Shown: in pieces, positions 1-64,000 of the stretch
Numbering within the stretch: position 1 is the stretch's first letter
How the letters are laid out: each line of letters starts with the position of its first letter
Made by a program: the position numbers and the translations under genes
The notes under the pieces: generated by a model
Told to the model about the DNA's origin: nothing
What the model saw: the letters and a program-made list of their open reading frames with translations, nothing else
Database searches by the model: none
Origin: a virus
Direction: 5' to 3' (one strand)
IMG/VR virus record: IMGVR_UViG_3300027704_000008
Coordinates: 32,001-96,000 of that record
Length of the DNA: 64,000 nt

Positions 1-109
1 GTATCATATTGTTTAGTTCTGTCAAACTATACTTATGATGTTGCATCAGCAAAAAGTTTGTCTTATAATGGTTGACTAAACTTTCGTGAGAAAGGCATAT
101 TAGAAAAAA
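1..109 (-). CDS. gp51-like baseplate hub assembly catalyst, N-terminal part (truncated by window edge; probably reached by -1 frameshift from gp26)
   Basis: Minus frame reads FFLICLSHESLVNHYKTNFLLMQHHKYSLTELNNMI, the gp51 signature of T4-like phages; a TGA at 110-112 closes the frame upstream and no ATG precedes the conserved LSHESL segment. Confidence 0.8.
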
Positions 110-846
110 TCAGTTAGGCCTTCTAAAACAATCGTTTGATCTTCACCACATTCAACACACTTATATTCTATGGGGTGGCTTAGTTTGGGTACATCTTGAA
201 TAAAATCAATTATCATCTTTAGCTGAGTGGACTTTAAGTTGTTGAGCCATTCTTCTATATCTTCTTTTGACTCTTCATCAAAGGTGTATATGCTATCCTC
301 ACTCTGGACAGATACTAAACACCTAGAAATCAGATCAAACATATCTTGTACCGCAATTGTAGCAGCGCCATCTGGTCTTGCTGCTTGTTTCTTGGTTATA
401 CTGACACCATCTGAATACGATGGCCACCTCATATTTAAAGTATGATCGGGGGTAAGTTGTATTACGGTCGCTGCTGGGTCCACATCAATCGTGATAGACG
501 ATATATCCACATCCACTTCAGTGAGACCTTTGCACCTCTCACCTTCAATCGCGTTTTGACACTTCAACCTTATAGAGGCAGTTTGTCCGACGCTACTTGC
601 TCTTACCTGGGAAAATATATACTCAAAGTCAAACAAGGCTAGTTTGTCCACCACAAGAGTCTCTTGACAACACGCTTCCAAGGTACCTTTAATAGCGTCT
701 AGCATAGACCCCTCATCGCCAGCCTCAATTGCCAATAACAATACTTTCTCTTCAGACACTAAGTATGGTCTAAAATGCAACACCTTGCCAGTAGAGGGTA
801 CGGTTACTGCGTTATATGCTGTTTCATTAATTTTAGGTAAAGCCAT
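100..846 (-). CDS. gp26 baseplate hub subunit / tail assembly chaperone
   Basis: MALPKI..VPSTGK..FRPYLVSEEKVLLLA, SVG motif, two Cys pairs, C-terminal LEGLTDFF typical of T4-like gp26. Confidence 0.9.
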   Translation of the reverse strand: MALPKINETAYNAVTVPSTGKVLHFRPYLVSEEKVLLLAIEAGDEGSMLDAIKGTLEACCQETLVVDKLALFDFEYIFSQVRASSVGQTASIRLKCQNAIEGERCKGLTEVDVDISSITIDVDPAATVIQLTPDHTLNMRWPSYSDGVSITKKQAARPDGAATIAVQDMFDLISRCLVSVQSEDSIYTFDEESKEDIEEWLNNLKSTQLKMIIDFIQDVPKLSHPIEYKCVECGEDQTIVLEGLTDFF

Positions 847-873
847 TCATAATCTCCTTATGATATAATAATT

Positions 874-1704
874 TTAAAACACATTGAAGTCATCAAGAAA
901 GTCATCCACAACATCTGTAACGTTGTCCACCACATCTGTTATCGATGTCATTATCCCAGCCCAAAAAGATTCGATACCGGTTCCCTTATCTCCACCCTGA
1001 CTAACTTCTTCTCGGTCATTCCAGTTGGTGAACGACAGTTGAACACTCAATTCTACCATACCATCTAGTTCATTATTCAACTCAACTGATGCTATGGATG
1101 TGGGAAACGCTCCAACCAGGTTGACTGAGTACACAACGTCGTCGCCAGTAACAAAAGCCAGGTCAAGCTCTCCTGTTTTCAGAATATTACCTAAAGGACC
1201 AGGAAGGGTGGGTAGTCTGTTTACAATATTTGATGGAATCTTATCAAGTGTATCCCCAAAAAGATCTACTTTGTATATAGGAAGGCTGAATCCTTTTTGT
1301 AGTTGGCTGATCTGTACGGGGAGGGCATAATCACTGTGGTATCCAACTTCTCCGTTTGCGTAATCAACAGCTAGTCGTTGCCATGCATCGAAGTACTTGC
1401 GTATCTTATAGTTGTTCATTACAATGAATGTTAAAGTGATATCATCTACTTGGTATCCATATGCAACCTTTTGCGTTTGCATTCCAACTCGTCTCTCAAC
1501 CGTATTCAGCTGTCTGCCCGGTAACTGAGTAGCCTTACATAGAACATTAAGCTCTTCTGGAGCAAGGATGGGTACCCTAGCGAAGGCATCTTCCGTACTA
1601 TTAGACTTATATATTGTGGGCAGCTGGATGGCGTACAGATTCGACCGTGCCATTCCGTCGCTCTGAGTTATTAAAGATTTGAGCTGATCGACACTATAGT
1701 TCAT
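874..1704 (-). CDS. gp54-like baseplate-tail tube initiator (tail tube fold)
   Basis: ARSNLY..LCKATQLPGRQL..DITLTF..FDAWQ..AFPTSI motifs of the gp19/gp54 family; lies between gp2 and gp26. Confidence 0.75.
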   Translation of the reverse strand: MNYSVDQLKSLITQSDGMARSNLYAIQLPTIYKSNSTEDAFARVPILAPEELNVLCKATQLPGRQLNTVERRVGMQTQKVAYGYQVDDITLTFIVMNNYKIRKYFDAWQRLAVDYANGEVGYHSDYALPVQISQLQKGFSLPIYKVDLFGDTLDKIPSNIVNRLPTLPGPLGNILKTGELDLAFVTGDDVVYSVNLVGAFPTSIASVELNNELDGMVELSVQLSFTNWNDREEVSQGGDKGTGIESFWAGIMTSITDVVDNVTDVVDDFLDDFNVF

Positions 1705-2300
1705 TAGATCTGTTTCCTAGAGTTTTTATATACCGTATTAGCATTGGCTCCAGACCATGATGCTGTGGGGAGGAATACGGCTACTTCATAGTCGGAGGCT
1801 GATACACGCCCGAAGTGACTAGCCACATGATTATTGAGGTAGTGTTTAAAGCATGGTTTATAAAATTTCATTGAGCCTGCTCTTTGTAAGATCTCATATG
1901 AAATTTTGAATTTAGTTGTATCGTCAAATTTATTATTATTTGTTACTTCCATTAGAGCGTCCAATAGTTTTGCTCTGAGAACTGGCGGTAGATAATGCAA
2001 ATTCAGACCATAAAAGCCCCCTGGCGCTGGGCCAACTATAACAGCAAGAGGAAATTTGTCATAGAACGGCAGGTTCTTTTTTGTCTTAGGATCGTAAAAA
2101 AACATCTGCATGGTACCCACAGCAGTCTTTGAGTTTTTTGTTAACCTTTCGTCTTTCAGTATTTTGCTTCCGCTTATGGTACCTAACTTACCTATTTGCT
2201 TGCGAAACCAAGCCTGTGACTCTTTAGTGCGCGGGGTTATTCCGGCCTTGAGAGCTTTAGCTTCAAGATTCTGAAAAATATTTGATGTCTTCTTCACCAT
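1704..2300 (-). CDS. gp2 DNA end protector
   Basis: FFYDPKTKKNLPFYDKFPL, GLNLHYLPP, KPCFKHYL motifs. Confidence 0.92.
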   Translation of the reverse strand: MVKKTSNIFQNLEAKALKAGITPRTKESQAWFRKQIGKLGTISGSKILKDERLTKNSKTAVGTMQMFFYDPKTKKNLPFYDKFPLAVIVGPAPGGFYGLNLHYLPPVLRAKLLDALMEVTNNNKFDDTTKFKISYEILQRAGSMKFYKPCFKHYLNNHVASHFGRVSASDYEVAVFLPTASWSGANANTVYKNSRKQI

Positions 2301-2320
2301 GTTTACCTTGATGCTGTTGT

Positions 2321-2458
2321 CTATTTACTTTTGAAGGTATATTTAAAGAAATCAATATCTTCCTCATACCGTTGAGCAATTATTTTCCTGGAAGTTTCAC
2401 CATAGTATGCCGAATAATGATCACGGTTCTTTGCTGCGTTTATGTGTCGTAGATTCTT
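2321..2458 (-). pseudogene. start-less C-terminal fragment resembling sulfotransferase family 2 proteins
   Basis: Reads KNLRHINAAKNRDHYSAYYGETSRKIIAQRYEEDIDFFKYTFKSK*; resembles the L.H.N..HY..YY....I...Y..DI..F.Y.F C-terminus of Sulfotransfer_2 proteins; in-frame TAA at 2462-2464 upstream, no start codon. Confidence 0.55.
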
Positions 2459-2462
2459 TCTT

Positions 2463-2470
2463 TATTTATA
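2463..2470 (-). promoter_or_regulatory. T4-type late promoter for gp2-gp54-gp26-gp51
   Basis: TATAAATA on minus strand. Confidence 0.75.
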
Positions 2471-2986
2471 CTATTTCTTAACAGCTTTACTCTTCTTGAA
2501 TGGTTTATATGGTTTCAGTTTCTTTAACTTGCCGGGAACCTTCTGTGTGCTCTTTGGGAGGATATTCATCTCGTTAAGGTGGTGCTCTGTCCATATTTCA
2601 AACTTCCATCCTCTATCCTTAGCGTATTCAGACGCCGCCAGCCACTTGTTACGGTTCTTCACATAAGTGAGTGACTCCGATATATACCGCTTGGTACGCT
2701 TGTTGCCTTTGGGAGGAAGTGTCTGATGTGCCGGCTTGACTTCTACAAGCATGGTGACACCAGACTTAAAGTTAATCTTGAGATCCATAAAATATCTGTG
2801 GTAGCGCCCGTCGACCTCATATATGTAAGGTATCACAACTTCCTCACTAGACCACGTCTGTATGGCACTATTCGCGTCACACCACCTGAAGCAATGTAGT
2901 TCCCACCCAGAACGATACACAACCTTGCTGGCGTCACCCTGATACTTGTCTTTATTCGGCTTATATGTTCCGGAGTATGTCTTCAA
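2471..2986 (-). CDS. gp4 head completion protein (TnsA-like nuclease fold)
   Basis: YRSGWE, WSSEEVVIPY, HRYFMD, LVEVKP, NKW..A motifs; TTG start. Confidence 0.92.
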   Translation of the reverse strand: MKTYSGTYKPNKDKYQGDASKVVYRSGWELHCFRWCDANSAIQTWSSEEVVIPYIYEVDGRYHRYFMDLKINFKSGVTMLVEVKPAHQTLPPKGNKRTKRYISESLTYVKNRNKWLAASEYAKDRGWKFEIWTEHHLNEMNILPKSTQKVPGKLKKLKPYKPFKKSKAVKK

Positions 2987-2991
2987 TTGGT

Positions 2992-2999
2992 TATAAATA
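2992..2999 (+). promoter_or_regulatory. T4-type late promoter for the gp48 operon
   Basis: TATAAATA upstream of the 3034 ATG. Confidence 0.8.
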
Positions 3000-3033
3000 C
3001 CTTCAATGAATTGTATACCTATTTAGAGGATTT

Positions 3034-3936
3034 ATGACAGAAAACATTTTAAGATATCCTATCACCGACGATCATAACTATAAAGGTGTAGTATTTTTCC
3101 AAACGGTTAGAGATACCACAGAGGCTCTCCAATATCAGAATCTTGGAGGCAATGGCTCGGAAGAACAAGATTTCAATTCAGCGAATACTACCGTTACCGA
3201 TGGTTCGCCAGTATCGTATGGCGATGCGTGCATATTATATCTACCATCTGCTATTCAAATATCCGATGCTGCGGTATACGATAATGTATCGCTTGGAGCG
3301 TTGGGAGCGATAACTGAGGCTACACTCAACGCTGGTGTAGGCAATATTGCTGGTGCCATCGCCACCGCCGGTAAGGATGAGATAAAGTCATTTGCTGACG
3401 GGCTGGTTAATAGTTTAGGAACCACCCAGGCAAAACTAGCTGGAGTTCGAATGGCATCCAAGCTTGGAGATCAGATTTCGGGGGCCGTTAAATCTTCTAC
3501 TCGAATAACAACTAATCCTAACGTTAGAGCTATATTTAATCAAGTTCCTTTGCGGGAGTTTTCCTTCACATTCAAGCTCATTGCCAATAGTCCCAAAGAG
3601 GCTCTTGAAATTAAAAAGATAATCAAATATTTCCGCACAGAATTATATCCATCTGATATTCTGGCAGGAAGCGCAAGGTTGTCTTTGGGGTACCACTTCC
3701 CAGACCAGTTTAGAATTGAATTTCACCACCCGGCCGAGGAATTGACACCAAACAAATGGTCTCCTAGTCAAGTTGCCACCAAGTTAAAGGACTGCTACTT
3801 AACCGGATTCAACGCTGTGTATAATGCGACCGGTATGGGACTACACAAAGACGGCAACTTTACCGAGATCGACGTTACATTGTCCTTCAGAGAAGCCTCC
3901 ACATTATCCAAGAAAGATATCGCGGCAGGGTACTAA
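3034..3936 (+). CDS. gp48 baseplate tail tube cap
   Basis: LYLP, NP..F..V.LREFSFTF, A.EIK.IIK.FR, L.F.E motifs; precedes gp53. Confidence 0.85.
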   Translation: MTENILRYPITDDHNYKGVVFFQTVRDTTEALQYQNLGGNGSEEQDFNSANTTVTDGSPVSYGDACILYLPSAIQISDAAVYDNVSLGALGAITEATLNAGVGNIAGAIATAGKDEIKSFADGLVNSLGTTQAKLAGVRMASKLGDQISGAVKSSTRITTNPNVRAIFNQVPLREFSFTFKLIANSPKEALEIKKIIKYFRTELYPSDILAGSARLSLGYHFPDQFRIEFHHPAEELTPNKWSPSQVATKLKDCYLTGFNAVYNATGMGLHKDGNFTEIDVTLSFREASTLSKKDIAAGY

Positions 3937-3938
3937 CC

Positions 3939-4760
3939 ATGAGTAAATATTTCGAAAACTTTCCACTTGTAAAATATAATTTTGGTGACGAAATTAATTC
4001 GTCAGTGTTCCAAAATATTAGCTCGTATGTTGACGTGTTAGACACAACGCGAACAGCTGAGGCGTTCTATCAGAAGCAATATATCCAGGACTATGATCGA
4101 CCCGACACTATGTCGTATAAGCTGTATGGTACTGTAGATTATTATTGGACATTCTATTACATGAATGACCATCTCCGTAGATCCGGCTGGCCCGTCTCGT
4201 ATAATGATTTGATACCATTAGCTAAGGAGGCGTGGCCCCATCAAACTCTAACGACTTCTGATGACATATCGATTATATTTCCTATAGGTACTACCATCCA
4301 AGGCACCAAATCGAAGGCGCTAGGAACAATTGTAGCTAGAAACCTAGATCTCGGCCAGATGATCGTTGAACGGGTAGAAGGGTCACCCTTGTTTATTGGT
4401 GACCGGAATCCGCTAAAATCTGAAACTATCAGATACGCCATTATTCCTGCTACACCGCCCACCTGGAGCGAGATTCAAGTTCTTTACCCCACAAATGGAC
4501 AGGAGGAACTAGCCGCACAAATTACCTCTGCCCCATTACAGTATGAATCGATCCATCATTACGAGGATGTGGATGGAATGTGGATGGACATCGACCCCCA
4601 TAGCGGAGCCATTCCATCATCATTAAGATCAAAGACACATATCAATGTTATGCAAGATAAGAACGATTCTTTAAAAGCTATAAATGTACTATCTAAGGAA
4701 TCAGTAGGTCAGGTAGTTGGGCAGTGGAAGAAATTTATGCAGAATAGAGCACCAACATAG
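3939..4760 (+). CDS. gp53 baseplate wedge subunit
   Basis: MSKYFENFP, RPD..SYKLYG..YYW (LysM-like), WP, IHHYE motifs. Confidence 0.88.
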   Translation: MSKYFENFPLVKYNFGDEINSSVFQNISSYVDVLDTTRTAEAFYQKQYIQDYDRPDTMSYKLYGTVDYYWTFYYMNDHLRRSGWPVSYNDLIPLAKEAWPHQTLTTSDDISIIFPIGTTIQGTKSKALGTIVARNLDLGQMIVERVEGSPLFIGDRNPLKSETIRYAIIPATPPTWSEIQVLYPTNGQEELAAQITSAPLQYESIHHYEDVDGMWMDIDPHSGAIPSSLRSKTHINVMQDKNDSLKAINVLSKESVGQVVGQWKKFMQNRAPT

Positions 4761-6154
4761 TGGCAGAAGAAACCAATTATGGATCAAACTCCCAGCAGTA
4801 TAAAATATCTAAAGCTGATGTAACTGCCGATAGGTTTTCTCTAGGCAAGGTTATAGATATTGCCAACATAATTGTTGAGGTAAACCTGTTTGAGGATATC
4901 GATAAGCCATATATAACTGGGTCATTGGTATTGGTCGATGATAGTGCAATTCTTGATACAATTAACTTTAGTGGGACAGAAACTATTCTCATTGAGATGC
5001 AGGGTGTCGATGACACTAAGACGCTCACACTTCAACGTAAGTTTATTATTACGAGTGCAATAAAAAGCGTGCGCAATAACGACCGCACCGAAGTCTTTGT
5101 ATTATCCTTAATAGATGTCGCTGGATATAACACCCACTCAAAGAGAATAAGTAAATCGTATTCCGGTAAAATAGAAGATATCATCCAGGGCATTATAGTT
5201 AGTGAGTTGGGGGTGTCTGTAGACCGATCATACGCTGCCCCATCTATCCAGGCTCCCGTGAAGGTCATAGTGCCGTATCTCCATCCTCTTCAGGCATGTG
5301 TGTGGCTGCGGGACAAGATGACTAGGTCAAACGGTTCGCCTTACTTTGTTTACGCTTCTATTCATGATGAGAACATTCGTATCGGCGACTTCGATACCAT
5401 GATGTCTCAAGTCCCGTTCAACAGCCTCCTACCATATCACTATTCATCGTCTACCACTAATGCTGCTGAACGTGCTGGTGTTGATAAGTCCGGTAATAAG
5501 GAGGTGGACAGAGCTTTTACCATCAACACCGTTACAAAAACCAACATGGAAAATACCCTTGCCATGATAAAAAGGGGAGCGGTTGGATCTACATACAGCA
5601 ACACTGATATCAGTGGGGGGCTCACAAAGCAATCGCAACATAAGATAGAGGTTGCGTTAGAACAGCTAAAGGTTTCTGATGTTATCAAATCGTATCAGCA
5701 ACAAAATGTATATGATACTGCGACTCTAATTGACCTGGGGCCGAAAGGTAAAGAGTTGGCGTCAGAACACTCATCAAGGCAATTTCACGAGATATCTTCT
5801 AGCAATACTTATGCAACAGCAAATAGCCTAGGTGAAGATTTCAATGAGGCGGGGATTAGTAATAAGGCTATGGCAGAATGTATACATAGTATGCTATACA
5901 AGAATGCTATTGACATTGAGATTCCTGGCACCGCTTTTATGGTACGAGCTAAGGTATCCGTGGGAGATGTGGTAAATATATCTTTCCTAAATGGAAACGT
6001 TGGATTGAATCCTGAATCAGGACAGGACATTATTGATAAGAATAGATCAGGAGATTATTTGATCCTTGCAACACGACATATGTTTAAAGATACCACTCAC
6101 ACTGTATCTGTAAACATATCTAAAATAGCGAGAGGTTCTCTGTCCGATGGATAA
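4760..6154 (+). CDS. baseplate hub protein (gp27-like tail protein)
   Basis: LFEDIDKPYITG..D..G.E N-terminus; IEIPG..VGDVV..SGDYLI..RH.F C-terminus; between gp53 and gp5; GTG start. Confidence 0.65.
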   Translation: MAEETNYGSNSQQYKISKADVTADRFSLGKVIDIANIIVEVNLFEDIDKPYITGSLVLVDDSAILDTINFSGTETILIEMQGVDDTKTLTLQRKFIITSAIKSVRNNDRTEVFVLSLIDVAGYNTHSKRISKSYSGKIEDIIQGIIVSELGVSVDRSYAAPSIQAPVKVIVPYLHPLQACVWLRDKMTRSNGSPYFVYASIHDENIRIGDFDTMMSQVPFNSLLPYHYSSSTTNAAERAGVDKSGNKEVDRAFTINTVTKTNMENTLAMIKRGAVGSTYSNTDISGGLTKQSQHKIEVALEQLKVSDVIKSYQQQNVYDTATLIDLGPKGKELASEHSSRQFHEISSSNTYATANSLGEDFNEAGISNKAMAECIHSMLYKNAIDIEIPGTAFMVRAKVSVGDVVNISFLNGNVGLNPESGQDIIDKNRSGDYLILATRHMFKDTTHTVSVNISKIARGSLSDG

Positions 6155-7091
6155 GCCAGAATTTTACGGCGACTCTACCAGGTGGTTTATTGCCTCCGTT
6201 ATTGATGGATCTCCTCCAGCGGGCATGGAGGGGTCTGTGCGCATACGCATACACGGAATTCATAGTGGTAATACAAATGATATTCCCCAGGGAGATCTAC
6301 CGTGGGCCCAAACGGTTATTCCTAGTACAGAGCCTGGTGTGTCTGGTTTAGGGGGGGCTTGTAGACTTCTACCAGGAGCTCAGGTATTTGGAGTGTTTAT
6401 GGATGGAACCAATTCCCAAACTCCTCTCGTTTTGGGATCAATTACTAAGAATGAGTTCCCCTCATCAGTTCAATCAATGGGGAGAGACGACATCGCTACC
6501 AATCCTTTTGCGTATGCTATGAGAGATCAACGCACGGACGCGGTGTATCCGTTTGCGTTGGATGAACGCGATGATGGACCCCTTATCTTTGACCTTGAGC
6601 AGATAGTCATTAAGTTCTTTATTGATAACGGATACACCTTCTTACAATCAGTATGCATTGCTGTGGTAATGAAATTTATTTCAGAGTTTAGCCCAACCAA
6701 ATATGAGACGAATGAGGAATATGGGATAATGGGTTGGGTAAAAGGATCCAGTAGGTTCAAGAGCCTTCAAGAGTTCTCGAGGGGCATAGACGAATTTAGT
6801 TCATGGGATCGGTTGGATATTCAGCTTCTGTTTGTGTTACATGAGCTGAGGACAACACACACTGCCGCCCAAGGGTATATTCGTAGAAGTGATAATTACT
6901 ACGGCACTGCTGGTGATAATGTTCTTCGATGGGCCAAGGGTGGTGGGTATAGGGGAAATAAGTCGGGGATAGAAGCCGTTATAAAGTATTATATACCGAA
7001 TAACCGCCAGCGCGCGGCTTTATTGGGCAACGACTCGCTACTGAGTCAACTAGGTGAACAAGGCATAGAGACTGAAAAGTGGTTTATATGA
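6147..7091 (+). CDS. gp5 N-terminal OB domain fused to a (possibly degenerate) phage tail lysozyme-2 domain
   Basis: WF..V.D..G.VRIRIHGIH..DLPWA..VFGVFMDG..Q.PLVLG (gp5 OB), then FF..GY..YGIMGW..R..L..QL.FV.HEL. Confidence 0.8.
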   Translation: MDKPEFYGDSTRWFIASVIDGSPPAGMEGSVRIRIHGIHSGNTNDIPQGDLPWAQTVIPSTEPGVSGLGGACRLLPGAQVFGVFMDGTNSQTPLVLGSITKNEFPSSVQSMGRDDIATNPFAYAMRDQRTDAVYPFALDERDDGPLIFDLEQIVIKFFIDNGYTFLQSVCIAVVMKFISEFSPTKYETNEEYGIMGWVKGSSRFKSLQEFSRGIDEFSSWDRLDIQLLFVLHELRTTHTAAQGYIRRSDNYYGTAGDNVLRWAKGGGYRGNKSGIEAVIKYYIPNNRQRAALLGNDSLLSQLGEQGIETEKWFI

Positions 7092-7774
7092 CAATTAATA
7101 AAATTAACAATTTGGTACTAAACGCGTCCAACCAACTGAGATATGATAGGGTTAGTGATGCGGCCGATACATTGGTGCAGGCTTATCTCGAAACAAATGT
7201 AACTAAAATTGGATTGGTTAACCGCGGCCAATTTGGCGGGTTTCAGTCTATAACAAAGCAAACTGATTATCCACTACAAAAAATAGTGCTAGGAAACTCA
7301 ATAGCATTGTTTAGCGAAGAAGCTGCCATCAAAAATATTTCAATAGATCCAGGTGAGGCAGGTGAAGAGGGATTTAGATTTTACGAAGCACCAGCGCCAG
7401 CGTGGCAATCCAATCACGCTGGCGCTGGTGCTAATGGCATTAGTGGGGATGGGGTGGTAGGGGCTAATCCTCATTTTGGGACTAAGGCCGATGTGGTTGA
7501 CAACCCAGTTACATATCCAGCATCTTCGATGAATGTTCGTAATATTTCAGAAAATCCTAACAGAAATATTTCGTCTGGAAGTTTGCAATCTATCAGCGAT
7601 GTGTTAAATAATCTAAATGGCTCTGTAGGTCCATGGACAATAGACCAATGGGGGTCGCTCCGAGGGTCATCAGATACAGAAAAGCTCGATACACTGTTCC
7701 CACCGGATACCTATGTCGAAGTGACCGATACAGACGTTCAAGCGGTACAAGAATCAGCATCCCCAATTCTTTAA
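7088..7774 (+). CDS. hypothetical baseplate hub-region protein
   Basis: 228-aa ORF whose ATG overlaps the gp5-OB stop (ATGA); no family recognised. Confidence 0.6.
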   Translation: MTINKINNLVLNASNQLRYDRVSDAADTLVQAYLETNVTKIGLVNRGQFGGFQSITKQTDYPLQKIVLGNSIALFSEEAAIKNISIDPGEAGEEGFRFYEAPAPAWQSNHAGAGANGISGDGVVGANPHFGTKADVVDNPVTYPASSMNVRNISENPNRNISSGSLQSISDVLNNLNGSVGPWTIDQWGSLRGSSDTEKLDTLFPPDTYVEVTDTDVQAVQESASPIL

Positions 7775-7827
7775 TAGCAGCAACAGAGTTTTTTTAACAT
7801 AGCAATACCTAAAGTGGACACGAACTA

Positions 7828-8895
7828 ATGTCATCTATATCACCATCGAACATAACATCTACCATAACCGACTCGTTTAACATATCTGAAGGTTCAGGTA
7901 TAGGAGCGATTGCCGACAGTGTGCAAGATGCGGCCGGCGATCTTATTGACGCCGTTATCGAGTTTGGTGAAGATCTATTTGATTTATTTGATACAGGCTT
8001 TTCGGGTTTTTTACAAAATCTCCAAGAAAAGGCAGACGGCACCATGGCGTCTATAATAAGTTCCATTTCTGCCCCCGACAAGCCAGTTCCCGAGGTTGTG
8101 CAGAAAGAAATATCTGCAGCAGTGGAATCAGGTGATATTGCTAAAGCTACGGTTTTGATGGCCCCATTCTCCGATGAGGAACCGGACCGGATTGCGGCCA
8201 CCTTTTCTGCGTTGACCTTTACTATAGCTGGAACGGTCGTTGTAGACGGATCTTCATCAGTCTTTCCCGCACCTTATGTTATAACCGATAATCAAGCTTT
8301 GTGGGCAGGGGCCAACAGCGACGACTACACATTTTCTTACATTAGCAGCGTTGAAGAGTTGATTGCTGAATTTAGATCGATAGATAGAGAAGTATCAGAA
8401 ATGATAGTTCACTGGACAGATAGTTTTACCAATAAGAACTTATCCGCCGAAGACATAGATGAATACGACACTGCCGTAGGACATGATGGTATAGCCTATC
8501 ACCTTGTTATTAGGAGAGATGGTACTTTACAGAGAGGCCGCTCAATAAACGAAGCGGGTGAGCATGTGGGTGGCGGTAGAGATGATACGTCCGTCGGGGT
8601 GGTTTTTGTTGGTGGATTTAACGTCCCAACGGGTACCACAAACCCCGTTACATATAGGTCGGCCGCGTCATTAACTCGGGAACAGTTTAACACATTCGAC
8701 GTGATAGTTAGATCCTTTTATTCGCGGTTTCCTGGTGGGCAAGTGCTTGGCCATAATGACATAGACCTCACTACAGATGATCCGGGGTTTGACGTTAGAG
8801 AATATTGCGTAAGCCGATTCAATAGGACTTACTCTGAAGTAGCATCCCCATCATCAGCCAACGACGTACTAACAACTGAAATTGGACTTAATTAA
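7828..8895 (+). CDS. virion-associated N-acetylmuramoyl-L-alanine amidase (Amidase_2, T7-lysozyme-like) with low-complexity N-terminus
   Basis: IVHWT, IAYHLVIRRDG.LQRGR, GEHV, SVGVVFVGG, GHND, DPGFDV motifs. Confidence 0.85.
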   Translation: MSSISPSNITSTITDSFNISEGSGIGAIADSVQDAAGDLIDAVIEFGEDLFDLFDTGFSGFLQNLQEKADGTMASIISSISAPDKPVPEVVQKEISAAVESGDIAKATVLMAPFSDEEPDRIAATFSALTFTIAGTVVVDGSSSVFPAPYVITDNQALWAGANSDDYTFSYISSVEELIAEFRSIDREVSEMIVHWTDSFTNKNLSAEDIDEYDTAVGHDGIAYHLVIRRDGTLQRGRSINEAGEHVGGGRDDTSVGVVFVGGFNVPTGTTNPVTYRSAASLTREQFNTFDVIVRSFYSRFPGGQVLGHNDIDLTTDDPGFDVREYCVSRFNRTYSEVASPSSANDVLTTEIGLN

Positions 8896-10517
8896 TGACC
8901 ACATCTAAAGACGACTTCATATCTAGGACTTCTAGTGACGAGTATGGGGATGGAAAAGAAGCCACAGTAGGAGTCACTATTGACGGGTTTGCTGATCCTA
9001 CCGGTGAATTCCCTAAAAGGGATTACTTTTATGGATCGTCAGTAAATGAGGCCGCTAGGGGAATAAAGGTAAACAGCCTCAGCTTGAAAGGAGGAGATTT
9101 ATCCGTATCAATAGAGTTGCCTCCACAAAAGGCCTCCATATTTCCTTTCAATGACGTTAGAGAATCGTCGTCTGGGCACGTGTGGGAGATAGATGATACA
9201 CCTGGGGGAGAGAGGATACTTATCAAACACAGGCTCGGCGGCGGTATTGAATTACGCGCTGACGGCTCGTTCTCTTCTTCTTCTCCAGGATCTAGGGTTA
9301 CAGTAACGGGAGGAGATGATACTGTTATCGTCGATGGACACTGCAACTTGGTATACAAAGGAGACGCCACACTAACAGTGTCTGGTGACTACAACGTCAA
9401 CGTCGGCGGGAATTATAATCTTGATGTGGCTGGATCGGAGAAGGTTAACGTGAGGCAAGCGTCTCGCACTAGGATAGGAACCAATAGAGAATTAGTTGTT
9501 GCGGGTGATAACGATCGCCGCATAGCTGGATATAACAACTCTTTAGTTCTCAAGGAAAGTATTAGTTCCGTGAAGGGCGATAATAAAATATTAACCGGGG
9601 GTGAGTTGGAGATGTGCTCGGACGACATAATGTTATCGGCTAAGAATCGGTGCATAATAAGATCTTATTACATCAGCACCGCCGCCAACTCCCTTTTCAT
9701 CACAGGTGCTACTGGAAGAATTGGTGGAGAAGATCTACACTTTAACGGCAAAGTATTTGCTGGACCTCTAAGGGAGCTTTCTAGAGTTAGTGGAACGGAC
9801 GCGGGCGGTACTAATAATCCTTCTCTCGACGCAACGTTTTATGGCACGTTGGCCGGAAAGGCCTCTGAGGCAGTCACCGCTGAATTTGCTCAGAAAGCCG
9901 ACCGTGCTCACTCTGCTCATTTTGCTCAAGGTGCCGCCACCGCAGCTTATGCTGACTTTGCTTCCATGGCTGGTAACGAGCAGAGTGGTAGCAGTTTTGC
10001 GCAAGGCACCGATACTACCCACGCCGACTGGCTATCCGGTGAGGGTACAGATCACGGAATCAGCGATATCATAGCAGCGCACGATGCTGATATCCCAAGA
10101 TTTAAAATGAACCATACCTTCATCATTGAACCAGCTGCGTTCTGTGATACACGTGAATCGACACTAGCAGCATTAACTATGGGCGCGTGGGCAATTAGGC
10201 AAGTCACAATAGATCAGAATAACGAACTACTTAATCAGATTAAGAGAACGGACAACTACGATGGTGTGTTTGCCCATACCCCAACAACAGCTGAAATTAG
10301 ATCTGAGTTCCACGATCCCAAGAATCGGGAAAAAACAAGTTTGATTAACACACTGTTGGCAGAAGGCCGGTTATCAACAACATGGGCCTCGGCCCTAGGC
10401 GATAGTGTAAAGGTTGGTCGAGTAACCGGGTATGGAGATTCTACCCCCAGATTTGGATACAATGTTATTGGTAACAATCCCATGGATAATAAAAGTAAGA
10501 GGTTTAGTCCATCATGA
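8895..10517 (+). CDS. gp5 C-terminal part (baseplate needle, beta-helix)
   Basis: GF.DP.G.FP, P.N.V.ES.SGHV.EIDDTPG.ERI..H..G, followed by V.G.. beta-helix repeats. Confidence 0.85.
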   Translation: MTTSKDDFISRTSSDEYGDGKEATVGVTIDGFADPTGEFPKRDYFYGSSVNEAARGIKVNSLSLKGGDLSVSIELPPQKASIFPFNDVRESSSGHVWEIDDTPGGERILIKHRLGGGIELRADGSFSSSSPGSRVTVTGGDDTVIVDGHCNLVYKGDATLTVSGDYNVNVGGNYNLDVAGSEKVNVRQASRTRIGTNRELVVAGDNDRRIAGYNNSLVLKESISSVKGDNKILTGGELEMCSDDIMLSAKNRCIIRSYYISTAANSLFITGATGRIGGEDLHFNGKVFAGPLRELSRVSGTDAGGTNNPSLDATFYGTLAGKASEAVTAEFAQKADRAHSAHFAQGAATAAYADFASMAGNEQSGSSFAQGTDTTHADWLSGEGTDHGISDIIAAHDADIPRFKMNHTFIIEPAAFCDTRESTLAALTMGAWAIRQVTIDQNNELLNQIKRTDNYDGVFAHTPTTAEIRSEFHDPKNREKTSLINTLLAEGRLSTTWASALGDSVKVGRVTGYGDSTPRFGYNVIGNNPMDNKSKRFSPS

Positions 10518-11143
10518 CTGTGTTTTTACCCGATCCCGCATACGACCCAAACGCAGCCCCATTCATCGACAGCGAAACAAAGCTTGGGCCAGAAACTTCT
10601 ATGGCAACATTCTTAGGAAGCTATGGCAACCGTTGTAGTTTAGATTTTATACCGGACCAGGAAACTAGACGATCTATTGCAAGATACTTATACCTTCATG
10701 CTGAGGTTATTAGGCAATTCAATCAGTTAAAGGAATTTGCAGATTATAGGTTGATCGTCGCCGAGTCTTTATCTCCTAATGTGGAGGGTGGGTATGCCTG
10801 GCCGGAAGATAATCCGGAGGATGGCTCTGCTTCTCCCAGCAATTTTTCCAAGAACCAAGGATACGCCGTAGTATACCAGCTGGTCGATCAGTCAGGAAAT
10901 ATTGCCCACAATAAAACATTCGATCTTGCTTCTTTCTGGAGAGATTATATTATGTTTGATTTTATATTTTTAGATTACGATACGTATAATCCAGATGGTA
11001 CATTAACCAGTTCTATCGTGTTATATGTTCCCACGCTAACTGACGCGTTGTATACTATGGATACCCCGAAGAGCCTGTGTGAAACGTTGTTCAATGGCGA
11101 TTGGATCGATGTTAATAATTTGCGAGAAGTGCTCCCCGCATAA
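10514..11143 (+). CDS. hypothetical hub-associated protein
   Basis: 209-aa ORF coupled to gp5-C; TKLGPETSMATF faintly recalls peptidase M15A N-termini but no catalytic motif seen. Confidence 0.55.
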   Translation: MTVFLPDPAYDPNAAPFIDSETKLGPETSMATFLGSYGNRCSLDFIPDQETRRSIARYLYLHAEVIRQFNQLKEFADYRLIVAESLSPNVEGGYAWPEDNPEDGSASPSNFSKNQGYAVVYQLVDQSGNIAHNKTFDLASFWRDYIMFDFIFLDYDTYNPDGTLTSSIVLYVPTLTDALYTMDTPKSLCETLFNGDWIDVNNLREVLPA

Positions 11144-11179
11144 GGTTTGCAAATACTTCATAATAGCTCGACCAACTCA

Positions 11180-11187
11180 TATAAATA
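11180..11187 (+). promoter_or_regulatory. T4-type late promoter
   Basis: TATAAATA upstream of gp25. Confidence 0.8.
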
Positions 11188-11216
11188 ACGTATACACACG
11201 CGAGATGTAACAGACC

Positions 11217-11750
11217 ATGGCAACGAATAGAGCTTTATCCCAAGAAGATGGTAATCTAAACGCTGCACCGCTAGTATCGTCTCGGTTAAAGACATACTCT
11301 GACATAGATTTATTATTTGTTGGTCCGGCGGCGAGGGCCAAACTGTTATTTGATAGAGAGAATGAAGCGAGGATAAGCCGTGGGGAACCTGCACTCCCTG
11401 CTACAGGTGTTACGGCAGACATATACAAGAAAATTGATGCAGCGGCCGTGAGGCAATCTGTAAAGACCATTCTTTTGACCAGTCATTTTGAGAAGCCGTT
11501 TTTACCTTTGTTTGGGGCAAATTTAAACAGTCTATTATTTGAATTAAACGACAGCCTGTTGGCGCCGATTGCGTCTAGGCAGATACTAGAGAACTTAGCT
11601 ATATACGAACCAAGAGCTACGCCGTTGTCGGTGAATGTCTCAGGTGCTGAACTCATAGACGCAAATGAAATATCTATCACTGTTGTGTTTCAAATTAAAT
11701 CTACTAGGGAACAACAAACAATAACAACCAAAGTAGCAAGGTTACGATAA
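11217..11750 (+). CDS. gp25 baseplate wedge subunit
   Basis: YSDIDL.F, AVRQSVK.ILLT...EKPF.P.FG..L..LLFE, YEPR, RLR end. Confidence 0.9.
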   Translation: MATNRALSQEDGNLNAAPLVSSRLKTYSDIDLLFVGPAARAKLLFDRENEARISRGEPALPATGVTADIYKKIDAAAVRQSVKTILLTSHFEKPFLPLFGANLNSLLFELNDSLLAPIASRQILENLAIYEPRATPLSVNVSGAELIDANEISITVVFQIKSTREQQTITTKVARLR

Positions 11751-11751
11751 T

Positions 11752-13572
11752 ATGACTACGACAATTAAATCTTCGGCGTTAGACTTTAATGCTATTAAGA
11801 ATAACCTTAAAGTATATTTTGAGGGGCAGACTGAGTTTGCTGACTATGACTTTGAGGGGTCGGGTCTATCTAATATATTGGACGTGTTGGCATACAACAC
11901 ACACTTGAATGCGCTGACAGCCAACTTTGCTGTTAATGAATCGTTCCTTGGTACAGCTCAATTGCGAGAGAGTTTAGTATCTCTGTCGGAAGCAATTGGA
12001 TACATTCCATCATCTGTTACATCATCTAGGTGCATTGTTAATCTAGCTGTTGAGGTGCCCGAAGGGCCAGATCAAATTTTTCTTCCTGAGGGGGTCTTGT
12101 TTGAATGTAATATTGATGGAATATCATATACCTTCCAGACTTTAGATTCTCTAGAATCTAGGAACGATGGAACCGGAACATACCAATTCACATCGTCACG
12201 TGATGGTAGCGGTGATATATTCTTATACGAAGGTTTTTTGAGAACCAAGAATTTCCTTGTTGGGGGTGCGGACGATAATACTGTGTATGTTATTCCCGAT
12301 GCCAACATTGACATAGATACAACTACTGTTAAGGCATTTGATACACCCTCATCTGAGCTATATACAGTATTTACAGACTTCAAACACGCAACGTCAATTA
12401 CAGATAACACTAGGTTTTACGTTCTGAGGGAATCCCCCAACGGAAACTTTGACCTGTCTTTTGGCAACGGATCCTCTCTAGGAGTGAGGCCGGTTGCGGG
12501 AAACAAGGTCGAAGTAAAATATTTATCCTCGGCCGGAACTCCAGCCAATGGGGGAGCTATATTTACTCCCTCGGCAGACGTTTCTGTAACGGATAAAGGA
12601 TCGTTTCCACTACTGGTTACCACGAAGAATAAGAGTTATGCAGGTAAGCCCAAAGAGACGATAGAGTCTATTAGGTTTAATGCGCCGTTTACTTATTCGA
12701 GTCAGAATAGAATGGTAACAGCAAGGGATTATGCCGCTGTTATTTTAGAGCGATTCCCAAACTTGATAACAGACATTGTCGCTTGGGGAGGTGAAGATAA
12801 CGTAGACCCACAGTTTGGAGTAACCTATGTCTCTGTATTGTTTAATGGTGATGTGTCCACCGCAGAACAGGTTGTAACAAAGGCTCAGATATCAGCAGTG
12901 GTTGAGCAGTTATCGGTATTGTCCTTTGGGTTGGAATTTGCTGACCCCATCAAGACGTTCATTACAGTTGGTGTAACCTTTGATTTTAACTCAGCCCTAA
13001 CATCCCTTCCGCTAAACACTGTTCAGGCAAACGTGCGCAACGCTTTGACTGCGCACTTCAATACTGCAATTGGAACGGATGGGTCGTTTGGTAGATCGTT
13101 CAGACTATCCAACATGTTGACGGATGTTGATGAAGTGTCCACATCCGTTCTATCTAGTGCTGCTCAGGTTAATATGCAACAGAGAATTGTACCAATTGCG
13201 GACGGCAACACTTTAAACAACTTCTCATTGGTATTTCCATCACCAATCATAACTGCCGACGATGTGTTTTATAGGGTCACTAGCTCGGAGTTTACATACA
13301 ACGGTAAAACCTGTTCCATTAAAAACAAATTATCATCAACGGTCCTTCAAATTGTAGCGGGAATTCAGGTGGTCGTTGATGCTATTGGCACGTACGTACC
13401 AGCCACAGGAAAGGTCAATATAACGGGATTTAAACCTACTAGCATATCAGGCGGTGTCAACTTTATTAAGATTTTGGTTGTCCCAGCCAACTCAAACACA
13501 ATAACCCCAATCAATAATAACGTTTTGCTATATGACGACGATGGATCGTTTGTGTCTGGTGCGGTAATTTAG
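11752..13572 (+). CDS. gp6 baseplate wedge subunit
   Basis: LDF..IK.NL..F.DYDFEGSGLS.ILDVLAYNTH, ESFL.TA.LR, QNRMVT..DY, AWGGE. Confidence 0.93.
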   Translation: MTTTIKSSALDFNAIKNNLKVYFEGQTEFADYDFEGSGLSNILDVLAYNTHLNALTANFAVNESFLGTAQLRESLVSLSEAIGYIPSSVTSSRCIVNLAVEVPEGPDQIFLPEGVLFECNIDGISYTFQTLDSLESRNDGTGTYQFTSSRDGSGDIFLYEGFLRTKNFLVGGADDNTVYVIPDANIDIDTTTVKAFDTPSSELYTVFTDFKHATSITDNTRFYVLRESPNGNFDLSFGNGSSLGVRPVAGNKVEVKYLSSAGTPANGGAIFTPSADVSVTDKGSFPLLVTTKNKSYAGKPKETIESIRFNAPFTYSSQNRMVTARDYAAVILERFPNLITDIVAWGGEDNVDPQFGVTYVSVLFNGDVSTAEQVVTKAQISAVVEQLSVLSFGLEFADPIKTFITVGVTFDFNSALTSLPLNTVQANVRNALTAHFNTAIGTDGSFGRSFRLSNMLTDVDEVSTSVLSSAAQVNMQQRIVPIADGNTLNNFSLVFPSPIITADDVFYRVTSSEFTYNGKTCSIKNKLSSTVLQIVAGIQVVVDAIGTYVPATGKVNITGFKPTSISGGVNFIKILVVPANSNTITPINNNVLLYDDDGSFVSGAVI

Positions 13573-13576
13573 CGAT

Positions 13577-14572
13577 ATGGCAGATTTAACTCAGGTCATT
13601 CCGTATAGGCAGCAGCTGCAACTGGTGAAACACCCAGTTGAAGATGTGTTGCCCGCCCACTTTGCCGGCGCATATCCAAACCTGATACTGTTCCTAAAAA
13701 AATATTATGAACATGTTGACGCAGTTGGCACCCCTGAAAGTAGCATGCACAAAGTGTTTAATCTGCATGACATTAGCTCGATAGAACCACAATTTCTTTC
13801 TTTTCTTGAGCAACAGTTTCTGCTAGGTAGAACAAACTTTTCCGAGATTAGTGATAAAAGATCTGCGCTGAAGATCAACTCATCTTTGTATAAGGCAAAG
13901 GGTTCTAAATTTTCACTTGAGCAATTTTTCAGAATGTTCTTTGGTGTAGATGCTCAGGTTGAATACACTAAGAAAAATGTGTTTATAGTTGGAGAGTCAG
14001 AAATTGGGGCAGAATCTTTAAGGTATATAACCAATAACGAGCTTTATCAAACATATGCCATCTTAATTAAAACGAGTATTGGTTTAAGCTCTTGGAAGGA
14101 GTCGTATAAGCTGTTTGTTCACCCCGCTGGGATGTTTCTTGGGGCCCAGCTGTCAATTGAAACCACAAATGTTTTAGCTAGGGTAGCTATGCCAGATGTT
14201 GTTCCTTTGGTCCAGAATATTGCGGTAACTGGAATAGGATCCATGATAGGATCAACGTTCACAGCAGATATAACAGGTATAGTAGCACTCAACGATGATA
14301 GCGATTACCGTATTGGATTGGTTAATACAATACGACTATATCAAGACGTTGAATTGCCTTCACTTAGTAATACATCGGACGAACCAATAACGTTGGCTGG
14401 TATTGATGCTCAGTATAATAACATAGCCGAGCTTATGACCGCGACATCTCCTGGAATGGATAATGCCTTAGCCCTTGATGAAGAGGGTAATGTCGTTGCT
14501 GGTACCATTGGTATGTCTAATACTCACGAAACAATGGATCAGGCTAGTTATATTATTTACGATAGCGACTAA
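13577..14572 (+). CDS. gp7-like baseplate wedge initiator (short form)
   Basis: LP..F...YP....FL..YYE, LYKAKGS..S...FFR.FF, Y.Y..LIKT......WK..YK..VHPAG. Confidence 0.75.
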   Translation: MADLTQVIPYRQQLQLVKHPVEDVLPAHFAGAYPNLILFLKKYYEHVDAVGTPESSMHKVFNLHDISSIEPQFLSFLEQQFLLGRTNFSEISDKRSALKINSSLYKAKGSKFSLEQFFRMFFGVDAQVEYTKKNVFIVGESEIGAESLRYITNNELYQTYAILIKTSIGLSSWKESYKLFVHPAGMFLGAQLSIETTNVLARVAMPDVVPLVQNIAVTGIGSMIGSTFTADITGIVALNDDSDYRIGLVNTIRLYQDVELPSLSNTSDEPITLAGIDAQYNNIAELMTATSPGMDNALALDEEGNVVAGTIGMSNTHETMDQASYIIYDSD

Positions 14573-14579
14573 TATAACA

Positions 14580-14587
14580 TATAAATA
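14580..14587 (+). promoter_or_regulatory. T4-type late promoter
   Basis: TATAAATA upstream of 14611. Confidence 0.8.
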
Positions 14588-14610
14588 CCTTTAAACTTTA
14601 CGGGGTTACG

Positions 14611-16491
14611 ATGACAAAACAAATAATAAACACAGGAGAGCAGGCCAACGATGGTACTGGGGACTCTCTACGTCAAGCCTCCGAAAAGATTAATCAAAAC
14701 TTTGACGAGCTGTATACTCGCACGGCTTCCGAAGCGGCTGGATCCACTGTCACCGGATTGTCAGCTGAACGAATTGCCAGTCTCGATGGGTACATATCCA
14801 CAATCGACAATAACGTCGGCGGAATTGCGATTGGTTTTGATAGCGCGGGGCACGTTCCTTACTATAAACATCCTCTCAGCATTTTTACCAGGGACTCTGC
14901 CCACAATCCCGCGCTTAACTACTCCCTTCCAGCCGGGTTTGGTCACGATTCTCCCGGCGCCGTTTACACTTCGATGCTTAATGCACACGGATATGTGGGG
15001 GCCGGGCACACGATTGCTTTAGGAAACACTAACCCCTCAATTGGGTTTTCCAATAGTATCGAAGGCCCCATCGGTTCGTTCGTCGGCGCCACTGCACTTG
15101 CAGCCGATATAGGATTAATTACCACAGACAACCGAACTCTCGCCGGGACGCTGGACAGTGATGTCAACGCTGGCGATTTGAATATTTCAGCAGACAGAGT
15201 GGTATTCAACACGGGGACACGGTTTGCCAATATCAGATCTTCGCTGGGGACAGCAATGATAATTGATGCTAACGCCGACGTGACGATTTCCAAAAAGCTA
15301 GGAATTGGTGATACAATTAACCCGTCCGTCCAACTGCATGTAACAAAAATCAACATGGACAGTGATATGGGATTGCCGACTCCCAACAATACAACGGTCG
15401 CGGTATTCGAGAGGGAAATTCGATCTGACATTCAGGTATCGGGCGCGCTGAGTTCGGGTATTCAATTTGGATCTGCTATAAGCAATAAACCGGGGGGCAT
15501 TGTTTACACTCACTTAGACAACAACATGCGGTTTAGTACTGATCATTCTGAAGCTATGAGGATTGATGCAGAAGGGCGAGTTGGTGTAGGATCGGCCCCC
15601 ACAGAAAGACTGCACGTTAATGGTAGAATAAGAATTGGTAACCCTGGATCGATAATATTTGATCCACAGGACATACAAACGCCCGCTTTTCCTTCACACA
15701 TTAATCTATTCAACAACACATACGGATTTGGCGTAAGATCAGGATACGACTCAGATGGTGTATACAGTGGATCCCTAGAAGTGTGTAGTGAGCAAGACAT
15801 TAGGTTTAGTCGAGATGGTATCCAACAAGGTATTATGGATAGCGCTGGCACTCTCACTATGTTGGGCGGTTTCGTTGGAACTTCTTTATCCGGAGATGGC
15901 ACTAACGTGACTAGTGTGCGGGATGGTTTGATGCATAAAGTTGGACAATTTGCGCCCGTTGATGGAGTTATAACTATCCCAATACCTGCATATGGCCTGG
16001 CGCTGTCCGGTTTTGATCCCCATTATGATCGAGCTTATATCAGAGGATTGTTGCGGAGCTCAGACTCAGCTTCCCCCAGCAATGTAATTATTGAATTCAA
16101 TGGCGATTCAGCGGTAGGTCGATACCATTCACAAAGCAACGCTGTATATAATGGTGCCTCTATTATAACCGAAACCAACACTAATAAAATTGCGTCTGCT
16201 CCAGGGTTGGGTTCTGGGCTGACTACCACATTCCTCAACGGCACCGTTGATATTAAACTGGAGGGATTTGCTAATGCTTTCAATAAATACAAGACAGCAA
16301 GAACTGAGTATCACACATATAACGTTGACGATGGTCAAGAGATAGGATCGACCGCAGTTGTGTGGAATGATAGCGCTGGAACGTTTGGCGGTGGCTTGAC
16401 CCAAATAACTTCCATTCGCATTAAAGGGAAGGGTCTACAAGACTCCGATTATCCACTGGTCGGCTCTTTATCGCTGTATATGGAACAATAA
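14611..16491 (+). CDS. gp9/gp10-type baseplate-attached fibre protein
   Basis: N-terminal INTG..ANDGTGDSLR....KIN.NF.ELY; fibre repeats LGIG...P...LHV, MRID..GRVGVG..P...LHV.G. Confidence 0.75.
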   Translation: MTKQIINTGEQANDGTGDSLRQASEKINQNFDELYTRTASEAAGSTVTGLSAERIASLDGYISTIDNNVGGIAIGFDSAGHVPYYKHPLSIFTRDSAHNPALNYSLPAGFGHDSPGAVYTSMLNAHGYVGAGHTIALGNTNPSIGFSNSIEGPIGSFVGATALAADIGLITTDNRTLAGTLDSDVNAGDLNISADRVVFNTGTRFANIRSSLGTAMIIDANADVTISKKLGIGDTINPSVQLHVTKINMDSDMGLPTPNNTTVAVFEREIRSDIQVSGALSSGIQFGSAISNKPGGIVYTHLDNNMRFSTDHSEAMRIDAEGRVGVGSAPTERLHVNGRIRIGNPGSIIFDPQDIQTPAFPSHINLFNNTYGFGVRSGYDSDGVYSGSLEVCSEQDIRFSRDGIQQGIMDSAGTLTMLGGFVGTSLSGDGTNVTSVRDGLMHKVGQFAPVDGVITIPIPAYGLALSGFDPHYDRAYIRGLLRSSDSASPSNVIIEFNGDSAVGRYHSQSNAVYNGASIITETNTNKIASAPGLGSGLTTTFLNGTVDIKLEGFANAFNKYKTARTEYHTYNVDDGQEIGSTAVVWNDSAGTFGGGLTQITSIRIKGKGLQDSDYPLVGSLSLYMEQ

Positions 16492-16538
16492 TATGAACCT
16501 AAATAAACCCGATAACAAGTTAATGAGAATCCAATAAC

Positions 16539-17972
16539 ATGCCAGCTATAATTACAGATTCGCTGAGGCGAAGGGTTATATCGCAGCTCGTCGCCGATAT
16601 AAGTGACACAACCAATAATCATTATTACATTGCTATCGGTCGAGGAGAAATTTGGGACGCTCAGGATACTATTCCAACCCCCTCCAACTCGGTGCGCGAT
16701 GTGCGGCTCATGCAGAATTCAATGCAGTCTATGATACAGGTTGCTGCGCACTCACAAGTTGTACCTAGAAACAACTGGGCAAACAACTCGTTGTACTCCA
16801 GTTACGATGATGCTACTGTTGAATATCCAATCCATCCTTATTATGTGTTATCTGACGTCAACCGTGTGTACCTCTGTATAAGGCAGGGAACGGATACCTT
16901 AGGAACGACAATCCTTTCCACAGTCCAGCCGACTGGCGTTAGCGTCAATCCATTCGAGACAGGCGATGGTTATATATGGAAATTTTGTTATTCATTAAAC
17001 TCGGTAGATGCCAATAATTTTCTTGCGGCTAACTTTTTCCCCGTACAATATATAGACACTGCTGCGGGAGCGGAAGCGGGTGCCCTTGGGTCGGTGATTG
17101 AACAGGCCACTATCCACAATACAGCAGTCCCTGGTCAGATAAACACTATCCAGGTGACCAATGGGGGATCGGGATACACCTCTGTGCCTGACATCGCTAT
17201 TTTGGGTGATGGTACAGGAGCGCAAGCAACAGCTTTTATATCCAACGGCACGGTTGTTAAAATCGATATTGACGACAGCGCTGGCGTCGCATTCGGCGCT
17301 GGATCTAAAATGGGATCGGGGTATAACTTTGCTAGCGTAGCAATTACTGGGGGTGGCGTTTCAGCCGGAGCTGCTGGCCAGGCAATAGCAAGGGCCACGA
17401 TATCACCAAAACTTGGATTTGGATATGATCCCACAGAAGACTTAAAGGCAACATCTTTAATGTTCGCGGCCAAGCCCTCTGGGTCTCAAAATAATGACTT
17501 TGTCATAGGAAACGATTTCAGACAAGTTGCGTTGGTTCGTAACCCCAAACAATGGATTTCTGCTGATTCGGATTATACAGATGGGACGGGAACGTGTTTG
17601 AAGTATTTGACGTTCTCAACAGTTAGCCAACCTTTCTCACCTGATGCAATTATTTTGGGTGGCAACTCGGGTGCCAAGGCTATAGTAGATACAGTGGTGG
17701 GAAGTAATCTATACTACCACCAGGACGAAACTACTGGATTTGCGGACTTCAACGTTGGTGAGTCTGTATCTGAAACTACAGGTAACGGATCTGGACAGTT
17801 ATTCGGCCAGATGGTTTATACTCTTCCTGATGGCAGTACAGTATCTGGGGCCAAATTCATTCCACCAGATATAAATCCACGCAGTGGTGATTTATTATTC
17901 CTCGACAATCGTGGGGCGGTGGTTCGGTCCGCTGAACAAACAGAAGACATTAAAATAATAGTTAAGGTGTAA
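16539..17972 (+). CDS. gp8 baseplate wedge subunit
   Basis: M.AIIT..R, YY..IGR...W, V.R..W, YYV....VY.C, DGYIWKF, SG..LF.DNR..V.R..EQ.EDIKII. Confidence 0.88.
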   Translation: MPAIITDSLRRRVISQLVADISDTTNNHYYIAIGRGEIWDAQDTIPTPSNSVRDVRLMQNSMQSMIQVAAHSQVVPRNNWANNSLYSSYDDATVEYPIHPYYVLSDVNRVYLCIRQGTDTLGTTILSTVQPTGVSVNPFETGDGYIWKFCYSLNSVDANNFLAANFFPVQYIDTAAGAEAGALGSVIEQATIHNTAVPGQINTIQVTNGGSGYTSVPDIAILGDGTGAQATAFISNGTVVKIDIDDSAGVAFGAGSKMGSGYNFASVAITGGGVSAGAAGQAIARATISPKLGFGYDPTEDLKATSLMFAAKPSGSQNNDFVIGNDFRQVALVRNPKQWISADSDYTDGTGTCLKYLTFSTVSQPFSPDAIILGGNSGAKAIVDTVVGSNLYYHQDETTGFADFNVGESVSETTGNGSGQLFGQMVYTLPDGSTVSGAKFIPPDINPRSGDLLFLDNRGAVVRSAEQTEDIKIIVKV

Positions 17973-17983
17973 TTGGATACTAT

Positions 17984-20900
17984 ATGACAAACTTCAATAT
18001 TTATGGCGGGGAAACAGTTCTCCCAATCCCAACAACATCCGATAATCCTTTAATAGATAACTTATTTCGATCTACATATAAGGATGATTTTTCAGACAGC
18101 GCTGGATACCATCGAGTTTTGTTTAACTCTGGCAAAGCCATTCAGGCTCGAGAGTTAACGCAGCTCCAGACTATTATTCAAAGGGAAATCTCTAGGTTTG
18201 GTAATAATATATTCAAAGAGGGAGCCGCAGTAAACCCAGGCGGTATGACTGTAACTGCCTATGATTATGTAAAAGTAACCAGCAGCAACTGGAACAATGA
18301 CACCTCAGTTTTATTGCGGGGTGGTGTTATTACTGGTGCCAATGGAGCAGTAGCTAAAATACTGGATAAAGTCAATGCCGTAGGAGACGATCCTAATACC
18401 CTGTATATACAATATACCTCAACCCCATCCGGATCAGGTGGGTCAGATACTACAACAGCGCCCAAATTTCAGATTGATGAAGTATTGACTGTTGTAAAGC
18501 CAAATGGCGGTTCAGTAGAGTTAACCTGCGCAAACGAGGCTCCGTCCGGACAAGGATTGGTGGCATCAAGTGCTGCTGGGGATTTCTTTGTTGAAGGACA
18601 CTTCATCTTCGCTCATCCTCATTCTATTATTATCAGTAAATATAGCACAACCCCCACAGCTGTTATTGGTTTTAGAATTATTCAAGACATTGTTACGGTT
18701 GCTGATACCAATGATCTGTATGATAATCAGGGAGCCCTTCCAAACTTCACCTCGCCGGGTGCCGATCGTTATAGAATTAGACTTCAGTTAGCAGATCAAG
18801 CCACCATAGATTCTGACACAAATTTTGTATACGTTGCCAAAATTAGAGACGGGGCAATTGTTACTCAGGTCGAGGGGGATGAAGGATATAATAAGATACT
18901 AGATTTGATGGCTCTGCGAACTAAAGAAGAGTCTGGAGACTATATTGTCAAGCCATTTGATTTTAGTGTATCTCAGGATTCGGCTCTTTCTCCTGCGTTT
19001 AACGTTAAGTTATCGTCAGGGGTTGCATATGTCAATGGATATCGAGCGGAGCACTCCGACAGAGAAGTTAGGCTTTTATCTGAAAAGCCAGTAAGTGTTG
19101 TCCAAATGTCAGAAGAAACTATTCCGATCAACTATGGTAATTATGTATTATTCTCTGTCCAGAAAGGACTTCCAAATATAACTACATTCCCGACCGTTAA
19201 TTTGTATGCTTCGATTGGTGGGACAGGCACTATTATTGGAACGTGTCGGATTAGATCTGTGGCTCGGGATGGGGCGAATTATCGAGCTTACCTGTTTGAT
19301 ATTAAGATGAATGCAGGACAAAGTGCTAGATTGATTAGGAGTATAGGAACTAGCACGACGGACTATATTAATCCACTAATAGAAGCTGATTACGGTCTGC
19401 CAACGATTAGAGGGACGGCTGATCACAGTTTACTATTTCCTATGCCGCGGCTGCGCTCTAAGGTTATGGAAGATGTAGACCTGTTTGTGATGAGAGAGTT
19501 CCCGCTGACGGTGAGTGGTAACTCTGTAACAGTCTCAGTGACCGCCACCGGAGAATCATTAACCCAGACTGCCAGTTGGATCGTCGCCGCCGCTGCTGGT
19601 GATATACTATCGGGCTTTACGGTGACCGTTAATAGCTCCACGTCCATTACTCTTTCTGGAGACGGCACTACTTTACCCAACGGCGCCACCACCATTATGG
19701 CTATTGTAAAAGTGGGCGCCGGCACAGTACGATCTAAAACTTTAACCTCAGCCACAGTAGCGGTAGGATTGGACAGCGATGGGTCTGGCAATAAGTGGGT
19801 ACCTCTAAACCGTGCTGATATATTCTCGGTTGATAGGGTGCGACTGGTAGACAGCGATGGTACAGAAGATAAGGCAAGTTTGTTTGATCTGGATAATGGT
19901 CAACGGGACAACTTTTATAGTCTTGGGCGATTGCTCCTAAAGCCTGGACAGTCAGCGCCGTCTGGGAATATTTTTGCTAGGTTTACTCACTTTGCTCATG
20001 GAGCCGGAGACTTCTTCGCTATTAACTCTTATGCGGCAGGTCCAAATTACGCTGATGTTCCAAAATTTAGAAAGAATACTGCCGAAACCGTCAACCTAAG
20101 AGACGTGTTAGACTTTAGGCCCGTCCAAGATTCAAACGGACAATACCCTGCTGCCAACATTAACCAGTTGCCGTTATCTGGAACGCTGGTAACATCCGAC
20201 ACCACATATTATCAGGGGCGCAAAGATACAATTGTTATTAACGAAAAGGGCGTGGTGTCCATTATTAAAGGAAACGAATCCCTCGCCCCCCAGTTTCCGG
20301 ACACGAACTCCATGACTGGAGTTCTTCCGTTGTATAATGTTGAAATGAACCCCAATACGTTGCACACCAACGACTTGCAAGCAACACGGGTTAGGGCTAG
20401 ACATTATACTATGGCAGATATTGGTGATATAGAAGATGACCTGGTCGATCTAAAACGAACTACAGCCCTTAGCCTTCTTGAAACTAATACAGCTAATTGG
20501 CAAGTGTTCGATAGCGATGGCTTGTCAAGAACGAAATCTGGGTTCTTAGTAGATAACTTTAAAAACTACAGTATGTCAGATTTTACGGGCATCAACGGTC
20601 AGGTTAACCCGAACTATCGAGCAGTGGTCGATCCTCAGCTAGGAATGGTACGTCCATCGTTTGTAGATAATAATATAAAAATGTTTGCGGATGTGGCGGC
20701 AAACGGTAGCAATGTAGTACAGAAAGGGGATAACATATACTTAGCCTATACCCATGAAGTAGAGGTGGAACAACCAATCTGCTCGGATACTGAGAATGTT
20801 AACCCGTTTCAGGTTACGACGGGGGCAGGCAATCTGACCATTAGTCCAACAAGGGATGAATGGGCGAGTATGATAGTCCTTGCTGATGAGGATTTGCCTG

Positions 20901-23221
20901 ATGGAGAAACGGTCTGGGATACCTCTGAAGCCAAATTGTGGAACTGGGCGGCGTTTGGGTGGCACGGTGAGGCGGAGGTCGGCGCCGTTGTTCAGCGTGG
21001 AACAGGTCTTACAAACGAAGTCCGGGGGGGCCGGTGGGGGGTTGTTACAACAACAACCACTAACAGAATTGATTCCATTGATGTTGACCGCAAGTTAGTT
21101 AGCGGCAAAATTGTTGACCGTTTAACAGAAGTAGTGAAATTTTGTCGCTCTCGCCGAGTATTCTTTCAAGCTACTGGGCTTAGATCAAATACACTATTTT
21201 TTCCATTCTTAGACCATAAGGATGTTAAGGTCTGGTGTAGGATGGAGACCTCGTACCTATTAGCTGGCGACGATACTACAGACTATGGTGATCAGGGCAC
21301 AACGGCGTTATCTTCGCCATATACCTGGGGGCCGCTGACGAGTGATGCCAATGGAACTCTGACTGGTTCATTATATGTTCCTAACCAAGAATTTATTGGC
21401 GGCCTCCGGTTTAAGTCTGATGTTGATTTACCGTTTTCCTTATTGGATATTTCTATTTACAACCCCGATATAGCGACAAATCAAGCTCACGCGACATATA
21501 CGTCAAGTGGGATAATAGAGTACTGGCAAAACACCTATCAGACAACTCGCACCGTTAATATTAAAGGAACACAGACGGAGACATTTAGGGTACGGAGCAC
21601 AGATCCGTTGGCACAGTCAATTCACGTTGAAGACGGTGATGGGTATTTTGTAACTAAAGTTGATATATTCTTCGCCAGCAAGCCGGCCGAAGGCAACACA
21701 GTCGTGACGATGGAAATTAGACCTCTAGTTAATGGTGTCCCATCTTCCGAGGAATTTTTGGGATCTGTTTCTAAGGCACCATCAGCCGTCAACGTCAGTC
21801 TGGGACCCAATGTTAGCAATGTACAAGCTACACCAACCACCTTCGAGTTGGCTGAGCCCATTTATCTGTCCCCAGGACAGGGGTACGCTATTGTTCTTCT
21901 TTCAGATGCCTTAGATTACAATGTGTACGTAGCATCTCTTGCTGAGTTTGAGCTCGGATCTACTACCAAGAAAATCACAACCCAGCCTCATATGGGGTCG
22001 TTATTCTTGTCACAGAATGGCAAGACCTGGGAACCTTCGCAGAACCGAGATATGATGTTTAAGCTGTACTCTGCAAAATTTAATACAGCTGGAGGTTATC
22101 AAAAGTTTTACAATCTCAAAGTTCCTGCAATGAGTCTAAGGCGAGACCCATTCCAGATGGATAGTGGCGATAACACAGTATTCGTTCAGCATCCGAATAA
22201 CGGTTTCAAGACGGGTCGAGCGGATACGGTTACTATTAGTCGGTTCCTGCCAGCTGGCGGCGCCTCAGCGGAAGCGGCACTGTATAATAATGTAACGTTT
22301 GGAGGCATGACGTGGGCCGGGTCTATTGAGGGCACACATACTGTTACTCGTGCCGATGGTCACGGGTATTTCTTTGAGGCGGATTCTGCTGCAACCTCAA
22401 CCGGACAATTCGGTGGGACTGGCATGATGGCAACACACAATGCAATGTTTGATATTATCCGACCCGAGATCACAAATATGAATTTTCCCAAAACCTCACT
22501 GTTGTTCGAATCAAAGCTGACCAACGGTAGTTCAATGGCCGGGCAGATAGGATCTTACGCGGTAAAGGATACCTCTTACTCTCCTTTGGATAACCAGCGG
22601 TGGAATTATTTCCAGTCTCCCAAAGTAATACTAGCGAGTGATGTAGGTGGGGCTAACGGCGCCCAAGCGTTTGGCGCCAGGTCAATAGATTTGCAGGTTA
22701 CGTTATCAACTACTAGCGACAAAGTGTCCCCTGTAATTGATTTGCAAAACGCTTCAATGACCTATCTTAACAATATTATTGATCGTCCCGACGCGACTGC
22801 AACAGTTGGATTTAATGCTTCGGTTTCCCCCGCAAAGTTTGTTCCTGAGACCAGTCCAACTGGAGGCTCGACGTTAGCTAAACACATCACTTCTCCGGTT
22901 GTCCTTGCTCAGGATGCCGTTGGTATTAATGTTTTCTTGGCCGTCATGAGGCCATCAGTAACAGAGTTATTCTTATACTACAGGGTAGCTGGAGATGGTG
23001 ATGTATTGAGTGATCAGTCATGGATTAAGCATGATGCAACGGTTGATCCCGGACCATCAGAAAGCCCTAATGATTTCAGAGAGTATGAATATCTGATAGG
23101 AGGGCAGAATGGAGAAATGCTTCCATTCACCGAGTTCCAGCTGAAGATTGTATTCACTTCAACAAACTCGGTATTTGTGCCAATGGTAAGAGACCTTCGC
23201 GCCATAGCGCTGGCCGTATAA
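17984..23221 (+). CDS. large virion structural protein (VrlC / DUF4815 family)
   Basis: Y.DDF....YHRVLF..G..IQARELTQLQT, PGADR, RT.EESGDY.V, YTM.DIG, K.GFLVDNF, DPLAQS, GSLF.SQNG.TW, DLRAIAL. Confidence 0.9.
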   Translation: MTNFNIYGGETVLPIPTTSDNPLIDNLFRSTYKDDFSDSAGYHRVLFNSGKAIQARELTQLQTIIQREISRFGNNIFKEGAAVNPGGMTVTAYDYVKVTSSNWNNDTSVLLRGGVITGANGAVAKILDKVNAVGDDPNTLYIQYTSTPSGSGGSDTTTAPKFQIDEVLTVVKPNGGSVELTCANEAPSGQGLVASSAAGDFFVEGHFIFAHPHSIIISKYSTTPTAVIGFRIIQDIVTVADTNDLYDNQGALPNFTSPGADRYRIRLQLADQATIDSDTNFVYVAKIRDGAIVTQVEGDEGYNKILDLMALRTKEESGDYIVKPFDFSVSQDSALSPAFNVKLSSGVAYVNGYRAEHSDREVRLLSEKPVSVVQMSEETIPINYGNYVLFSVQKGLPNITTFPTVNLYASIGGTGTIIGTCRIRSVARDGANYRAYLFDIKMNAGQSARLIRSIGTSTTDYINPLIEADYGLPTIRGTADHSLLFPMPRLRSKVMEDVDLFVMREFPLTVSGNSVTVSVTATGESLTQTASWIVAAAAGDILSGFTVTVNSSTSITLSGDGTTLPNGATTIMAIVKVGAGTVRSKTLTSATVAVGLDSDGSGNKWVPLNRADIFSVDRVRLVDSDGTEDKASLFDLDNGQRDNFYSLGRLLLKPGQSAPSGNIFARFTHFAHGAGDFFAINSYAAGPNYADVPKFRKNTAETVNLRDVLDFRPVQDSNGQYPAANINQLPLSGTLVTSDTTYYQGRKDTIVINEKGVVSIIKGNESLAPQFPDTNSMTGVLPLYNVEMNPNTLHTNDLQATRVRARHYTMADIGDIEDDLVDLKRTTALSLLETNTANWQVFDSDGLSRTKSGFLVDNFKNYSMSDFTGINGQVNPNYRAVVDPQLGMVRPSFVDNNIKMFADVAANGSNVVQKGDNIYLAYTHEVEVEQPICSDTENVNPFQVTTGAGNLTISPTRDEWASMIVLADEDLPDGETVWDTSEAKLWNWAAFGWHGEAEVGAVVQRGTGLTNEVRGGRWGVVTTTTTNRIDSIDVDRKLVSGKIVDRLTEVVKFCRSRRVFFQATGLRSNTLFFPFLDHKDVKVWCRMETSYLLAGDDTTDYGDQGTTALSSPYTWGPLTSDANGTLTGSLYVPNQEFIGGLRFKSDVDLPFSLLDISIYNPDIATNQAHATYTSSGIIEYWQNTYQTTRTVNIKGTQTETFRVRSTDPLAQSIHVEDGDGYFVTKVDIFFASKPAEGNTVVTMEIRPLVNGVPSSEEFLGSVSKAPSAVNVSLGPNVSNVQATPTTFELAEPIYLSPGQGYAIVLLSDALDYNVYVASLAEFELGSTTKKITTQPHMGSLFLSQNGKTWEPSQNRDMMFKLYSAKFNTAGGYQKFYNLKVPAMSLRRDPFQMDSGDNTVFVQHPNNGFKTGRADTVTISRFLPAGGASAEAALYNNVTFGGMTWAGSIEGTHTVTRADGHGYFFEADSAATSTGQFGGTGMMATHNAMFDIIRPEITNMNFPKTSLLFESKLTNGSSMAGQIGSYAVKDTSYSPLDNQRWNYFQSPKVILASDVGGANGAQAFGARSIDLQVTLSTTSDKVSPVIDLQNASMTYLNNIIDRPDATATVGFNASVSPAKFVPETSPTGGSTLAKHITSPVVLAQDAVGINVFLAVMRPSVTELFLYYRVAGDGDVLSDQSWIKHDATVDPGPSESPNDFREYEYLIGGQNGEMLPFTEFQLKIVFTSTNSVFVPMVRDLRAIALAV

Positions 23222-23439
23222 TGTCTAATCTAATTCCAGTCGAAGGTAATGGAAATTTCGCAAGGGATCCGGTTTCTGGCGCGGTGCTTAATATAAATAC
23301 CGCAGAGGTATATCAAGCGAGACTACGCAAGGCGGCTAGGAAACGGGCCATCCTTGCCAATGACAATCGCATCCAAGAGATAAGCGATCGAATGGACTCA
23401 CTTGACCATAAACTAAATTTGATACTAGAGAAGCTATAA
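23221..23439 (+). CDS. conserved small protein downstream of VrlC
   Basis: VEG....RD..SGA.LN motif with coiled-coil C-terminus. Confidence 0.75.
   Translation: MSNLIPVEGNGNFARDPVSGAVLNINTAEVYQARLRKAARKRAILANDNRIQEISDRMDSLDHKLNLILEKL
23292..23299 (+). promoter_or_regulatory. probable internal late promoter for the fibre module
   Basis: TATAAATA about 140 nt upstream of the 23439 ATG. Confidence 0.5.
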
Positions 23440-24818
23440 TGGCCATAGAAATTGTAAACAATCAAGATACTATTGATAACTTCAAGACGAAAGTTAATCG
23501 TCTGTCAAACCTTATTGGCGACTTATCTCAACTCGACACAAAAGATAGTAATGTGATGGATGCGATTAATCGTATTGATTTGACGGCGGCTACGACTGTA
23601 CTTGTAGATCGAATGAATGCGGATTCAGCGGCGCTGGTGGCATATAGAGTTCTCCAAGATTCCGCTACAGCAGCTGATACACTAGCCAGTGTCGCTGGTG
23701 ATAGTGCCAACCTAGCTCTTATAAACGCTAACATTGCTACATTGGCAAAAAGAGATAGCGCTGGTTATATTAAAGACTTAAACTTTACTCATGCCATGCT
23801 AAGCTCTGTCGTAGCAAACCAACACATTGACTGGACCACCGACCAAGGCGGTACCAATATTCACACAGGCAACTATACCAACTCCCAGTCCACCTACGCC
23901 TCTATTCACTCCGGCTTGACCGGCGCGAGTTTGTCAACACAGTCCGGCGCAACCGTAGTAAGTTCGATCACTGTAAATACCAAAGGTCACCTTGTAACGA
24001 CACCGGGAACACGTGAGTTAACCCCAGCTAATATTGGTGCTTTGGCTAGCAATGGAACAGCAGATCAAGCTAACGGGCTGAAAGATGAGAACAGTGATTA
24101 TAGGACTGCTGACTATCTCAGCACTGCCAATACAATTGTGCGGCGCAACGCTGATGAATATATTAGAGTGAACGGAGTTATCTTGGATGCCGCCTACAGC
24201 CAAGCCGTTACCACACCCACAAGCTTTGTCACATTGAACGCCTCCGGCGACGCTAGACACCTTAAAGAGACAACCGTAGCTAACGCAAAAACAACACTAG
24301 CGGCCGATGGGTTTGATGTACCAGCCGGGGAAACTTTGGGTGTGGGTAGTTCCGGGTGGATGCAAACTAACAACACTAACAACGCATGGTTAAGATCTCA
24401 AGGTTCCGCACCAGTATATGTGGATGTTAACATCAGCTCTGGTACGAGAGATTGGCAGGGAGCAGACGCAGTCGGGATTGCAACTAACGGCGACATTGCT
24501 GCAGGTTGGTCCGACATGAGGCTGAAGACAAAGGTAGGTGAACTAGATAATGCTCTAGAAAAAGTTTGTTCTTTATCTGGCTTTCTATATCAGTCCAGCG
24601 ATCTTGCTCTAGAATATGACTTGCCCCCCAAGGATGTCATTAAGGTGGGACTATCCGCTCAAGAGGTGCAGAAGGTTCTGCCCCAAGTTGTTAGTGGTGC
24701 ACCAATGAACATTGACCATGGAACAGACTTTCTGAATGTGGACTATGCTAAAATGGTACCTCTTCTCATAGAAGCAATAAAGGAGCTAAAAGACCAGGTC
24801 GATAGGATTAAAGCATAA
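23439..24818 (+). CDS. tail fibre with C-terminal intramolecular chaperone (peptidase S74)
   Basis: N-terminal DT......KVN......GDL..L motif; C-terminal SD.RLK....AL.KV..L.G, G..AQEVQ.VLP.VV, V.Y..MVPLLIEAIKEL. Confidence 0.85.
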   Translation: MAIEIVNNQDTIDNFKTKVNRLSNLIGDLSQLDTKDSNVMDAINRIDLTAATTVLVDRMNADSAALVAYRVLQDSATAADTLASVAGDSANLALINANIATLAKRDSAGYIKDLNFTHAMLSSVVANQHIDWTTDQGGTNIHTGNYTNSQSTYASIHSGLTGASLSTQSGATVVSSITVNTKGHLVTTPGTRELTPANIGALASNGTADQANGLKDENSDYRTADYLSTANTIVRRNADEYIRVNGVILDAAYSQAVTTPTSFVTLNASGDARHLKETTVANAKTTLAADGFDVPAGETLGVGSSGWMQTNNTNNAWLRSQGSAPVYVDVNISSGTRDWQGADAVGIATNGDIAAGWSDMRLKTKVGELDNALEKVCSLSGFLYQSSDLALEYDLPPKDVIKVGLSAQEVQKVLPQVVSGAPMNIDHGTDFLNVDYAKMVPLLIEAIKELKDQVDRIKA

Positions 24819-25948
24819 TGGCGTATGGGTATAACGGGTATTATCACATGAGGCTGAATCCAGGGGGTCAGCGTCAGGATGGAAGTACAGCAATATTCCT
24901 AGGGAAAGGTGAAGACCGAGTAGCTTGGGGCATTCACTACCATATGAGAAATAGAAATCCAGCCAGCCCAGTGTCAGGTGTCGGCCGCGCTGGGACGCCA
25001 GGCCAGCCCTCCCTGTCCACGCCGGCTGGGCCGGCCGGACCAGCTTTTTTTACTCTAGCGAATACCCAGACAGATCGAAATTATGTATCTCTACGGCAAC
25101 TCTACAATCCAGTTGATCCGCAAGGGATGGTCCAGTATTCTGCCTCTTCGGCGGCGGGAATAACCAACCTTGTCAGCTTTAAACACTACCCCAGCAGCGC
25201 CGACATGGGGCCAAAATATCAAACTAGCGCTATCAACACATATGCTTTGATCCCGGCCATACTCAATAGTACTGCAGATGAAGCAGTGATTACTCCATAT
25301 GGGGATCCCGAGATGAACTACAACGTGTTTGGCGGTTACGGTGTCCTTCGAAGAAGGCAGTATCTGGCATATTCACATCAGGGGTACGTTGCTGGTGGCC
25401 TGTACGGGTGGGTATCGGCTGCAGCTCTCTTTGCTAGCAGAAACCTCACCGCCCCACCCACCAAGACTAACGCCACACTGGGCCTTCCTGGAGGGTCAGC
25501 CCAGACCCCTACGTGGTCCGGTAATATGGATGGATACTCCATTAATGGCAACACCCCTCAATCAATTGAGAGTGCTTCTTATTCCGATAAATCCTTGCGC
25601 AAAAACGGCACCGGCGATTATATATCTAAAGCAGCTTTAATTGAAACTCGATATAGGCAGACGCAGAAAAAAACGCAGCGCAGTGGTTTCACCATATCAC
25701 ACTTTTGCGGATACGTGGATCAGTTTTTTGAGATATACGCTTCAAGGGACTATGTGGCCCGAACCACGTTGCTGAATAAGCGGGTGCCCGCATCGGGGGA
25801 AATCCGTATGAGTCATTTCTATGGTTCGGGCAATGCCGCCTTCCATCATCCAAAGGACTATGCCCAGTCCAGCGCCGGTATTGGATCCATCGCGGGGCAG
25901 ACGGCGTATAGCCCTGGTCCAATCGATGGCGATGGGCAGGGGATATAA
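24818..25948 (+). CDS. hypothetical fibre-associated protein, possible adhesin
   Basis: Coupled to the fibre gene; VPASGEIRMSHFYG resembles motifs of fibre-tip adhesins. Confidence 0.45.
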   Translation: MAYGYNGYYHMRLNPGGQRQDGSTAIFLGKGEDRVAWGIHYHMRNRNPASPVSGVGRAGTPGQPSLSTPAGPAGPAFFTLANTQTDRNYVSLRQLYNPVDPQGMVQYSASSAAGITNLVSFKHYPSSADMGPKYQTSAINTYALIPAILNSTADEAVITPYGDPEMNYNVFGGYGVLRRRQYLAYSHQGYVAGGLYGWVSAAALFASRNLTAPPTKTNATLGLPGGSAQTPTWSGNMDGYSINGNTPQSIESASYSDKSLRKNGTGDYISKAALIETRYRQTQKKTQRSGFTISHFCGYVDQFFEIYASRDYVARTTLLNKRVPASGEIRMSHFYGSGNAAFHHPKDYAQSSAGIGSIAGQTAYSPGPIDGDGQGI

Positions 25949-26175
25949 TGATGGACGATTTTGATATTACTATAGATCACGAGAATGTTATGATGGTGGC
26001 TGGGGGAACCATGATTACGATTGATGTTTCTGGTTTGGATGGCATGACCCCCGCCAAGAAAAGAAAAGAGTTGAAAAAGCGTCGGACGGAGGCCTTGGCA
26101 AGGTACGATCGCACCAATCCGGATATTTCGGTGCAGGTAGCTCACGCTGAAAGTCATCCATCACCCAAGCTTTAG
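25948..26175 (+). CDS. hypothetical protein
   Basis: 75-aa ORF coupled (TAATG) to the upstream gene. Confidence 0.6.
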   Translation: MMDDFDITIDHENVMMVAGGTMITIDVSGLDGMTPAKKRKELKKRRTEALARYDRTNPDISVQVAHAESHPSPKL

Positions 26176-26183
26176 GAGATATT

Positions 26184-26939
26184 ATGTCAACGATAGCGCC
26201 TTCGGATTTTTCATATCGCACCTCTATCCCCACCATCGGTTGTGGTCTATGGGATAACAATATCTATGTGAGCCATGCATGCAACACTAAGGGTCAATAC
26301 TATGCAACCCGCACTCCAGATGAAAATACGCGTGAAGCTAATGGAGAGAATCGTCATCCCTATTATCCTTTTATAGTACCAATCGGTCCGATGTGGATAC
26401 ATGGAACGGGAACTATTACCAGGGAGTACTGGTGGAATAGATCTAAAATAGTCGATCAGCAAATAACTAGAGCTAACCTCCAGCGCCACGAGAACCTTAT
26501 TCGAGATTTACTGGGTGATCGTGGTAGTTTCCGTTACGTCGAAAAGAATATGAGTTTGATGTATGCCCGTTCTGAATTAACATTAAAACCTGTCACGGAG
26601 TGGCATGGTCACACATATCCGTGGAGTCTCAATGTCAAAATGAAGTGCACGATTCCTAGAGGCATGGACGTGAATTTTCTCTTTCATCCTCGCAAGTCCA
26701 TGCCCGATAACAAGAAACGTCCAATTTGGGATTCTGCAAGCAGGTCGATATTACCCAACCAAACCGTTTCTATTGATAAACCAGCTGGATCCAAGACGTG
26801 TTACCTAATACCATCCCGTGATATGGTGTGCGGAGATACTAATATGCTGGCTGGAGTGCCATACGAGCAGATAACCCCAACCTTGTCCATTGAGGCGGGA
26901 TCCGAGGGCGGTGCCTTGATTAGGACGTATCAGGTATAG
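26184..26939 (+). CDS. hypothetical protein
   Basis: 251-aa ORF with AGGAG Shine-Dalgarno; last gene before a terminator. Confidence 0.65.
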   Translation: MSTIAPSDFSYRTSIPTIGCGLWDNNIYVSHACNTKGQYYATRTPDENTREANGENRHPYYPFIVPIGPMWIHGTGTITREYWWNRSKIVDQQITRANLQRHENLIRDLLGDRGSFRYVEKNMSLMYARSELTLKPVTEWHGHTYPWSLNVKMKCTIPRGMDVNFLFHPRKSMPDNKKRPIWDSASRSILPNQTVSIDKPAGSKTCYLIPSRDMVCGDTNMLAGVPYEQITPTLSIEAGSEGGALIRTYQV

Positions 26940-26961
26940 TATACTTTACATTGTTACTATC

Positions 26962-26986
26962 AAAGCTCGCTGCGGCGGGCTTTTTT
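26962..26986 (+). terminator. intrinsic terminator
   Basis: AAAGCTCGC-TGCG-GCGGGC-TTTTTT. Confidence 0.8.
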
Positions 26987-26999
26987 GTATTTTTAAACT

Positions 27000-27007
27000 T
27001 ATAAATA
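27000..27007 (+). promoter_or_regulatory. T4-type late promoter
   Basis: TATAAATA. Confidence 0.8.
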
Positions 27008-27037
27008 GACCCAACATTGCTAACAACGGGACCACTA

Positions 27038-27388
27038 ATGGCACACTCAGAAGATTTCACTATTGACCAGGGAGCTGATGTTACTTTTCAGTTGAGCCTG
27101 ACAAATAAAGACGGGTCCACTAAAAATCTCACAGGTCATACAGGTAAAGGATACATTAAGCAGAACTATGCAGCAGATAGTTCAACCGCTATTACATTCT
27201 CTGTAGCTATACCAACCCCCACTAACGGAATATTAAATCTGGGTTTGACTAATATTCAAACAGATACCATGAAAACGAATGCGCGATACGTGTATGATGT
27301 TGAGCTATCCCATCTTGATAGTGGTGTTAACGTGATAGAGAGATTATTGCAGGGTCATATTACTGTGAACCCTTCCGTCACCAAGTAG
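27038..27388 (+). CDS. conserved virion protein upstream of the neck genes
   Basis: IDQGA.......NLTG.T......Y.......F.......G...L.LT..QT......YVYDVE......R.LQG...V.P.VT; ATG 27038 preferred over TTG 27017. Confidence 0.75.
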   Translation: MAHSEDFTIDQGADVTFQLSLTNKDGSTKNLTGHTGKGYIKQNYAADSSTAITFSVAIPTPTNGILNLGLTNIQTDTMKTNARYVYDVELSHLDSGVNVIERLLQGHITVNPSVTK

Positions 27389-27397
27389 ACATAATTT

Positions 27398-27538
27398 ATG
27401 AAGACATTAGTCAAATCTATTGGGTATGGTAACGCCACTGCGGTTAAAGTAAGTCATGGTAACCAAACACAGGTCAATAAAATAGTGGTTGCCCCGTCAC
27501 AGATTTTAGTTGCAGTTAATATATCAACATCGGTATAA
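27398..27538 (+). CDS. small hypothetical protein (46 aa)
   Basis: MKTLVKSIGYG...ISTSV* fills the gap before gp13; below ORF-track cutoff. Confidence 0.45.
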   Translation: MKTLVKSIGYGNATAVKVSHGNQTQVNKIVVAPSQILVAVNISTSV

Positions 27539-27541
27539 ATA
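27534..27541 (+). promoter_or_regulatory. T4-type late promoter
   Basis: TATAAATA upstream of gp13. Confidence 0.8.
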
Positions 27542-27563
27542 ACCAAAAGGGTTAAAATTAAAT

Positions 27564-28322
27564 ATGGCTTCTATAACATCAAGACAAGGTTTAATCGATC
27601 ATTGCTTACGCAAGCTAGGATCTCCTGTCATAGAAATAAACGTTGATGTCGATCAGATAGAGGATCGGGTAGACGATGCTTTTCTAACATATCAGGAGTT
27701 TCACGGCGATGCAACTAATCGCAGCTACTTGCAATATCTGGTGACCTCGGCTGATGTGACCAACAAATATATATCTGTTCCATCTGAAGTGATATACATC
27801 GTTAATATGTTTAACCTAGCGGGCGGGAACGCCATCAGCAGTAACAATATGTTCTCGTTTAAGTATCAGTTTGCCATGAGTGATTTTCATGCAATGGGAA
27901 GGATTGGTGGCGGGCTAGGTCATTATGCTCAAACCAAAGCCTATATGGAAACACTAGACTTAATCCTTAACGGAACCCCCCAGACCACGTTCTCGCGCAG
28001 GCAGAACCGCCTGTATTTATGGGGCGATATAGACGATAATGATATTAAAGCTGGCGAGTATATAATGTTAGAGTGTTATACGGTCATTGATCCAGAAACA
28101 CACACGTCGGTGTATAACGATATGTTTATGCGAGACATGACAACAGCCCTGATCAAACAACAATGGGGGCAGAACCTTTCTAAGTTTGAAGGAATGCAGC
28201 TTCCTGGTGGAGTAACCATCAATGGAAGAGAGATTCGCGAGGAAGCGAATGGGGAGATTGCTGAGCTGCGGGAACGCTTGAGATCTGAACAAGAGTTACC
28301 AGCAGACTTCTTCATCGGATAA
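27564..28322 (+). CDS. gp13 neck protein
   Basis: SR..L...CLR.LG.PVIEINV..DQ..D, TALIK.QWG.NLSKF.G.QLPGGVT.NG. Confidence 0.93.
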   Translation: MASITSRQGLIDHCLRKLGSPVIEINVDVDQIEDRVDDAFLTYQEFHGDATNRSYLQYLVTSADVTNKYISVPSEVIYIVNMFNLAGGNAISSNNMFSFKYQFAMSDFHAMGRIGGGLGHYAQTKAYMETLDLILNGTPQTTFSRRQNRLYLWGDIDDNDIKAGEYIMLECYTVIDPETHTSVYNDMFMRDMTTALIKQQWGQNLSKFEGMQLPGGVTINGREIREEANGEIAELRERLRSEQELPADFFIG

Positions 28323-28325
28323 AAT

Positions 28326-29213
28326 ATGGCCACTAATCCTTATTTTTCACCTAAGGTAACATCTGAGCAGAATCTATACGAAGACATCGTTATAGAATCT
28401 CTAAAGATGTTTGGGCAAGACGTATACTATATCCCAAGAGAATCCAAGGGATACGATAAAGTCTGGTCTGATGATATCATTAATACGTACAACGATACAT
28501 ATCGGCTCGAAATGTATATCGAAAACATTGAGGGGTTTGATGGAGAAGGTGATCTGTTTACTAAGTTTGGTATAGAGATTCGTGACGCCGCCACATTTAT
28601 AGTATCTCGCCGTAGGTGGAATGCTGAGGTTGCTGTCAATGAGGAGACAGACACTAAACCCTTTTACCGCCCTAGAGAGGGAGATTTAATATATCTTCCT
28701 ATGTCCCAATCTACATTTGAAATACAACGGGTGGAAACAGAAGATCCCTTTTTCCAACTTAACAATTTACCCGTGTTCAAGATGTCGTGTGAGCTGTATG
28801 AGTACTCTGGAGAGGACTTCGACACTGGCATTGAGGATATAGATCGCGTTGAAGAGGTGTTTGGTTATCAATGGCGTATGGTGCTATCTGACTCAGCCTC
28901 GGGGTATATCGTTGGGGAGACGGTGTCTCAGACGCTTGCAACCGGTGCTATTATGTCGGGTGAGGTGGTTAAGTGGGCAGACTCTAGTAATGAAATATTT
29001 GTTGCACACGCCGGAGCCAATGATGGCAAGTATCACGAATTCGCCACAGGCCTTAATGTTGTGGGAGATAAGTCATCGGCATCGTTTGTCCCAAGCCTGG
29101 TACAGCAGATTAATAAGATCCAAGAATCTGATATGAATGCTAATTTTAAAGCCGAGGCTCTGACATTTGTGGATTTCTCGGAGAGCAACCCGTTCGGAGA
29201 CATAGATGTTTAA
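28326..29213 (+). CDS. gp14 neck protein
   Basis: EQ.LYED...ES....GQDVYYIPR, KFG.EIRD, RP.EGDLIY.P, FSE.NPFG. Confidence 0.93.
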   Translation: MATNPYFSPKVTSEQNLYEDIVIESLKMFGQDVYYIPRESKGYDKVWSDDIINTYNDTYRLEMYIENIEGFDGEGDLFTKFGIEIRDAATFIVSRRRWNAEVAVNEETDTKPFYRPREGDLIYLPMSQSTFEIQRVETEDPFFQLNNLPVFKMSCELYEYSGEDFDTGIEDIDRVEEVFGYQWRMVLSDSASGYIVGETVSQTLATGAIMSGEVVKWADSSNEIFVAHAGANDGKYHEFATGLNVVGDKSSASFVPSLVQQINKIQESDMNANFKAEALTFVDFSESNPFGDIDV

Positions 29214-29982
29214 TCAGTATTTCTACCATGAAAAGACTCGAAAGACAGTTGCTCTATTTGGTTCCTTATTTAATAACATATATGTGATACGAACAGATAA
29301 CAACAACCAAGTGCTCAGCCAAGTAAAGGTTCCTTTAGCGTACGCTCCAAGACGTAAGTATCTTGAGCGAATTCAGCAGATGAATAATGGAGAGGAGTTG
29401 GAAAGGCAGATTGCCATCAAGCTTCCCCGCATGTCGTTTGAGATAGTAGGGTTGTCGCGAGACGATCAAAGAATGTTGCGCTCTACAAATACCGTGAGCC
29501 GCCCAGGAACAACTGCAAATAATAAGATGCGGTTCTATACAGGCGTACCGTATACAATCAACTTCCAGATGAATGTGTACAGTAAAAACCAAGATGATGC
29601 CCTACAAATAGTGGAGCAAATTCTACCATACTTCAAACCTCAGTACAACGTTACCATTAAGCCAATTGATGGGTATGATGATTTTAAAGAGGATATTCCA
29701 ATTACTCTACAAGCTGTTTCTTTCATGGACGATTTTGAAGGATCTATAGAGCAGCGTAGGACTATTATATACACTTTAGACTTTGAAATGAAGACAACGT
29801 ATTATGGGCCCACGGACAGTATATCTAGTATCATTAGGCAAGTTGATGGTATACTGGTGGACAAGGACGGGAGCAGAATGGAAACGTTAAGAGTCACTCC
29901 AACGCCTGTTGGGGTTAGTCCTGATAGCGATTATGGATTTAATGAAGTTATGATATCGGGTCTCGATAGTGCAGGAGCATAG
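29206..29982 (+). CDS. gp15 tail sheath stabiliser / completion protein
   Basis: FYH...RK.V..FG.LFN.I, KVPLAY.P, LPRMSFE, DALQIVEQILP.F.P. Confidence 0.93.
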   Translation: MFNQYFYHEKTRKTVALFGSLFNNIYVIRTDNNNQVLSQVKVPLAYAPRRKYLERIQQMNNGEELERQIAIKLPRMSFEIVGLSRDDQRMLRSTNTVSRPGTTANNKMRFYTGVPYTINFQMNVYSKNQDDALQIVEQILPYFKPQYNVTIKPIDGYDDFKEDIPITLQAVSFMDDFEGSIEQRRTIIYTLDFEMKTTYYGPTDSISSIIRQVDGILVDKDGSRMETLRVTPTPVGVSPDSDYGFNEVMISGLDSAGA

Positions 29983-29983
29983 T

Positions 29984-30349
29984 ATGATTGATGATAAGGG
30001 TGATGGAGAAATTAAATCTGATTTTGATTTTTCTCGAGAGACGTACTATACTCTCGTAGAAAGAGGCCGCGAGGGTATTGACGAGATGATGGAAGTGGCT
30101 AAGAGCTCGGAGCACCCTCGCGCATACGAGGTGCTGTCTAAGCTAATTAAAGATACTGGCGATGTAGCCGACAAGTTAATGGACCTCAACAAGAAGAGTG
30201 TCGAAATTAAAAAAGCCCAGGAAGGTGGCCCTGCTGCTTTACTTCCGGGGCAAACCACTACCAACGTTTTTGTTGGATCTACTGCTGAACTTCAACGGTT
30301 GATCCATCAAGAGCAAGTTAAAGATATAACTCCCCCAAACGAGACATAA
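29984..30349 (+). CDS. gp16 terminase small subunit
   Basis: D...SR..Y..L...G, S.HPRAYEV, N.FVGSTAELQ; ATG 29984 has AGGAG SD. Confidence 0.9.
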   Translation: MIDDKGDGEIKSDFDFSRETYYTLVERGREGIDEMMEVAKSSEHPRAYEVLSKLIKDTGDVADKLMDLNKKSVEIKKAQEGGPAALLPGQTTTNVFVGSTAELQRLIHQEQVKDITPPNET

Positions 30350-30351
30350 TC

Positions 30352-30618
30352 ATGAAGTCGTTTAAAAAGTTTACTGAAGCAACGTATCAAGGTAAAAAGG
30401 TTGCGCTGAATAAGCCGAGTGCGGGTGACGTCAAAAAGTCTAAAGTGTTTGTTGACCCGGATGGTGATGGTACGGCGCAGAAGGTAAATTTTGGTGATAA
30501 AAACATGACCATTAAGAAAAACATCCCCTCAAGAAAAAAATCATTCCACGCAAGACACAAGTGTGATACAGCAAAGGATAAAACTACACCAAGATATTGG
30601 AGCTGTAAGGCTTGGTAG
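30352..30618 (+). CDS. small basic protein (DUF6321-like), probable internal head protein
   Basis: KV.FGD..M......RKKSF.ARH.C......PRYWSC motif; N-terminal MKSFKKFTE-A. Confidence 0.7.
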   Translation: MKSFKKFTEATYQGKKVALNKPSAGDVKKSKVFVDPDGDGTAQKVNFGDKNMTIKKNIPSRKKSFHARHKCDTAKDKTTPRYWSCKAW

Positions 30619-30636
30619 CAATACACTATATATTAT

Positions 30637-32262
30637 ATGCGCAATGATAACAGAAGTGAATCATATAACGGCAATGCCAATATTAAGAAAGAAGGTATAG
30701 AGCAATCCTATACTCAATCTCAGCTGACTGAATATCTCAAGTGTTCCAACGATCCCAAGTACTTTGCTCAAACATACATTAAGGTTATACATCCTGATCA
30801 CGGATTAGTTCCTTTCGATCTATACGATTATCAGAAAGAAATGTTTGATCATTTCAATAATAATTTATTTAATATTGTATTGGCTTGTCGTCAGTCAGGT
30901 AAGTCTATTAGCTCGTGTGCATATCTGTTATGGTATTGCTGCTTTCACTCAGATAAATATGTGGCAATTCTTGCCAACAAGCACGCGACTGCGAAGGAGA
31001 TGTTATCTCGTATAACATTGATGCTCGAAAACTTACCATTCTTTTTGCAACCAGGATGTAAAACTCTCAATAAAAATAGTATTGAGTTTGATAATGAGAC
31101 CACATTAATGGCAGCGGCCACATCCAAGAGTTCCATTCGTGGATTCACAATCAACCTTTTATATCTAGATGAGTTTGCTTTTGTTGAAGACGCAGCTACG
31201 TTCTATACCTCAACGTATCCTGTAATTACAGCCGGCGTGAACTCAAGAGTGATTATTACATCTACGGCCAATGGTATCGGTAATATGTTTCACAGGCTAT
31301 GGACGTCATCGATACAGAAAACCAATACGTATGAACCGTTCAGGGTTGATTGGTGGGATGTTCCTGGGCGAGATGAGGCTTGGAAAGATCGTACAATAGC
31401 CAACACCAGCCAATTACAATTTGACCAAGAATATGGCAATACGTTCTTTGGCACGGGTCATTCGTTGATTAATGCACAGACTCTTATGGGTCTACGAGCC
31501 CAATCCCCAATCGAAGAACGCGAAGGTGGGTTATTTAGAATATATAATCTGCCAACAAGTAATCACGAATATATGCTATTTGCTGATGTCAGCAAAGGAA
31601 GAGGCCAGGACTATTCTACCTTTTCGGTAATCGATATTTCTAGCAGACCCTTTAAACAGGTCGCTGTATATCGCAACAATACTATTTCTCCAATACTCTT
31701 TCCTGATGTTATCTATAAGTATGCGAAATTGTATAATAACGCATATGTGGTAATTGAAGCAAACGATCAAGGAGCTCTAGTGGCAAATGGTTTATATTAC
31801 GATCACGAATATGAAGAATTGCATCAAACTCACAATAAGTCGGGAAAGGCTTCTCACTTGGGTGTGGAGATAAACAGGAAGATTAAGCGCATCGGTTGTT
31901 CTGGGTTTAAGGATGTGTTAGAGTCAGGAAGACTTGATATTGTCGACGAGCACACTATCATGGAGGTGTCTACGTTTGAGGCTAAAGGGCAGTCGTTTGA
32001 GGCTTCTGATAATAACCATGACGACATTGTGATGAACCTTGTGTTGTTTGGATATATAATTACAACAATGAAATTTGCTGAGATGACTGACATCAATATC
32101 AAGGAAGTTATGTATAAGCAGCGTATGGCAGAGATTGAGAATGATGTCCCATCGTGGGGATTCCATAGCGATGGGTTGGAAGACGCTTCCAATCTTGATT
32201 TATCGGACTCGTGGTCGGTCAAAGATGCCGAGGATGTGCCCGGAGGTTGGTGGTCTAAATAA
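30637..32262 (+). CDS. gp17 terminase large subunit
   Basis: RQSGKS Walker A, LYLDEFAFV Walker B, ITSTANG, DVSKGRGQDYS, HDD.VM. Confidence 0.95.
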   Translation: MRNDNRSESYNGNANIKKEGIEQSYTQSQLTEYLKCSNDPKYFAQTYIKVIHPDHGLVPFDLYDYQKEMFDHFNNNLFNIVLACRQSGKSISSCAYLLWYCCFHSDKYVAILANKHATAKEMLSRITLMLENLPFFLQPGCKTLNKNSIEFDNETTLMAAATSKSSIRGFTINLLYLDEFAFVEDAATFYTSTYPVITAGVNSRVIITSTANGIGNMFHRLWTSSIQKTNTYEPFRVDWWDVPGRDEAWKDRTIANTSQLQFDQEYGNTFFGTGHSLINAQTLMGLRAQSPIEEREGGLFRIYNLPTSNHEYMLFADVSKGRGQDYSTFSVIDISSRPFKQVAVYRNNTISPILFPDVIYKYAKLYNNAYVVIEANDQGALVANGLYYDHEYEELHQTHNKSGKASHLGVEINRKIKRIGCSGFKDVLESGRLDIVDEHTIMEVSTFEAKGQSFEASDNNHDDIVMNLVLFGYIITTMKFAEMTDINIKEVMYKQRMAEIENDVPSWGFHSDGLEDASNLDLSDSWSVKDAEDVPGGWWSK

Positions 32263-32269
32263 CCTAATT

Positions 32270-32277
32270 TATAAATA
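32270..32277 (+). promoter_or_regulatory. T4-type late promoter
   Basis: TATAAATA upstream of gp18. Confidence 0.8.
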
Positions 32278-32287
32278 ATGTTATTGA

Positions 32288-32305
32288 ATATCCGTATACG
32301 GATAT
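32288..32305. repeat. perfect 18-bp palindrome in the gp18 leader
   Basis: ATATCCGTATACGGATAT. Confidence 0.85.
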
Positions 32306-32348
32306 GTCCGTATTATGCGAATCTTATAATTAGAGAAGGAAAATAAAA

Positions 32349-34139
32349 ATGGCTAAGTCAGCTTCTCCTGCAGTCACCACAACAGAGATAGATCTCACTA
32401 GTGTCGTCCCTAGTGTTCAATCCTCTACTGGTGCCATGGTAGGCAATTTTAGATGGGGGCCTGTTGATCAGCCCATATTAGTGGGTAACGCAGAAACTCT
32501 CGTAGAGACCTTCGGCAACCCAGCAGATGACACATCAGCAGTTGATTTTTTATCTGCTTCGCAATTTCTGCGATATGCAAGTACGTTATACGTAACAAGA
32601 TCAGTAACATCTGCGGCAAAAAACGCGACGGCAAGAACTGATCCTCAAGGCGGGTCGTTTATAATCAAAAACGATGCAGCATATGACCTTTCTTATCCGG
32701 GAGCTTTTGGTGCTGACAGTGCAGACCAATATACTGGTATGTTCTTTGCTAAGCATGCTGGTGCGTTGGGAAATAGTATTAAGGTCTCTATCGGTGCTGC
32801 TTTGGTCGATGCGAGTACCGCTACTGCAGCGAATAATGCTTGGAATTATGGATCTTTATTTCCTGAGGCGCCAGGTACCAGTAAATTTGCGGCCGATCGG
32901 GGTGCATCTCGCGATGAGGTCCACGTCGTAGTTGTAGATGTAGATGGGAAATTTACAGGAACCCTTGGTGCCGTACTAGAGACCTACAGCTTCTTATCTG
33001 TAGCTCCCGGTGCTAAGACCACAGATGGTGGAAATAATTACCTACCTGATGTTATTAATTCAGCTAGTAATTATATCCGATTTGGACATTACGACACAAC
33101 TTTTGCTCCTACAGGAACCTATTGGGGAGTCGAATCCACCGTTGCGGTGCCCCGAAATTACAGTACTGGGTCGGTAGCAGCAGTTTCGACACTCAACGCC
33201 ACTTCATCCCTATCATTTGTTGGTGGAGCCGACAGTGGTGCACTAGAGGATTCAGATCTGGTCGGTGCTAGCGGCTCAAATGCAGTATATACTGATGCCG
33301 AAACAATTACAGTTGATTTTCTAATTGCGCCCGGAATGTCTGCCACAATAGATCATAAAGCAGTTGTGGCCGATTTGTTAGCAATAGCAACCGCTCGTAA
33401 AGACTGTGTTGTTGTAGCATCCCCTAGCCGAGCATCAGTCGTAAATAATTCTGATCCGGTTACTGCTACCATAACAGAGTTTTCAGAGATGTCTTCATCG
33501 TACTTGTTCGTGGAGAATAATTACCTTAAGGTATTTGATGCCCAGAACGATAAATTTATATTCATACCTGCCGCATCTTCCACAGCTGGTATCATGGCCG
33601 CGTCTGATTTGGGTCAGGGTCCATGGTTCTCCCCTGCTGGACAGAAACGGGGCCAGTACCTCAACATAGTTGGTTTGGCTTATAGCGCTACTAAGGTACA
33701 ACGCGACTTGCTTTACAATGCTGGGATTAACCCAGTAGTTAACCTACCTGGCCGTGGGGTTATGTTGTTTGGTGACAAGACTAAAGAAACTCGACCCAGT
33801 GCATTTGACCGCATTAACGTGCGACGATTGTTCTTGGTAGTTGAACGATCAATTAGTCTGGCAGCCCGTAACGTTATGTTTGAATTCAACGACGAGTTTA
33901 CTCGAGCCGAATTCGTAAATATTATAGAACCATTCCTGAGAGAAATCAAAGGACGTCGAGGAATCACTGAGTTTTATGTACAGTGTGATGTGACAAACAA
34001 TACGCCTGCAGTCGTTGACCGCAATGAATTAATCGCCACAGTCTTCATCAAGCCAGCCCGTTCAATTAACTTCATAACACTTAATTTTGTTGCAGTTAGA
34101 ACCGGCGTTGACTTCGAAGAAGTAGTTGGCACAGTATAA
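32349..34139 (+). CDS. gp18 tail sheath
   Basis: SP.V...EIDL, F.WGP, WFSPAG..RG, FDRINVRRLF, FEFNDEFTR, IKPARSINFI.LNF. Confidence 0.95.
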   Translation: MAKSASPAVTTTEIDLTSVVPSVQSSTGAMVGNFRWGPVDQPILVGNAETLVETFGNPADDTSAVDFLSASQFLRYASTLYVTRSVTSAAKNATARTDPQGGSFIIKNDAAYDLSYPGAFGADSADQYTGMFFAKHAGALGNSIKVSIGAALVDASTATAANNAWNYGSLFPEAPGTSKFAADRGASRDEVHVVVVDVDGKFTGTLGAVLETYSFLSVAPGAKTTDGGNNYLPDVINSASNYIRFGHYDTTFAPTGTYWGVESTVAVPRNYSTGSVAAVSTLNATSSLSFVGGADSGALEDSDLVGASGSNAVYTDAETITVDFLIAPGMSATIDHKAVVADLLAIATARKDCVVVASPSRASVVNNSDPVTATITEFSEMSSSYLFVENNYLKVFDAQNDKFIFIPAASSTAGIMAASDLGQGPWFSPAGQKRGQYLNIVGLAYSATKVQRDLLYNAGINPVVNLPGRGVMLFGDKTKETRPSAFDRINVRRLFLVVERSISLAARNVMFEFNDEFTRAEFVNIIEPFLREIKGRRGITEFYVQCDVTNNTPAVVDRNELIATVFIKPARSINFITLNFVAVRTGVDFEEVVGTV

Positions 34140-34168
34140 TTAGCGCTGCTAAAAGGAGAATATAACAA

Positions 34169-34696
34169 ATGGCTATTCTAGGCGTAGATGATTTTAAAGC
34201 TAAACTGAAAGGTGGCGGTGCTAGGCCAACGCTTTTCAAATGCACAATCGGTTTCCCGTTGTATGCTAATGGTGATGTTGAACTAACATCATTCATGTGC
34301 AAGGCTGCAAACCTACCCGCATCAAACTCAAGCTTCATCCCAATCGGATTCCGCGGCCGTCAGCTAAAAATTGCTGGCGATCGCACATTCGATCCATGGA
34401 CCATTACGGTTATCAACGATACAGATTTTTCTGTTCGTGATTCAATGGAACGTTGGATGAACGGTATTAATGCTCACCAAGCAAATACCGGTTTGACTAA
34501 TCCTCAAGATTATATGGCCGACATGCAAGTCGATCAGTATGACAAGGATGAGTCAATTATCAAGAGGTATAATATGCGTGGTGCGTTCCCAACCCAAATT
34601 TCTGAAATTGCTCTGAGTTATGACACTACAGACACAATTGAAGAATTCACGGTTGAGTTCCAGCTGCAGTACTGGGACAGCAACACAACCAGTTAA
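34169..34696 (+). CDS. gp19 tail tube
   Basis: GGARP.LF, CKAA.LP, FRGR.LK.AGDRTF..WT.TV.ND, IEEF.VEF. Confidence 0.95.
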   Translation: MAILGVDDFKAKLKGGGARPTLFKCTIGFPLYANGDVELTSFMCKAANLPASNSSFIPIGFRGRQLKIAGDRTFDPWTITVINDTDFSVRDSMERWMNGINAHQANTGLTNPQDYMADMQVDQYDKDESIIKRYNMRGAFPTQISEIALSYDTTDTIEEFTVEFQLQYWDSNTTS

Positions 34697-34714
34697 CCTG
34701 GTGGTTATAAGTGA

Positions 34715-34744
34715 TCTAAATAGAAGGGTCCTTCGGGACCCTTC
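34715..34744 (+). promoter_or_regulatory. variant late promoter followed by a cUUCGg hairpin (5' stabiliser or weak terminator) before the portal gene
   Basis: TCTAAATA then GAAGGGTCC-TTCG-GGACCCTTC with no U tract. Confidence 0.6.
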
Positions 34745-34765
34745 GTATTAATAATAGGAACATCC

Positions 34766-36373
34766 ATGGCAGAAGAAGAAAAGAAAGCGCTCAACTTGTT
34801 TGGGTTTGAAATTACTCGTTCTAAGAAGTCTATACAGAATGACGACAACCTACCTTCCATAGTTCCTCCTACCGAAGAAGAAGGATCCGGCTTAGTAACA
34901 GCTGCCGGAGCTCACCTGGGCCACTACATCGATGTTGATGGTGGTGCCGCAAATTCAAAGGATAACCGGGCACTGATCAACAGCTACCGCGGTATATCTC
35001 AACACCCCGAAATAGATACAGCAGTCGAAGAGATTGTCAATGAAGCTATTATTGTGGGTGACAATAAGTCTACTGTCGAAATCAATCTTGAAGATATGCA
35101 GATTTCGGCGTCACTCAAGAAGAAGATAACTCTTGAGTTCGAGCATATTAACAACATGCTAAACTTCAACGCTATGGGCCACGACATTTTCAGATCGTGG
35201 TACGTTGACGGTCGCATATTCCATCACCTAGTACTGGATCCTAAGAAGCCTAAAGAAGGCATTAAGGAAATGCGGTATATTGATTCATGTTGTATCCGCA
35301 AGGTAAAACAAGTGAAGTACGACAAAGATCCTCAGTCTGGTGTAAAGACGGTAAAGGGTGTAGATGAGTTCTTTATTTATGAAGAGAAGACAAAGGGTGT
35401 CGGCGTTGGGTCGGCCAACGACTCCGTCAAGCTGACTCCTGAGAGCGTTAGCTATGTTACATCCGGACTGTTGAGTGATGACCGCAAGCAAGTGGTATCA
35501 TACTTGCATAAGGCTTTAAAACCCGTTAATCAGCTACGTATGATGGAAGACAGTCTGGTAATATACAGACTGGCTCGCGCACCAGAACGCCGTATATTCT
35601 ACATTGACGTCGGTTCGCTGCCTAAAGGTAAAGCTGATGCCTATATGAAAGATATCATGTCGCGCTACCGCAACAAGCTGGTGTATGATGCTAACACCGG
35701 ACATCTAAAAGATGATCGCAAGCATATGTCCATGCTCGAAGATTTCTGGTTGCCACGTCGTGAAGGTGGAAGAGGAACTGAGATTACTACCCTCCCCGGA
35801 GGAGAAAATCTTGGACAGATCGATGATATTCTATACTTTCAAAAGCGGTTGTATCGTTCATTGAACGTGCCCATTGGTCGCTTAGAAACAGAAAATCAGT
35901 TTTCTCTTGGTAGATCGTCAGAGATCTCTCGTGAAGAGTTAAATTTCCAAAAATTCGTTGACCGTTTACGCAATCGCTTTGCCGGCATCTTTATCAAGAC
36001 TCTCAAGAAGCAGCTAATCCTAAAGGGTATTTGCACTGAAGAAGACTGGGAAGATTGGAAGAATCATATCCACATAGATTTTATGAAGGACAACCACTTC
36101 ACCGAACTAGCTGAAGCTGAGATGTGGAGAGACCGCTTGTCCACGCTAGATCAGGCATGGAATTACGCCGGGGAGCTGTTTAGTAAAGAATGGATTATGA
36201 AAGAAGTTCTTAAAATGAGCGAGAACGAATACGCTGATATGCAAAAGCAGATGGCTAAGGAAAAGGATGCTGGAGAGGGTACGGAAGAGGATCCCAATTC
36301 ACAAGACCAAGACGTAGCTTCCAGTGACGGTGCACCTGAGCCGGATCAAGAGTCGCCTCCCAAAGACACCTAA
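34766..36373 (+). CDS. gp20 portal protein
   Basis: WYVDGR, LRMMEDSLVIYR..RAPERRIFYIDVG, EDFWLPRREGGRGTEITTLPGG. Confidence 0.96.
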   Translation: MAEEEKKALNLFGFEITRSKKSIQNDDNLPSIVPPTEEEGSGLVTAAGAHLGHYIDVDGGAANSKDNRALINSYRGISQHPEIDTAVEEIVNEAIIVGDNKSTVEINLEDMQISASLKKKITLEFEHINNMLNFNAMGHDIFRSWYVDGRIFHHLVLDPKKPKEGIKEMRYIDSCCIRKVKQVKYDKDPQSGVKTVKGVDEFFIYEEKTKGVGVGSANDSVKLTPESVSYVTSGLLSDDRKQVVSYLHKALKPVNQLRMMEDSLVIYRLARAPERRIFYIDVGSLPKGKADAYMKDIMSRYRNKLVYDANTGHLKDDRKHMSMLEDFWLPRREGGRGTEITTLPGGENLGQIDDILYFQKRLYRSLNVPIGRLETENQFSLGRSSEISREELNFQKFVDRLRNRFAGIFIKTLKKQLILKGICTEEDWEDWKNHIHIDFMKDNHFTELAEAEMWRDRLSTLDQAWNYAGELFSKEWIMKEVLKMSENEYADMQKQMAKEKDAGEGTEEDPNSQDQDVASSDGAPEPDQESPPKDT

Positions 36374-36562
36374 TTGTTGGGATTAGACCCCGAGCAATAT
36401 CGGGCTCTAATGATAGCACAACTGAAGCTGCAATTGCTTACCAACTTTCCCAACCGACCAAAATCACCACATACAGCACCCATATATAACTCAGGTGAAA
36501 TGATAACGACTCCGAATAGTGATTCGGATGATAATGAAAGTGCCATTCGGGCACCACAATAG
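36374..36562 (+). CDS. possible small protein, in frame with the portal stop
   Basis: 62-aa open frame filling the gp20-gp67 gap; TTG start without a clear SD. Confidence 0.35.
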   Translation: MLGLDPEQYRALMIAQLKLQLLTNFPNRPKSPHTAPIYNSGEMITTPNSDSDDNESAIRAPQ

Positions 36563-36572
36563 GAGATAGATT

Positions 36573-36818
36573 ATGTCAGGAATTGATGACATTATAGTTA
36601 ACACAATTAATAAAGATTTTGCGCAGGCCAACAATGATTTCAATGATATCATGCTGGATAAAATGAACGATCGCCTTGATGCTCAACGTGCATCGATAGC
36701 TCAGCAGATGGCTGGCCAAGTGTCGCCACCCGACGAATTAGATAATGATGCTTATGAAATCACAAACGATGACATAGAAGATCAATCTGAGGAGCCCGAA
36801 GAAGAGTCTGAAGAATAA
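36573..36818 (+). CDS. gp67-like prohead core protein
   Basis: Small acidic protein after portal; A...F...M..K....L.......A pattern; AGGAG SD. Confidence 0.7.
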   Translation: MSGIDDIIVNTINKDFAQANNDFNDIMLDKMNDRLDAQRASIAQQMAGQVSPPDELDNDAYEITNDDIEDQSEEPEEESEE

Positions 36819-36841
36819 TGGTCACTCTAAAATATAATCCT

Positions 36842-36849
36842 TATAAATA
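36842..36849 (+). promoter_or_regulatory. T4-type late promoter
   Basis: TATAAATA. Confidence 0.8.
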
Positions 36850-36863
36850 ATCTTAAAACTATT

Positions 36864-37052
36864 ATGAAATCATTTCAAGAAATTAGGGAAGCCGCTTCTT
36901 ACTCCAAGAGAGTGAAAGGTATAGTAACTACCGTCTCTAAGAAGGGTAATAGGTTTGTTGCTACTATTGACGGCGATAGGTTAGACGACTATAAAACCGA
37001 GAAAGAAGCAATAAAGATGATCGACGCTTTTATGAAAAATTACAAAGGGTAA
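36864..37052 (+). CDS. small prohead core / internal protein (gp68 position)
   Basis: MKSFQEIRE-A N-terminus; directly upstream of gp21. Confidence 0.65.
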   Translation: MKSFQEIREAASYSKRVKGIVTTVSKKGNRFVATIDGDRLDDYKTEKEAIKMIDAFMKNYKG

Positions 37053-37055
37053 ACC

Positions 37056-37718
37056 ATGAAGCTAATTTCAGAATTCAGTGAGACTAATCTAGAAGTTCTA
37101 ACTGAAGCTAAGAAGGACGGTACCAAATCTTACGCTATAGAGGGTGTATTTGCCCAAGCGGAAGCTAAAAACCGTAATGGTAGGATTTACCCTAAAAAAA
37201 TAATGGAATCGGCTGTTCACAAGTATGTAACAGATCAGGTAAAAACAGGACGAGCTGTGGGTGAGTTAAATCATCCAGAAGGACCCACAGTAAATCTTGA
37301 TAAAGTTTCTCACCTTATTACCGACCTTCACTGGGAAGGTAATAATGTAGTAGGAAAGGCATCAATCCTAGGAACTCCTATGGGCGAAATTGTAAAAGGT
37401 TTGCTCGAAGGTGGTGTTAGGTTGGGTGTATCAACTCGTGGTATGGGTAGCCTTGAGCAGCGTGAAAGCGCTATGTATGTAGGAGAAGACTTTGTTCTCA
37501 GTACGATAGATATCGTACAAGATCCATCGGCACATGAAGCATTCGTAAATGGAATTATGGAAGGTGTGGATTGGATTTGGAACAACGGAATCTTACAAGC
37601 TCAAGTCATTGAAAAAATGGAGACTGAAATACGAAACGCTCCTCGCAAAGGCCTTTATGAGGTTCAAACGCGTGAGTTCAAGAATTTCCTCTCGTCGCTT
37701 AAATCTAAAACATTTTAA
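37056..37718 (+). CDS. gp21 prohead protease
   Basis: IEG.F.QAE.KNRNGR.Y, GEL.HP, LGVS.RGMGS, DIV.DPSA..AFV. Confidence 0.95.
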   Translation: MKLISEFSETNLEVLTEAKKDGTKSYAIEGVFAQAEAKNRNGRIYPKKIMESAVHKYVTDQVKTGRAVGELNHPEGPTVNLDKVSHLITDLHWEGNNVVGKASILGTPMGEIVKGLLEGGVRLGVSTRGMGSLEQRESAMYVGEDFVLSTIDIVQDPSAHEAFVNGIMEGVDWIWNNGILQAQVIEKMETEIRNAPRKGLYEVQTREFKNFLSSLKSKTF

Positions 37719-37730
37719 CAGGAGTCCTCT

Positions 37731-38777
37731 ATGGATTACGAAAACCAAGAAGAGCTCCACGATGACGAAAACGACATGGTGGAAACAGAAGAAGCATTTG
37801 ACGGCGCTAATGCCGAAGCAGATGCCGTAGCGTCAGTCGCAAAGACTAATAGCACTAAGCAAGCTCCGGCTCGCAAAGGTGACAAGAAGAACGGTGAAGC
37901 ACCCAAAAATGCGGGCGCTAAAATTGGAGCAATGTATGACAAAATGAAGACTCTTTCGAAGGAAGAGTTGGAAGTTGCATACGAATTACTTATGAGAGAA
38001 GATTTCGTTGAAGCTAGCGAAATTGATGAGTCTGAATTTGACGTTGACGTTGATGTTGATTTCACTGAAGACCTTAACGCTCTTGTTGATTCTGAAGCTA
38101 CTCTTTCTGAGGAGTTTAAAGAAAAGACAGCTGTTATCTTTGAAGCTGCTATCAAGTCAAAGGTGAAAGAAGAAATCAATCGCCTTGAAGGAGAATATGA
38201 AACTTTGATTGAAGAAGAGACTCAAGCAATTCGTGAGTCCTTAGTTGATCAGGTAGATGGTTACCTTAATTATGCCGTTGAAACATGGATGCAGGAGAAT
38301 GAATTAGCAATTGCTGGTGGCCTTCGGTCCGAGATCGCAGAAAACTTTATGAAAGGATTCTTTGATCTTTGCCAGGAAAACTACATTGAAGTTCCTGAAT
38401 CTAAAGTCGATCTGGTTGATGAACTTGCAGAGCAAGTTGAAGGACTAGAAAGCCAATTGAGCACTTCAATTGACGAAATGATCGAGATGACTCAAGTTAT
38501 TGAGTCTATGTCCCGAGCAGCTATCGTCAGTGAAGCGTCTTATGACCTTGCCGACACCCAAGCAGAAAAGCTTGCCGGTCTTGTTGAAGAACTGGACTTT
38601 GACGACGCAGAAACTTTCCTTCAGAAAGTTCTCGTATGCAAAGAATCATACTTCGGTAAAAAGATCGTAGAAAGCGATTCTTCAATTGCAGAAGAGATGG
38701 ATTCTGGAGAGCCTGAAAAGGAAGTTTCTCCTTTAATGGATTCATACCTTACTGCAATCCGTAAAACACACAAATAG
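37731..38777 (+). CDS. gp22 prohead core scaffold
   Basis: Acidic; LSEEFK.K...IFEAA, VD.YL.Y.VE.WM.EN, KESYF, M..Y. Confidence 0.92.
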   Translation: MDYENQEELHDDENDMVETEEAFDGANAEADAVASVAKTNSTKQAPARKGDKKNGEAPKNAGAKIGAMYDKMKTLSKEELEVAYELLMREDFVEASEIDESEFDVDVDVDFTEDLNALVDSEATLSEEFKEKTAVIFEAAIKSKVKEEINRLEGEYETLIEEETQAIRESLVDQVDGYLNYAVETWMQENELAIAGGLRSEIAENFMKGFFDLCQENYIEVPESKVDLVDELAEQVEGLESQLSTSIDEMIEMTQVIESMSRAAIVSEASYDLADTQAEKLAGLVEELDFDDAETFLQKVLVCKESYFGKKIVESDSSIAEEMDSGEPEKEVSPLMDSYLTAIRKTHK

Positions 38778-38800
38778 TAAAACAATAAGGAGTTTCCACA

Positions 38801-40156
38801 ATGGAACAATCATACGATCAATTGATCGAAAAATGGAGCCCAGTGCTCAACGAAGAGTCAGCCGGAACTATCACTGACCGTCACCGTAGGTCGGTCACCG
38901 CTGTCCTTCTCGAAAACCAACAAATGGCAATGCAAGCGCAACGTGCTCAAGAGACTGGTTTCTTAACAGAAACTGCCCCCACAAATACTGGTAGCATCGG
39001 TACTTGGGATCCCGTCTTGATCAGCCTTGTTCGTCGTGCAATGCCTAATCTTATGGCATATGACGTTTGTGGCGTTCAGCCAATGACTGGACCTACTGGT
39101 CTGATCTTTGCGATGAAAGCTCGCTACGGCACATCTGCTTCAGCTAATGACGGTACTAACGAAGCTCTGTACGCAGAAGCTGATACATTCCACAGCTCTG
39201 ATTCAGCTGACGGTGTTGGCCAAGCTCTGGGAACTCTCGGTGCTTCAGGTTTATCCGGTGTAACTGATACAGATGGTGACAGCGACATTGGTGACCAACG
39301 AACTGGTCCCGTTTTTGGTAACGGAATGACTACTCCAACCGCTGAAGGCCTTGGCGCTGGAGCAGGTAACGATTTTGCCGAGATGGGTTTCTCAATCGAG
39401 AAGTCTTCTGTAGAAGCTAAGTCTCGTGCCCTGAAAGCTGAGTACTCACTTGAACTGGCACAAGATTTGAAAGCTATCCACGGTCTTGACGCTGAGACTG
39501 AATTGGCCAACATCTTGTCTACTGAGATCCTCGCGGAAATTAACCGTGAAGTTATCCGTACTATCAACAGCCAAGCTAAGACTGGTGCGAGTACAGCTAA
39601 TGTTGTTACAAATGGTATCTTCGACCTCAGCACTGATGCTGATGGCCGTTGGTCTGCTGAGAAGTTCAAAGGTCTTATGGTCCAATTGGATCGTGAATGT
39701 AACGTAGTTGCTAAAGAAACTCGTCGTGGTAAAGGTAACATCGCAATCGTCTCTTCTGACGTTGCTACTGCCTTGGCTGCTTCTGGTGCATTGGACTATG
39801 CTCCTGCTCTTAGCACTAAGTTAGATGTTGATGATACTGGCAACACTTTTGCTGGTGTTCTTAATGGTCGAATCAAGGTTTACATCGATCCCTATTCAAC
39901 TGCTGACTACGTCACTGTTGGTTATAAAGGTACTAACCCTTATGACGCTGGTGTATTCTACTGCCCTTACGTACCTCTTCAGATGGTTCGTGCTGTTGGC
40001 GAGAATGATTTCCAACCACGTATCGGGTTCAAGACTCGTTACGGTATGGCTTCAAACCCATTTGTTGGAACTACACGTCATGATCAGACTGGCTTGGCTG
40101 CTGCCAAGACTAACCAATATTATCGTATTTTTCGTGTGGACAACATCCTCACATAG
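38801..40156 (+). CDS. gp23 major capsid protein
   Basis: KW.PVL, LLENQ, DPVLISLVRR.MP, VQPMTGPTGLIFA, ELAQDLKA.HG.DA, FQP.IGFKTRYG. Confidence 0.97.
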   Translation: MEQSYDQLIEKWSPVLNEESAGTITDRHRRSVTAVLLENQQMAMQAQRAQETGFLTETAPTNTGSIGTWDPVLISLVRRAMPNLMAYDVCGVQPMTGPTGLIFAMKARYGTSASANDGTNEALYAEADTFHSSDSADGVGQALGTLGASGLSGVTDTDGDSDIGDQRTGPVFGNGMTTPTAEGLGAGAGNDFAEMGFSIEKSSVEAKSRALKAEYSLELAQDLKAIHGLDAETELANILSTEILAEINREVIRTINSQAKTGASTANVVTNGIFDLSTDADGRWSAEKFKGLMVQLDRECNVVAKETRRGKGNIAIVSSDVATALAASGALDYAPALSTKLDVDDTGNTFAGVLNGRIKVYIDPYSTADYVTVGYKGTNPYDAGVFYCPYVPLQMVRAVGENDFQPRIGFKTRYGMASNPFVGTTRHDQTGLAAAKTNQYYRIFRVDNILT

Positions 40157-40214
40157 ATCGATACATGGTTGATTAAGAGCAACACATTATAATAATAATA
40201 GTTGCCTTAGGATT

Positions 40215-40238
40215 GCCCTCTTCGGAGGGCTTTTTTTT
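40215..40238 (+). terminator. intrinsic terminator after gp23
   Basis: GCCCTC-TTCG-GAGGGC-T8 (cUUCGg loop). Confidence 0.9.
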
Positions 40239-40317
40239 GTTCCGGGCAACGGCAAGAAGGTGCTAGATTTTGATGGATTATTACCCCCAATCCATGGTGT
40301 ATTTTACACCACAACTT

Positions 40318-40325
40318 TATAAGTA
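40318..40325 (+). promoter_or_regulatory. variant late promoter for the porin gene
   Basis: TATAAGTA, one mismatch to TATAAATA. Confidence 0.5.
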
Positions 40326-40392
40326 TACTTACTGTCTCTGAATGCATGCGAGACAATTCTAACACAACCCATTCCCAAAACAGGAAAACATT

Positions 40393-41100
40393 ATGAAGAA
40401 AACTTTAATCTGTGCATCGGTAGCAGCAGCCTTATTTGCCGGCAACGCATTTGCTTCCGACTTATCCCTTGATGGGTCTATGGCTGTAACATCTGACTAT
40501 CGCTTCCGCGGAATCAGTCAATCTAACGATGACGTTGCAGTGCAAGGTTCTATTAACCTTAACCATGTATCTGGTCTACACGCTGGCGTTTGGGGTTCTT
40601 CTATTGACTTCAATGAAGTTGGTAATGAAGATGCTACTCTTGAACTCGACTACACTGCTGGATATGTTTTTGAAGTATCTACTGTTGCCATCGATCTGGG
40701 TTATATCTACTATACTTATCCTAATGACGGTAGTAATGACAACAACGATTATGGTGAAGTTTATGCCGCTGCTGATTGGAACGGCTTTGATGTGGGTGTC
40801 AACTGGACTGACGATGGATATGGTAAGAGTGGAAAAGCTACATATGTCCATGGCGGATATAGTTATGACTTTGGTGTTGTAACTTTGGGAGCTGAAGTTG
40901 GTGAAACCTTCTTAGATACGGCTACATTCGCTAATGGTGATGACAAGTATTTCAACTTTGAAGTATCGGCTACGGTAACTTTGCTCGAAAAGTTAGATGT
41001 GGAAGTCGCTTATGTTGGTACTGACTTGAGCAAGAATGATATTGGTGGGCTGGACTGGGCACAAAACGCTGCGGTAGCCACTATTACTCTTAATCTGTAA
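40393..41100 (+). CDS. TorF / Gcw_chp (TIGR02001-like) putative outer-membrane porin
   Basis: Sec signal MKKTLICASVAAALFAGNAFA; SDYRFRGISQS...AVQG......SG..AGVWGS, E.DY.AGY, D.GYIYY.YP, YGE.Y motifs. Confidence 0.85.
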   Translation: MKKTLICASVAAALFAGNAFASDLSLDGSMAVTSDYRFRGISQSNDDVAVQGSINLNHVSGLHAGVWGSSIDFNEVGNEDATLELDYTAGYVFEVSTVAIDLGYIYYTYPNDGSNDNNDYGEVYAAADWNGFDVGVNWTDDGYGKSGKATYVHGGYSYDFGVVTLGAEVGETFLDTATFANGDDKYFNFEVSATVTLLEKLDVEVAYVGTDLSKNDIGGLDWAQNAAVATITLNL

Positions 41101-41123
41101 CAGCTAATACATCATCTGTATCC

Positions 41124-41147
41124 AAGGCCCGAGAGGGCCTTTTTTTT
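41124..41147 (+). terminator. intrinsic terminator after the porin gene
   Basis: AAGGCCC-GAGA-GGGCC-T8 (GNRA loop). Confidence 0.88.
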
Positions 41148-41151
41148 GACT

Positions 41152-41191
41152 TATAAATAGTGTTGACAACATATAGGATTTATAGGATAAT
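41152..41191 (+). promoter_or_regulatory. tandem late and sigma70 promoters for gp3-uvsY-uvsW-gp55
   Basis: TATAAATA at 41152-41159; TTGACA(41163)-17 nt-GATAAT(41186). Confidence 0.65.
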
Positions 41192-41196
41192 ACACC

Positions 41197-41697
41197 ATGG
41201 CTTCCACCTTTAACGACATCAGCTTGTTCCAGCCCACAGGCTTCCAGATTAGCATTGAACGGGCAAACTTCTCAGCTATTACTTTTTTTGCGCAGCAAGT
41301 GATGCACCCCAGTATGGCGACCACCTCAGCCGAGTTAAGTTCGCCTCGGTTGCAGAGCATACCAATGCCGGCAGATACGGTTGTTTTTGGTGAGCTTAGT
41401 ATTAATGCAGTACTTGATGAGAACTTCAAAGCATACAAGGAAATATACACATGGATGCTTAAACTGGTCAATAGTAACTTTTTACCGGCTGGTTCTAGGA
41501 CAGCTACAGAACCACCAAGTCATTGTGATATTACAGTTATAGCACTGACTAGCGCCAACAACCCCAACATCACAATTAAATATAGGGACTGTGTACCCAC
41601 AAGTGTGGGCGACATAACTTTCGATTCAACAATGTCGGATGTTACCGTCATATCCTTCCCCACGACGTTTAAATTTTCACACTTCGAAGTCATATAA
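41197..41697 (+). CDS. gp3 tail completion / sheath stabiliser
   Basis: QPTGF, FF.Q.V..P, F.EL.....LDE....Y.E...W, F..TF.F. Confidence 0.85.
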   Translation: MASTFNDISLFQPTGFQISIERANFSAITFFAQQVMHPSMATTSAELSSPRLQSIPMPADTVVFGELSINAVLDENFKAYKEIYTWMLKLVNSNFLPAGSRTATEPPSHCDITVIALTSANNPNITIKYRDCVPTSVGDITFDSTMSDVTVISFPTTFKFSHFEVI

Positions 41698-41716
41698 CTG
41701 AGGAAACGCTTATATC

Positions 41717-42160
41717 ATGGATATTGATGTTATTATGGAACAGTGGAAGAACGATTGTGTAATTGATCCTTACAAACTCGACGACACATCTCGTAACACA
41801 CCGATGCTTCACGCGAAGTATCTCCATCTCCTTTCTAAAGCTAAATTGCGGCACAAAAACTGCCAACTGCAGCAGAAGACTCTATTGCTAAAGAAATGGA
41901 AATATTACAACGGAAAAATGGATGAGGATGAGATTGTATCTACCGGTTGGGAACTGGATCCTTTGAATGGTCTCAAGGTGCTTAAAGGTGATATGGACCT
42001 ATACTATGATAGCGATAAAGAAATTCAAGGGAGTGAAGCTGATATCGCATACTATAAAATGATGATAGATACATTAACGGATATAGTAGATAGCCTCAAA
42101 TGGCGACATCAAACAATTGGCAACATGATTAAATGGAAGCAATTTGAAGCTGGTGGATAA
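41717..42160 (+). CDS. uvsY: UvsY recombination mediator
   Basis: W..D..ID...LD..S...P.LHAKY, YY.GK, VLK.D...Y..SD, R...I.N.I.W..F..G. Confidence 0.9.
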   Translation: MDIDVIMEQWKNDCVIDPYKLDDTSRNTPMLHAKYLHLLSKAKLRHKNCQLQQKTLLLKKWKYYNGKMDEDEIVSTGWELDPLNGLKVLKGDMDLYYDSDKEIQGSEADIAYYKMMIDTLTDIVDSLKWRHQTIGNMIKWKQFEAGG

Positions 42161-43628
42161 TCAAATAAAAATTACCATGCTGAACCATAGCACCATGCAT
42201 GTGGACGCTGATCGTGGTATCCAACAGGAGTTATCAGAGCATTTCTCATTCTTTGTGGAGGGGTATAAATTTATGCCAACATACCGCAATAGAGTTTGGG
42301 ATGGCAAGATCCGTCTGTTTAATCTTCTGACCAGTGAGTTGCCAGTTGGTTTATATCTCGACGTAGCTAAATTAGCCCAGACACGTGGATACCCGATTAT
42401 ATTGGTTGATACAGTATATGGTATGCCCCTACGCAGAGACTTCGTAGACGCTGAGACGGTTACCGACTTTACAAGGAGCATAGACCTACCTTACCCTGCC
42501 TATGACTATCAGCTCGCCGCTATACATCATATAGCGATGTTTAAACGCGGTATTCTACTATCACCTACAGGTTCCGGTAAGTCGCTGATGATATATGCCT
42601 TGATGAGATGGTACATGAAACACGAGACCGGGGATATTCTTATAGTCGTTCCCACTACAGGTCTTGTTGAGCAAATGCAGGGTGACTTCGAGGACTATGG
42701 ATTCAGTAGAGATAACATCCATACGATATACTCCGGTAAAGATAAAAATACAGATAAACGAATTATCCTGTCAACATGGCAAAGCATATACAAGCTAAGC
42801 CCCGTTTGGTTCAAAAGGTTTGGGTGTATCTTTGGTGATGAGTGTCACGGATTTGCAGCTAAGTCTCTATCGAGCATAATGAATAAAAGCCACAACGCTC
42901 AATATCGTATCGGTACCACCGGAACGTTGGATGGTACCAAGACTCACGAGATGGTGCTCAAAGCACTATATGGTCCGGTTATGAATGTGACCACAACTAA
43001 GAAACTGCAAGATCAAGGCACCTTGGCGGCTCTAGACATTGATATCATCCAGCTACACTATCCCAAGCATGTGCGGGAGAGTTGGGGCAAAAAGAAGTAT
43101 CAGGATGAGATCAAGTTTATTACTCAATATGACCCCCGCAACAAGTTTATATCTAACTTATCGGTTGGACTAAAAGGAAACACCCTTGTACTGTTTCGAC
43201 TGGTTGATCATGGTAAGGTTTTGTTTGACCTCACTAAGCCCCTAATTGATCCTAACCGCAAAATGTATTACATCCATGGTGGTGTAGGAACAAGCGATAG
43301 AGATGCTGTGCGACACATTGTTGAGAAGCAGGACGACGCGATCATATATGCATCCATGGGCACCTTTAGTACAGGTATAAATATACGCAACATACATAAC
43401 ATTGTCTTTGCTTCTCCATCCAAGGGACAAATTAAGGTACTGCAATCAATTGGGAGGGGACTGAGATTAGCCGATAACGGTACAACCACCAAGTTGTACG
43501 ATATTGTTGACGATGCCCGCCATATGGGGTATAATAACTTTGCAGTTAAGCATAGCGGAGTTAGAATAAAGATTTATGAGAATCAACTGTTCAAATTCAA
43601 ATTACATGGAGTAGATCTGTATGAATAA
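42144..43628 (+). CDS. uvsW: UvsW SF2 helicase
   Basis: WDGKIRLF, SPTGSGKS, GDECH, GTTGT, STGINI, QSIGRGLR. Confidence 0.95.
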   Translation: MKLVDNQIKITMLNHSTMHVDADRGIQQELSEHFSFFVEGYKFMPTYRNRVWDGKIRLFNLLTSELPVGLYLDVAKLAQTRGYPIILVDTVYGMPLRRDFVDAETVTDFTRSIDLPYPAYDYQLAAIHHIAMFKRGILLSPTGSGKSLMIYALMRWYMKHETGDILIVVPTTGLVEQMQGDFEDYGFSRDNIHTIYSGKDKNTDKRIILSTWQSIYKLSPVWFKRFGCIFGDECHGFAAKSLSSIMNKSHNAQYRIGTTGTLDGTKTHEMVLKALYGPVMNVTTTKKLQDQGTLAALDIDIIQLHYPKHVRESWGKKKYQDEIKFITQYDPRNKFISNLSVGLKGNTLVLFRLVDHGKVLFDLTKPLIDPNRKMYYIHGGVGTSDRDAVRHIVEKQDDAIIYASMGTFSTGINIRNIHNIVFASPSKGQIKVLQSIGRGLRLADNGTTTKLYDIVDDARHMGYNNFAVKHSGVRIKIYENQLFKFKLHGVDLYE

Positions 43629-44082
43629 GCTAAAGCAGTACAAACTATCATCCGGTGATGAGATCATATGTGATGTGGTAGATTTCACGGACGATGGTAT
43701 TGTTGCTAGGAGGGTGATACAGATTGATACAATGATACTGGAGGATGGTGTCAGGGCATATGTCATGCGCCCCTGGATGCTATATCAAGACGGAATTGAT
43801 CAATATACTATTATTAATAACGATTGCGTAGCAGCTAGCGCAGTTCCCACCGGTGGTATAATACATCAATACTATACCACCCTGCTGACCACTCTCGAGA
43901 CCTATCACGATCGCGAGACTCACGGGGATATTACGGATAGTGAGTTGCAGGACCTATTGACTGATATAGAATACAACAATCATCACTATGAGACATATGC
44001 GCCACACGATGAACCCCTCGAGGCAGACTCCGATCAACCGAAACGCGGAAACGTACTGTACCTAGATCCAATTATACATTAA
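43621..44082 (+). CDS. conserved hypothetical protein between uvsW and gp55
   Basis: KL.SG.EII..V and .PWM motifs, conserved at this position in T4-like phages. Confidence 0.7.
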   Translation: MNKLKQYKLSSGDEIICDVVDFTDDGIVARRVIQIDTMILEDGVRAYVMRPWMLYQDGIDQYTIINNDCVAASAVPTGGIIHQYYTTLLTTLETYHDRETHGDITDSELQDLLTDIEYNNHHYETYAPHDEPLEADSDQPKRGNVLYLDPIIH

Positions 44083-44117
44083 TCATACCTCTACGGAGCT
44101 TCCCAAACTGCAGGTTT

Positions 44118-44146
44118 ATTATACACTATTTTCAAATAATGTCAAC
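44118..44146 (-). promoter_or_regulatory. antisense sigma70-type promoter
   Basis: Minus strand GTTGACA(44146-44140)-16 nt-TATAAT(44123-44118). Confidence 0.6.
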
Positions 44147-44164
44147 ATCAAACAGGAATATATT

Positions 44165-44770
44165 ATGAGCACGCCCAAAGTAAAACCTAAAGACAAGCCA
44201 CACTATGTCAACAATGCACAGTTCAGTGCGGCAGTTGTTGAGTATGTGGCTTCAGCGAATGAGCAGATAGATCAAGATCTCCCAGCTCCTATGATCCCAA
44301 ATTATATCGCTGAATGTTTTCTTAAAATAGCCGAGGGGCTTTCGCATAAGTCTAACTTTGTTCGTTACACATATCGAGAAGAGATGGTGATGGATGCCGT
44401 TGAGAACTGCTTAAAGGCTATCAAGAATTACAACATTGAAGCCGCTACACGAACAGGCAAGCCAAACGCGTTCTCATACTTCACACAGATATCTTGGTTT
44501 GCTTTCCTTCGTCGCATTAAAAAAGAGAAGGATCAGCAAGAAATCAAGCTGAAGTATATGGCTAGCACAGGTTATGAGGAATACATTAGTGATGGAGGTG
44601 AACTTGCCAACGGCCATGTTGCAACCGCCGCATTCGTTGATCAGCTCAAGGATCGTATAGATCAAATCAAGGCTGTTGATATAGGTGTTAAGCACACACC
44701 TCATCCAGCCCCAAGGAAACGCCGAGCAAGAAAAGTAGACAGTGATTTATCTGATTTTATTGTTGACTAA
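44165..44770 (+). CDS. gp55 late-transcription sigma factor
   Basis: HYVNN..F, YI.ECFLKIA..LS...NF..YTYREEM..D..ENC, NAFSYFTQI...AFLRRI.KEK; clamp-binding-like LSDF end. Confidence 0.95.
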   Translation: MSTPKVKPKDKPHYVNNAQFSAAVVEYVASANEQIDQDLPAPMIPNYIAECFLKIAEGLSHKSNFVRYTYREEMVMDAVENCLKAIKNYNIEAATRTGKPNAFSYFTQISWFAFLRRIKKEKDQQEIKLKYMASTGYEEYISDGGELANGHVATAAFVDQLKDRIDQIKAVDIGVKHTPHPAPRKRRARKVDSDLSDFIVD

Positions 44771-44791
44771 ATCCCCATATACAAGTATAAT
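44762..44791 (+). promoter_or_regulatory. sigma70-type promoter for the gp47 operon
   Basis: GTTGACT-17 nt-TATAAT. Confidence 0.8.
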
Positions 44792-44807
44792 ATCTTATTA
44801 ATTGAAC

Positions 44808-44832
44808 TACCTGATCACACACTGATCAGGTA
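44808..44832. repeat. 10-bp inverted repeat in the gp47 leader
   Basis: TACCTGATCA-CACAC-TGATCAGGTA. Confidence 0.75.
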
Positions 44833-44863
44833 CTACCCTTTATTATATTGAGAGGATAAGATC

Positions 44864-45940
44864 ATACGTATAGCAATCTTAAACGATACACATGCCGGAG
44901 TAAGAAACTCTTCCGAAATCTTTATCGAGTACCAGCGCCGCTTCTATGAAGAGGTATTCTTCCCATACTGTAACGATAATGGAATCAAGCAGATTATTCA
45001 TCTGGGCGACTATTATGAAAACCGCAAGTTTATAAACTTCAAAGCCTTAAAAGCCAATCGCATGATGTTCCTTGAAAGGTTAAGGGAGTATGGTATCACG
45101 ATGGATATCATTGCGGGAAACCATGACTTATTCTGGAAAAACTCTTCTGAGTTGTGTGCTCTCAATGAGCTGCTTGGGCATTATATGAATGAGGTTAACA
45201 TTATCCATAAACCTACCATAATGGATTACGATGGGATGAAGATGGGTCTTGTTCCATGGATCAACGCCAACAACCAAGAAACTTCTTTTAACTTCTTAGA
45301 TAATTGTAAAGCTGATATCATAGGAGCTCATCTTGAGCTAGCTGGCTTTGATGTTACTCCTGGTAGGCCAATGGCTCATGGTATGGGAATAGAGCACTTT
45401 CAAAGGTTTGAAATGGTACTGTCGGGCCACTATCACACAAAAAGTTCTCAGAATGGTATTTATTATCTCGGAAGCCAGATGGAGTTTTTTTGGAATGATG
45501 CCCATGATCCTAAGTACTTTCATGTATTAGATACTGCTACTCGTAAACTGGAACACGTTCTTAATCCTATAACACTGTTTGAGAAGATATATTACGATGA
45601 TAGTCAACTGGCGCTAGAACCAGCAAAGTATTTCAACTGTCCACTCGATCATCTTGACCAAAAATTCGTAAAGATTATTGTTACCAAGAAAACAAATCCA
45701 TATATGTTCGACCAGTTCATTGATCGCATTCAAAACCGATCTATATATGAGTTGAAAATTGCTGAGGACTTCGCTGAGTTTAGAGGAACGGCTGTAGATG
45801 ACGACGACGTCTTGATAGAAGATACATCCTCACTATTAAATAGCTACATCGATTCAGTTGATACCAAACTGGATAAAGAACACATCAAACAACAAGTGCA
45901 CGAACTAATGATTGAAGCCCAGAGCTTAGAAGTATCATAG
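44864..45940 (+). CDS. gp47 recombination nuclease (Mre11/SbcD-like), ATA start
   Basis: Frame extends 66 codons upstream of the tracked ORF to RIAILNDTHAGVRN..HLGD..R; GNHD and SGHYH follow; GAGGA SD 7 nt before ATA; TGA at 44849. Confidence 0.88.
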   Translation: MRIAILNDTHAGVRNSSEIFIEYQRRFYEEVFFPYCNDNGIKQIIHLGDYYENRKFINFKALKANRMMFLERLREYGITMDIIAGNHDLFWKNSSELCALNELLGHYMNEVNIIHKPTIMDYDGMKMGLVPWINANNQETSFNFLDNCKADIIGAHLELAGFDVTPGRPMAHGMGIEHFQRFEMVLSGHYHTKSSQNGIYYLGSQMEFFWNDAHDPKYFHVLDTATRKLEHVLNPITLFEKIYYDDSQLALEPAKYFNCPLDHLDQKFVKIIVTKKTNPYMFDQFIDRIQNRSIYELKIAEDFAEFRGTAVDDDDVLIEDTSSLLNSYIDSVDTKLDKEHIKQQVHELMIEAQSLEVS

Positions 45941-47656
45941 ATGATAACATTTGAAAAATTAAGATATCGAAATTTCTTGTCGACAGGTGACGCTTGGAAC
46001 GAGATTAATTTTACTGCCCATAAGACCACGCTGGTGGTTGGTCATAATGGGTCTGGCAAGTCTACAATGCTGGACGCTTTATCGTTTGCTTTATTTGGTA
46101 AGGCACACCGCAATATCAAAAAGGCCCAGCTGGTTAATAGTATCAATAAGAAGGGCACTGTAGTAGAAGTCGAGTTTAAAGTGCATGGGTCTCACTTTCG
46201 AATTCATAGGTCTATTAAACCTAATGCATTTGAGATTTGGAAAGATGATACAATGATCAATCAGGATTCACACGCAAAAGAATATCAAAAAATTCTTGAG
46301 CAAAATATTATTAAGCTCAACCACAAGAGCTTCCACCAGATCGTTGTATTGGGGTCATCCTCATTTGTTCCATTCATGCAGCTAAACAGCTCTAACCGGA
46401 GCGAGGTGATACAAGAGCTGTTGGACATTGGTGTGTTTAGTTCAATGTACCTTATCTTGCGGGAAAAGACCGGCCTTCTAAAAGAAAAGATAAGACAAAA
46501 TGATTATAACATTGATATACTTGAAACAAAGATCGACGCGGCAGTGGATAACATTAGTAAGATCAAACTGATTGGACAAGAGCAGAAGCAATCTAAACAA
46601 GTTCAGATAGATGATTGGAAAGTTAAGATCGATGACCTGCAAGTAGAAAACAATTCATTGCAGGTGGCTGTTGCCTCTGTGCAGGGAGCTGCAACAATGA
46701 GCCAAATTAAGTTTCAGGATCAAATGGCTGGTTATAAGAAGTTCCAGCAACAGTTCTCGCTGGAGATTGCAACTCTCGAAAAGAGCTCTCTATTTTATGA
46801 AGAACATGATGAGTGTCCGACGTGCTCTCAATCAATTGGACCGAAGCTTAAAGAAAAGAAACAACTAGCGGCTTTGGAACGCGATGCTGATCTAAATCGG
46901 GGTATAGTAGAGTTGGATGAAGCTATGAATGTGGCCGGCGCATCACTCATAGAGGCCCAATTATTACTCAAGACGGTTACTGATAACCTGGGAACTATAC
47001 AGCAGAATAACGCAAGTATAGGTCATCTAAACACCAATGTTGCTTCAGCTATGACAGAAATATCTAACATCGGTAAGGGAGCCGGAGATCTCACTGCTGC
47101 CAATAATAATAGGAACGCGCTAACAGAAGAGTTATCTACACTAGAGACAGCCCGCGGGGAGATGAGCTATCAGGCTTTATATAATCGTGTTATAGCCGAG
47201 TTACTAAAGGACACTGGTATCCGCACCAAGATAATTAAGCAATATCTTCCGGTCATTAATCAAGTTGTTAATCAGTACCTACAGACTCTCGACTTCTTCG
47301 TTAGCTTCAACCTTGACGAGAATTTCCAAGAAACTATTCGATCTCGCCACAGGGATGATTTCACATATGACTCGTTTTCAGAAGGGGAGAAGCAACGAAT
47401 CGATTTGGCGTTGTTGTTCACATGGAGGATGATTGCCAAGATGAAGAACAGTGTTAGCACAAACCTTTTGTTATTGGACGAGACATTCGATTCATCTTTA
47501 GACGACGATGGTGTTGACAATCTAATGAAGATACTGTATACTTTTGACACAGATACGAATGTGTTCGTCATAAGTCATAAGGGCGAACTACTTGATGGCA
47601 AGTTCGATAGCAAGATAGAGTTCCATAAACACAAAAACTTTAGTAAAATGAAATAG
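45941..47656 (+). CDS. gp46 recombination ATPase (Rad50/SbcC-like)
   Basis: GHNGSGKS, CPTC zinc hook, FSEGEK.RIDLA, LDE.FD, ISH. Confidence 0.95.
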   Translation: MITFEKLRYRNFLSTGDAWNEINFTAHKTTLVVGHNGSGKSTMLDALSFALFGKAHRNIKKAQLVNSINKKGTVVEVEFKVHGSHFRIHRSIKPNAFEIWKDDTMINQDSHAKEYQKILEQNIIKLNHKSFHQIVVLGSSSFVPFMQLNSSNRSEVIQELLDIGVFSSMYLILREKTGLLKEKIRQNDYNIDILETKIDAAVDNISKIKLIGQEQKQSKQVQIDDWKVKIDDLQVENNSLQVAVASVQGAATMSQIKFQDQMAGYKKFQQQFSLEIATLEKSSLFYEEHDECPTCSQSIGPKLKEKKQLAALERDADLNRGIVELDEAMNVAGASLIEAQLLLKTVTDNLGTIQQNNASIGHLNTNVASAMTEISNIGKGAGDLTAANNNRNALTEELSTLETARGEMSYQALYNRVIAELLKDTGIRTKIIKQYLPVINQVVNQYLQTLDFFVSFNLDENFQETIRSRHRDDFTYDSFSEGEKQRIDLALLFTWRMIAKMKNSVSTNLLLLDETFDSSLDDDGVDNLMKILYTFDTDTNVFVISHKGELLDGKFDSKIEFHKHKNFSKMK

Positions 47657-47663
47657 GTATATT

Positions 47664-48338
47664 ATGCAATTATCATCTGAAACAATTACAGTGCTAAAAA
47701 ACATGGCCAATATTAATCCTAATATTGTTATTCAACCTGGATCTAAACTAACCACAATAGGTGAGTCTCGAACAGTGTTCGCTACCGCCACCGTTCAGGA
47801 AGCATTTCCCATTCAAATGGGCATCTACGATCTCGATGAATTTCTTCGGGCAGTTGCTTTGGTTGATAAGGCAGATCTAACATTTAATGATAAGTATGTT
47901 CAGATAAGTGACCAGAGTAACAGAGCCTCTATTAAGTATTTCTATAGCAGTCCTGATATTTTAACTAGTCCAAAGAAAGACATTGTTATGCCACATGCGG
48001 AAGTTACATTCACTGTCGATAACGACACCATGAATAATGTAATCAAAGCTGCCGGAGTATTTGGACATGATATGTTCACTGTCACTGCAAATAATGGTAC
48101 GTTGAGTCTAGGCGTTGTCGATCCTGAAGACAGCACCTCAAATGCATACTCCATCGACATCGATGGAGAATTCGAAACAGAGGACTTTAAGTTCATTATA
48201 CGTATATCAAACCTTAAAATGTTGCCAGGCACATATGAGGTCAAGTTGTCATCCAAGGAAATATCTCAGTTCACCAACGTTGAAAAAGATATTACTTACT
48301 GGGTGGCTTTAGAAAAGAATTCACAGTATGGTGGATAA
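47664..48338 (+). CDS. gp45 sliding clamp
   Basis: M.LS..T..VLKN...IN, IYDL.EFL, NLKM.PG.Y, YWVALE. Confidence 0.93.
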   Translation: MQLSSETITVLKNMANINPNIVIQPGSKLTTIGESRTVFATATVQEAFPIQMGIYDLDEFLRAVALVDKADLTFNDKYVQISDQSNRASIKYFYSSPDILTSPKKDIVMPHAEVTFTVDNDTMNNVIKAAGVFGHDMFTVTANNGTLSLGVVDPEDSTSNAYSIDIDGEFETEDFKFIIRISNLKMLPGTYEVKLSSKEISQFTNVEKDITYWVALEKNSQYGG

Positions 48339-48367
48339 ATTAACCAACAATATTATGGAGGCATATT

Positions 48368-48589
48368 ATGTCTAAAGAAGAAGCATTGCAAAAACAAGAA
48401 GCCAACGACACAACTCACGATGCGGTATATGAGTTGTCTAATCGTTCTGGACGCAGCATGATTGCTGTAATTGATACTATCACAGCCCGTGGCGGATTCC
48501 GTGGAGAAGAGTTATCAACCATCGGTCAGTTACGTGACCAGGCATCACAGTTGGTGCAGATGTCTGAGGAATACCATAGCAAAGGTTGA
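48368..48589 (+). CDS. conserved small protein between gp45 and gp44
   Basis: ID....RG.FRGEEL..IG.L motif; GGAGG SD. Confidence 0.75.
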   Translation: MSKEEALQKQEANDTTHDAVYELSNRSGRSMIAVIDTITARGGFRGEELSTIGQLRDQASQLVQMSEEYHSKG

Positions 48590-48618
48590 TTGAGAATACA
48601 TATATTATGGAGAAGTGA

Positions 48619-49554
48619 ATGTCAAAAGACTTTTTATGGACGGAAAAATTTAGACCGCACACAATTGAGGATACGATACTTCCGGATAATCTTAAACAGG
48701 TTTTTCAGAAGATAGTTGACTCAGGGGAAATTCCTAACATGCTGTTATCCGGAACAGCTGGGCTAGGTAAGACAACCGTTGCTAGGGCTCTATGTGATCA
48801 ACTCGACTTAGACTACATCGTGGTCAACGGATCAGAGGAGGGAAACATAGAGACCTTGCGGGGCAAGATCAAGCAGTTTGCATCGTCAGTTAGCTTGCAT
48901 GGGGGGTACAAGGTTGTTATTCTCGATGAGGCCGACTATCTTAATCCTCAATCGACTCAACCAGCACTCCGTGGGTTCATAGAGCAGTTCAGCGACAACT
49001 GTAGATTTATCTTAACTTGCAACCTCAAAAACAGAATCATTGAACCTCTACACTCCCGGTGTGGGGTATATGAGTTTAATACTCCCCGTAAGGACATGGG
49101 ACAGTTGTGCGCTCAGTTTATGAGACGGTTAGAGTGGATCCTGGGGGAAGAAGGAGTTTCCTACGACCGATCTGTTGTTGCTAATATGATCCAGACACAT
49201 GCCCCCGACTGGAGGCGAATTGTGGTTGAGTGTCAACGTCATAGTACTGTTGGTCTTAGTGACGATAGGGTTGTTATAAGCAACAATACAACCTATGACG
49301 TTTTGTTTGATCACCTTAAAGATAAGCAGTTCGCTAAGATGAGACAGTGGGTGGTTAATAACATCGATGTCGATACATCCACCATCTTTCGTGGCATATA
49401 TGACCGAATGATGGATAGCGTTGAGCCGAATAGCGTTCCTCAGGTAGTTCTTATTCTAGCAGACTACCAATACAAGGCTGCATTCGTGGCTGATGCTGAA
49501 CTCAATACCGTTGCTTGTTTAACTGAGCTGATGGTTAATGTGGAGTTCAAATGA
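48619..49554 (+). CDS. gp44 clamp loader large subunit
   Basis: LW.EK.RP, G.AGLGKTT, ILDEAD, SRC. Confidence 0.95.
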   Translation: MSKDFLWTEKFRPHTIEDTILPDNLKQVFQKIVDSGEIPNMLLSGTAGLGKTTVARALCDQLDLDYIVVNGSEEGNIETLRGKIKQFASSVSLHGGYKVVILDEADYLNPQSTQPALRGFIEQFSDNCRFILTCNLKNRIIEPLHSRCGVYEFNTPRKDMGQLCAQFMRRLEWILGEEGVSYDRSVVANMIQTHAPDWRRIVVECQRHSTVGLSDDRVVISNNTTYDVLFDHLKDKQFAKMRQWVVNNIDVDTSTIFRGIYDRMMDSVEPNSVPQVVLILADYQYKAAFVADAELNTVACLTELMVNVEFK

Positions 49555-49940
49555 CCGGTAAATTATCTCCGTTTGCCTTCCTCAATGAGATTAACACTGG
49601 CAAGAAGGATATAATGGTCGACGATATTGCAGAGGGACAGTATGTTCCCTTTGTGGTTAATCGAACCTTATCGTACTTCAAAGAGTGTGTTCTAATCGCA
49701 AATGAGATGAACATTCACCACCACCTAGATCACAAACTCCAGTTTGGCTTTTTGATAAATATAACTCGTAAACGCAAGCGTTTTACGAAGTGGTCCAAGC
49801 CCGAAGTGGATAGTGATTTGAGTGTAGTAAAAGAGTATTATGGATACAGCAATACAGATGCTAGTCAAGCTCTTTCTCTATTATCACCTGACCAAATAAA
49901 AACATTAAAAGATAAGGTGAATAAAGGTGGCAGAAGATAA
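49551..49940 (+). CDS. gp62 clamp loader small subunit
   Basis: Y.PF..NR.LS, ANEMN, RKRF.KW, KEYYGYS...A, KGG end. Confidence 0.92.
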   Translation: MTGKLSPFAFLNEINTGKKDIMVDDIAEGQYVPFVVNRTLSYFKECVLIANEMNIHHHLDHKLQFGFLINITRKRKRFTKWSKPEVDSDLSVVKEYYGYSNTDASQALSLLSPDQIKTLKDKVNKGGRR

Positions 49941-50337
49941 TCTTGTACAGTGGACTCCGGCACTCATGCTGGAAATTATACTAAGTGAACCAGACGATTT
50001 CCTCAAGGTGAAGGAGACCCTAACTAGGATAGGAGTAGCTTCCCGCAAGGACAATAAGCTGTTCCAGTCGTGTCATATCCTACACAAACAGGGTAGATAC
50101 TTTATTGTTCACTTTAAAGAGCTATTCATCCTTGACGGGAAGAAGGCTAATCTGGAGCAGTCTGATTTAGACAGACGCAATACAATAGCGCAGTTGTTGG
50201 CCGATTGGGGCCTCGTGGACATATCTGCACCATCCCAGCTAGAAACATTTGCGCCGCTCCGACAGATTAAAATTATTTCCTTTAAGGAGAAGGATCAGTG
50301 GGAGCTGTGTCCTAAATATAATATTGGAAATAAATGA
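49927..50337 (+). CDS. regA: RegA translational repressor
   Basis: PDDFLKV.ETLTRIG, QSCHILHK.GRYFIVHFKELF.LDG, W.L..KY.IG. Confidence 0.96.
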   Translation: MAEDNLVQWTPALMLEIILSEPDDFLKVKETLTRIGVASRKDNKLFQSCHILHKQGRYFIVHFKELFILDGKKANLEQSDLDRRNTIAQLLADWGLVDISAPSQLETFAPLRQIKIISFKEKDQWELCPKYNIGNK

Positions 50338-50489
50338 CCCCAGAAGAACACTATAACAGAATGATGGAGATGTTTGGAGAAGGTATTCCTAACCCCGAAC
50401 ACCACCCAACGAAATTTCAGTACTATGTTAGATTGTATAAACATCTATACCATGGTACTGAAATTCAGGATGCGGATAACCGGTCCTGA
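50334..50489 (+). CDS. small hypothetical protein (51 aa)
   Basis: MTPEEHYNRMMEMFG..PNPEHHP..F.YYV.LY; ATG overlaps regA stop. Confidence 0.6.
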   Translation: MTPEEHYNRMMEMFGEGIPNPEHHPTKFQYYVRLYKHLYHGTEIQDADNRS

Positions 50490-50514
50490 TAACCTTGCTT
50501 TTAATTAAGGAGGT
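50465..50514 (+). promoter_or_regulatory. ROSE-like RNA thermometer of hsp20
   Basis: Hairpin TCAGGATGCGG-ATAA-CCGGTCCTGA, then ACCTTGCTT pairing with SD AAGGAGGT with a bulged G. Confidence 0.65.
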
Positions 50515-50519
50515 AGATA

Positions 50520-50930
50520 ATGTCTACAGCAAAAGCAATACCACAATTCCCACACCTTGTGGGTTTCGAGCAACTGTTCGAGCAAATAACTCGCCCGTCG
50601 AGGAAAGTGTGTTATCCACCACACAACATTGTTAAGGTCAACGATACCCAATATGCTATAGAACTAGCTGTGGCTGGTTTTGTTATGAAAGACCTAAACA
50701 TTGAACTACACGATCACGTATTAATTATTACGGGAACTCCTAACGTAGAAAAATCTGTTGAATATATCTACAAGGGATTATCAACTCGCGCGTTCGTTAA
50801 GAAATTTGATATGGCCGACAACGTTGAAGTTGAAGGAGCTACCATTGCACACGGCATCTTAACCATAAACCTGAACGTGGTTAGTCCAAATACTAAATCG
50901 GTACAAATTAATATCAAGGAGGAGATATGA
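50520..50930 (+). CDS. small heat-shock protein (Hsp20/IbpA family)
   Basis: GFE.LF, YPPHNI, IELAVAGF, Y.YKG.S.R.F...F, A....G.L.I.L. Confidence 0.92.
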   Translation: MSTAKAIPQFPHLVGFEQLFEQITRPSRKVCYPPHNIVKVNDTQYAIELAVAGFVMKDLNIELHDHVLIITGTPNVEKSVEYIYKGLSTRAFVKKFDMADNVEVEGATIAHGILTINLNVVSPNTKSVQINIKEEI

Positions 50931-51046
50931 TTAGGTATATTAAAAACGCTAGAAAACGTGACCTAGGATGGGACATCTTTTCCATAGCAATATTCGTAAG
51001 TATTCCATTCGCTATATCATATAGTCTTGGAGTCGGTATATACTGA
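50927..51046 (+). CDS. small single-pass membrane protein (39 aa)
   Basis: MIRYIKNARKRDLGWDIFSIAIFVSIPFAISYSLGVGIY*; AAGGAGGAG SD; coupled to hsp20. Confidence 0.55.
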   Translation: MIRYIKNARKRDLGWDIFSIAIFVSIPFAISYSLGVGIY

Positions 51047-51068
51047 GGTGGTAAATATCGAACACAAT

Positions 51069-51090
51069 AAGGGGCCAATGAGCCCCTTTT
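51069..51090 (+). terminator. intrinsic terminator after the hsp20 unit
   Basis: AAGGGGC-CAATGA-GCCCCTTTT. Confidence 0.75.
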
Positions 51091-51093
51091 CTT

Positions 51094-51123
51094 GTTGACA
51101 TATCCTTAATAGACGCGTATAAT
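51094..51123 (+). promoter_or_regulatory. sigma70 consensus promoter for gp43
   Basis: GTTGACA-17 nt-TATAAT. Confidence 0.88.
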
Positions 51124-51160
51124 ATATTATTCACCCGTGAACTAAATTAATAGGCTCAAA

Positions 51161-53653
51161 TTGGATTTTTACACTAGCGTTTCTCGTTACGGCAACAACT
51201 TACTATACAGAGGATATAAAGGAGGTCGGAAGGTATCCAAGCGGATAGCGTTCGAGCCTACTCTGTGGGTCAAGAATACAGAAGGTCGATTTAAAAATAG
51301 TGGTTGGACAACACTGGACAACGAGCCAGTGTCTCCCATGAAGTTTGACTCAATGCGAGAAGCTGGAGACTTCACTAAGACTTACAAGGATGTTGGAGGC
51401 TTCAAGATATATGGTACAACCAACTTCGTTGACCAATACATAGCTAATCGTTTCCCAATAGACCTGAAGTTCGATAGGAATCTGATCAACGTGTCCACCA
51501 TCGATATTGAGGTTTACTCTGACGAAGGTTTCCCACACCCCGAGCAGGCAGCTCATCCTGTAACGGCGATCTGTTTACATAACAATGTAGACAATCGATA
51601 CTATGTGTGGGCTTTTGGAGAATATACAGTACACGATGATGATGTTAAGTTTTTCAAGCACGATACGGAGCTTGAAATGCTATTAGACTTCTTACGCTTC
51701 TGGAATGTGCCCGAGCATACGCCAGACGTCATAACAGGGTGGAACAGTAAAATATTTGATATGCCATACCTGATCAATAGAATGGTTAACCTGATGGGTG
51801 GCGACACTTTCAAGAGATTCTCTCCGTGGTTATCGGTTCAGCCTCGCTCGATTAAAATGATGATGAAAGAAGTGCAAGTGTATGAGATAGGCGGTATTGA
51901 GCAATTAGACTATCTTGATCTATTTAAGAAATTTGGTCTATCGTATGGCCAACAAGAGTCCTATCGACTAGATCATATAGCTCATGTGGTGCTCGGAGAG
52001 AATAAACTGTCATATGAAGAACAGGGAACTCTTCAAAATCTGTATAAAAATGATCACCAAAAATACATTGACTATAATATCCAGGACGTTAGGTTGGTCC
52101 AGCGCTTAGAAGAGAAGATGGGACTGATTACATTAGCCATGACCATGGCTTACCGCGGTGGTGTAAACTACTCACAAACATTTGGCACAACAGCTATATG
52201 GGATGCCATCATTCATAGACAACTACAAGAACGCAACATAGTTGTACCTCCTAGGAAGGAATCCATCAAGGTAAAATATCCTGGAGCATATGTAAAGGAT
52301 CCACAGATTGGTATGCATAATTGGGTAGCATCGTTTGACCTAGCTTCCTTGTATCCCAACCTCATTATTCAATACAATATGAGTCCCGAAACACTACACG
52401 ACGTGTTACCTGGAGTGAATGTTGATACGTTCTTGAATAATAGAGTAATTCCACCTGAGCTGTATAGAGAGGATTTGACTTTATCGGCTTCTGGGTTACG
52501 GTTTACCAACTCTAAGCAGGGAGTTATTCCAGCAATCGTCGAACAGTATTTTAATGAGCGAAAAGAAATTAAAGGAAGGATGATCAAGTGTAAGCAGGAT
52601 TATGAAGAAGCGCCTTCTAAACGACTTGAGAACGAAATCAACTCTCTTGAGAACCAACAGATGTCTTTGAAGATTCTGATGAACAGTTTATACGGTGCTA
52701 TGGGTAATGCTTATTTTAGATACTTTGATAGTAGAGTAGCGGAAGCTATTACTACATCTGGACAGCTATCTATTCGTTACGCTGAGAAAGCTATCAATAA
52801 AGAAATGAATAAGATCCTTCAGAGCGACAAAGACTATGTCATAGCTATCGACACCGATTCATTATACATTGACTTCAGTGGTTTGGTTAAACACATAAAG
52901 CCTCCAGATCCCGTTAAGTTTCTTGATAAGATCTGCCGCGAGCACTTTGAGGGAATACTCAAGAGCAATTATACTCACCTAGCGAAAGTTACTAGCTCTA
53001 GGACTAATCGTATGGAAATGGAACGAGAGGTTATAGCAGATAAGGCTATATGGGTCGCTAAAAAGCGATACATTCTTAATGTTCATAATAATGAGGGTGT
53101 CCAGTATGACGAGCCTAAGCTAAAGATTATGGGCATTGAGGCTATTAAGTCATCCACTCCGCAAGTGTGCCGCAGCAAGTTTAAGGAAGTGTTCAAGGTT
53201 ATAATGAGCGGAAGCGAAAAGGAAACGCAGACATTTATTGCAGGTTTTAAGGCTGAACATAAACACCTGTCGGCCGAAGAAGTTTCGTTCCCTCGAGGTG
53301 TATCAGATGTGTCTAAGTGGTCGAATCAAGTTACCATATACAGTAAGGGTTGCCCAATCCATGTCAGAGGCGCATTGATATATAATCATGCTATCAAAGA
53401 GGCAAAGCTAGATAATCAATATGAGATTATTCATAATGGAGAGAAGATCAAGTTTGTTTATTTGAAGACGCCAAATCCAACTAAAGAGAATGTAATATCT
53501 TATCCGTTGAATCTCCCGAAAGAGCTTGACCTATGCAAATTTATAGACTATAATAAGATGTTTGCTAAGACCTTTGGTGATCCATTGGACAACATACTTA
53601 ATGCTATCGGTTGGACATCTGAGCCGGTATCGAATCTGGACGCTTTCATGTAA
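51161..53653 (+). CDS. gp43 family B DNA polymerase
   Basis: Exonuclease DIE, GWN...FD, YN..D; polymerase DLASLYP, K..MNSLYG, DTDS; C-terminal clamp motif LDAF; TTG start; no intein. Confidence 0.96.
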   Translation: MDFYTSVSRYGNNLLYRGYKGGRKVSKRIAFEPTLWVKNTEGRFKNSGWTTLDNEPVSPMKFDSMREAGDFTKTYKDVGGFKIYGTTNFVDQYIANRFPIDLKFDRNLINVSTIDIEVYSDEGFPHPEQAAHPVTAICLHNNVDNRYYVWAFGEYTVHDDDVKFFKHDTELEMLLDFLRFWNVPEHTPDVITGWNSKIFDMPYLINRMVNLMGGDTFKRFSPWLSVQPRSIKMMMKEVQVYEIGGIEQLDYLDLFKKFGLSYGQQESYRLDHIAHVVLGENKLSYEEQGTLQNLYKNDHQKYIDYNIQDVRLVQRLEEKMGLITLAMTMAYRGGVNYSQTFGTTAIWDAIIHRQLQERNIVVPPRKESIKVKYPGAYVKDPQIGMHNWVASFDLASLYPNLIIQYNMSPETLHDVLPGVNVDTFLNNRVIPPELYREDLTLSASGLRFTNSKQGVIPAIVEQYFNERKEIKGRMIKCKQDYEEAPSKRLENEINSLENQQMSLKILMNSLYGAMGNAYFRYFDSRVAEAITTSGQLSIRYAEKAINKEMNKILQSDKDYVIAIDTDSLYIDFSGLVKHIKPPDPVKFLDKICREHFEGILKSNYTHLAKVTSSRTNRMEMEREVIADKAIWVAKKRYILNVHNNEGVQYDEPKLKIMGIEAIKSSTPQVCRSKFKEVFKVIMSGSEKETQTFIAGFKAEHKHLSAEEVSFPRGVSDVSKWSNQVTIYSKGCPIHVRGALIYNHAIKEAKLDNQYEIIHNGEKIKFVYLKTPNPTKENVISYPLNLPKELDLCKFIDYNKMFAKTFGDPLDNILNAIGWTSEPVSNLDAFM

Positions 53654-54606
53654 TGTATACACTGACTATATTTAAAAACCAATACGACAATCAAACTCAT
53701 AGACAAATGGAACTTGAGTCATGGTCTCAGTTCGAGAAGATGTTATGTGGTCTGTCTCAAGAGCCTGGTCAGAAGGGTGGCAAGAACTCTTCACCTCTAA
53801 TCAGCCCAGCTGCATATAATAGAGGTGATACTAGAGGCAATCGTTTTGTTACTAAATGGGGCGGGTGGGCAGCGATCGACGTTGACGAGTTCGTGTTTCA
53901 TAATCCTTCCGGAGGGATTGCTATTGGAGATGATTTACAGAATGCTATTATCGATAAGGTGGGTGACCATTACTTCGTATGTTACAGCACAGCAAGTAGC
54001 ACAATAGAGCATCCAAAGTTCCGCCTTGTGTTTCCTCTCCAGTGCGATGTAGATAAAGACGACATCCAACACTTATGGTTTGCTATGAATAGTGAGATAG
54101 AGGGGTTAGCTGACAAGCAGACTAAAGATTTGGCGAGGATGTTTTATGTGCCCGCGCAATACCCTGATGCTTATAACTTTTTCTTTAACCACATAGCCCC
54201 CGTTATTGATCCCGATGAGTTGATGCAGAAGTGGCCACACTCTGTTCAAACGGGAAACACTTTCATGGACCGACTGCCCGAATCTGTCCGCGGTCAAATG
54301 ATTGAGTACCGCAAGGCTCAGATGCAGAATACAAACATATCGTGGACAACTTATAGTGACTGTCCGTTCTGGCCTCGCGCCTTAGCTAATCAATATAAGA
54401 CCATCAGTGGGACTGGATGGTATCATGCTATGTACAAGATCATGGTGGCCATATCGTTCAATGCAATAGAACGCAATTACCCTATAACCGCTCGTGAGGT
54501 GGCCGAGATGTGTAAACAATTCGATCAAGACACAGGTAGGTGGTATCAAGATCGTCCCCTCGACTTAGAGGCAGACAGAGCAATAGAGTACGCTTACAAA
54601 AACTAA
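53653..54606 (+). CDS. primase-polymerase-like protein (AEP-related)
   Basis: AAIDVD, YSTASS....KFRLVFPL, D....D.AR.FYVP motifs plus helical C-terminal domain. Confidence 0.65.
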   Translation: MYTLTIFKNQYDNQTHRQMELESWSQFEKMLCGLSQEPGQKGGKNSSPLISPAAYNRGDTRGNRFVTKWGGWAAIDVDEFVFHNPSGGIAIGDDLQNAIIDKVGDHYFVCYSTASSTIEHPKFRLVFPLQCDVDKDDIQHLWFAMNSEIEGLADKQTKDLARMFYVPAQYPDAYNFFFNHIAPVIDPDELMQKWPHSVQTGNTFMDRLPESVRGQMIEYRKAQMQNTNISWTTYSDCPFWPRALANQYKTISGTGWYHAMYKIMVAISFNAIERNYPITAREVAEMCKQFDQDTGRWYQDRPLDLEADRAIEYAYKN

Positions 54607-54627
54607 TCCTAAACATAATGGAGTATA

Positions 54628-55113
54628 TTGATGGGTGCAAAGGCTAGTATTATGACACTACAAAAAAGAGATAGTTGGGATCTAAGGTATATGGATCTGG
54701 CTACACATATAGCCGGCTGGTCTAAGGACCCTCGCAAGAAGGTCGGCGCTGTTGTCATTGGAGAATATGGACAAATACTGGCGCAAGGATATAATGGCTT
54801 CCCTCGAGGAATGTTTGATGACCCCAACCTTATGACCCCAGAAACTAAGCTGCTATATACTGTCCATGCCGAAGCCAACTGCATTTTTAATGCCTCCCTG
54901 TCAGGAGTATCTCTGGCGGGGGCTACGATGTATGTTAGTGGATTCCCTCCGTGTTCGTCATGCGCTGGTGGCATTATTCAATCAGGTATAAAGGTGGTAT
55001 ATTGTAATAGTAAAGATAAAAAGGAAATGGAACAGAACGGGGATTGGGCCGAAAGTCTAAAGGCTACGGAACGGATGTTCCTTAGCACAGGGGTACGATT
55101 GAGAACCATATGA
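54628..55113 (+). CDS. dCMP deaminase
   Basis: SKDP..KVGAV, GYNG.P.G, HAE.N, PC..C. Confidence 0.92.
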   Translation: MMGAKASIMTLQKRDSWDLRYMDLATHIAGWSKDPRKKVGAVVIGEYGQILAQGYNGFPRGMFDDPNLMTPETKLLYTVHAEANCIFNASLSGVSLAGATMYVSGFPPCSSCAGGIIQSGIKVVYCNSKDKKEMEQNGDWAESLKATERMFLSTGVRLRTI

Positions 55114-55114
55114 G

Positions 55115-55144
55115 GTTGACTATACTTGTTTTATACTGTATAAT
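55115..55144 (+). promoter_or_regulatory. sigma70-type promoter for uvsX-gp40-gp41
   Basis: GTTGACT-17 nt-TATAAT. Confidence 0.82.
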
Positions 55145-55180
55145 AGCAGGTCAAATGATGGACAAACACTGAGACAAAAT

Positions 55181-56233
55181 ATGAGCATAATGGATAAACT
55201 AAAACAGAACTCGCGGAGTAAGCATACCGCTATTCTAAATGAATCGCAACTGTTATCGGGGGACACTACGACGACATCTGTCCCCATGATTAATGTTGCG
55301 CTTTCAGGACGGCTAGATGGAGGATTGATTGGAGGTTTAGGAGTTTTAGCTGGACCATCGAAACACTTCAAGACGTCATTCGCGTTATTAATGGTGGGGG
55401 AATATCTCAGATCTAATAAAGATGCTGTGGTCTTATTCTACGACAGCGAGTTTGGTTCACCTCAAGCATACTTCGAAACTTTTGGCGTCGATACTTCTCG
55501 TGTATTGCATACACCGGTAACCAACATTGAAGAGCTCAAGTTTGATATATCCAATCAGCTAGAGAATATGGATCGTAAGGATAAAGTTATTATTCTGATC
55601 GACTCTATAGGTAATCTGGCATCAAAGAAAGAAGTCGAGGATGCTAAGGACGAGAAGAGCGTTGCTGATATGAGCCGCGCTAAGTCTCTCAAGAGCTTAT
55701 TTCGTATGGTAACTCCCCACCTATCAATGAAAGATATACCGCTACTCGCTATCAACCACACCTATAAGGAAATAGGACTATACCCTAAAGATATAGTTGG
55801 CGGTGGAACGGGAATATATTATAGCGCTGACTGGATTTGGATTATTGGCCGCCGCCAAAATAAGAAAGGTACGGAGGTTACTGGTTATGATTTTATCATT
55901 AAAGAAGAAAAATCTAGATTCGTTAAAGAGCAGTCTAAAATCCCTATTACAGTTTCTTGGGACGGTGGTGTTGAGCGCTTTTCTGGCCTGCTTGATGTTG
56001 CTCTTGCTGGCGGGTTTGTTGTTAAGCCGAGTAATGGTTGGTATCAACGAGTTGATCTGGAAACAGGGGAGCTAATTGATCCCAAACAACGTGAAGCTGA
56101 TACGTTGAAAGCTCCCTTTTGGATAGATCTATTAGCATCCAAGAAGTTCCAGGATTTTGTCACGAGTATGTATTGCATAGGTGAGATGGGAGAAGTTAGC
56201 CCCGAATCATTTCTTGAAGGAGAATTAGAATGA
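55181..56233 (+). CDS. uvsX: UvsX RecA-like recombinase
   Basis: AGPSKHFKT, FYDSEFG, IDSIGNLASKKE, ADMSRAK, NHTY, GGGTG. Confidence 0.96.
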   Translation: MSIMDKLKQNSRSKHTAILNESQLLSGDTTTTSVPMINVALSGRLDGGLIGGLGVLAGPSKHFKTSFALLMVGEYLRSNKDAVVLFYDSEFGSPQAYFETFGVDTSRVLHTPVTNIEELKFDISNQLENMDRKDKVIILIDSIGNLASKKEVEDAKDEKSVADMSRAKSLKSLFRMVTPHLSMKDIPLLAINHTYKEIGLYPKDIVGGGTGIYYSADWIWIIGRRQNKKGTEVTGYDFIIKEEKSRFVKEQSKIPITVSWDGGVERFSGLLDVALAGGFVVKPSNGWYQRVDLETGELIDPKQREADTLKAPFWIDLLASKKFQDFVTSMYCIGEMGEVSPESFLEGELE

Positions 56234-56547
56234 CCATGGTAGAAAATACAGATTACGCATTAGTGCCAACCGATGAGACTCAAGAGGAGTCTCATTGGAA
56301 TGTGAGATTTATTACAGGACAGTTCTCAGAAACAGTAATAACTTATGGTGCAGTATCTATAAGCGAGGACACGGAATCATTAAATTTTAACTTCTCCATA
56401 ATTTATTCACCAACATCTGACCTATCCGTTGATGATGTAGACCTACAGTTGGCGGCCGGAGATATGTTGTCATCAATTTTAACGGATGCTGTTAGTGCCA
56501 AAGCTCCTGTTTTGAAAGGATCGCGGAAGTCGGAACAAACAAATTGA
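56230..56547 (+). CDS. gp40-like head vertex assembly chaperone
   Basis: Position between uvsX and gp41; W.VR...G.F..T...YG, L.F.F, GD.L..I pattern. Confidence 0.6.
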   Translation: MTMVENTDYALVPTDETQEESHWNVRFITGQFSETVITYGAVSISEDTESLNFNFSIIYSPTSDLSVDDVDLQLAAGDMLSSILTDAVSAKAPVLKGSRKSEQTN

Positions 56548-57929
56548 ATACGGATGATCAAATGCAGGTAGTAATCCTCCGCAGCATTATTAATAATGAT
56601 GACTATATGCGCAAGGTTATACCGTTTGTGGATCCTTCTTACTTTGAAGGAGTGTATCGACCATTATATCTAACTCTGGTTAAATATGTTGCGAAGTACA
56701 ACAAGATTCCAACTCAAGAAACTTTTGGTATATACCTTCCTGAAGCCGGAACCTTTGTTGGCGACATATCGGAAGGTGTATCCGTGATGCCTTCATTGTT
56801 CGAAAACACAATAGTTGACGATGATTGGTTACTGGATGCTACAGAGAAGTGGTGTCAGGACAGGGCACTATTCAACGCTATCATGCAATCAATCCAGATC
56901 ATAGATGGCAAAGATTCTGAGCTAACTAAAAATGCCCTACCAGATATTTTACAGAAAGCTCTATCCGTAACATTCGATACCAACGTTGGTCACGATTATT
57001 TAGAAAACGCTGAACAACGGTATGAGTTTTATCACGAGCAGCAAGAGCGGATACCTTTCGACCTTGACATGTTCAACAAAATAACTAAAGGTGGATTGAT
57101 TCGTAAGACACTCAACATTATCCTTGCTGGAACGGGTGTCGGTAAATCTCTAGCTATGTGCCATATGGCAGCTGGCCATCTAGCGTCAGGTAATAATGTA
57201 TTATACATCACGGCGGAGATGGCCGAGGAGCGGATAGCCGAGAGGATTGATGCTAATATGCTAAATGTTCCAATAGATGAACTGGAGGCGTTATCTAAGA
57301 AAATGTTTAAGGACCGGGTGGGTGATGTTGCCACCCGAACTAACGGCAAGTTGATTATCAAGGAATATCCTACTGGGCAGGCGAACTCTGGACACTTTAG
57401 AGCATTGATACAAGAGCTAAAACTCAAGAAGAATTTTACCCCAGATGTCATCTATATTGACTACCTAAATATATGTTCGAGTAGTCGCATGAAAGCTATG
57501 GGCGGATCTATTAACTCATACACTTATATCAAAGCTATCGCTGAGGAGCTTAGAGGATTAGCTGTAGAGTTTAACGTTCCTATTGTGTCGGCCACTCAGA
57601 CAACTCGTTCGGGATTCACTAACAGTGACCCAGGTTTAGATGATACGTCAGAGTCATTCGGACTCCCCGCTACAGCTGATCTGATGTTTGCCTTGGTCGT
57701 TAATGATGAGCTCGAACAGATGGGACGTATTATGGTTAAGCAGCTAAAGAACAGATATGCTGATCCAAATAAATACAAAAGATTCACTGTTGGCGTTGAC
57801 CGATCGCGCATGAAGCTGTATGATGTAGATCAAGATCAAGAAGAATTGGTCGATGACAGCATTCCGGTATTTGACCGCACTGATGCGTCCCGAGGGCAAG
57901 AAACAGCACACTTGAGATTCGAGGAGTAA
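56544..57929 (+). CDS. gp41 replicative helicase
   Basis: AGTGVGKS, EM.EE.IAERIDAN, IDYLNIC, SESFGLPATAD, KQLKNRY; TTG start. Confidence 0.96.
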   Translation: MNTDDQMQVVILRSIINNDDYMRKVIPFVDPSYFEGVYRPLYLTLVKYVAKYNKIPTQETFGIYLPEAGTFVGDISEGVSVMPSLFENTIVDDDWLLDATEKWCQDRALFNAIMQSIQIIDGKDSELTKNALPDILQKALSVTFDTNVGHDYLENAEQRYEFYHEQQERIPFDLDMFNKITKGGLIRKTLNIILAGTGVGKSLAMCHMAAGHLASGNNVLYITAEMAEERIAERIDANMLNVPIDELEALSKKMFKDRVGDVATRTNGKLIIKEYPTGQANSGHFRALIQELKLKKNFTPDVIYIDYLNICSSSRMKAMGGSINSYTYIKAIAEELRGLAVEFNVPIVSATQTTRSGFTNSDPGLDDTSESFGLPATADLMFALVVNDELEQMGRIMVKQLKNRYADPNKYKRFTVGVDRSRMKLYDVDQDQEELVDDSIPVFDRTDASRGQETAHLRFEE

Positions 57930-57930
57930 T

Positions 57931-58125
57931 ATGGATCCAATACTTCATACATTTGCAACTCTGGCTATCATGTATGTAACATGGAAAGCCGGGTACTGGT
58001 ACGGTTCATACGTAGAACGAATATATGCATTACAGAGTTTCTTCGATATGTTTAACCGATCTCTGCTGGACCAGGTGGGAGAAGAGAAACGAAAACGAAA
58101 AGATGAGGAGGTAGATGATGTCTAG
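57931..58125 (+). CDS. small protein with hydrophobic N-terminus
   Basis: 64 aa, GAGGAG SD. Confidence 0.65.
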   Translation: MDPILHTFATLAIMYVTWKAGYWYGSYVERIYALQSFFDMFNRSLLDQVGEEKRKRKDEEVDDV

Positions 58126-58315
58126 TGTGAATATTGGCACATACTATAGAAACACCGGAAGCTTATGCGAACTAACTTACATAGGTTCAGGAGTATATAA
58201 TTTTACATTCATTGATAAAGATGATATGGTATACGAGCAATGGAACCTACACGACTTCACCCAACAACGGTGTGAAGATTGGTGTGATGATTGGGCTTTA
58301 GAGGAAGAGATATAA
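58115..58315 (+). CDS. hypothetical protein
   Basis: 66 aa, GGAGG SD, coupled to neighbours. Confidence 0.65.
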   Translation: MMSSVNIGTYYRNTGSLCELTYIGSGVYNFTFIDKDDMVYEQWNLHDFTQQRCEDWCDDWALEEEI

Positions 58316-58791
58316 TGAGTAAGAAGAAATATACATCAACCAAAACATACACGAACATCGCTCCTTGTGCATATCGCCAATGGCGAGCTGAGTCCCACTG
58401 TAACGATATACATGGATATGCTTTTTCGTTCCACTTCGAGTTCGAGTCCGATAGTTTGGATGTGCGCAATTGGGTTATGGATTATGGTGGTTTGCGACCC
58501 CTCAAAGAGCAACTAGAAGATTGGTTCGATCACACTCTTCTGCTGGCAGTCGATGACCCACAATATGATGAAATTAAACGCCTTGGAGATATTGGATTAG
58601 CTAAGATTACAGAAGTCGAGGCCACGGGATGCGAAGCTTTGGCGGCGTTCCTGTATGAGTGGGTGAACACAATATTTATTCCAAACTATGGTGAAGCTGA
58701 TCGCGTGTGGTGCTCGAGGGTAGAAGTTAGAGAGACTCCCAGTAACATGGCTTACGTATCTGGTCATAAAGAAGATGGGGAGTTCGAGTGA
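58315..58791 (+). CDS. queD: QueD-like 6-carboxytetrahydropterin synthase (divergent)
   Basis: C..IHGY, WVMDYG, FDH, E.LA, V.VRET..N T-fold motifs. Confidence 0.82.
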   Translation: MSKKKYTSTKTYTNIAPCAYRQWRAESHCNDIHGYAFSFHFEFESDSLDVRNWVMDYGGLRPLKEQLEDWFDHTLLLAVDDPQYDEIKRLGDIGLAKITEVEATGCEALAAFLYEWVNTIFIPNYGEADRVWCSRVEVRETPSNMAYVSGHKEDGEFE

Positions 58792-58982
58792 TAGTAGCTA
58801 TTTTTATATGCTTGCTATTACTGCCTGCAGGGTGGGTAGCAATAATCGATATACTTCGAAGAGTTGAAATGACAACGCAAGTGGGTCCTAAAATGATGGC
58901 TCTATATTGTACAACGTTTGGGACCGCGTGGGCGTTATTAATATTGATCGCTATAGAAGTTTTATTAGAAATTAACATATGA
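58788..58982 (+). CDS. small membrane protein
   Basis: 64 aa with two hydrophobic segments. Confidence 0.55.
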   Translation: MIVAIFICLLLLPAGWVAIIDILRRVEMTTQVGPKMMALYCTTFGTAWALLILIAIEVLLEINI

Positions 58983-58983
58983 T

Positions 58984-59013
58984 GTTGACTATATTGGTAT
59001 ATGCCTGTATAAT
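58984..59013 (+). promoter_or_regulatory. sigma70-type promoter for the queE-PRT-folE unit
   Basis: GTTGACT-17 nt-TATAAT. Confidence 0.82.
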
Positions 59014-59049
59014 AGCACCATATCAAACAATTCAAGCCAGGAGTTCATT

Positions 59050-59199
59050 ATGTTTACAATAAGTGAGGAAGTATTAAATCAGGTGCTGAGTATATTAGTT
59101 CAGCTTCCTTATAACCAATCACACGACGCTATCGAAGCACTACAACGAGATGTCAAGAGGATAGAAACCGAAACCCCGCAAAAGGTTGACCCTCAGTAA
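59050..59199 (+). CDS. small hypothetical protein (49 aa)
   Basis: MFTISEEVLNQVLSILVQLPYNQSHDAIEALQ...; AGGAG SD. Confidence 0.65.
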   Translation: MFTISEEVLNQVLSILVQLPYNQSHDAIEALQRDVKRIETETPQKVDPQ

Positions 59200-59213
59200 T
59201 TTGGATAATTGCA

Positions 59214-60116
59214 ATGATGAAAACTTTTAAGTATAGCGAAACATTCTTTTCAGCTCAAGGGGAGGGTCAGTTTACTGGCCGGCCATCTCTGTGGATTAGG
59301 TTCTATCTATGCAACTTACAGTGTGATGGGTTTGGTCAGGACGATCCGACTAACCCCGACAGCTGGGAATTGCCTTATAACGACCTCGACCTCAAGGATA
59401 TTACGACTGTCGAGGAGTTGCCTGTATTTTCTAAAGGCTGCGATAGCTCATATACCTGGTCAAAGAAGTACCGGCATCTAATGAAAGATAAGACGGCATC
59501 AGACATTGTGGATGAGCTAGAAGCTCTTCTTCCCCATGGACTGTTTGTCAATCCCGATACCAAGCAAGATGTTCATATGGTATTCACGGGTGGCGAGCCA
59601 ATGATGAAACATAATCAGGAAGCTATGTGCGCCATTATCAAGGAGTTTGCCAAGCGCAAGAATCTACCCAGCAACGTGACGGTTGAGACCAATGGAACGC
59701 AGAACATTGAAGTGTCGGGTAAACTAGCTGTATCGTGTGTTCAAAGAAATCTTAAGAATGGTAGTTGGGGAAAATGGTTCTGGAGTGTGTCACCTAAGTT
59801 GTGGAGCACTGCCGGAGAAAAGGTGGCGCGCGCTATTAAGCCTGGAGTAGTAGCAGGGTATGCGGCCGAGTCAAAATTAGGTCAACTAAAGTATGTTGTG
59901 AACGGATCGTCTGCTAGTTGGGACGAGGTGAAGGAACACACAGCTTTGTACAGGTTAAATGGAGTTGGATGGGATGTGTGGATAATGGGCGTTGGTGGTA
60001 CGGTTGAAGGTCTCAAATTAACCGAAGCTGATATAGCGGACGAGTCCATTCAACTAGGATATAGTTATACAACACGAGCTCACTGTCACATATATGGGAA
60101 TGCTATAGGAAAATGA
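59214..60116 (+). CDS. queE: QueE 7-carboxy-7-deazaguanine synthase (radical SAM)
   Basis: E.F.S.QGEG...G.P....R..CNL.C, GCDS.Y.W, FTGGEP, ETNGT, VSPK, R.H...GN. Confidence 0.9.
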   Translation: MMKTFKYSETFFSAQGEGQFTGRPSLWIRFYLCNLQCDGFGQDDPTNPDSWELPYNDLDLKDITTVEELPVFSKGCDSSYTWSKKYRHLMKDKTASDIVDELEALLPHGLFVNPDTKQDVHMVFTGGEPMMKHNQEAMCAIIKEFAKRKNLPSNVTVETNGTQNIEVSGKLAVSCVQRNLKNGSWGKWFWSVSPKLWSTAGEKVARAIKPGVVAGYAAESKLGQLKYVVNGSSASWDEVKEHTALYRLNGVGWDVWIMGVGGTVEGLKLTEADIADESIQLGYSYTTRAHCHIYGNAIGK

Positions 60117-60589
60117 TATTCACTAAAGATAAAATAACTTTGTCCTGGGATTGCGTTGATTCATTATGCTTAACCTTGACTGATAATCTAGTGACGTGTC
60201 CTGATACTGGTCTGCCCAGAGACGATGTTCATATTGTTGGAATCGCCCGCGGTGGATTGATTCCAGCAACTATATTGAGCCATCTAACTGGATTCCGCAT
60301 GACTCCAGTGCACCATAGTAATCGGGATGATGACATCTCTGGCGTGTTTCCTAAGGAGCTGGAAGAGATGTTGCTTCATGGCGATACAACCATTGTATTT
60401 GTTGATGATATATGTGATACTGGTAAGACAAATTTAGAAGTGATTGACCTTGTTACTAAGTTTCGACCCTCATTAGAGAGCGTTGAGTTTGTATGTTTGG
60501 TTGAGAAGTATCTGTCACATTTCACTTGCAATGCTGCAGGATTGACGGTATGTGATAATAGATGGGTTGTGTTCCCATGGGAGGTTTAA
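60113..60589 (+). CDS. type I purine phosphoribosyltransferase (Gpt-like)
   Basis: VGIARGGLIPA..LSH, PRPP loop VFVDDICDTGKT, W.VFPWE end. Confidence 0.88.
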   Translation: MIFTKDKITLSWDCVDSLCLTLTDNLVTCPDTGLPRDDVHIVGIARGGLIPATILSHLTGFRMTPVHHSNRDDDISGVFPKELEEMLLHGDTTIVFVDDICDTGKTNLEVIDLVTKFRPSLESVEFVCLVEKYLSHFTCNAAGLTVCDNRWVVFPWEV

Positions 60590-61284
60590 TGAAGAAAAAA
60601 AATATGACTAAAGTGAGAGAGATAACCGAACGTCTTGAGGATCGTGGGGTTAGGTATTGGGCTGGCGATAATATCAGCTCTGTGTTAGAAGATGGAGACA
60701 TCGACGATCTTATTAGTGAAACGGCTATAGCTTTCGAGGATGTCCTCAAGAGCCTGCTGATTGATACAAATAACGATCCCAATAGCATGGACACTGCCAA
60801 GCGATTGGCTAAGATGTACTACAACGAGATCATGGTGGGGCGTTATACTCCAGCGCCCCGAGTAGCAGCGTTCCCAAATGTAGACAAGAAGACTGCTTAT
60901 CATGGTATGATTACTGTTCGAGCAGAGCTCAAGTCTGTCTGTTCACATCACCACCAGCCAGTAACAGGTGTAGCGTATATTGGTCTGATTCCAAAGGCAG
61001 AAGTGATTGGCTTGAGCAAGTATGCCCGCATTGCTCAACATTGCGCTCGGCGAGGAACATTACAAGAAGAGCTATGTCGCCAGATTGCTGAAGAGATTAT
61101 GGAGGCAACTGGATCAGAGGACGTTGGCGTTTATATTCAAGCAACTCATGGATGTATGGAAAACAGAGGGGTTTGTGCGCACAGCTCATTAACTCAGACC
61201 ACGGTCCTCCATGGACAGTTTTACTCGGCTGCTATTAAGGAGGAGTTCTACAACAACATAAAGTTACAGACCATGGGATCCTAA
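60589..61284 (+). CDS. folE: GTP cyclohydrolase I
   Basis: T.KR.AKMY, S.CSHH..P..G...IG, GLSK..R, LQE.L, H.CM..RG. Confidence 0.95.
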   Translation: MKKKNMTKVREITERLEDRGVRYWAGDNISSVLEDGDIDDLISETAIAFEDVLKSLLIDTNNDPNSMDTAKRLAKMYYNEIMVGRYTPAPRVAAFPNVDKKTAYHGMITVRAELKSVCSHHHQPVTGVAYIGLIPKAEVIGLSKYARIAQHCARRGTLQEELCRQIAEEIMEATGSEDVGVYIQATHGCMENRGVCAHSSLTQTTVLHGQFYSAAIKEEFYNNIKLQTMGS

Positions 61285-61323
61285 TGAATATGTTCACCTT
61301 GATATGGCGTACCCCACTCCTAT

Positions 61324-61347
61324 CCCGCTGATTTTAGCGGGTTTTTT
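61324..61347 (+). terminator. intrinsic terminator after folE
   Basis: CCCGCTG-ATTT-TAGCGGG-TTTTTT. Confidence 0.8.
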
Positions 61348-61353
61348 ATAGCT

Positions 61354-61383
61354 GTTGACTTCATCTCGTAATAGCTCTATAAT
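61354..61383 (+). promoter_or_regulatory. sigma70-type early promoter for the accessory operon
   Basis: GTTGACT-17 nt-TATAAT. Confidence 0.82.
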
Positions 61384-61417
61384 GTCTCCATTGAATGAAG
61401 AAACAGAGGAGAACCGT

Positions 61418-61594
61418 ATGATGATATCTGCTTATGGTGGAATGACAGAGTGGGAGGTGTTTGCCGCGGGGTCACAGTACTTGGAATATGATCCACCCAA
61501 CTGGGATGGTTTGATAAAATATCTACGAGAAGTGGGTTGTACATCAAGTGAAATATTTGAGATATGTACAAAGTTTCGCAATGGCGAGCTATGA
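61418..61594 (+). CDS. hypothetical protein
   Basis: GAGGAG SD before ATG 61418. Confidence 0.6.
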   Translation: MMISAYGGMTEWEVFAAGSQYLEYDPPNWDGLIKYLREVGCTSSEIFEICTKFRNGEL

Positions 61595-62145
61595 AAAAGA
61601 TTAATTACATACGTGAGCACGAGCTTGGATTTTTCAATATATATAATCCTGACTACGAATGTTTAGGTATGATGACAGATGGCCTCGCGGTGTTTGTGTA
61701 TAAGGAGGAGGATAGCTATCAGCAGTTCGAAGTTATAGATGTCGCCCGCCCGTTTAAAAATGACCTCACTCAAATGCGCAGAGTATTCGAGCTTGAGGTA
61801 ACACTGTCTGAGTGCAACGCTTGGATTGTAACGATGTCTCGCATCGATAGGGAATATAGAGGCCACGGACTGGCTCCTCACATATATAGATGGTTGCTGC
61901 AGAAGACTGATATGATATTGCAGGCAGGAGATGAGCAGTCAGCTGGAGGGCGTTCTATATGGCACGGGCTAGCCGGAATGGATGACGTGTTGGTATACGG
62001 CAAGACTCATGCTATCGAACTAACTCGTTGTGAGCAAGACGATATTGAAAAAGAAATAGTTGCATGTGATGGGACCGATGTATACAATGGTGTAGATTAC
62101 TTTACAGCTTTTGCGTGTTACAGTCCTCAGAGGAAGCGAGCATGA
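61591..62145 (+). CDS. GNAT-fold acyltransferase-like protein
   Basis: CoA-binding motif IDREYRGHGLA..IY, followed by QS.GG..IW. Confidence 0.7.
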   Translation: MKKINYIREHELGFFNIYNPDYECLGMMTDGLAVFVYKEEDSYQQFEVIDVARPFKNDLTQMRRVFELEVTLSECNAWIVTMSRIDREYRGHGLAPHIYRWLLQKTDMILQAGDEQSAGGRSIWHGLAGMDDVLVYGKTHAIELTRCEQDDIEKEIVACDGTDVYNGVDYFTAFACYSPQRKRA

Positions 62146-62318
62146 AGACAAAAGAGTATCAACCAGGATCCAGGGTTCAGATTAAGATCAATGATGAGTG
62201 GGTAACAGGAATAGTTGACGATAACTTATCAATACAATATTTTATTACCCTCGATAACTCTCGTGGATCGGCATATATATTTAAACATCAAACCGATATT
62301 ATTAGGGAAGTTCAATAA
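62142..62318 (+). CDS. small hypothetical protein (SH3/KOW-like pattern)
   Basis: G.RV.......W.TG.V........Y.I.LD; coupled start. Confidence 0.55.
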   Translation: MKTKEYQPGSRVQIKINDEWVTGIVDDNLSIQYFITLDNSRGSAYIFKHQTDIIREVQ

Positions 62319-62503
62319 TGAAAGGTCTACTGATAACAAGTTGTGGCGACAGCATGCGTTGGTATGCTGACAAAGTCGGCGAAGTGGTTCCGTTGCTAGG
62401 TGTAGAGCGCACAGAATACAAGTCTCGTGAAGATGCCGGATACATTAACTTTGTGCAAGTGACCGATGCTGAGATAGTTGAAATCCCTCCCCCCGAGCAT
62501 TAA
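62318..62503 (+). CDS. hypothetical protein
   Basis: 61 aa, TAATG coupling. Confidence 0.65.
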   Translation: MKGLLITSCGDSMRWYADKVGEVVPLLGVERTEYKSREDAGYINFVQVTDAEIVEIPPPEH

Positions 62504-62509
62504 AAAGTT

Positions 62510-62806
62510 GTGAAAAGAGAAATACATACAATGGAAGATTGGGACAACCTTATTATGGAAAAGGCTGATGAACGTATAATGATAGCTAAAAAATTAATTG
62601 AAGAAATATTAGATCAGTCATTATTGGATGATGGAATTGATAGTTTCGACGAAATGGATTCATTATCTAGGTTGACAACTATTATGGACCTGGAGGATGC
62701 CCTCGACATTAGTATCCCAATCAATGACGTTGATACCATAACATGCCGGGACGAGTTTGTTTCCAAAGTAATTGTGATGTCTGGTTTGTCTGGATCCGCG
62801 GCATGA
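62510..62806 (+). CDS. acyl carrier protein-like
   Basis: Acidic; MDSL....IM.LED.L.I.IP......I.....V matches the ACP helix II-IV pattern with the phosphopantetheine Ser. Confidence 0.65.
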   Translation: MKREIHTMEDWDNLIMEKADERIMIAKKLIEEILDQSLLDDGIDSFDEMDSLSRLTTIMDLEDALDISIPINDVDTITCRDEFVSKVIVMSGLSGSAA

Positions 62807-63042
62807 CACTGGAGGACGCTATTCGTGTCGTACTGGAGCAAGGTATATATGGTGCCAATACCATCTTCCCCCGAACACAGAGAGATGATAATTTATCACT
62901 TGAACAAATGCGGCTGATTGAAGCAATCGGTGTATTGAAGGAGCATGTAAATAATGAAAACGATGACCGCAGGGATGATGATGTCCGCGGGGGAGCCTAT
63001 CGCGGCACCGTCGTTCTTGGTGCTGAGCGACATCCACAATGA
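62803..63042 (+). CDS. possible hypothetical protein overlapping the phosphoesterase start
   Basis: ATG 62803 overlaps the ACP stop; 3' end overlaps the next ORF by 89 nt. Confidence 0.4.
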   Translation: MTLEDAIRVVLEQGIYGANTIFPRTQRDDNLSLEQMRLIEAIGVLKEHVNNENDDRRDDDVRGGAYRGTVVLGAERHPQ

Positions 63043-63742
63043 GCACAAGCAGTTTGCTGCAGCGCACTCATACGCATCAGCCAACAACCTACATATTATT
63101 AGCGTGGGCGATGTGGTTGACTACGGCACAAATGCTGCCTCTACCATTACCCTCTCCAACATGCTACTACAACGTAGGGAAGCAACGTTCATAGAAGGTA
63201 ACCACGACAATAAAATATACAGATATCTTAAAGGGAACGATATTAAAGTGTCGTATGGTATGGCCCCTACAGTTGAGGCGCTTCGTGATGACACTATCAA
63301 GAATTCCTTTATCAACTTATACGACCATATGATGACTCATGTTGTTATAGGAAATACCCATATAACTCATGGAGCTTTCACGTCCTCATACTGGACAGAT
63401 GGTCCTGTTGGTAAAAAGTTTAACAGGTCGAGGTTATATGGAGAAGTGGATCCTGATAAGCCCACCATCCAATATAATGGTTTCAACTATCCGGCAAGGA
63501 CATACGATTGGGTTAACGATATACCTAAAGGTAAGACGGTTATTGTCGGACACGACATGAGTCCATTCAGTAGCGGCCACGACAACATAGATGGTGTGTT
63601 AACCACAGTGAACGCTCAAGGCGGCACGTCCATATTCACAGACACTGGGAGCGGTAAAGGTGGTTTTATCAGTGGTGTTGTAATCAATCGGAATGGGGAC
63701 GTGTTGGAAACTGTTAAGTTTAAAGATTGGAGCGATGGTTGA
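62954..63742 (+). CDS. calcineurin-like metallophosphoesterase (PPP/PrpE/ApaH-like)
   Basis: SDIH, GDVVDYG, GNHD, HG, GH, DTG motifs. Confidence 0.88.
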   Translation: MKTMTAGMMMSAGEPIAAPSFLVLSDIHNEHKQFAAAHSYASANNLHIISVGDVVDYGTNAASTITLSNMLLQRREATFIEGNHDNKIYRYLKGNDIKVSYGMAPTVEALRDDTIKNSFINLYDHMMTHVVIGNTHITHGAFTSSYWTDGPVGKKFNRSRLYGEVDPDKPTIQYNGFNYPARTYDWVNDIPKGKTVIVGHDMSPFSSGHDNIDGVLTTVNAQGGTSIFTDTGSGKGGFISGVVINRNGDVLETVKFKDWSDG

Positions 63743-63991
63743 ATGGATAGATTTATGATTACCTTTGGGGTTGGCCATAAAAGTAATTCTGGGGAAAACT
63801 TACAGCACGCCTATGTGATAATAGAGGCTAAGGATGACGAAGGTGCCCGCAGGCAAGCGTTCAATCTTAGGGGAGACCGTTGGTCAAACATCTACGCACT
63901 TCACTCATTGCAGTTTCTGGCTAAGAAGTGGAACCTAACTCAACTACAGCTGGACCAGGTGCAGCTAAGCGATAAGGAGCTGCAACGATGA
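63743..63991 (+). CDS. hypothetical protein
   Basis: F.ITFG..H, YV.I.A.D...AR......G..WS..Y pattern. Confidence 0.65.
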   Translation: MDRFMITFGVGHKSNSGENLQHAYVIIEAKDDEGARRQAFNLRGDRWSNIYALHSLQFLAKKWNLTQLQLDQVQLSDKELQR

Positions 63992-64000
63992 GCGGTTGGT

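What the first reader, a model, noticed from the sequence alone, without database searches (positions are those of the whole stretch)
13577..40156. Virion-wide D-S-[A/D] motif: a possible modification sequon on surface proteins
Seen by manual count: DSA/DSD occurs 10 times in the 626-aa gp9/10-like fibre (FDSAG, RDSAH, LDSDV, MDSDM, YDSDG, MDSAG, SDSAS, GDSAV, NDSAG, QDSDY), 7 times in VrlC, 4 times within about 50 aa of the tail fibre, and twice each in gp7 (including its C-terminus YDSD*), gp8, gp15 (near-terminal LDSAGA*), gp18 and the variable loop of gp23, once in gp14. I found none in portal, terminase, scaffold, protease, gp43, gp46, gp41, UvsW or UvsX. Codons vary, so the signal is at protein level and not a DNA repeat. 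Established: D-(S/T)-small/hydrophobic is the O-glycosylation sequon of Bacteroidota, and some phages glycosylate their virions. Inference: an enzyme, probably phage-encoded outside this window, decorates these serines to coat the whole particle; alternatively they bind a decoration protein or cations.
Basis: partly seen in the sequence, partly recalled or inferred. Interest (0 to 1): 0.9.

Follow-up and report, generated by a model that had tools for sequence, protein, structure and literature searches.

The report
Asp-Ser-Ala/Asp tag on phage fibres
The outer baseplate and fibre proteins of this marine T4-like phage, and of a large group of uncultured relatives, carry the three-residue motif Asp-Ser-(Ala/Asp) four to seven times more often than chance; it is probably a tag for attaching sugar to the virus particle, but no modification has been shown.

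Summary
Genes in 13577-40156 hold 33 DS[A/D] against 7.1 expected, and 0 of 3000 shuffles reach that. DSA and DSD rank first and second of 8000 tripeptides. Reorderings of the same residues, DT[AD] and DS+hydrophobic are not enriched.

"Virion-wide" overstates it. Most of the signal sits in the gp7-like, gp9/10-like fibre, gp8, VrlC and tail-fibre block (25 vs 3.7). Neck, sheath and head are marginal (8 vs 3.45).

The motif is a clade trait. Of 114 gp8-anchored marine loci, 100 show at least 3x excess, 14 show under 2x and none lies between. T4-like coliphage wV7, P-HM2, S-RIM8, RN05-S, HTVC008M and Melnitz are flat.

The enriched lineage shares a cassette outside the window: GT25a, GT25b, X and Y. 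Y is a 201-aa protein whose best fold match is the flagellin glycosyltransferase Maf. In this genome the cassette lies beside Glf, methyltransferases and GT8-like paralogues.

Best reading (about 0.45): a Ser O-glycosylation sequon used by this cassette. Against it, no modification is shown, and one contig with an intact cassette has no excess.

This scan noted the same motif on another genome (e1-5836339).

The parts
13577..14572 (+). gp7-like baseplate wedge protein, 331 aa; DS[AD] at residues 241 (DDSDY) and 329 (C-terminal YDSD)
   Evidence: Counts. Pfam Baseplate_wedge PF23786. In the enriched loci this family has 198 sites vs 25.9 expected. 17 of 63 homologues have the motif in their last 6 residues.
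14611..16491 (+). gp9/10-like baseplate fibre, 626 aa; 10 DS[AD] sites (residues 77, 95, 182, 250, 380, 410, 485, 499, 587, 611)
   Evidence: 10 vs 0.65 expected; shuffle p 2e-4, the floor for 5000 shuffles. T4_gp9_10_N at residues 3-49. In relatives of 70-86% identity the Asp-Ser pair is kept at 10 of 10 sites and the full motif at 8 of 10.
16539..17972 (+). gp8 baseplate wedge protein, 477 aa; sites at 246 (DDSAG) and 343 (ADSDY)
   Evidence: PHROG 438 and Pfam Phage-Gp8. In the AF2 model (mean pLDDT 83.3) both sites lie in loops just after strands. Family in the enriched loci: 226 vs 39.5, at recurrent hot columns.
17984..23221 (+). VrlC / DUF4815 protein, 1745 aa; 7 sites (38, 276, 332, 597, 623, 843, 1467)
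   Evidence: 7 vs 1.47, p 0.0016. DUF4815. All 7 are kept in the 86%-identical relative L011; 0 of 7 are kept in C48C1. Family in the enriched loci: 483 vs 103.5.
23439..24818 (+). tail fibre with C-terminal Peptidase_S74 chaperone domain, 459 aa; 4 sites at residues 62, 74, 88 and 106 in an Ala/Leu-rich stretch
   Evidence: 4 vs 0.66, p 0.0034. Peptidase_S74 at residues 358-418. All 4 are kept in the 72%-identical relative L011.
26184..26939 (+). 251-aa ORF of no known family; 1 site (WDSAS, residue 183)
   Evidence: no PHROG or Pfam match.
28326..29213 (+). gp14 neck protein, 295 aa; 1 site (SDSAS, residue 189)
   Evidence: Not conserved in G001, C48C1, HTVC008M or Melnitz.
29206..29982 (+). 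gp15 tail sheath stabiliser, 258 aa; sites at 240 (PDSDY) and 254 (LDSAGA, the end of the protein)
   Evidence: SPDSDY is kept in G001 and C48C1; it is DADDDF in HTVC008M and DDGDF in Melnitz.
32349..34139 (+). gp18 tail sheath, 596 aa; sites at 123 (ADSAD) and 301 (EDSDL)
   Evidence: Both lie in stretches that are gapped or different in G001, C48C1, HTVC008M and Melnitz.
38801..40156 (+). gp23 major capsid protein, 451 aa; sites at 134 (SDSAD) and 160 (GDSDI) in a variable loop
   Evidence: The loop is an insertion relative to C48C1, HTVC008M and Melnitz, and the motif is not shared with G001.

Best explanation
D-S-[A/D] is a short linear acceptor motif (a sequon) on surface loops and chain ends of the outer virion proteins. 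These are the gp7-like protein, the gp9/10-like fibre, gp8, VrlC and the tail fibres, and more weakly neck, sheath and capsid. Its serine is O-modified in the infected cell's cytoplasm, most likely with a sugar, by phage enzymes encoded outside this window.

The candidate machinery is a conserved cassette at genome 17,651-20,374: two GT25 glycosyltransferases, an unknown protein X, and Y. Y is a 201-aa protein with the Maf / sialyltransferase / MptE fold. Upstream of the cassette is a strain-variable set of sugar-tailoring genes; in this genome these are UDP-galactopyranose mutase, three methyltransferases and four GT8-like paralogues.

Shown here: the motif excess, its order specificity, its restriction to outer proteins, its restriction to one lineage, its retention in close relatives, its position in loops, and its co-occurrence with the cassette. 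Inferred: that Ser is modified at all, that the modification is a glycan, which enzyme starts it, and that the glycan sits on the mature particle.
For: 1. The excess is order-specific. In the window's 13577-40156 genes DSA and DSD rank first and second of 8000 tripeptides, and reorderings of the same residues are flat. In 552 outer proteins (308,138 aa) from related loci, DSD is 846 vs 135.8 and DSA is 621 vs 147.8. By number of distinct sequence contexts these rank first and second among tripeptides with expectation of at least 20.

2. The motif is Ser-specific with a narrow third position. In that set DT[AD] is 0.6-0.7x; DSE, DSQ, DSI, DSM and DSH are 0.05-0.46x.

3. It is compartment-specific. 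In the enriched loci: gp7-like 198/25.9, gp8 226/39.5, VrlC 483/103.5, gp9/10-like 75/13.0, tail fibre 59/7.9. The inner baseplate is low: gp6 1/26.8, w8895 3/18.7, w7828 4/16.3.

4. It behaves as a discrete lineage trait. Of 114 gp8-anchored loci, 100 are at least 3x, 14 are under 2x and 0 lie between. wV7, P-HM2, S-RIM8, RN05-S, HTVC008M and Melnitz are flat. At homologous positions C48C1 has other Asp/Gly turn sequences, for example FSDSAGY against YNAEDGY.

5. It co-occurs with the cassette. The GT25 pair is present in all 7 enriched genomes or contigs that reach 25-36 kb upstream of gp8: own, G001-G003, G007, G009 and G015. It is absent from 6 of 7 non-enriched or partly enriched named phages. 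Among 50,697 named phage records, Y is found only in C48C1, the one named phage with enriched fibres (15/3.2, 11/3.9, 5/0.8). Y is flanked by GT25b in 65 of 65 IMG/VR loci with enough upstream sequence, and by GT25a in 59 of 65. Contigs found through Y alone gave ratios of 4.9, 5.4, 9.0, 2.9, 2.1 and 1.4.

6. The best fold match of Y is the flagellin O-glycosyltransferase Maf, 5mu5: Z 9.1, rmsd 3.7, 152 residues aligned. It is followed by the Campylobacter sialyltransferase 2p56 (Z 7.9), an MptE-type HPPK and mammalian sialyltransferases. Foldseek's top hit is CstII (E 4.8e-3, TM 0.42). From recall, Maf enzymes glycosylate Ser/Thr of a structural protein in the cytoplasm, which is where a virion protein would have to be modified.

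7. Sites are retained. 13 of 13 sites are kept in a 72-86% identical relative, with about 7.1 expected and joint probability about 3e-4.

8. In gp8 the sites, and the family's hot columns, fall in loops or at strand and helix ends. Sites in the capsid and sheath sit in lineage-specific loop insertions.
Against: No call shows that any serine is modified. The tools give no coordinates, so solvent exposure was inferred only from secondary structure and indels.

The co-occurrence with the cassette is largely one lineage inherited together, so it is not a set of independent events. The Fisher p values ignore phylogeny.

There is one counterexample. G038 has intact GT25a, GT25b and Y, yet has 4 sites vs 2.9 in the 19 kb around gp8. 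G032 is weak at 9 vs 4.4. Conversely, C48C1 has Y but no GT25 and is enriched only in its fibres, partly through tandem repeats.

The assignment of Y is weak. The model has mean pLDDT 67. Z 9.1 is only just above the tool's stated background of 7-8. Pfam PF01973 does not match anywhere in the genome. A profile search of PDB sequences found nothing relevant. Y has only about 200 residues, against 632 for the Maf chain. No CMP-sugar synthetase (PF02348) is encoded.

Gly is enriched after the motif (13 vs 4.4 in the window; 2.5x in the clade) and a hydrophobic residue before it. That also fits a plain beta-turn.

Published opinion on related phages assigns such glycosyltransferases to changing the host O-chain (PMC7029224, passages read). 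Other phage glycosyltransferases modify DNA.

No TATAAATA late-promoter motif lies in front of the island.
Confidence: 0.45

Rival explanations
1. The motif is a purely structural loop: an Asx/Ser-type tight turn, helix cap or cation-binding loop. This lineage happens to use it in its beta-rich outer proteins, it was inherited by descent, and nothing is attached to it.
For: Gly follows the motif 13 times vs 4.4 expected in the window, and 2.5x across the clade. Hydrophobic residues precede it. In the gp8 model the sites sit at strand ends and loops. At homologous positions non-enriched relatives have other Asp/Gly turn sequences. The Asp-Ser pair is conserved while the third residue drifts to Ser or Asn in fibre relatives. 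G038 carries the cassette without the motif.
Against: A general turn preference should not be all-or-none between sister lineages (100 loci at least 3x, 14 under 2x, none between). It should not exclude Thr (DT[AD] 0.6-0.7x). It should not single out two tripeptides among 8000. The motif also occurs at the very C-terminus, where no turn can follow: own gp7-like YDSD, and 17 of 63 homologues with the motif in the last 6 residues. No shared domain explains it, because the motif-bearing proteins show no BLAST-level paralogy.
Confidence: 0.25
2. The motif is a sequon for a different serine modification, or for an enzyme other than the GT25/Y cassette. Examples are phosphorylation, or a host-encoded glycosyltransferase. 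The glycosylation island would then serve host-surface or DNA modification.
For: The motif statistics fit any trans-acting serine-modifying enzyme. The imperfect match with the cassette (G038 and C48C1) leaves room for another enzyme. PMC7029224 (passages read) interprets glycosyltransferases in related phages as O-chain modifiers. The hosts of the enriched lineage are unknown.
Against: The gene-content comparison was made with only three partial enriched genomes against HTVC008M and Melnitz. Besides three baseplate genes, a 170-aa ORF, a methyltransferase and a GT8-like paralogue, it singled out the GT25 pair and Y as lineage-specific. No kinase candidate was seen, but no kinase family was searched for.
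Confidence: 0.12
3. The motif is a docking site, not a modification site. A decoration protein, an assembly chaperone, a cation or a host-surface ligand would bind D-S-[A/D] loops on the outside of the particle.
For: The location is the same as for the main reading: outer proteins, loops and termini. Lineage restriction would follow if the binding partner is lineage-specific.
Against: A three-residue motif with weak flanking preferences carries little binding energy for a protein partner. No candidate partner gene emerged from the comparison. Marine relatives living in the same cations (HTVC008M, Melnitz, cyanophages) lack the excess.
Confidence: 0.08
4. The excess is a chance or composition artefact: Asp/Ser/Ala-rich loops, internal repeats, or a post-hoc choice of motif.
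For: Some sites come from local repeats. The own tail fibre has 4 sites within 47 residues, and C48C1's fibres contain tandem units. The neck-to-head excess in the window is marginal on its own (8 vs 3.45, p 0.025).
Against: 0 of 3000 shuffles reach the observed count. Reorderings of the same residues are flat. The two tripeptides rank first and second without prior choice. They also rank first and second by distinct contexts in 308,138 aa from other contigs. Without the fibre and the tail fibre the region still has 19 vs 5.8 (p 1e-5).
Confidence: 0.01

Closest known systems
General protein O-glycosylation of Bacteroidota, sequon D-(S/T)-(A/I/L/V/M/T) (abstract of PMC8550257 seen in a search listing)
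   Same: A three-residue acceptor motif that starts with Asp followed by the hydroxyl residue. It marks many unrelated proteins of one compartment. DSA fits both motifs.
   Different: Here Thr is not used (DT[AD] 5 vs 6.8 in the window; 0.6-0.7x in the clade). I/L/V/M/T at position 3 are neutral or depleted, and Asp at position 3 is the commonest form. From recall, the Bacteroidota system works in the periplasm on exported proteins with a host enzyme. Virion proteins assemble in the cytoplasm, and here the candidate enzymes are phage-encoded.
Virion glycosylation of mycobacteriophages by phage-encoded glycosyltransferases (Freeman et al. 2023, Cell Host Microbe; only the title was seen, in the reference list of PMC12801897; content recalled)
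   Same: Phage genes for glycosyltransferases and, as proposed here, sugars on the phage's own structural proteins.
   Different: As I recall it, that case concerns capsid and tail-tube subunits of siphoviruses of Actinobacteria, was shown by mass spectrometry, and defined no short sequon. Here the targets would be baseplate periphery and fibres of marine T4-like myoviruses, a sequon is inferred, and nothing is shown biochemically.
Maf flagellin glycosyltransferases (PDB 5mu5, Magnetospirillum magneticum) and the CstII/Cst-I sialyltransferase fold
   Same: Protein Y of the conserved cassette gives Maf as its best structural match (Z 9.1), followed by Cst-I, an MptE-type kinase and mammalian sialyltransferases. 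CstII is top in Foldseek. From recall, Maf enzymes O-glycosylate Ser/Thr of a structural protein inside the cytoplasm.
   Different: Y has 201 residues against 632 in the Maf chain, so it holds only the central domain. Pfam PF01973 does not match. No CMP-sugar synthetase is encoded. No sequon is known to me for Maf enzymes.
Glycosyltransferase clusters in the host-recognition cluster of pelagimyophages (PMC7029224; passages found by term search were read)
   Same: Marine T4-like phages with many LPS-type glycosyltransferase and sugar-nucleotide genes, variable between strains, near or among tail-fibre genes.
   Different: That paper proposes modification of the host O-chain to block co-infection, and in the passages read it mentions no motif in virion proteins. 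The cultured pelagimyophage HTVC008M has neither the motif excess (12 vs 13.7) nor GT25 or Y.
Serine-aspartate repeat glycosylation in staphylococci by SdgA/SdgB (recalled, not looked up)
   Same: Serines flanked by Asp (DSD) are the acceptors of a cytoplasm-made glycosyltransferase acting on surface adhesins.
   Different: Those are long uninterrupted SD repeats in cell-wall proteins of Gram-positive bacteria, modified by GT4-type enzymes. Here the sites are isolated tripeptides in folded phage proteins.

Membership tests
Bacteroidota O-glycosylation sequon D-(S/T)-(A/I/L/V/M/T) | Asp at position 1 and Ser at position 2 | tested here: met
   33 DS[AD] sites in the region. DSA is the most enriched tripeptide.
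Bacteroidota O-glycosylation sequon D-(S/T)-(A/I/L/V/M/T) | Thr is accepted at position 2 | tested here: not met
   DTA 3 vs 3.69 and DTD 2 vs 3.14 in the window. DTA 0.72x and DTD 0.62x in 308,138 aa of related outer proteins.
Bacteroidota O-glycosylation sequon D-(S/T)-(A/I/L/V/M/T) | Position 3 is A, I, L, V, M or T | tested here: not met
   Only Ala is enriched. In the clade DSI is 0.46x, DSL 0.66x, DSV 0.78x, DSM 0.09x and DST 0.85x, while DSD, which is not part of that sequon, is 6.2x.
Bacteroidota O-glycosylation sequon D-(S/T)-(A/I/L/V/M/T) | Substrates are exported to the periplasm, and the host is a member of the Bacteroidota | not tested
   No signal-peptide prediction was run and the host is unknown.
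Phage-encoded virion glycosylation (mycobacteriophage type) | The phage genome encodes glycosyltransferases | tested here: met
   Two GT25 above the Pfam cut-off (51.7 and 48.7 bits vs 24), UDP-galactopyranose mutase (182.6 bits) and three methyltransferases. Also a GT29-like ORF (32.9 bits vs 23).
Phage-encoded virion glycosylation (mycobacteriophage type) | Glycan demonstrated on virion proteins | not testable with these tools
   This needs mass spectrometry or glycostaining of particles.
Maf-type protein O-glycosylation (flagellin glycosyltransferase, Pfam PF01973 MptE-like) | Maf / MptE / sialyltransferase-like central fold | tested here: inconclusive
   Best VIA match is 5mu5 Maf: Z 9.1, rmsd 3.7, 152 aligned. 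Cst-I is at Z 7.9 and an MptE-type HPPK at Z 7.1. Foldseek's top hit is CstII at E 4.8e-3. The Atlas's nearest named cluster carries PF01973 in 13% of members. However, the model has pLDDT 67, and the tool states that a best Z of 7-8 is common background.
Maf-type protein O-glycosylation (flagellin glycosyltransferase, Pfam PF01973 MptE-like) | Match to the Pfam family model | tested here: not met
   PF01973 searched over the whole genome at E up to 1: no match. Pfam scan of Y: 0 families.
Maf-type protein O-glycosylation (flagellin glycosyltransferase, Pfam PF01973 MptE-like) | CMP-nonulosonic-acid donor pathway at hand | tested here: not met
   PF02348 (CMP-sugar synthetase family) has no match in the complete genome. 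Supply by the host cannot be excluded.
Glycosyltransferase family 25 | Match to Pfam PF01755 above the curated cut-off | tested here: met
   Genome 17651-18376 scores 51.7 bits and 18385-19047 scores 48.7 bits, with cut-off 24. Tandem pairs at the same relative place in G001-G003, G007, G009 and G015.
Plain beta-turn / Asx-turn loop | Located in tight turns, with Gly favoured just after | tested here: inconclusive
   Gly follows 13 of 55 DS sites vs 4.4 expected. The gp8 sites are in loops. But Thr is excluded, the trait is all-or-none between lineages, and the motif occurs at chain ends.

The most novel reading that the evidence does not exclude
A very abundant lineage of uncultured marine T4-like phages (Y homologues on at least 547 IMG/VR stretches) runs its own sequon-directed protein glycosylation system. 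A minimal Maf-like transferase starts a glycan on the serine of D-S-[A/D] in the cytoplasm. Two GT25 enzymes extend it, and a strain-variable set of GT8-like enzymes, methyltransferases and a galactofuranose pathway finishes it. Fibres and baseplate periphery then carry a variable sugar coat. This would be the first short acceptor sequon defined for a virus of bacteria, and a new layer of host-range and defence-evasion variation in the ocean.
Probability: 0.3. Interest if true: 0.9.

Novelty: new variant of a known kind. Interest (0 to 1): 0.72.

Why it matters
If the serines are glycosylated, receptor-binding parts of a major group of ocean phages are sugar-coated by the phage itself at a simple, predictable motif. 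That would change how fibre structures, host-range predictions and phage-host arms races in the sea are read. It would give an explicit function to the many LPS-type glycosyltransferase genes of marine myoviruses, so far assigned to host-surface modification (PMC7029224). It would also provide a compact sequon-plus-enzyme pair that is easy to test by co-expression. Even if nothing is attached, the motif is a sharp sequence marker: it separates one lineage from its sisters with no intermediate cases.

Tried and rejected
**DNA-level repeat.** Rejected: serine codons are both AGY and TCN.

**Local composition of loops.** Rejected: reorderings of D, S, A and of D, S, D are flat.

**A shared domain that spreads the motif.** Rejected at BLAST level: an all-against-all search of the genome's ORFs found no paralogy among the motif-bearing structural proteins. 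PHROG cross-hits between the gp7-like protein, gp8 and gp14 were not followed to residue level.

**A trait of this one phage.** Rejected: its gp8-centred region, at 26 vs 6.5, is typical of 100 related loci.

**A trait of all T4-like or all marine T4-like phages.** Rejected: wV7, P-HM2, S-RIM8, RN05-S, HTVC008M and Melnitz are flat.

**Avoidance of the motif in inner baseplate proteins as a sign of a promiscuous enzyme.** Not claimed. gp6 has 1 vs 26.8 in the enriched loci, but also 0 vs 3.5 in the non-enriched ones. DS followed by any polar residue is low in the inner set. DSA and DSD are not among the 15 most depleted tripeptides there.

**Phosphopantetheinyl transferase (Asp-Ser acceptor).** P-HM2 is annotated with one but has no motif excess. 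Dropped.

**UDP-galactopyranose mutase as the linked gene.** It occurs in C48C1 and in T4-like Aeromonas, Rhizobium and other phages, but in only 1 of 80 Y-bearing loci. It belongs to the variable part of the island.

**Sequence homologues of the fibre.** Only 4 close ones were found, so the fibre itself was not folded.

**Profile search of PDB sequences with Y.** Nothing relevant.

**Literature.** Searches found no paper describing a D-S-[A/D] motif in phage virion proteins. Only listings, abstracts and the passages named elsewhere in this report were seen. Supplements are closed; the supplementary gene tables of PMC7029224 could bear on which glycosyltransferase families its phages hold.

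**Not done.**
- Solvent accessibility could not be computed, because no coordinates are returned.
- Complex prediction was not used, since the tool advises against enzyme-substrate pairs.

Full report
**What the window is.** The window is bases 32,001-96,000 of a complete 138,622-bp phage genome with terminal repeats. It is a T4-like marine myovirus. Its major capsid protein is 66% identical to that of Phage C48C1 (Kyanoviridae), and 56-59% identical to those of Stenotrophomonas phage DLP_6, the Melnitz phages, HTVC008M and several cyanophages. Genes 13577-40156 run from a gp7-like wedge protein through a gp9/10-like fibre, gp8, VrlC (DUF4815), a tail fibre with a Peptidase_S74 end, neck proteins, terminase, sheath, tube, portal, protease and scaffold to gp23.

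- Against shuffles of each protein, the region has 33 DS[A/D] where 7.12 +/- 2.62 are expected. None of 3000 shuffles reaches 33. The remaining genes of the window have 5 vs 8.39.
- The motif was not cherry-picked. Among all 8000 tripeptides, DSA (19 vs 3.82) and DSD (14 vs 3.33) are the two most over-represented.
- After Asp-Ser, 33 of 55 next residues are Ala or Asp.
- The six orderings of D, S, A and the three of D, S, D are flat except DSA and DSD. So Asp/Ser/Ala-rich loops do not explain the excess.
- DT[AD] (5 vs 6.8) and DS followed by I, L, V, M or T are not enriched.
- Serine codons are mixed AGY and TCN.

**'Virion-wide' is too strong.** Genes 13577-25948 hold 25 sites vs 3.7. Genes 26184-40156 hold 8 vs 3.45 (p 0.025). 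The inner baseplate and hub genes at 100-13572 hold 1 vs 4.0. Genes beyond 40156 hold 4 vs 4.5. Without the fibre and the tail fibre the region still has 19 vs 5.8 (p 1e-5).

**It is a lineage trait, not a peculiarity of this phage.** Using gp8 as an anchor I fetched 80 IMG/VR loci and 64 metagenome loci with up to 10 kb on each side.
- Over all their ORFs there are 2386 DS[A/D] vs 584 expected. The equivalent stretch of this window, at 26 vs 6.5, is typical.
- The distribution is bimodal. Of 114 loci with at least 2000 residues outside the inner-baseplate families, 100 have at least 3x, 14 have under 2x and none lies between. After removing duplicates these are 75 and 13.
- In the enriched loci the excess sits in the gp7-like family (198 vs 25.9), gp8 (226 vs 39.5), VrlC (483 vs 103.5), the gp9/10-like proteins (75 vs 13.0), tail fibres (59 vs 7.9) and ORFs with no homologue in this window (393 vs 56.2). 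gp6 has 1 vs 26.8, and two other inner proteins have 3 vs 18.7 and 4 vs 16.3.
- In 552 outer proteins (308,138 aa), DSD is 846 vs 135.8 and DSA is 621 vs 147.8. Among tripeptides with expectation of at least 20, they rank first and fifth by ratio, and first and second by number of distinct contexts.
- In the same set DSS is 1.9x and DSG 1.6x. DSE, DSQ, DSI, DSM and DSH are depleted, and DT[AD] is 0.6-0.7x.
- Flanking preferences are weak: hydrophobic or aromatic at -1, and Gly at 2.5x just after the motif.
- Named relatives outside this lineage are flat: coliphage wV7 (3 sites in 16 structural proteins), P-HM2 (1 vs about 5.8), S-RIM8, RN05-S, HTVC008M (12 vs 13.7) and Melnitz (17 vs 13.1).
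- C48C1 is intermediate. VrlC, gp8 and a 3347-aa protein have none, but three fibre proteins have 15 vs 3.2, 11 vs 3.9 and 5 vs 0.8, partly through tandem repeats.

**The sites are constrained and sit in loops.**
- In a relative with 72-86% identity (L011), 13 of 13 sites in gp8, VrlC and the tail fibre are kept. About 7.1 would be expected from overall identity, with joint probability about 3e-4.
- In fibre relatives of 70-86% identity, the Asp-Ser pair is kept at 10 of 10 sites. The third residue changes to Ser or Asn at two sites.
- Across more distant relatives the sites turn over. In gp8 they occupy 32 alignment columns, grouped around own positions 21-25, 40-43, 173-179, 246, 338-343, 387 and 431.
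- In an AF2 model of gp8 (34 sequences, mean pLDDT 83.3), those positions are loops or the ends of strands and helices.
- In C48C1 the homologous positions hold other Asp/Gly-rich sequences or gaps.
- The capsid and sheath sites lie in loop insertions that are absent from relatives.
- The motif also ends some chains: own gp7-like YDSD, gp15 LDSAGA, and 17 of 63 gp7-like homologues with the motif in their last six residues.
- Solvent exposure itself could not be computed here.

**A sugar-modifying island lies outside the window.** Genes 11,286-20,374 form one tight block:
- four paralogues whose nearest Atlas clusters carry GT8 in 12% of members (a lead only);
- two Methyltransf_11 genes;
- UDP-galactopyranose mutase (182.6 bits);
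- a Methyltransf_24 gene;
- two tandem GT25 genes (51.7 and 48.7 bits, cut-off 24);
- an unknown 241-aa protein, X;
- a 201-aa protein, Y.

A GT29-like ORF lies elsewhere, at genome 101,462-102,079.

Just downstream of the island, a TATAAATA late-promoter motif precedes a 456-aa ORF. Its 379-aa paralogue has 5 DS[A/D] vs 0.31 expected. No such promoter motif lies in front of the island itself.

**The conserved part of the island tracks the motif.**
- PF01755 (GT25) pairs occur in own, G001, G002, G003, G007, G009 and G015. These are all seven enriched genomes or contigs that extend 25-36 kb upstream of gp8. G022 reaches about 30 kb and has none.
- GT25 is absent from wV7, P-HM2, HTVC008M, Melnitz, S-RIM8 and C48C1. 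RN05-S has a single copy and is not enriched.
- I compared gene content using three partial enriched genomes against HTVC008M and Melnitz. The genes present in at least two enriched genomes and in neither of the two others were the GT25 pair, Y, the Methyltransf_24 gene, one GT8-like paralogue, a 170-aa ORF and three baseplate genes.
- The gene order GT25a, GT25b, X, Y is syntenic.
- Among 50,697 named phage records, Y matches only C48C1. In IMG/VR it is found on at least 547 stretches.
- In 65 of 65 Y loci with enough upstream sequence GT25b is adjacent, and GT25a in 59 of 65. The GT8-like genes, methyltransferases and the mutase are variable.

**A test with contigs found through Y alone.** Seven such contigs also contain gp8. 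Their outer-protein ratios are 4.9, 5.4, 9.0 (two copies of one phage), 2.9, 2.1 and 1.4. The contig at 1.4 (G038) has intact GT25a, GT25b and Y. So the link is strong but not perfect, and most of it is shared ancestry. The Fisher values do not correct for that.

**What Y looks like.**
- Pfam and PHROGs give nothing for Y.
- Its relatives conserve G-N-G-x-S near the N-terminus, C-N about 20 residues later and G-F-[DN]-S further on. As I recall, this resembles the nucleotide-sugar site of CstII-type sialyltransferases.
- The AF2 model is mediocre (pLDDT 67).
- Foldseek's best hit is CstII (E 4.8e-3, probability 0.97, TM 0.42).
- The exhaustive VIA search puts the flagellin glycosyltransferase Maf (5mu5) first, at Z 9.1 with rmsd 3.7 and 152 residues aligned. 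Next come SteA (Z 8.4), Cst-I (Z 7.9) and an MptE-type HPPK (Z 7.1), with mammalian sialyltransferases lower. The tool warns that a best Z of 7-8 is common background.
- PF01973 itself does not match the genome.
- No CMP-sugar synthetase is encoded.
- I therefore call Y Maf/sialyltransferase-like in fold, not a member of that family.

**Reading.** The best explanation is an acceptor sequon for serine O-glycosylation of outer virion proteins by this cassette, at about 0.45. The argument rests on features that a trans-acting enzyme explains better than folding needs:
- an order-specific, Ser-specific three-residue motif;
- on unrelated proteins of one compartment;
- in loops and at chain ends;
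- switched on or off between sister lineages with no intermediates;
- retained in close relatives but mobile over longer times;
- co-inherited with a conserved core of glycosyltransferases beside a variable tailoring set.

The main rival, at 0.25, is a lineage-typical turn or cap motif with nothing attached. The Gly preference and the G038 case favour it. Smaller rivals are another serine modification or another enzyme (0.12), and a docking site (0.08).

Two of its defining features fail here: Thr at position 2, and hydrophobic residues at position 3.

**Novelty.** This scan reported the same motif, with the same reading and a 'small sialyltransferase-like gene', on another genome (e1-5836339). 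My analysis is an independent repeat on different DNA. It adds the bimodality, the GT25 pair, the Maf-like fold match and a counterexample. My six literature searches found no paper describing this motif. The nearest published statement is that pelagimyophages carry many LPS-type glycosyltransferases among their fibre genes, interpreted as host O-chain modification (PMC7029224, passages read).

Noticed in passing
outside the window: genome 21,908-23,278 and 23,351-24,490 (L002:3908-5278 and L002:5351-6490): Two paralogous ORFs of 456 and 379 aa (27% identity) with no Pfam or PHROG match and no homologue in G001-G003, C48C1, HTVC008M or Melnitz. The first is preceded by a TATAAATA late-promoter motif. 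The second has 5 DS[AD] vs 0.31 expected. They are probably lineage-private virion proteins next to the glycosylation island.
   Followed up: partly
outside the window: genome 101,462-102,079 (L003:6462-7079): A 205-aa ORF matching Pfam Glyco_transf_29 (sialyltransferase), 32.9 bits against cut-off 23. This is a second sialyltransferase-like gene besides Y. It has no homologue in the six comparison genomes.
   Followed up: no
outside the window: genome 13,753-14,766 (L001:13753-14766): UDP-galactopyranose mutase (PF03275, 182.6 bits). tblastn finds it in 90 phage records, among them C48C1 (57%), T4-like Aeromonas phages, Rhizobium and Agrobacterium phages and Streptococcus suis prophage-like records. 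So a galactofuranose pathway recurs in phages.
   Followed up: partly
window 2992, 11180, 14580, 27000, 27534, 32270, 36842, 41152 (+ strand): TATAAATA, the T4-type late promoter motif, lies 10-72 bases upstream of eight gene starts in the window, among them the genes at 3034, 11217, 14611 (the fibre), 27017, 27564 and 32349 (sheath). The whole genome has 18 sites in all, against about 12 expected by chance.
   Followed up: partly
window 17984-23221: Residues 1202-1370 of VrlC match a solved structure family, 9euf and 14 more entries ('DUF4815 domain-containing protein | ORF65', E 9e-31). A structural template for part of this large protein therefore exists.
   Followed up: no
outside the window: genome 118,830-119,900 (L004:5830-6900): A 356-aa BspA-type leucine-rich-repeat protein (LRR_5, 243.6 bits) with 2 DS[AD] sites. 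This is unusual cargo for a T4-like phage.
   Followed up: no
L279 (G038:C1:34971-54172) and L245: An IMG/VR contig with intact GT25a, GT25b and Y, but no DS[AD] excess around gp8 (4 vs 2.9). Its fibre genes lie beyond the contig end. It is the key exception to the cassette-motif link.
   Followed up: partly
L009:26305-31011 (Phage C48C1, record 126,305-131,011): The 1568-aa gp9/10-like fibre of C48C1 holds 15 DS[AD], mostly as alternating TDSDI and IDSA[DE] units, which looks like a tandem-repeat fibre shaft built around the motif.
   Followed up: no
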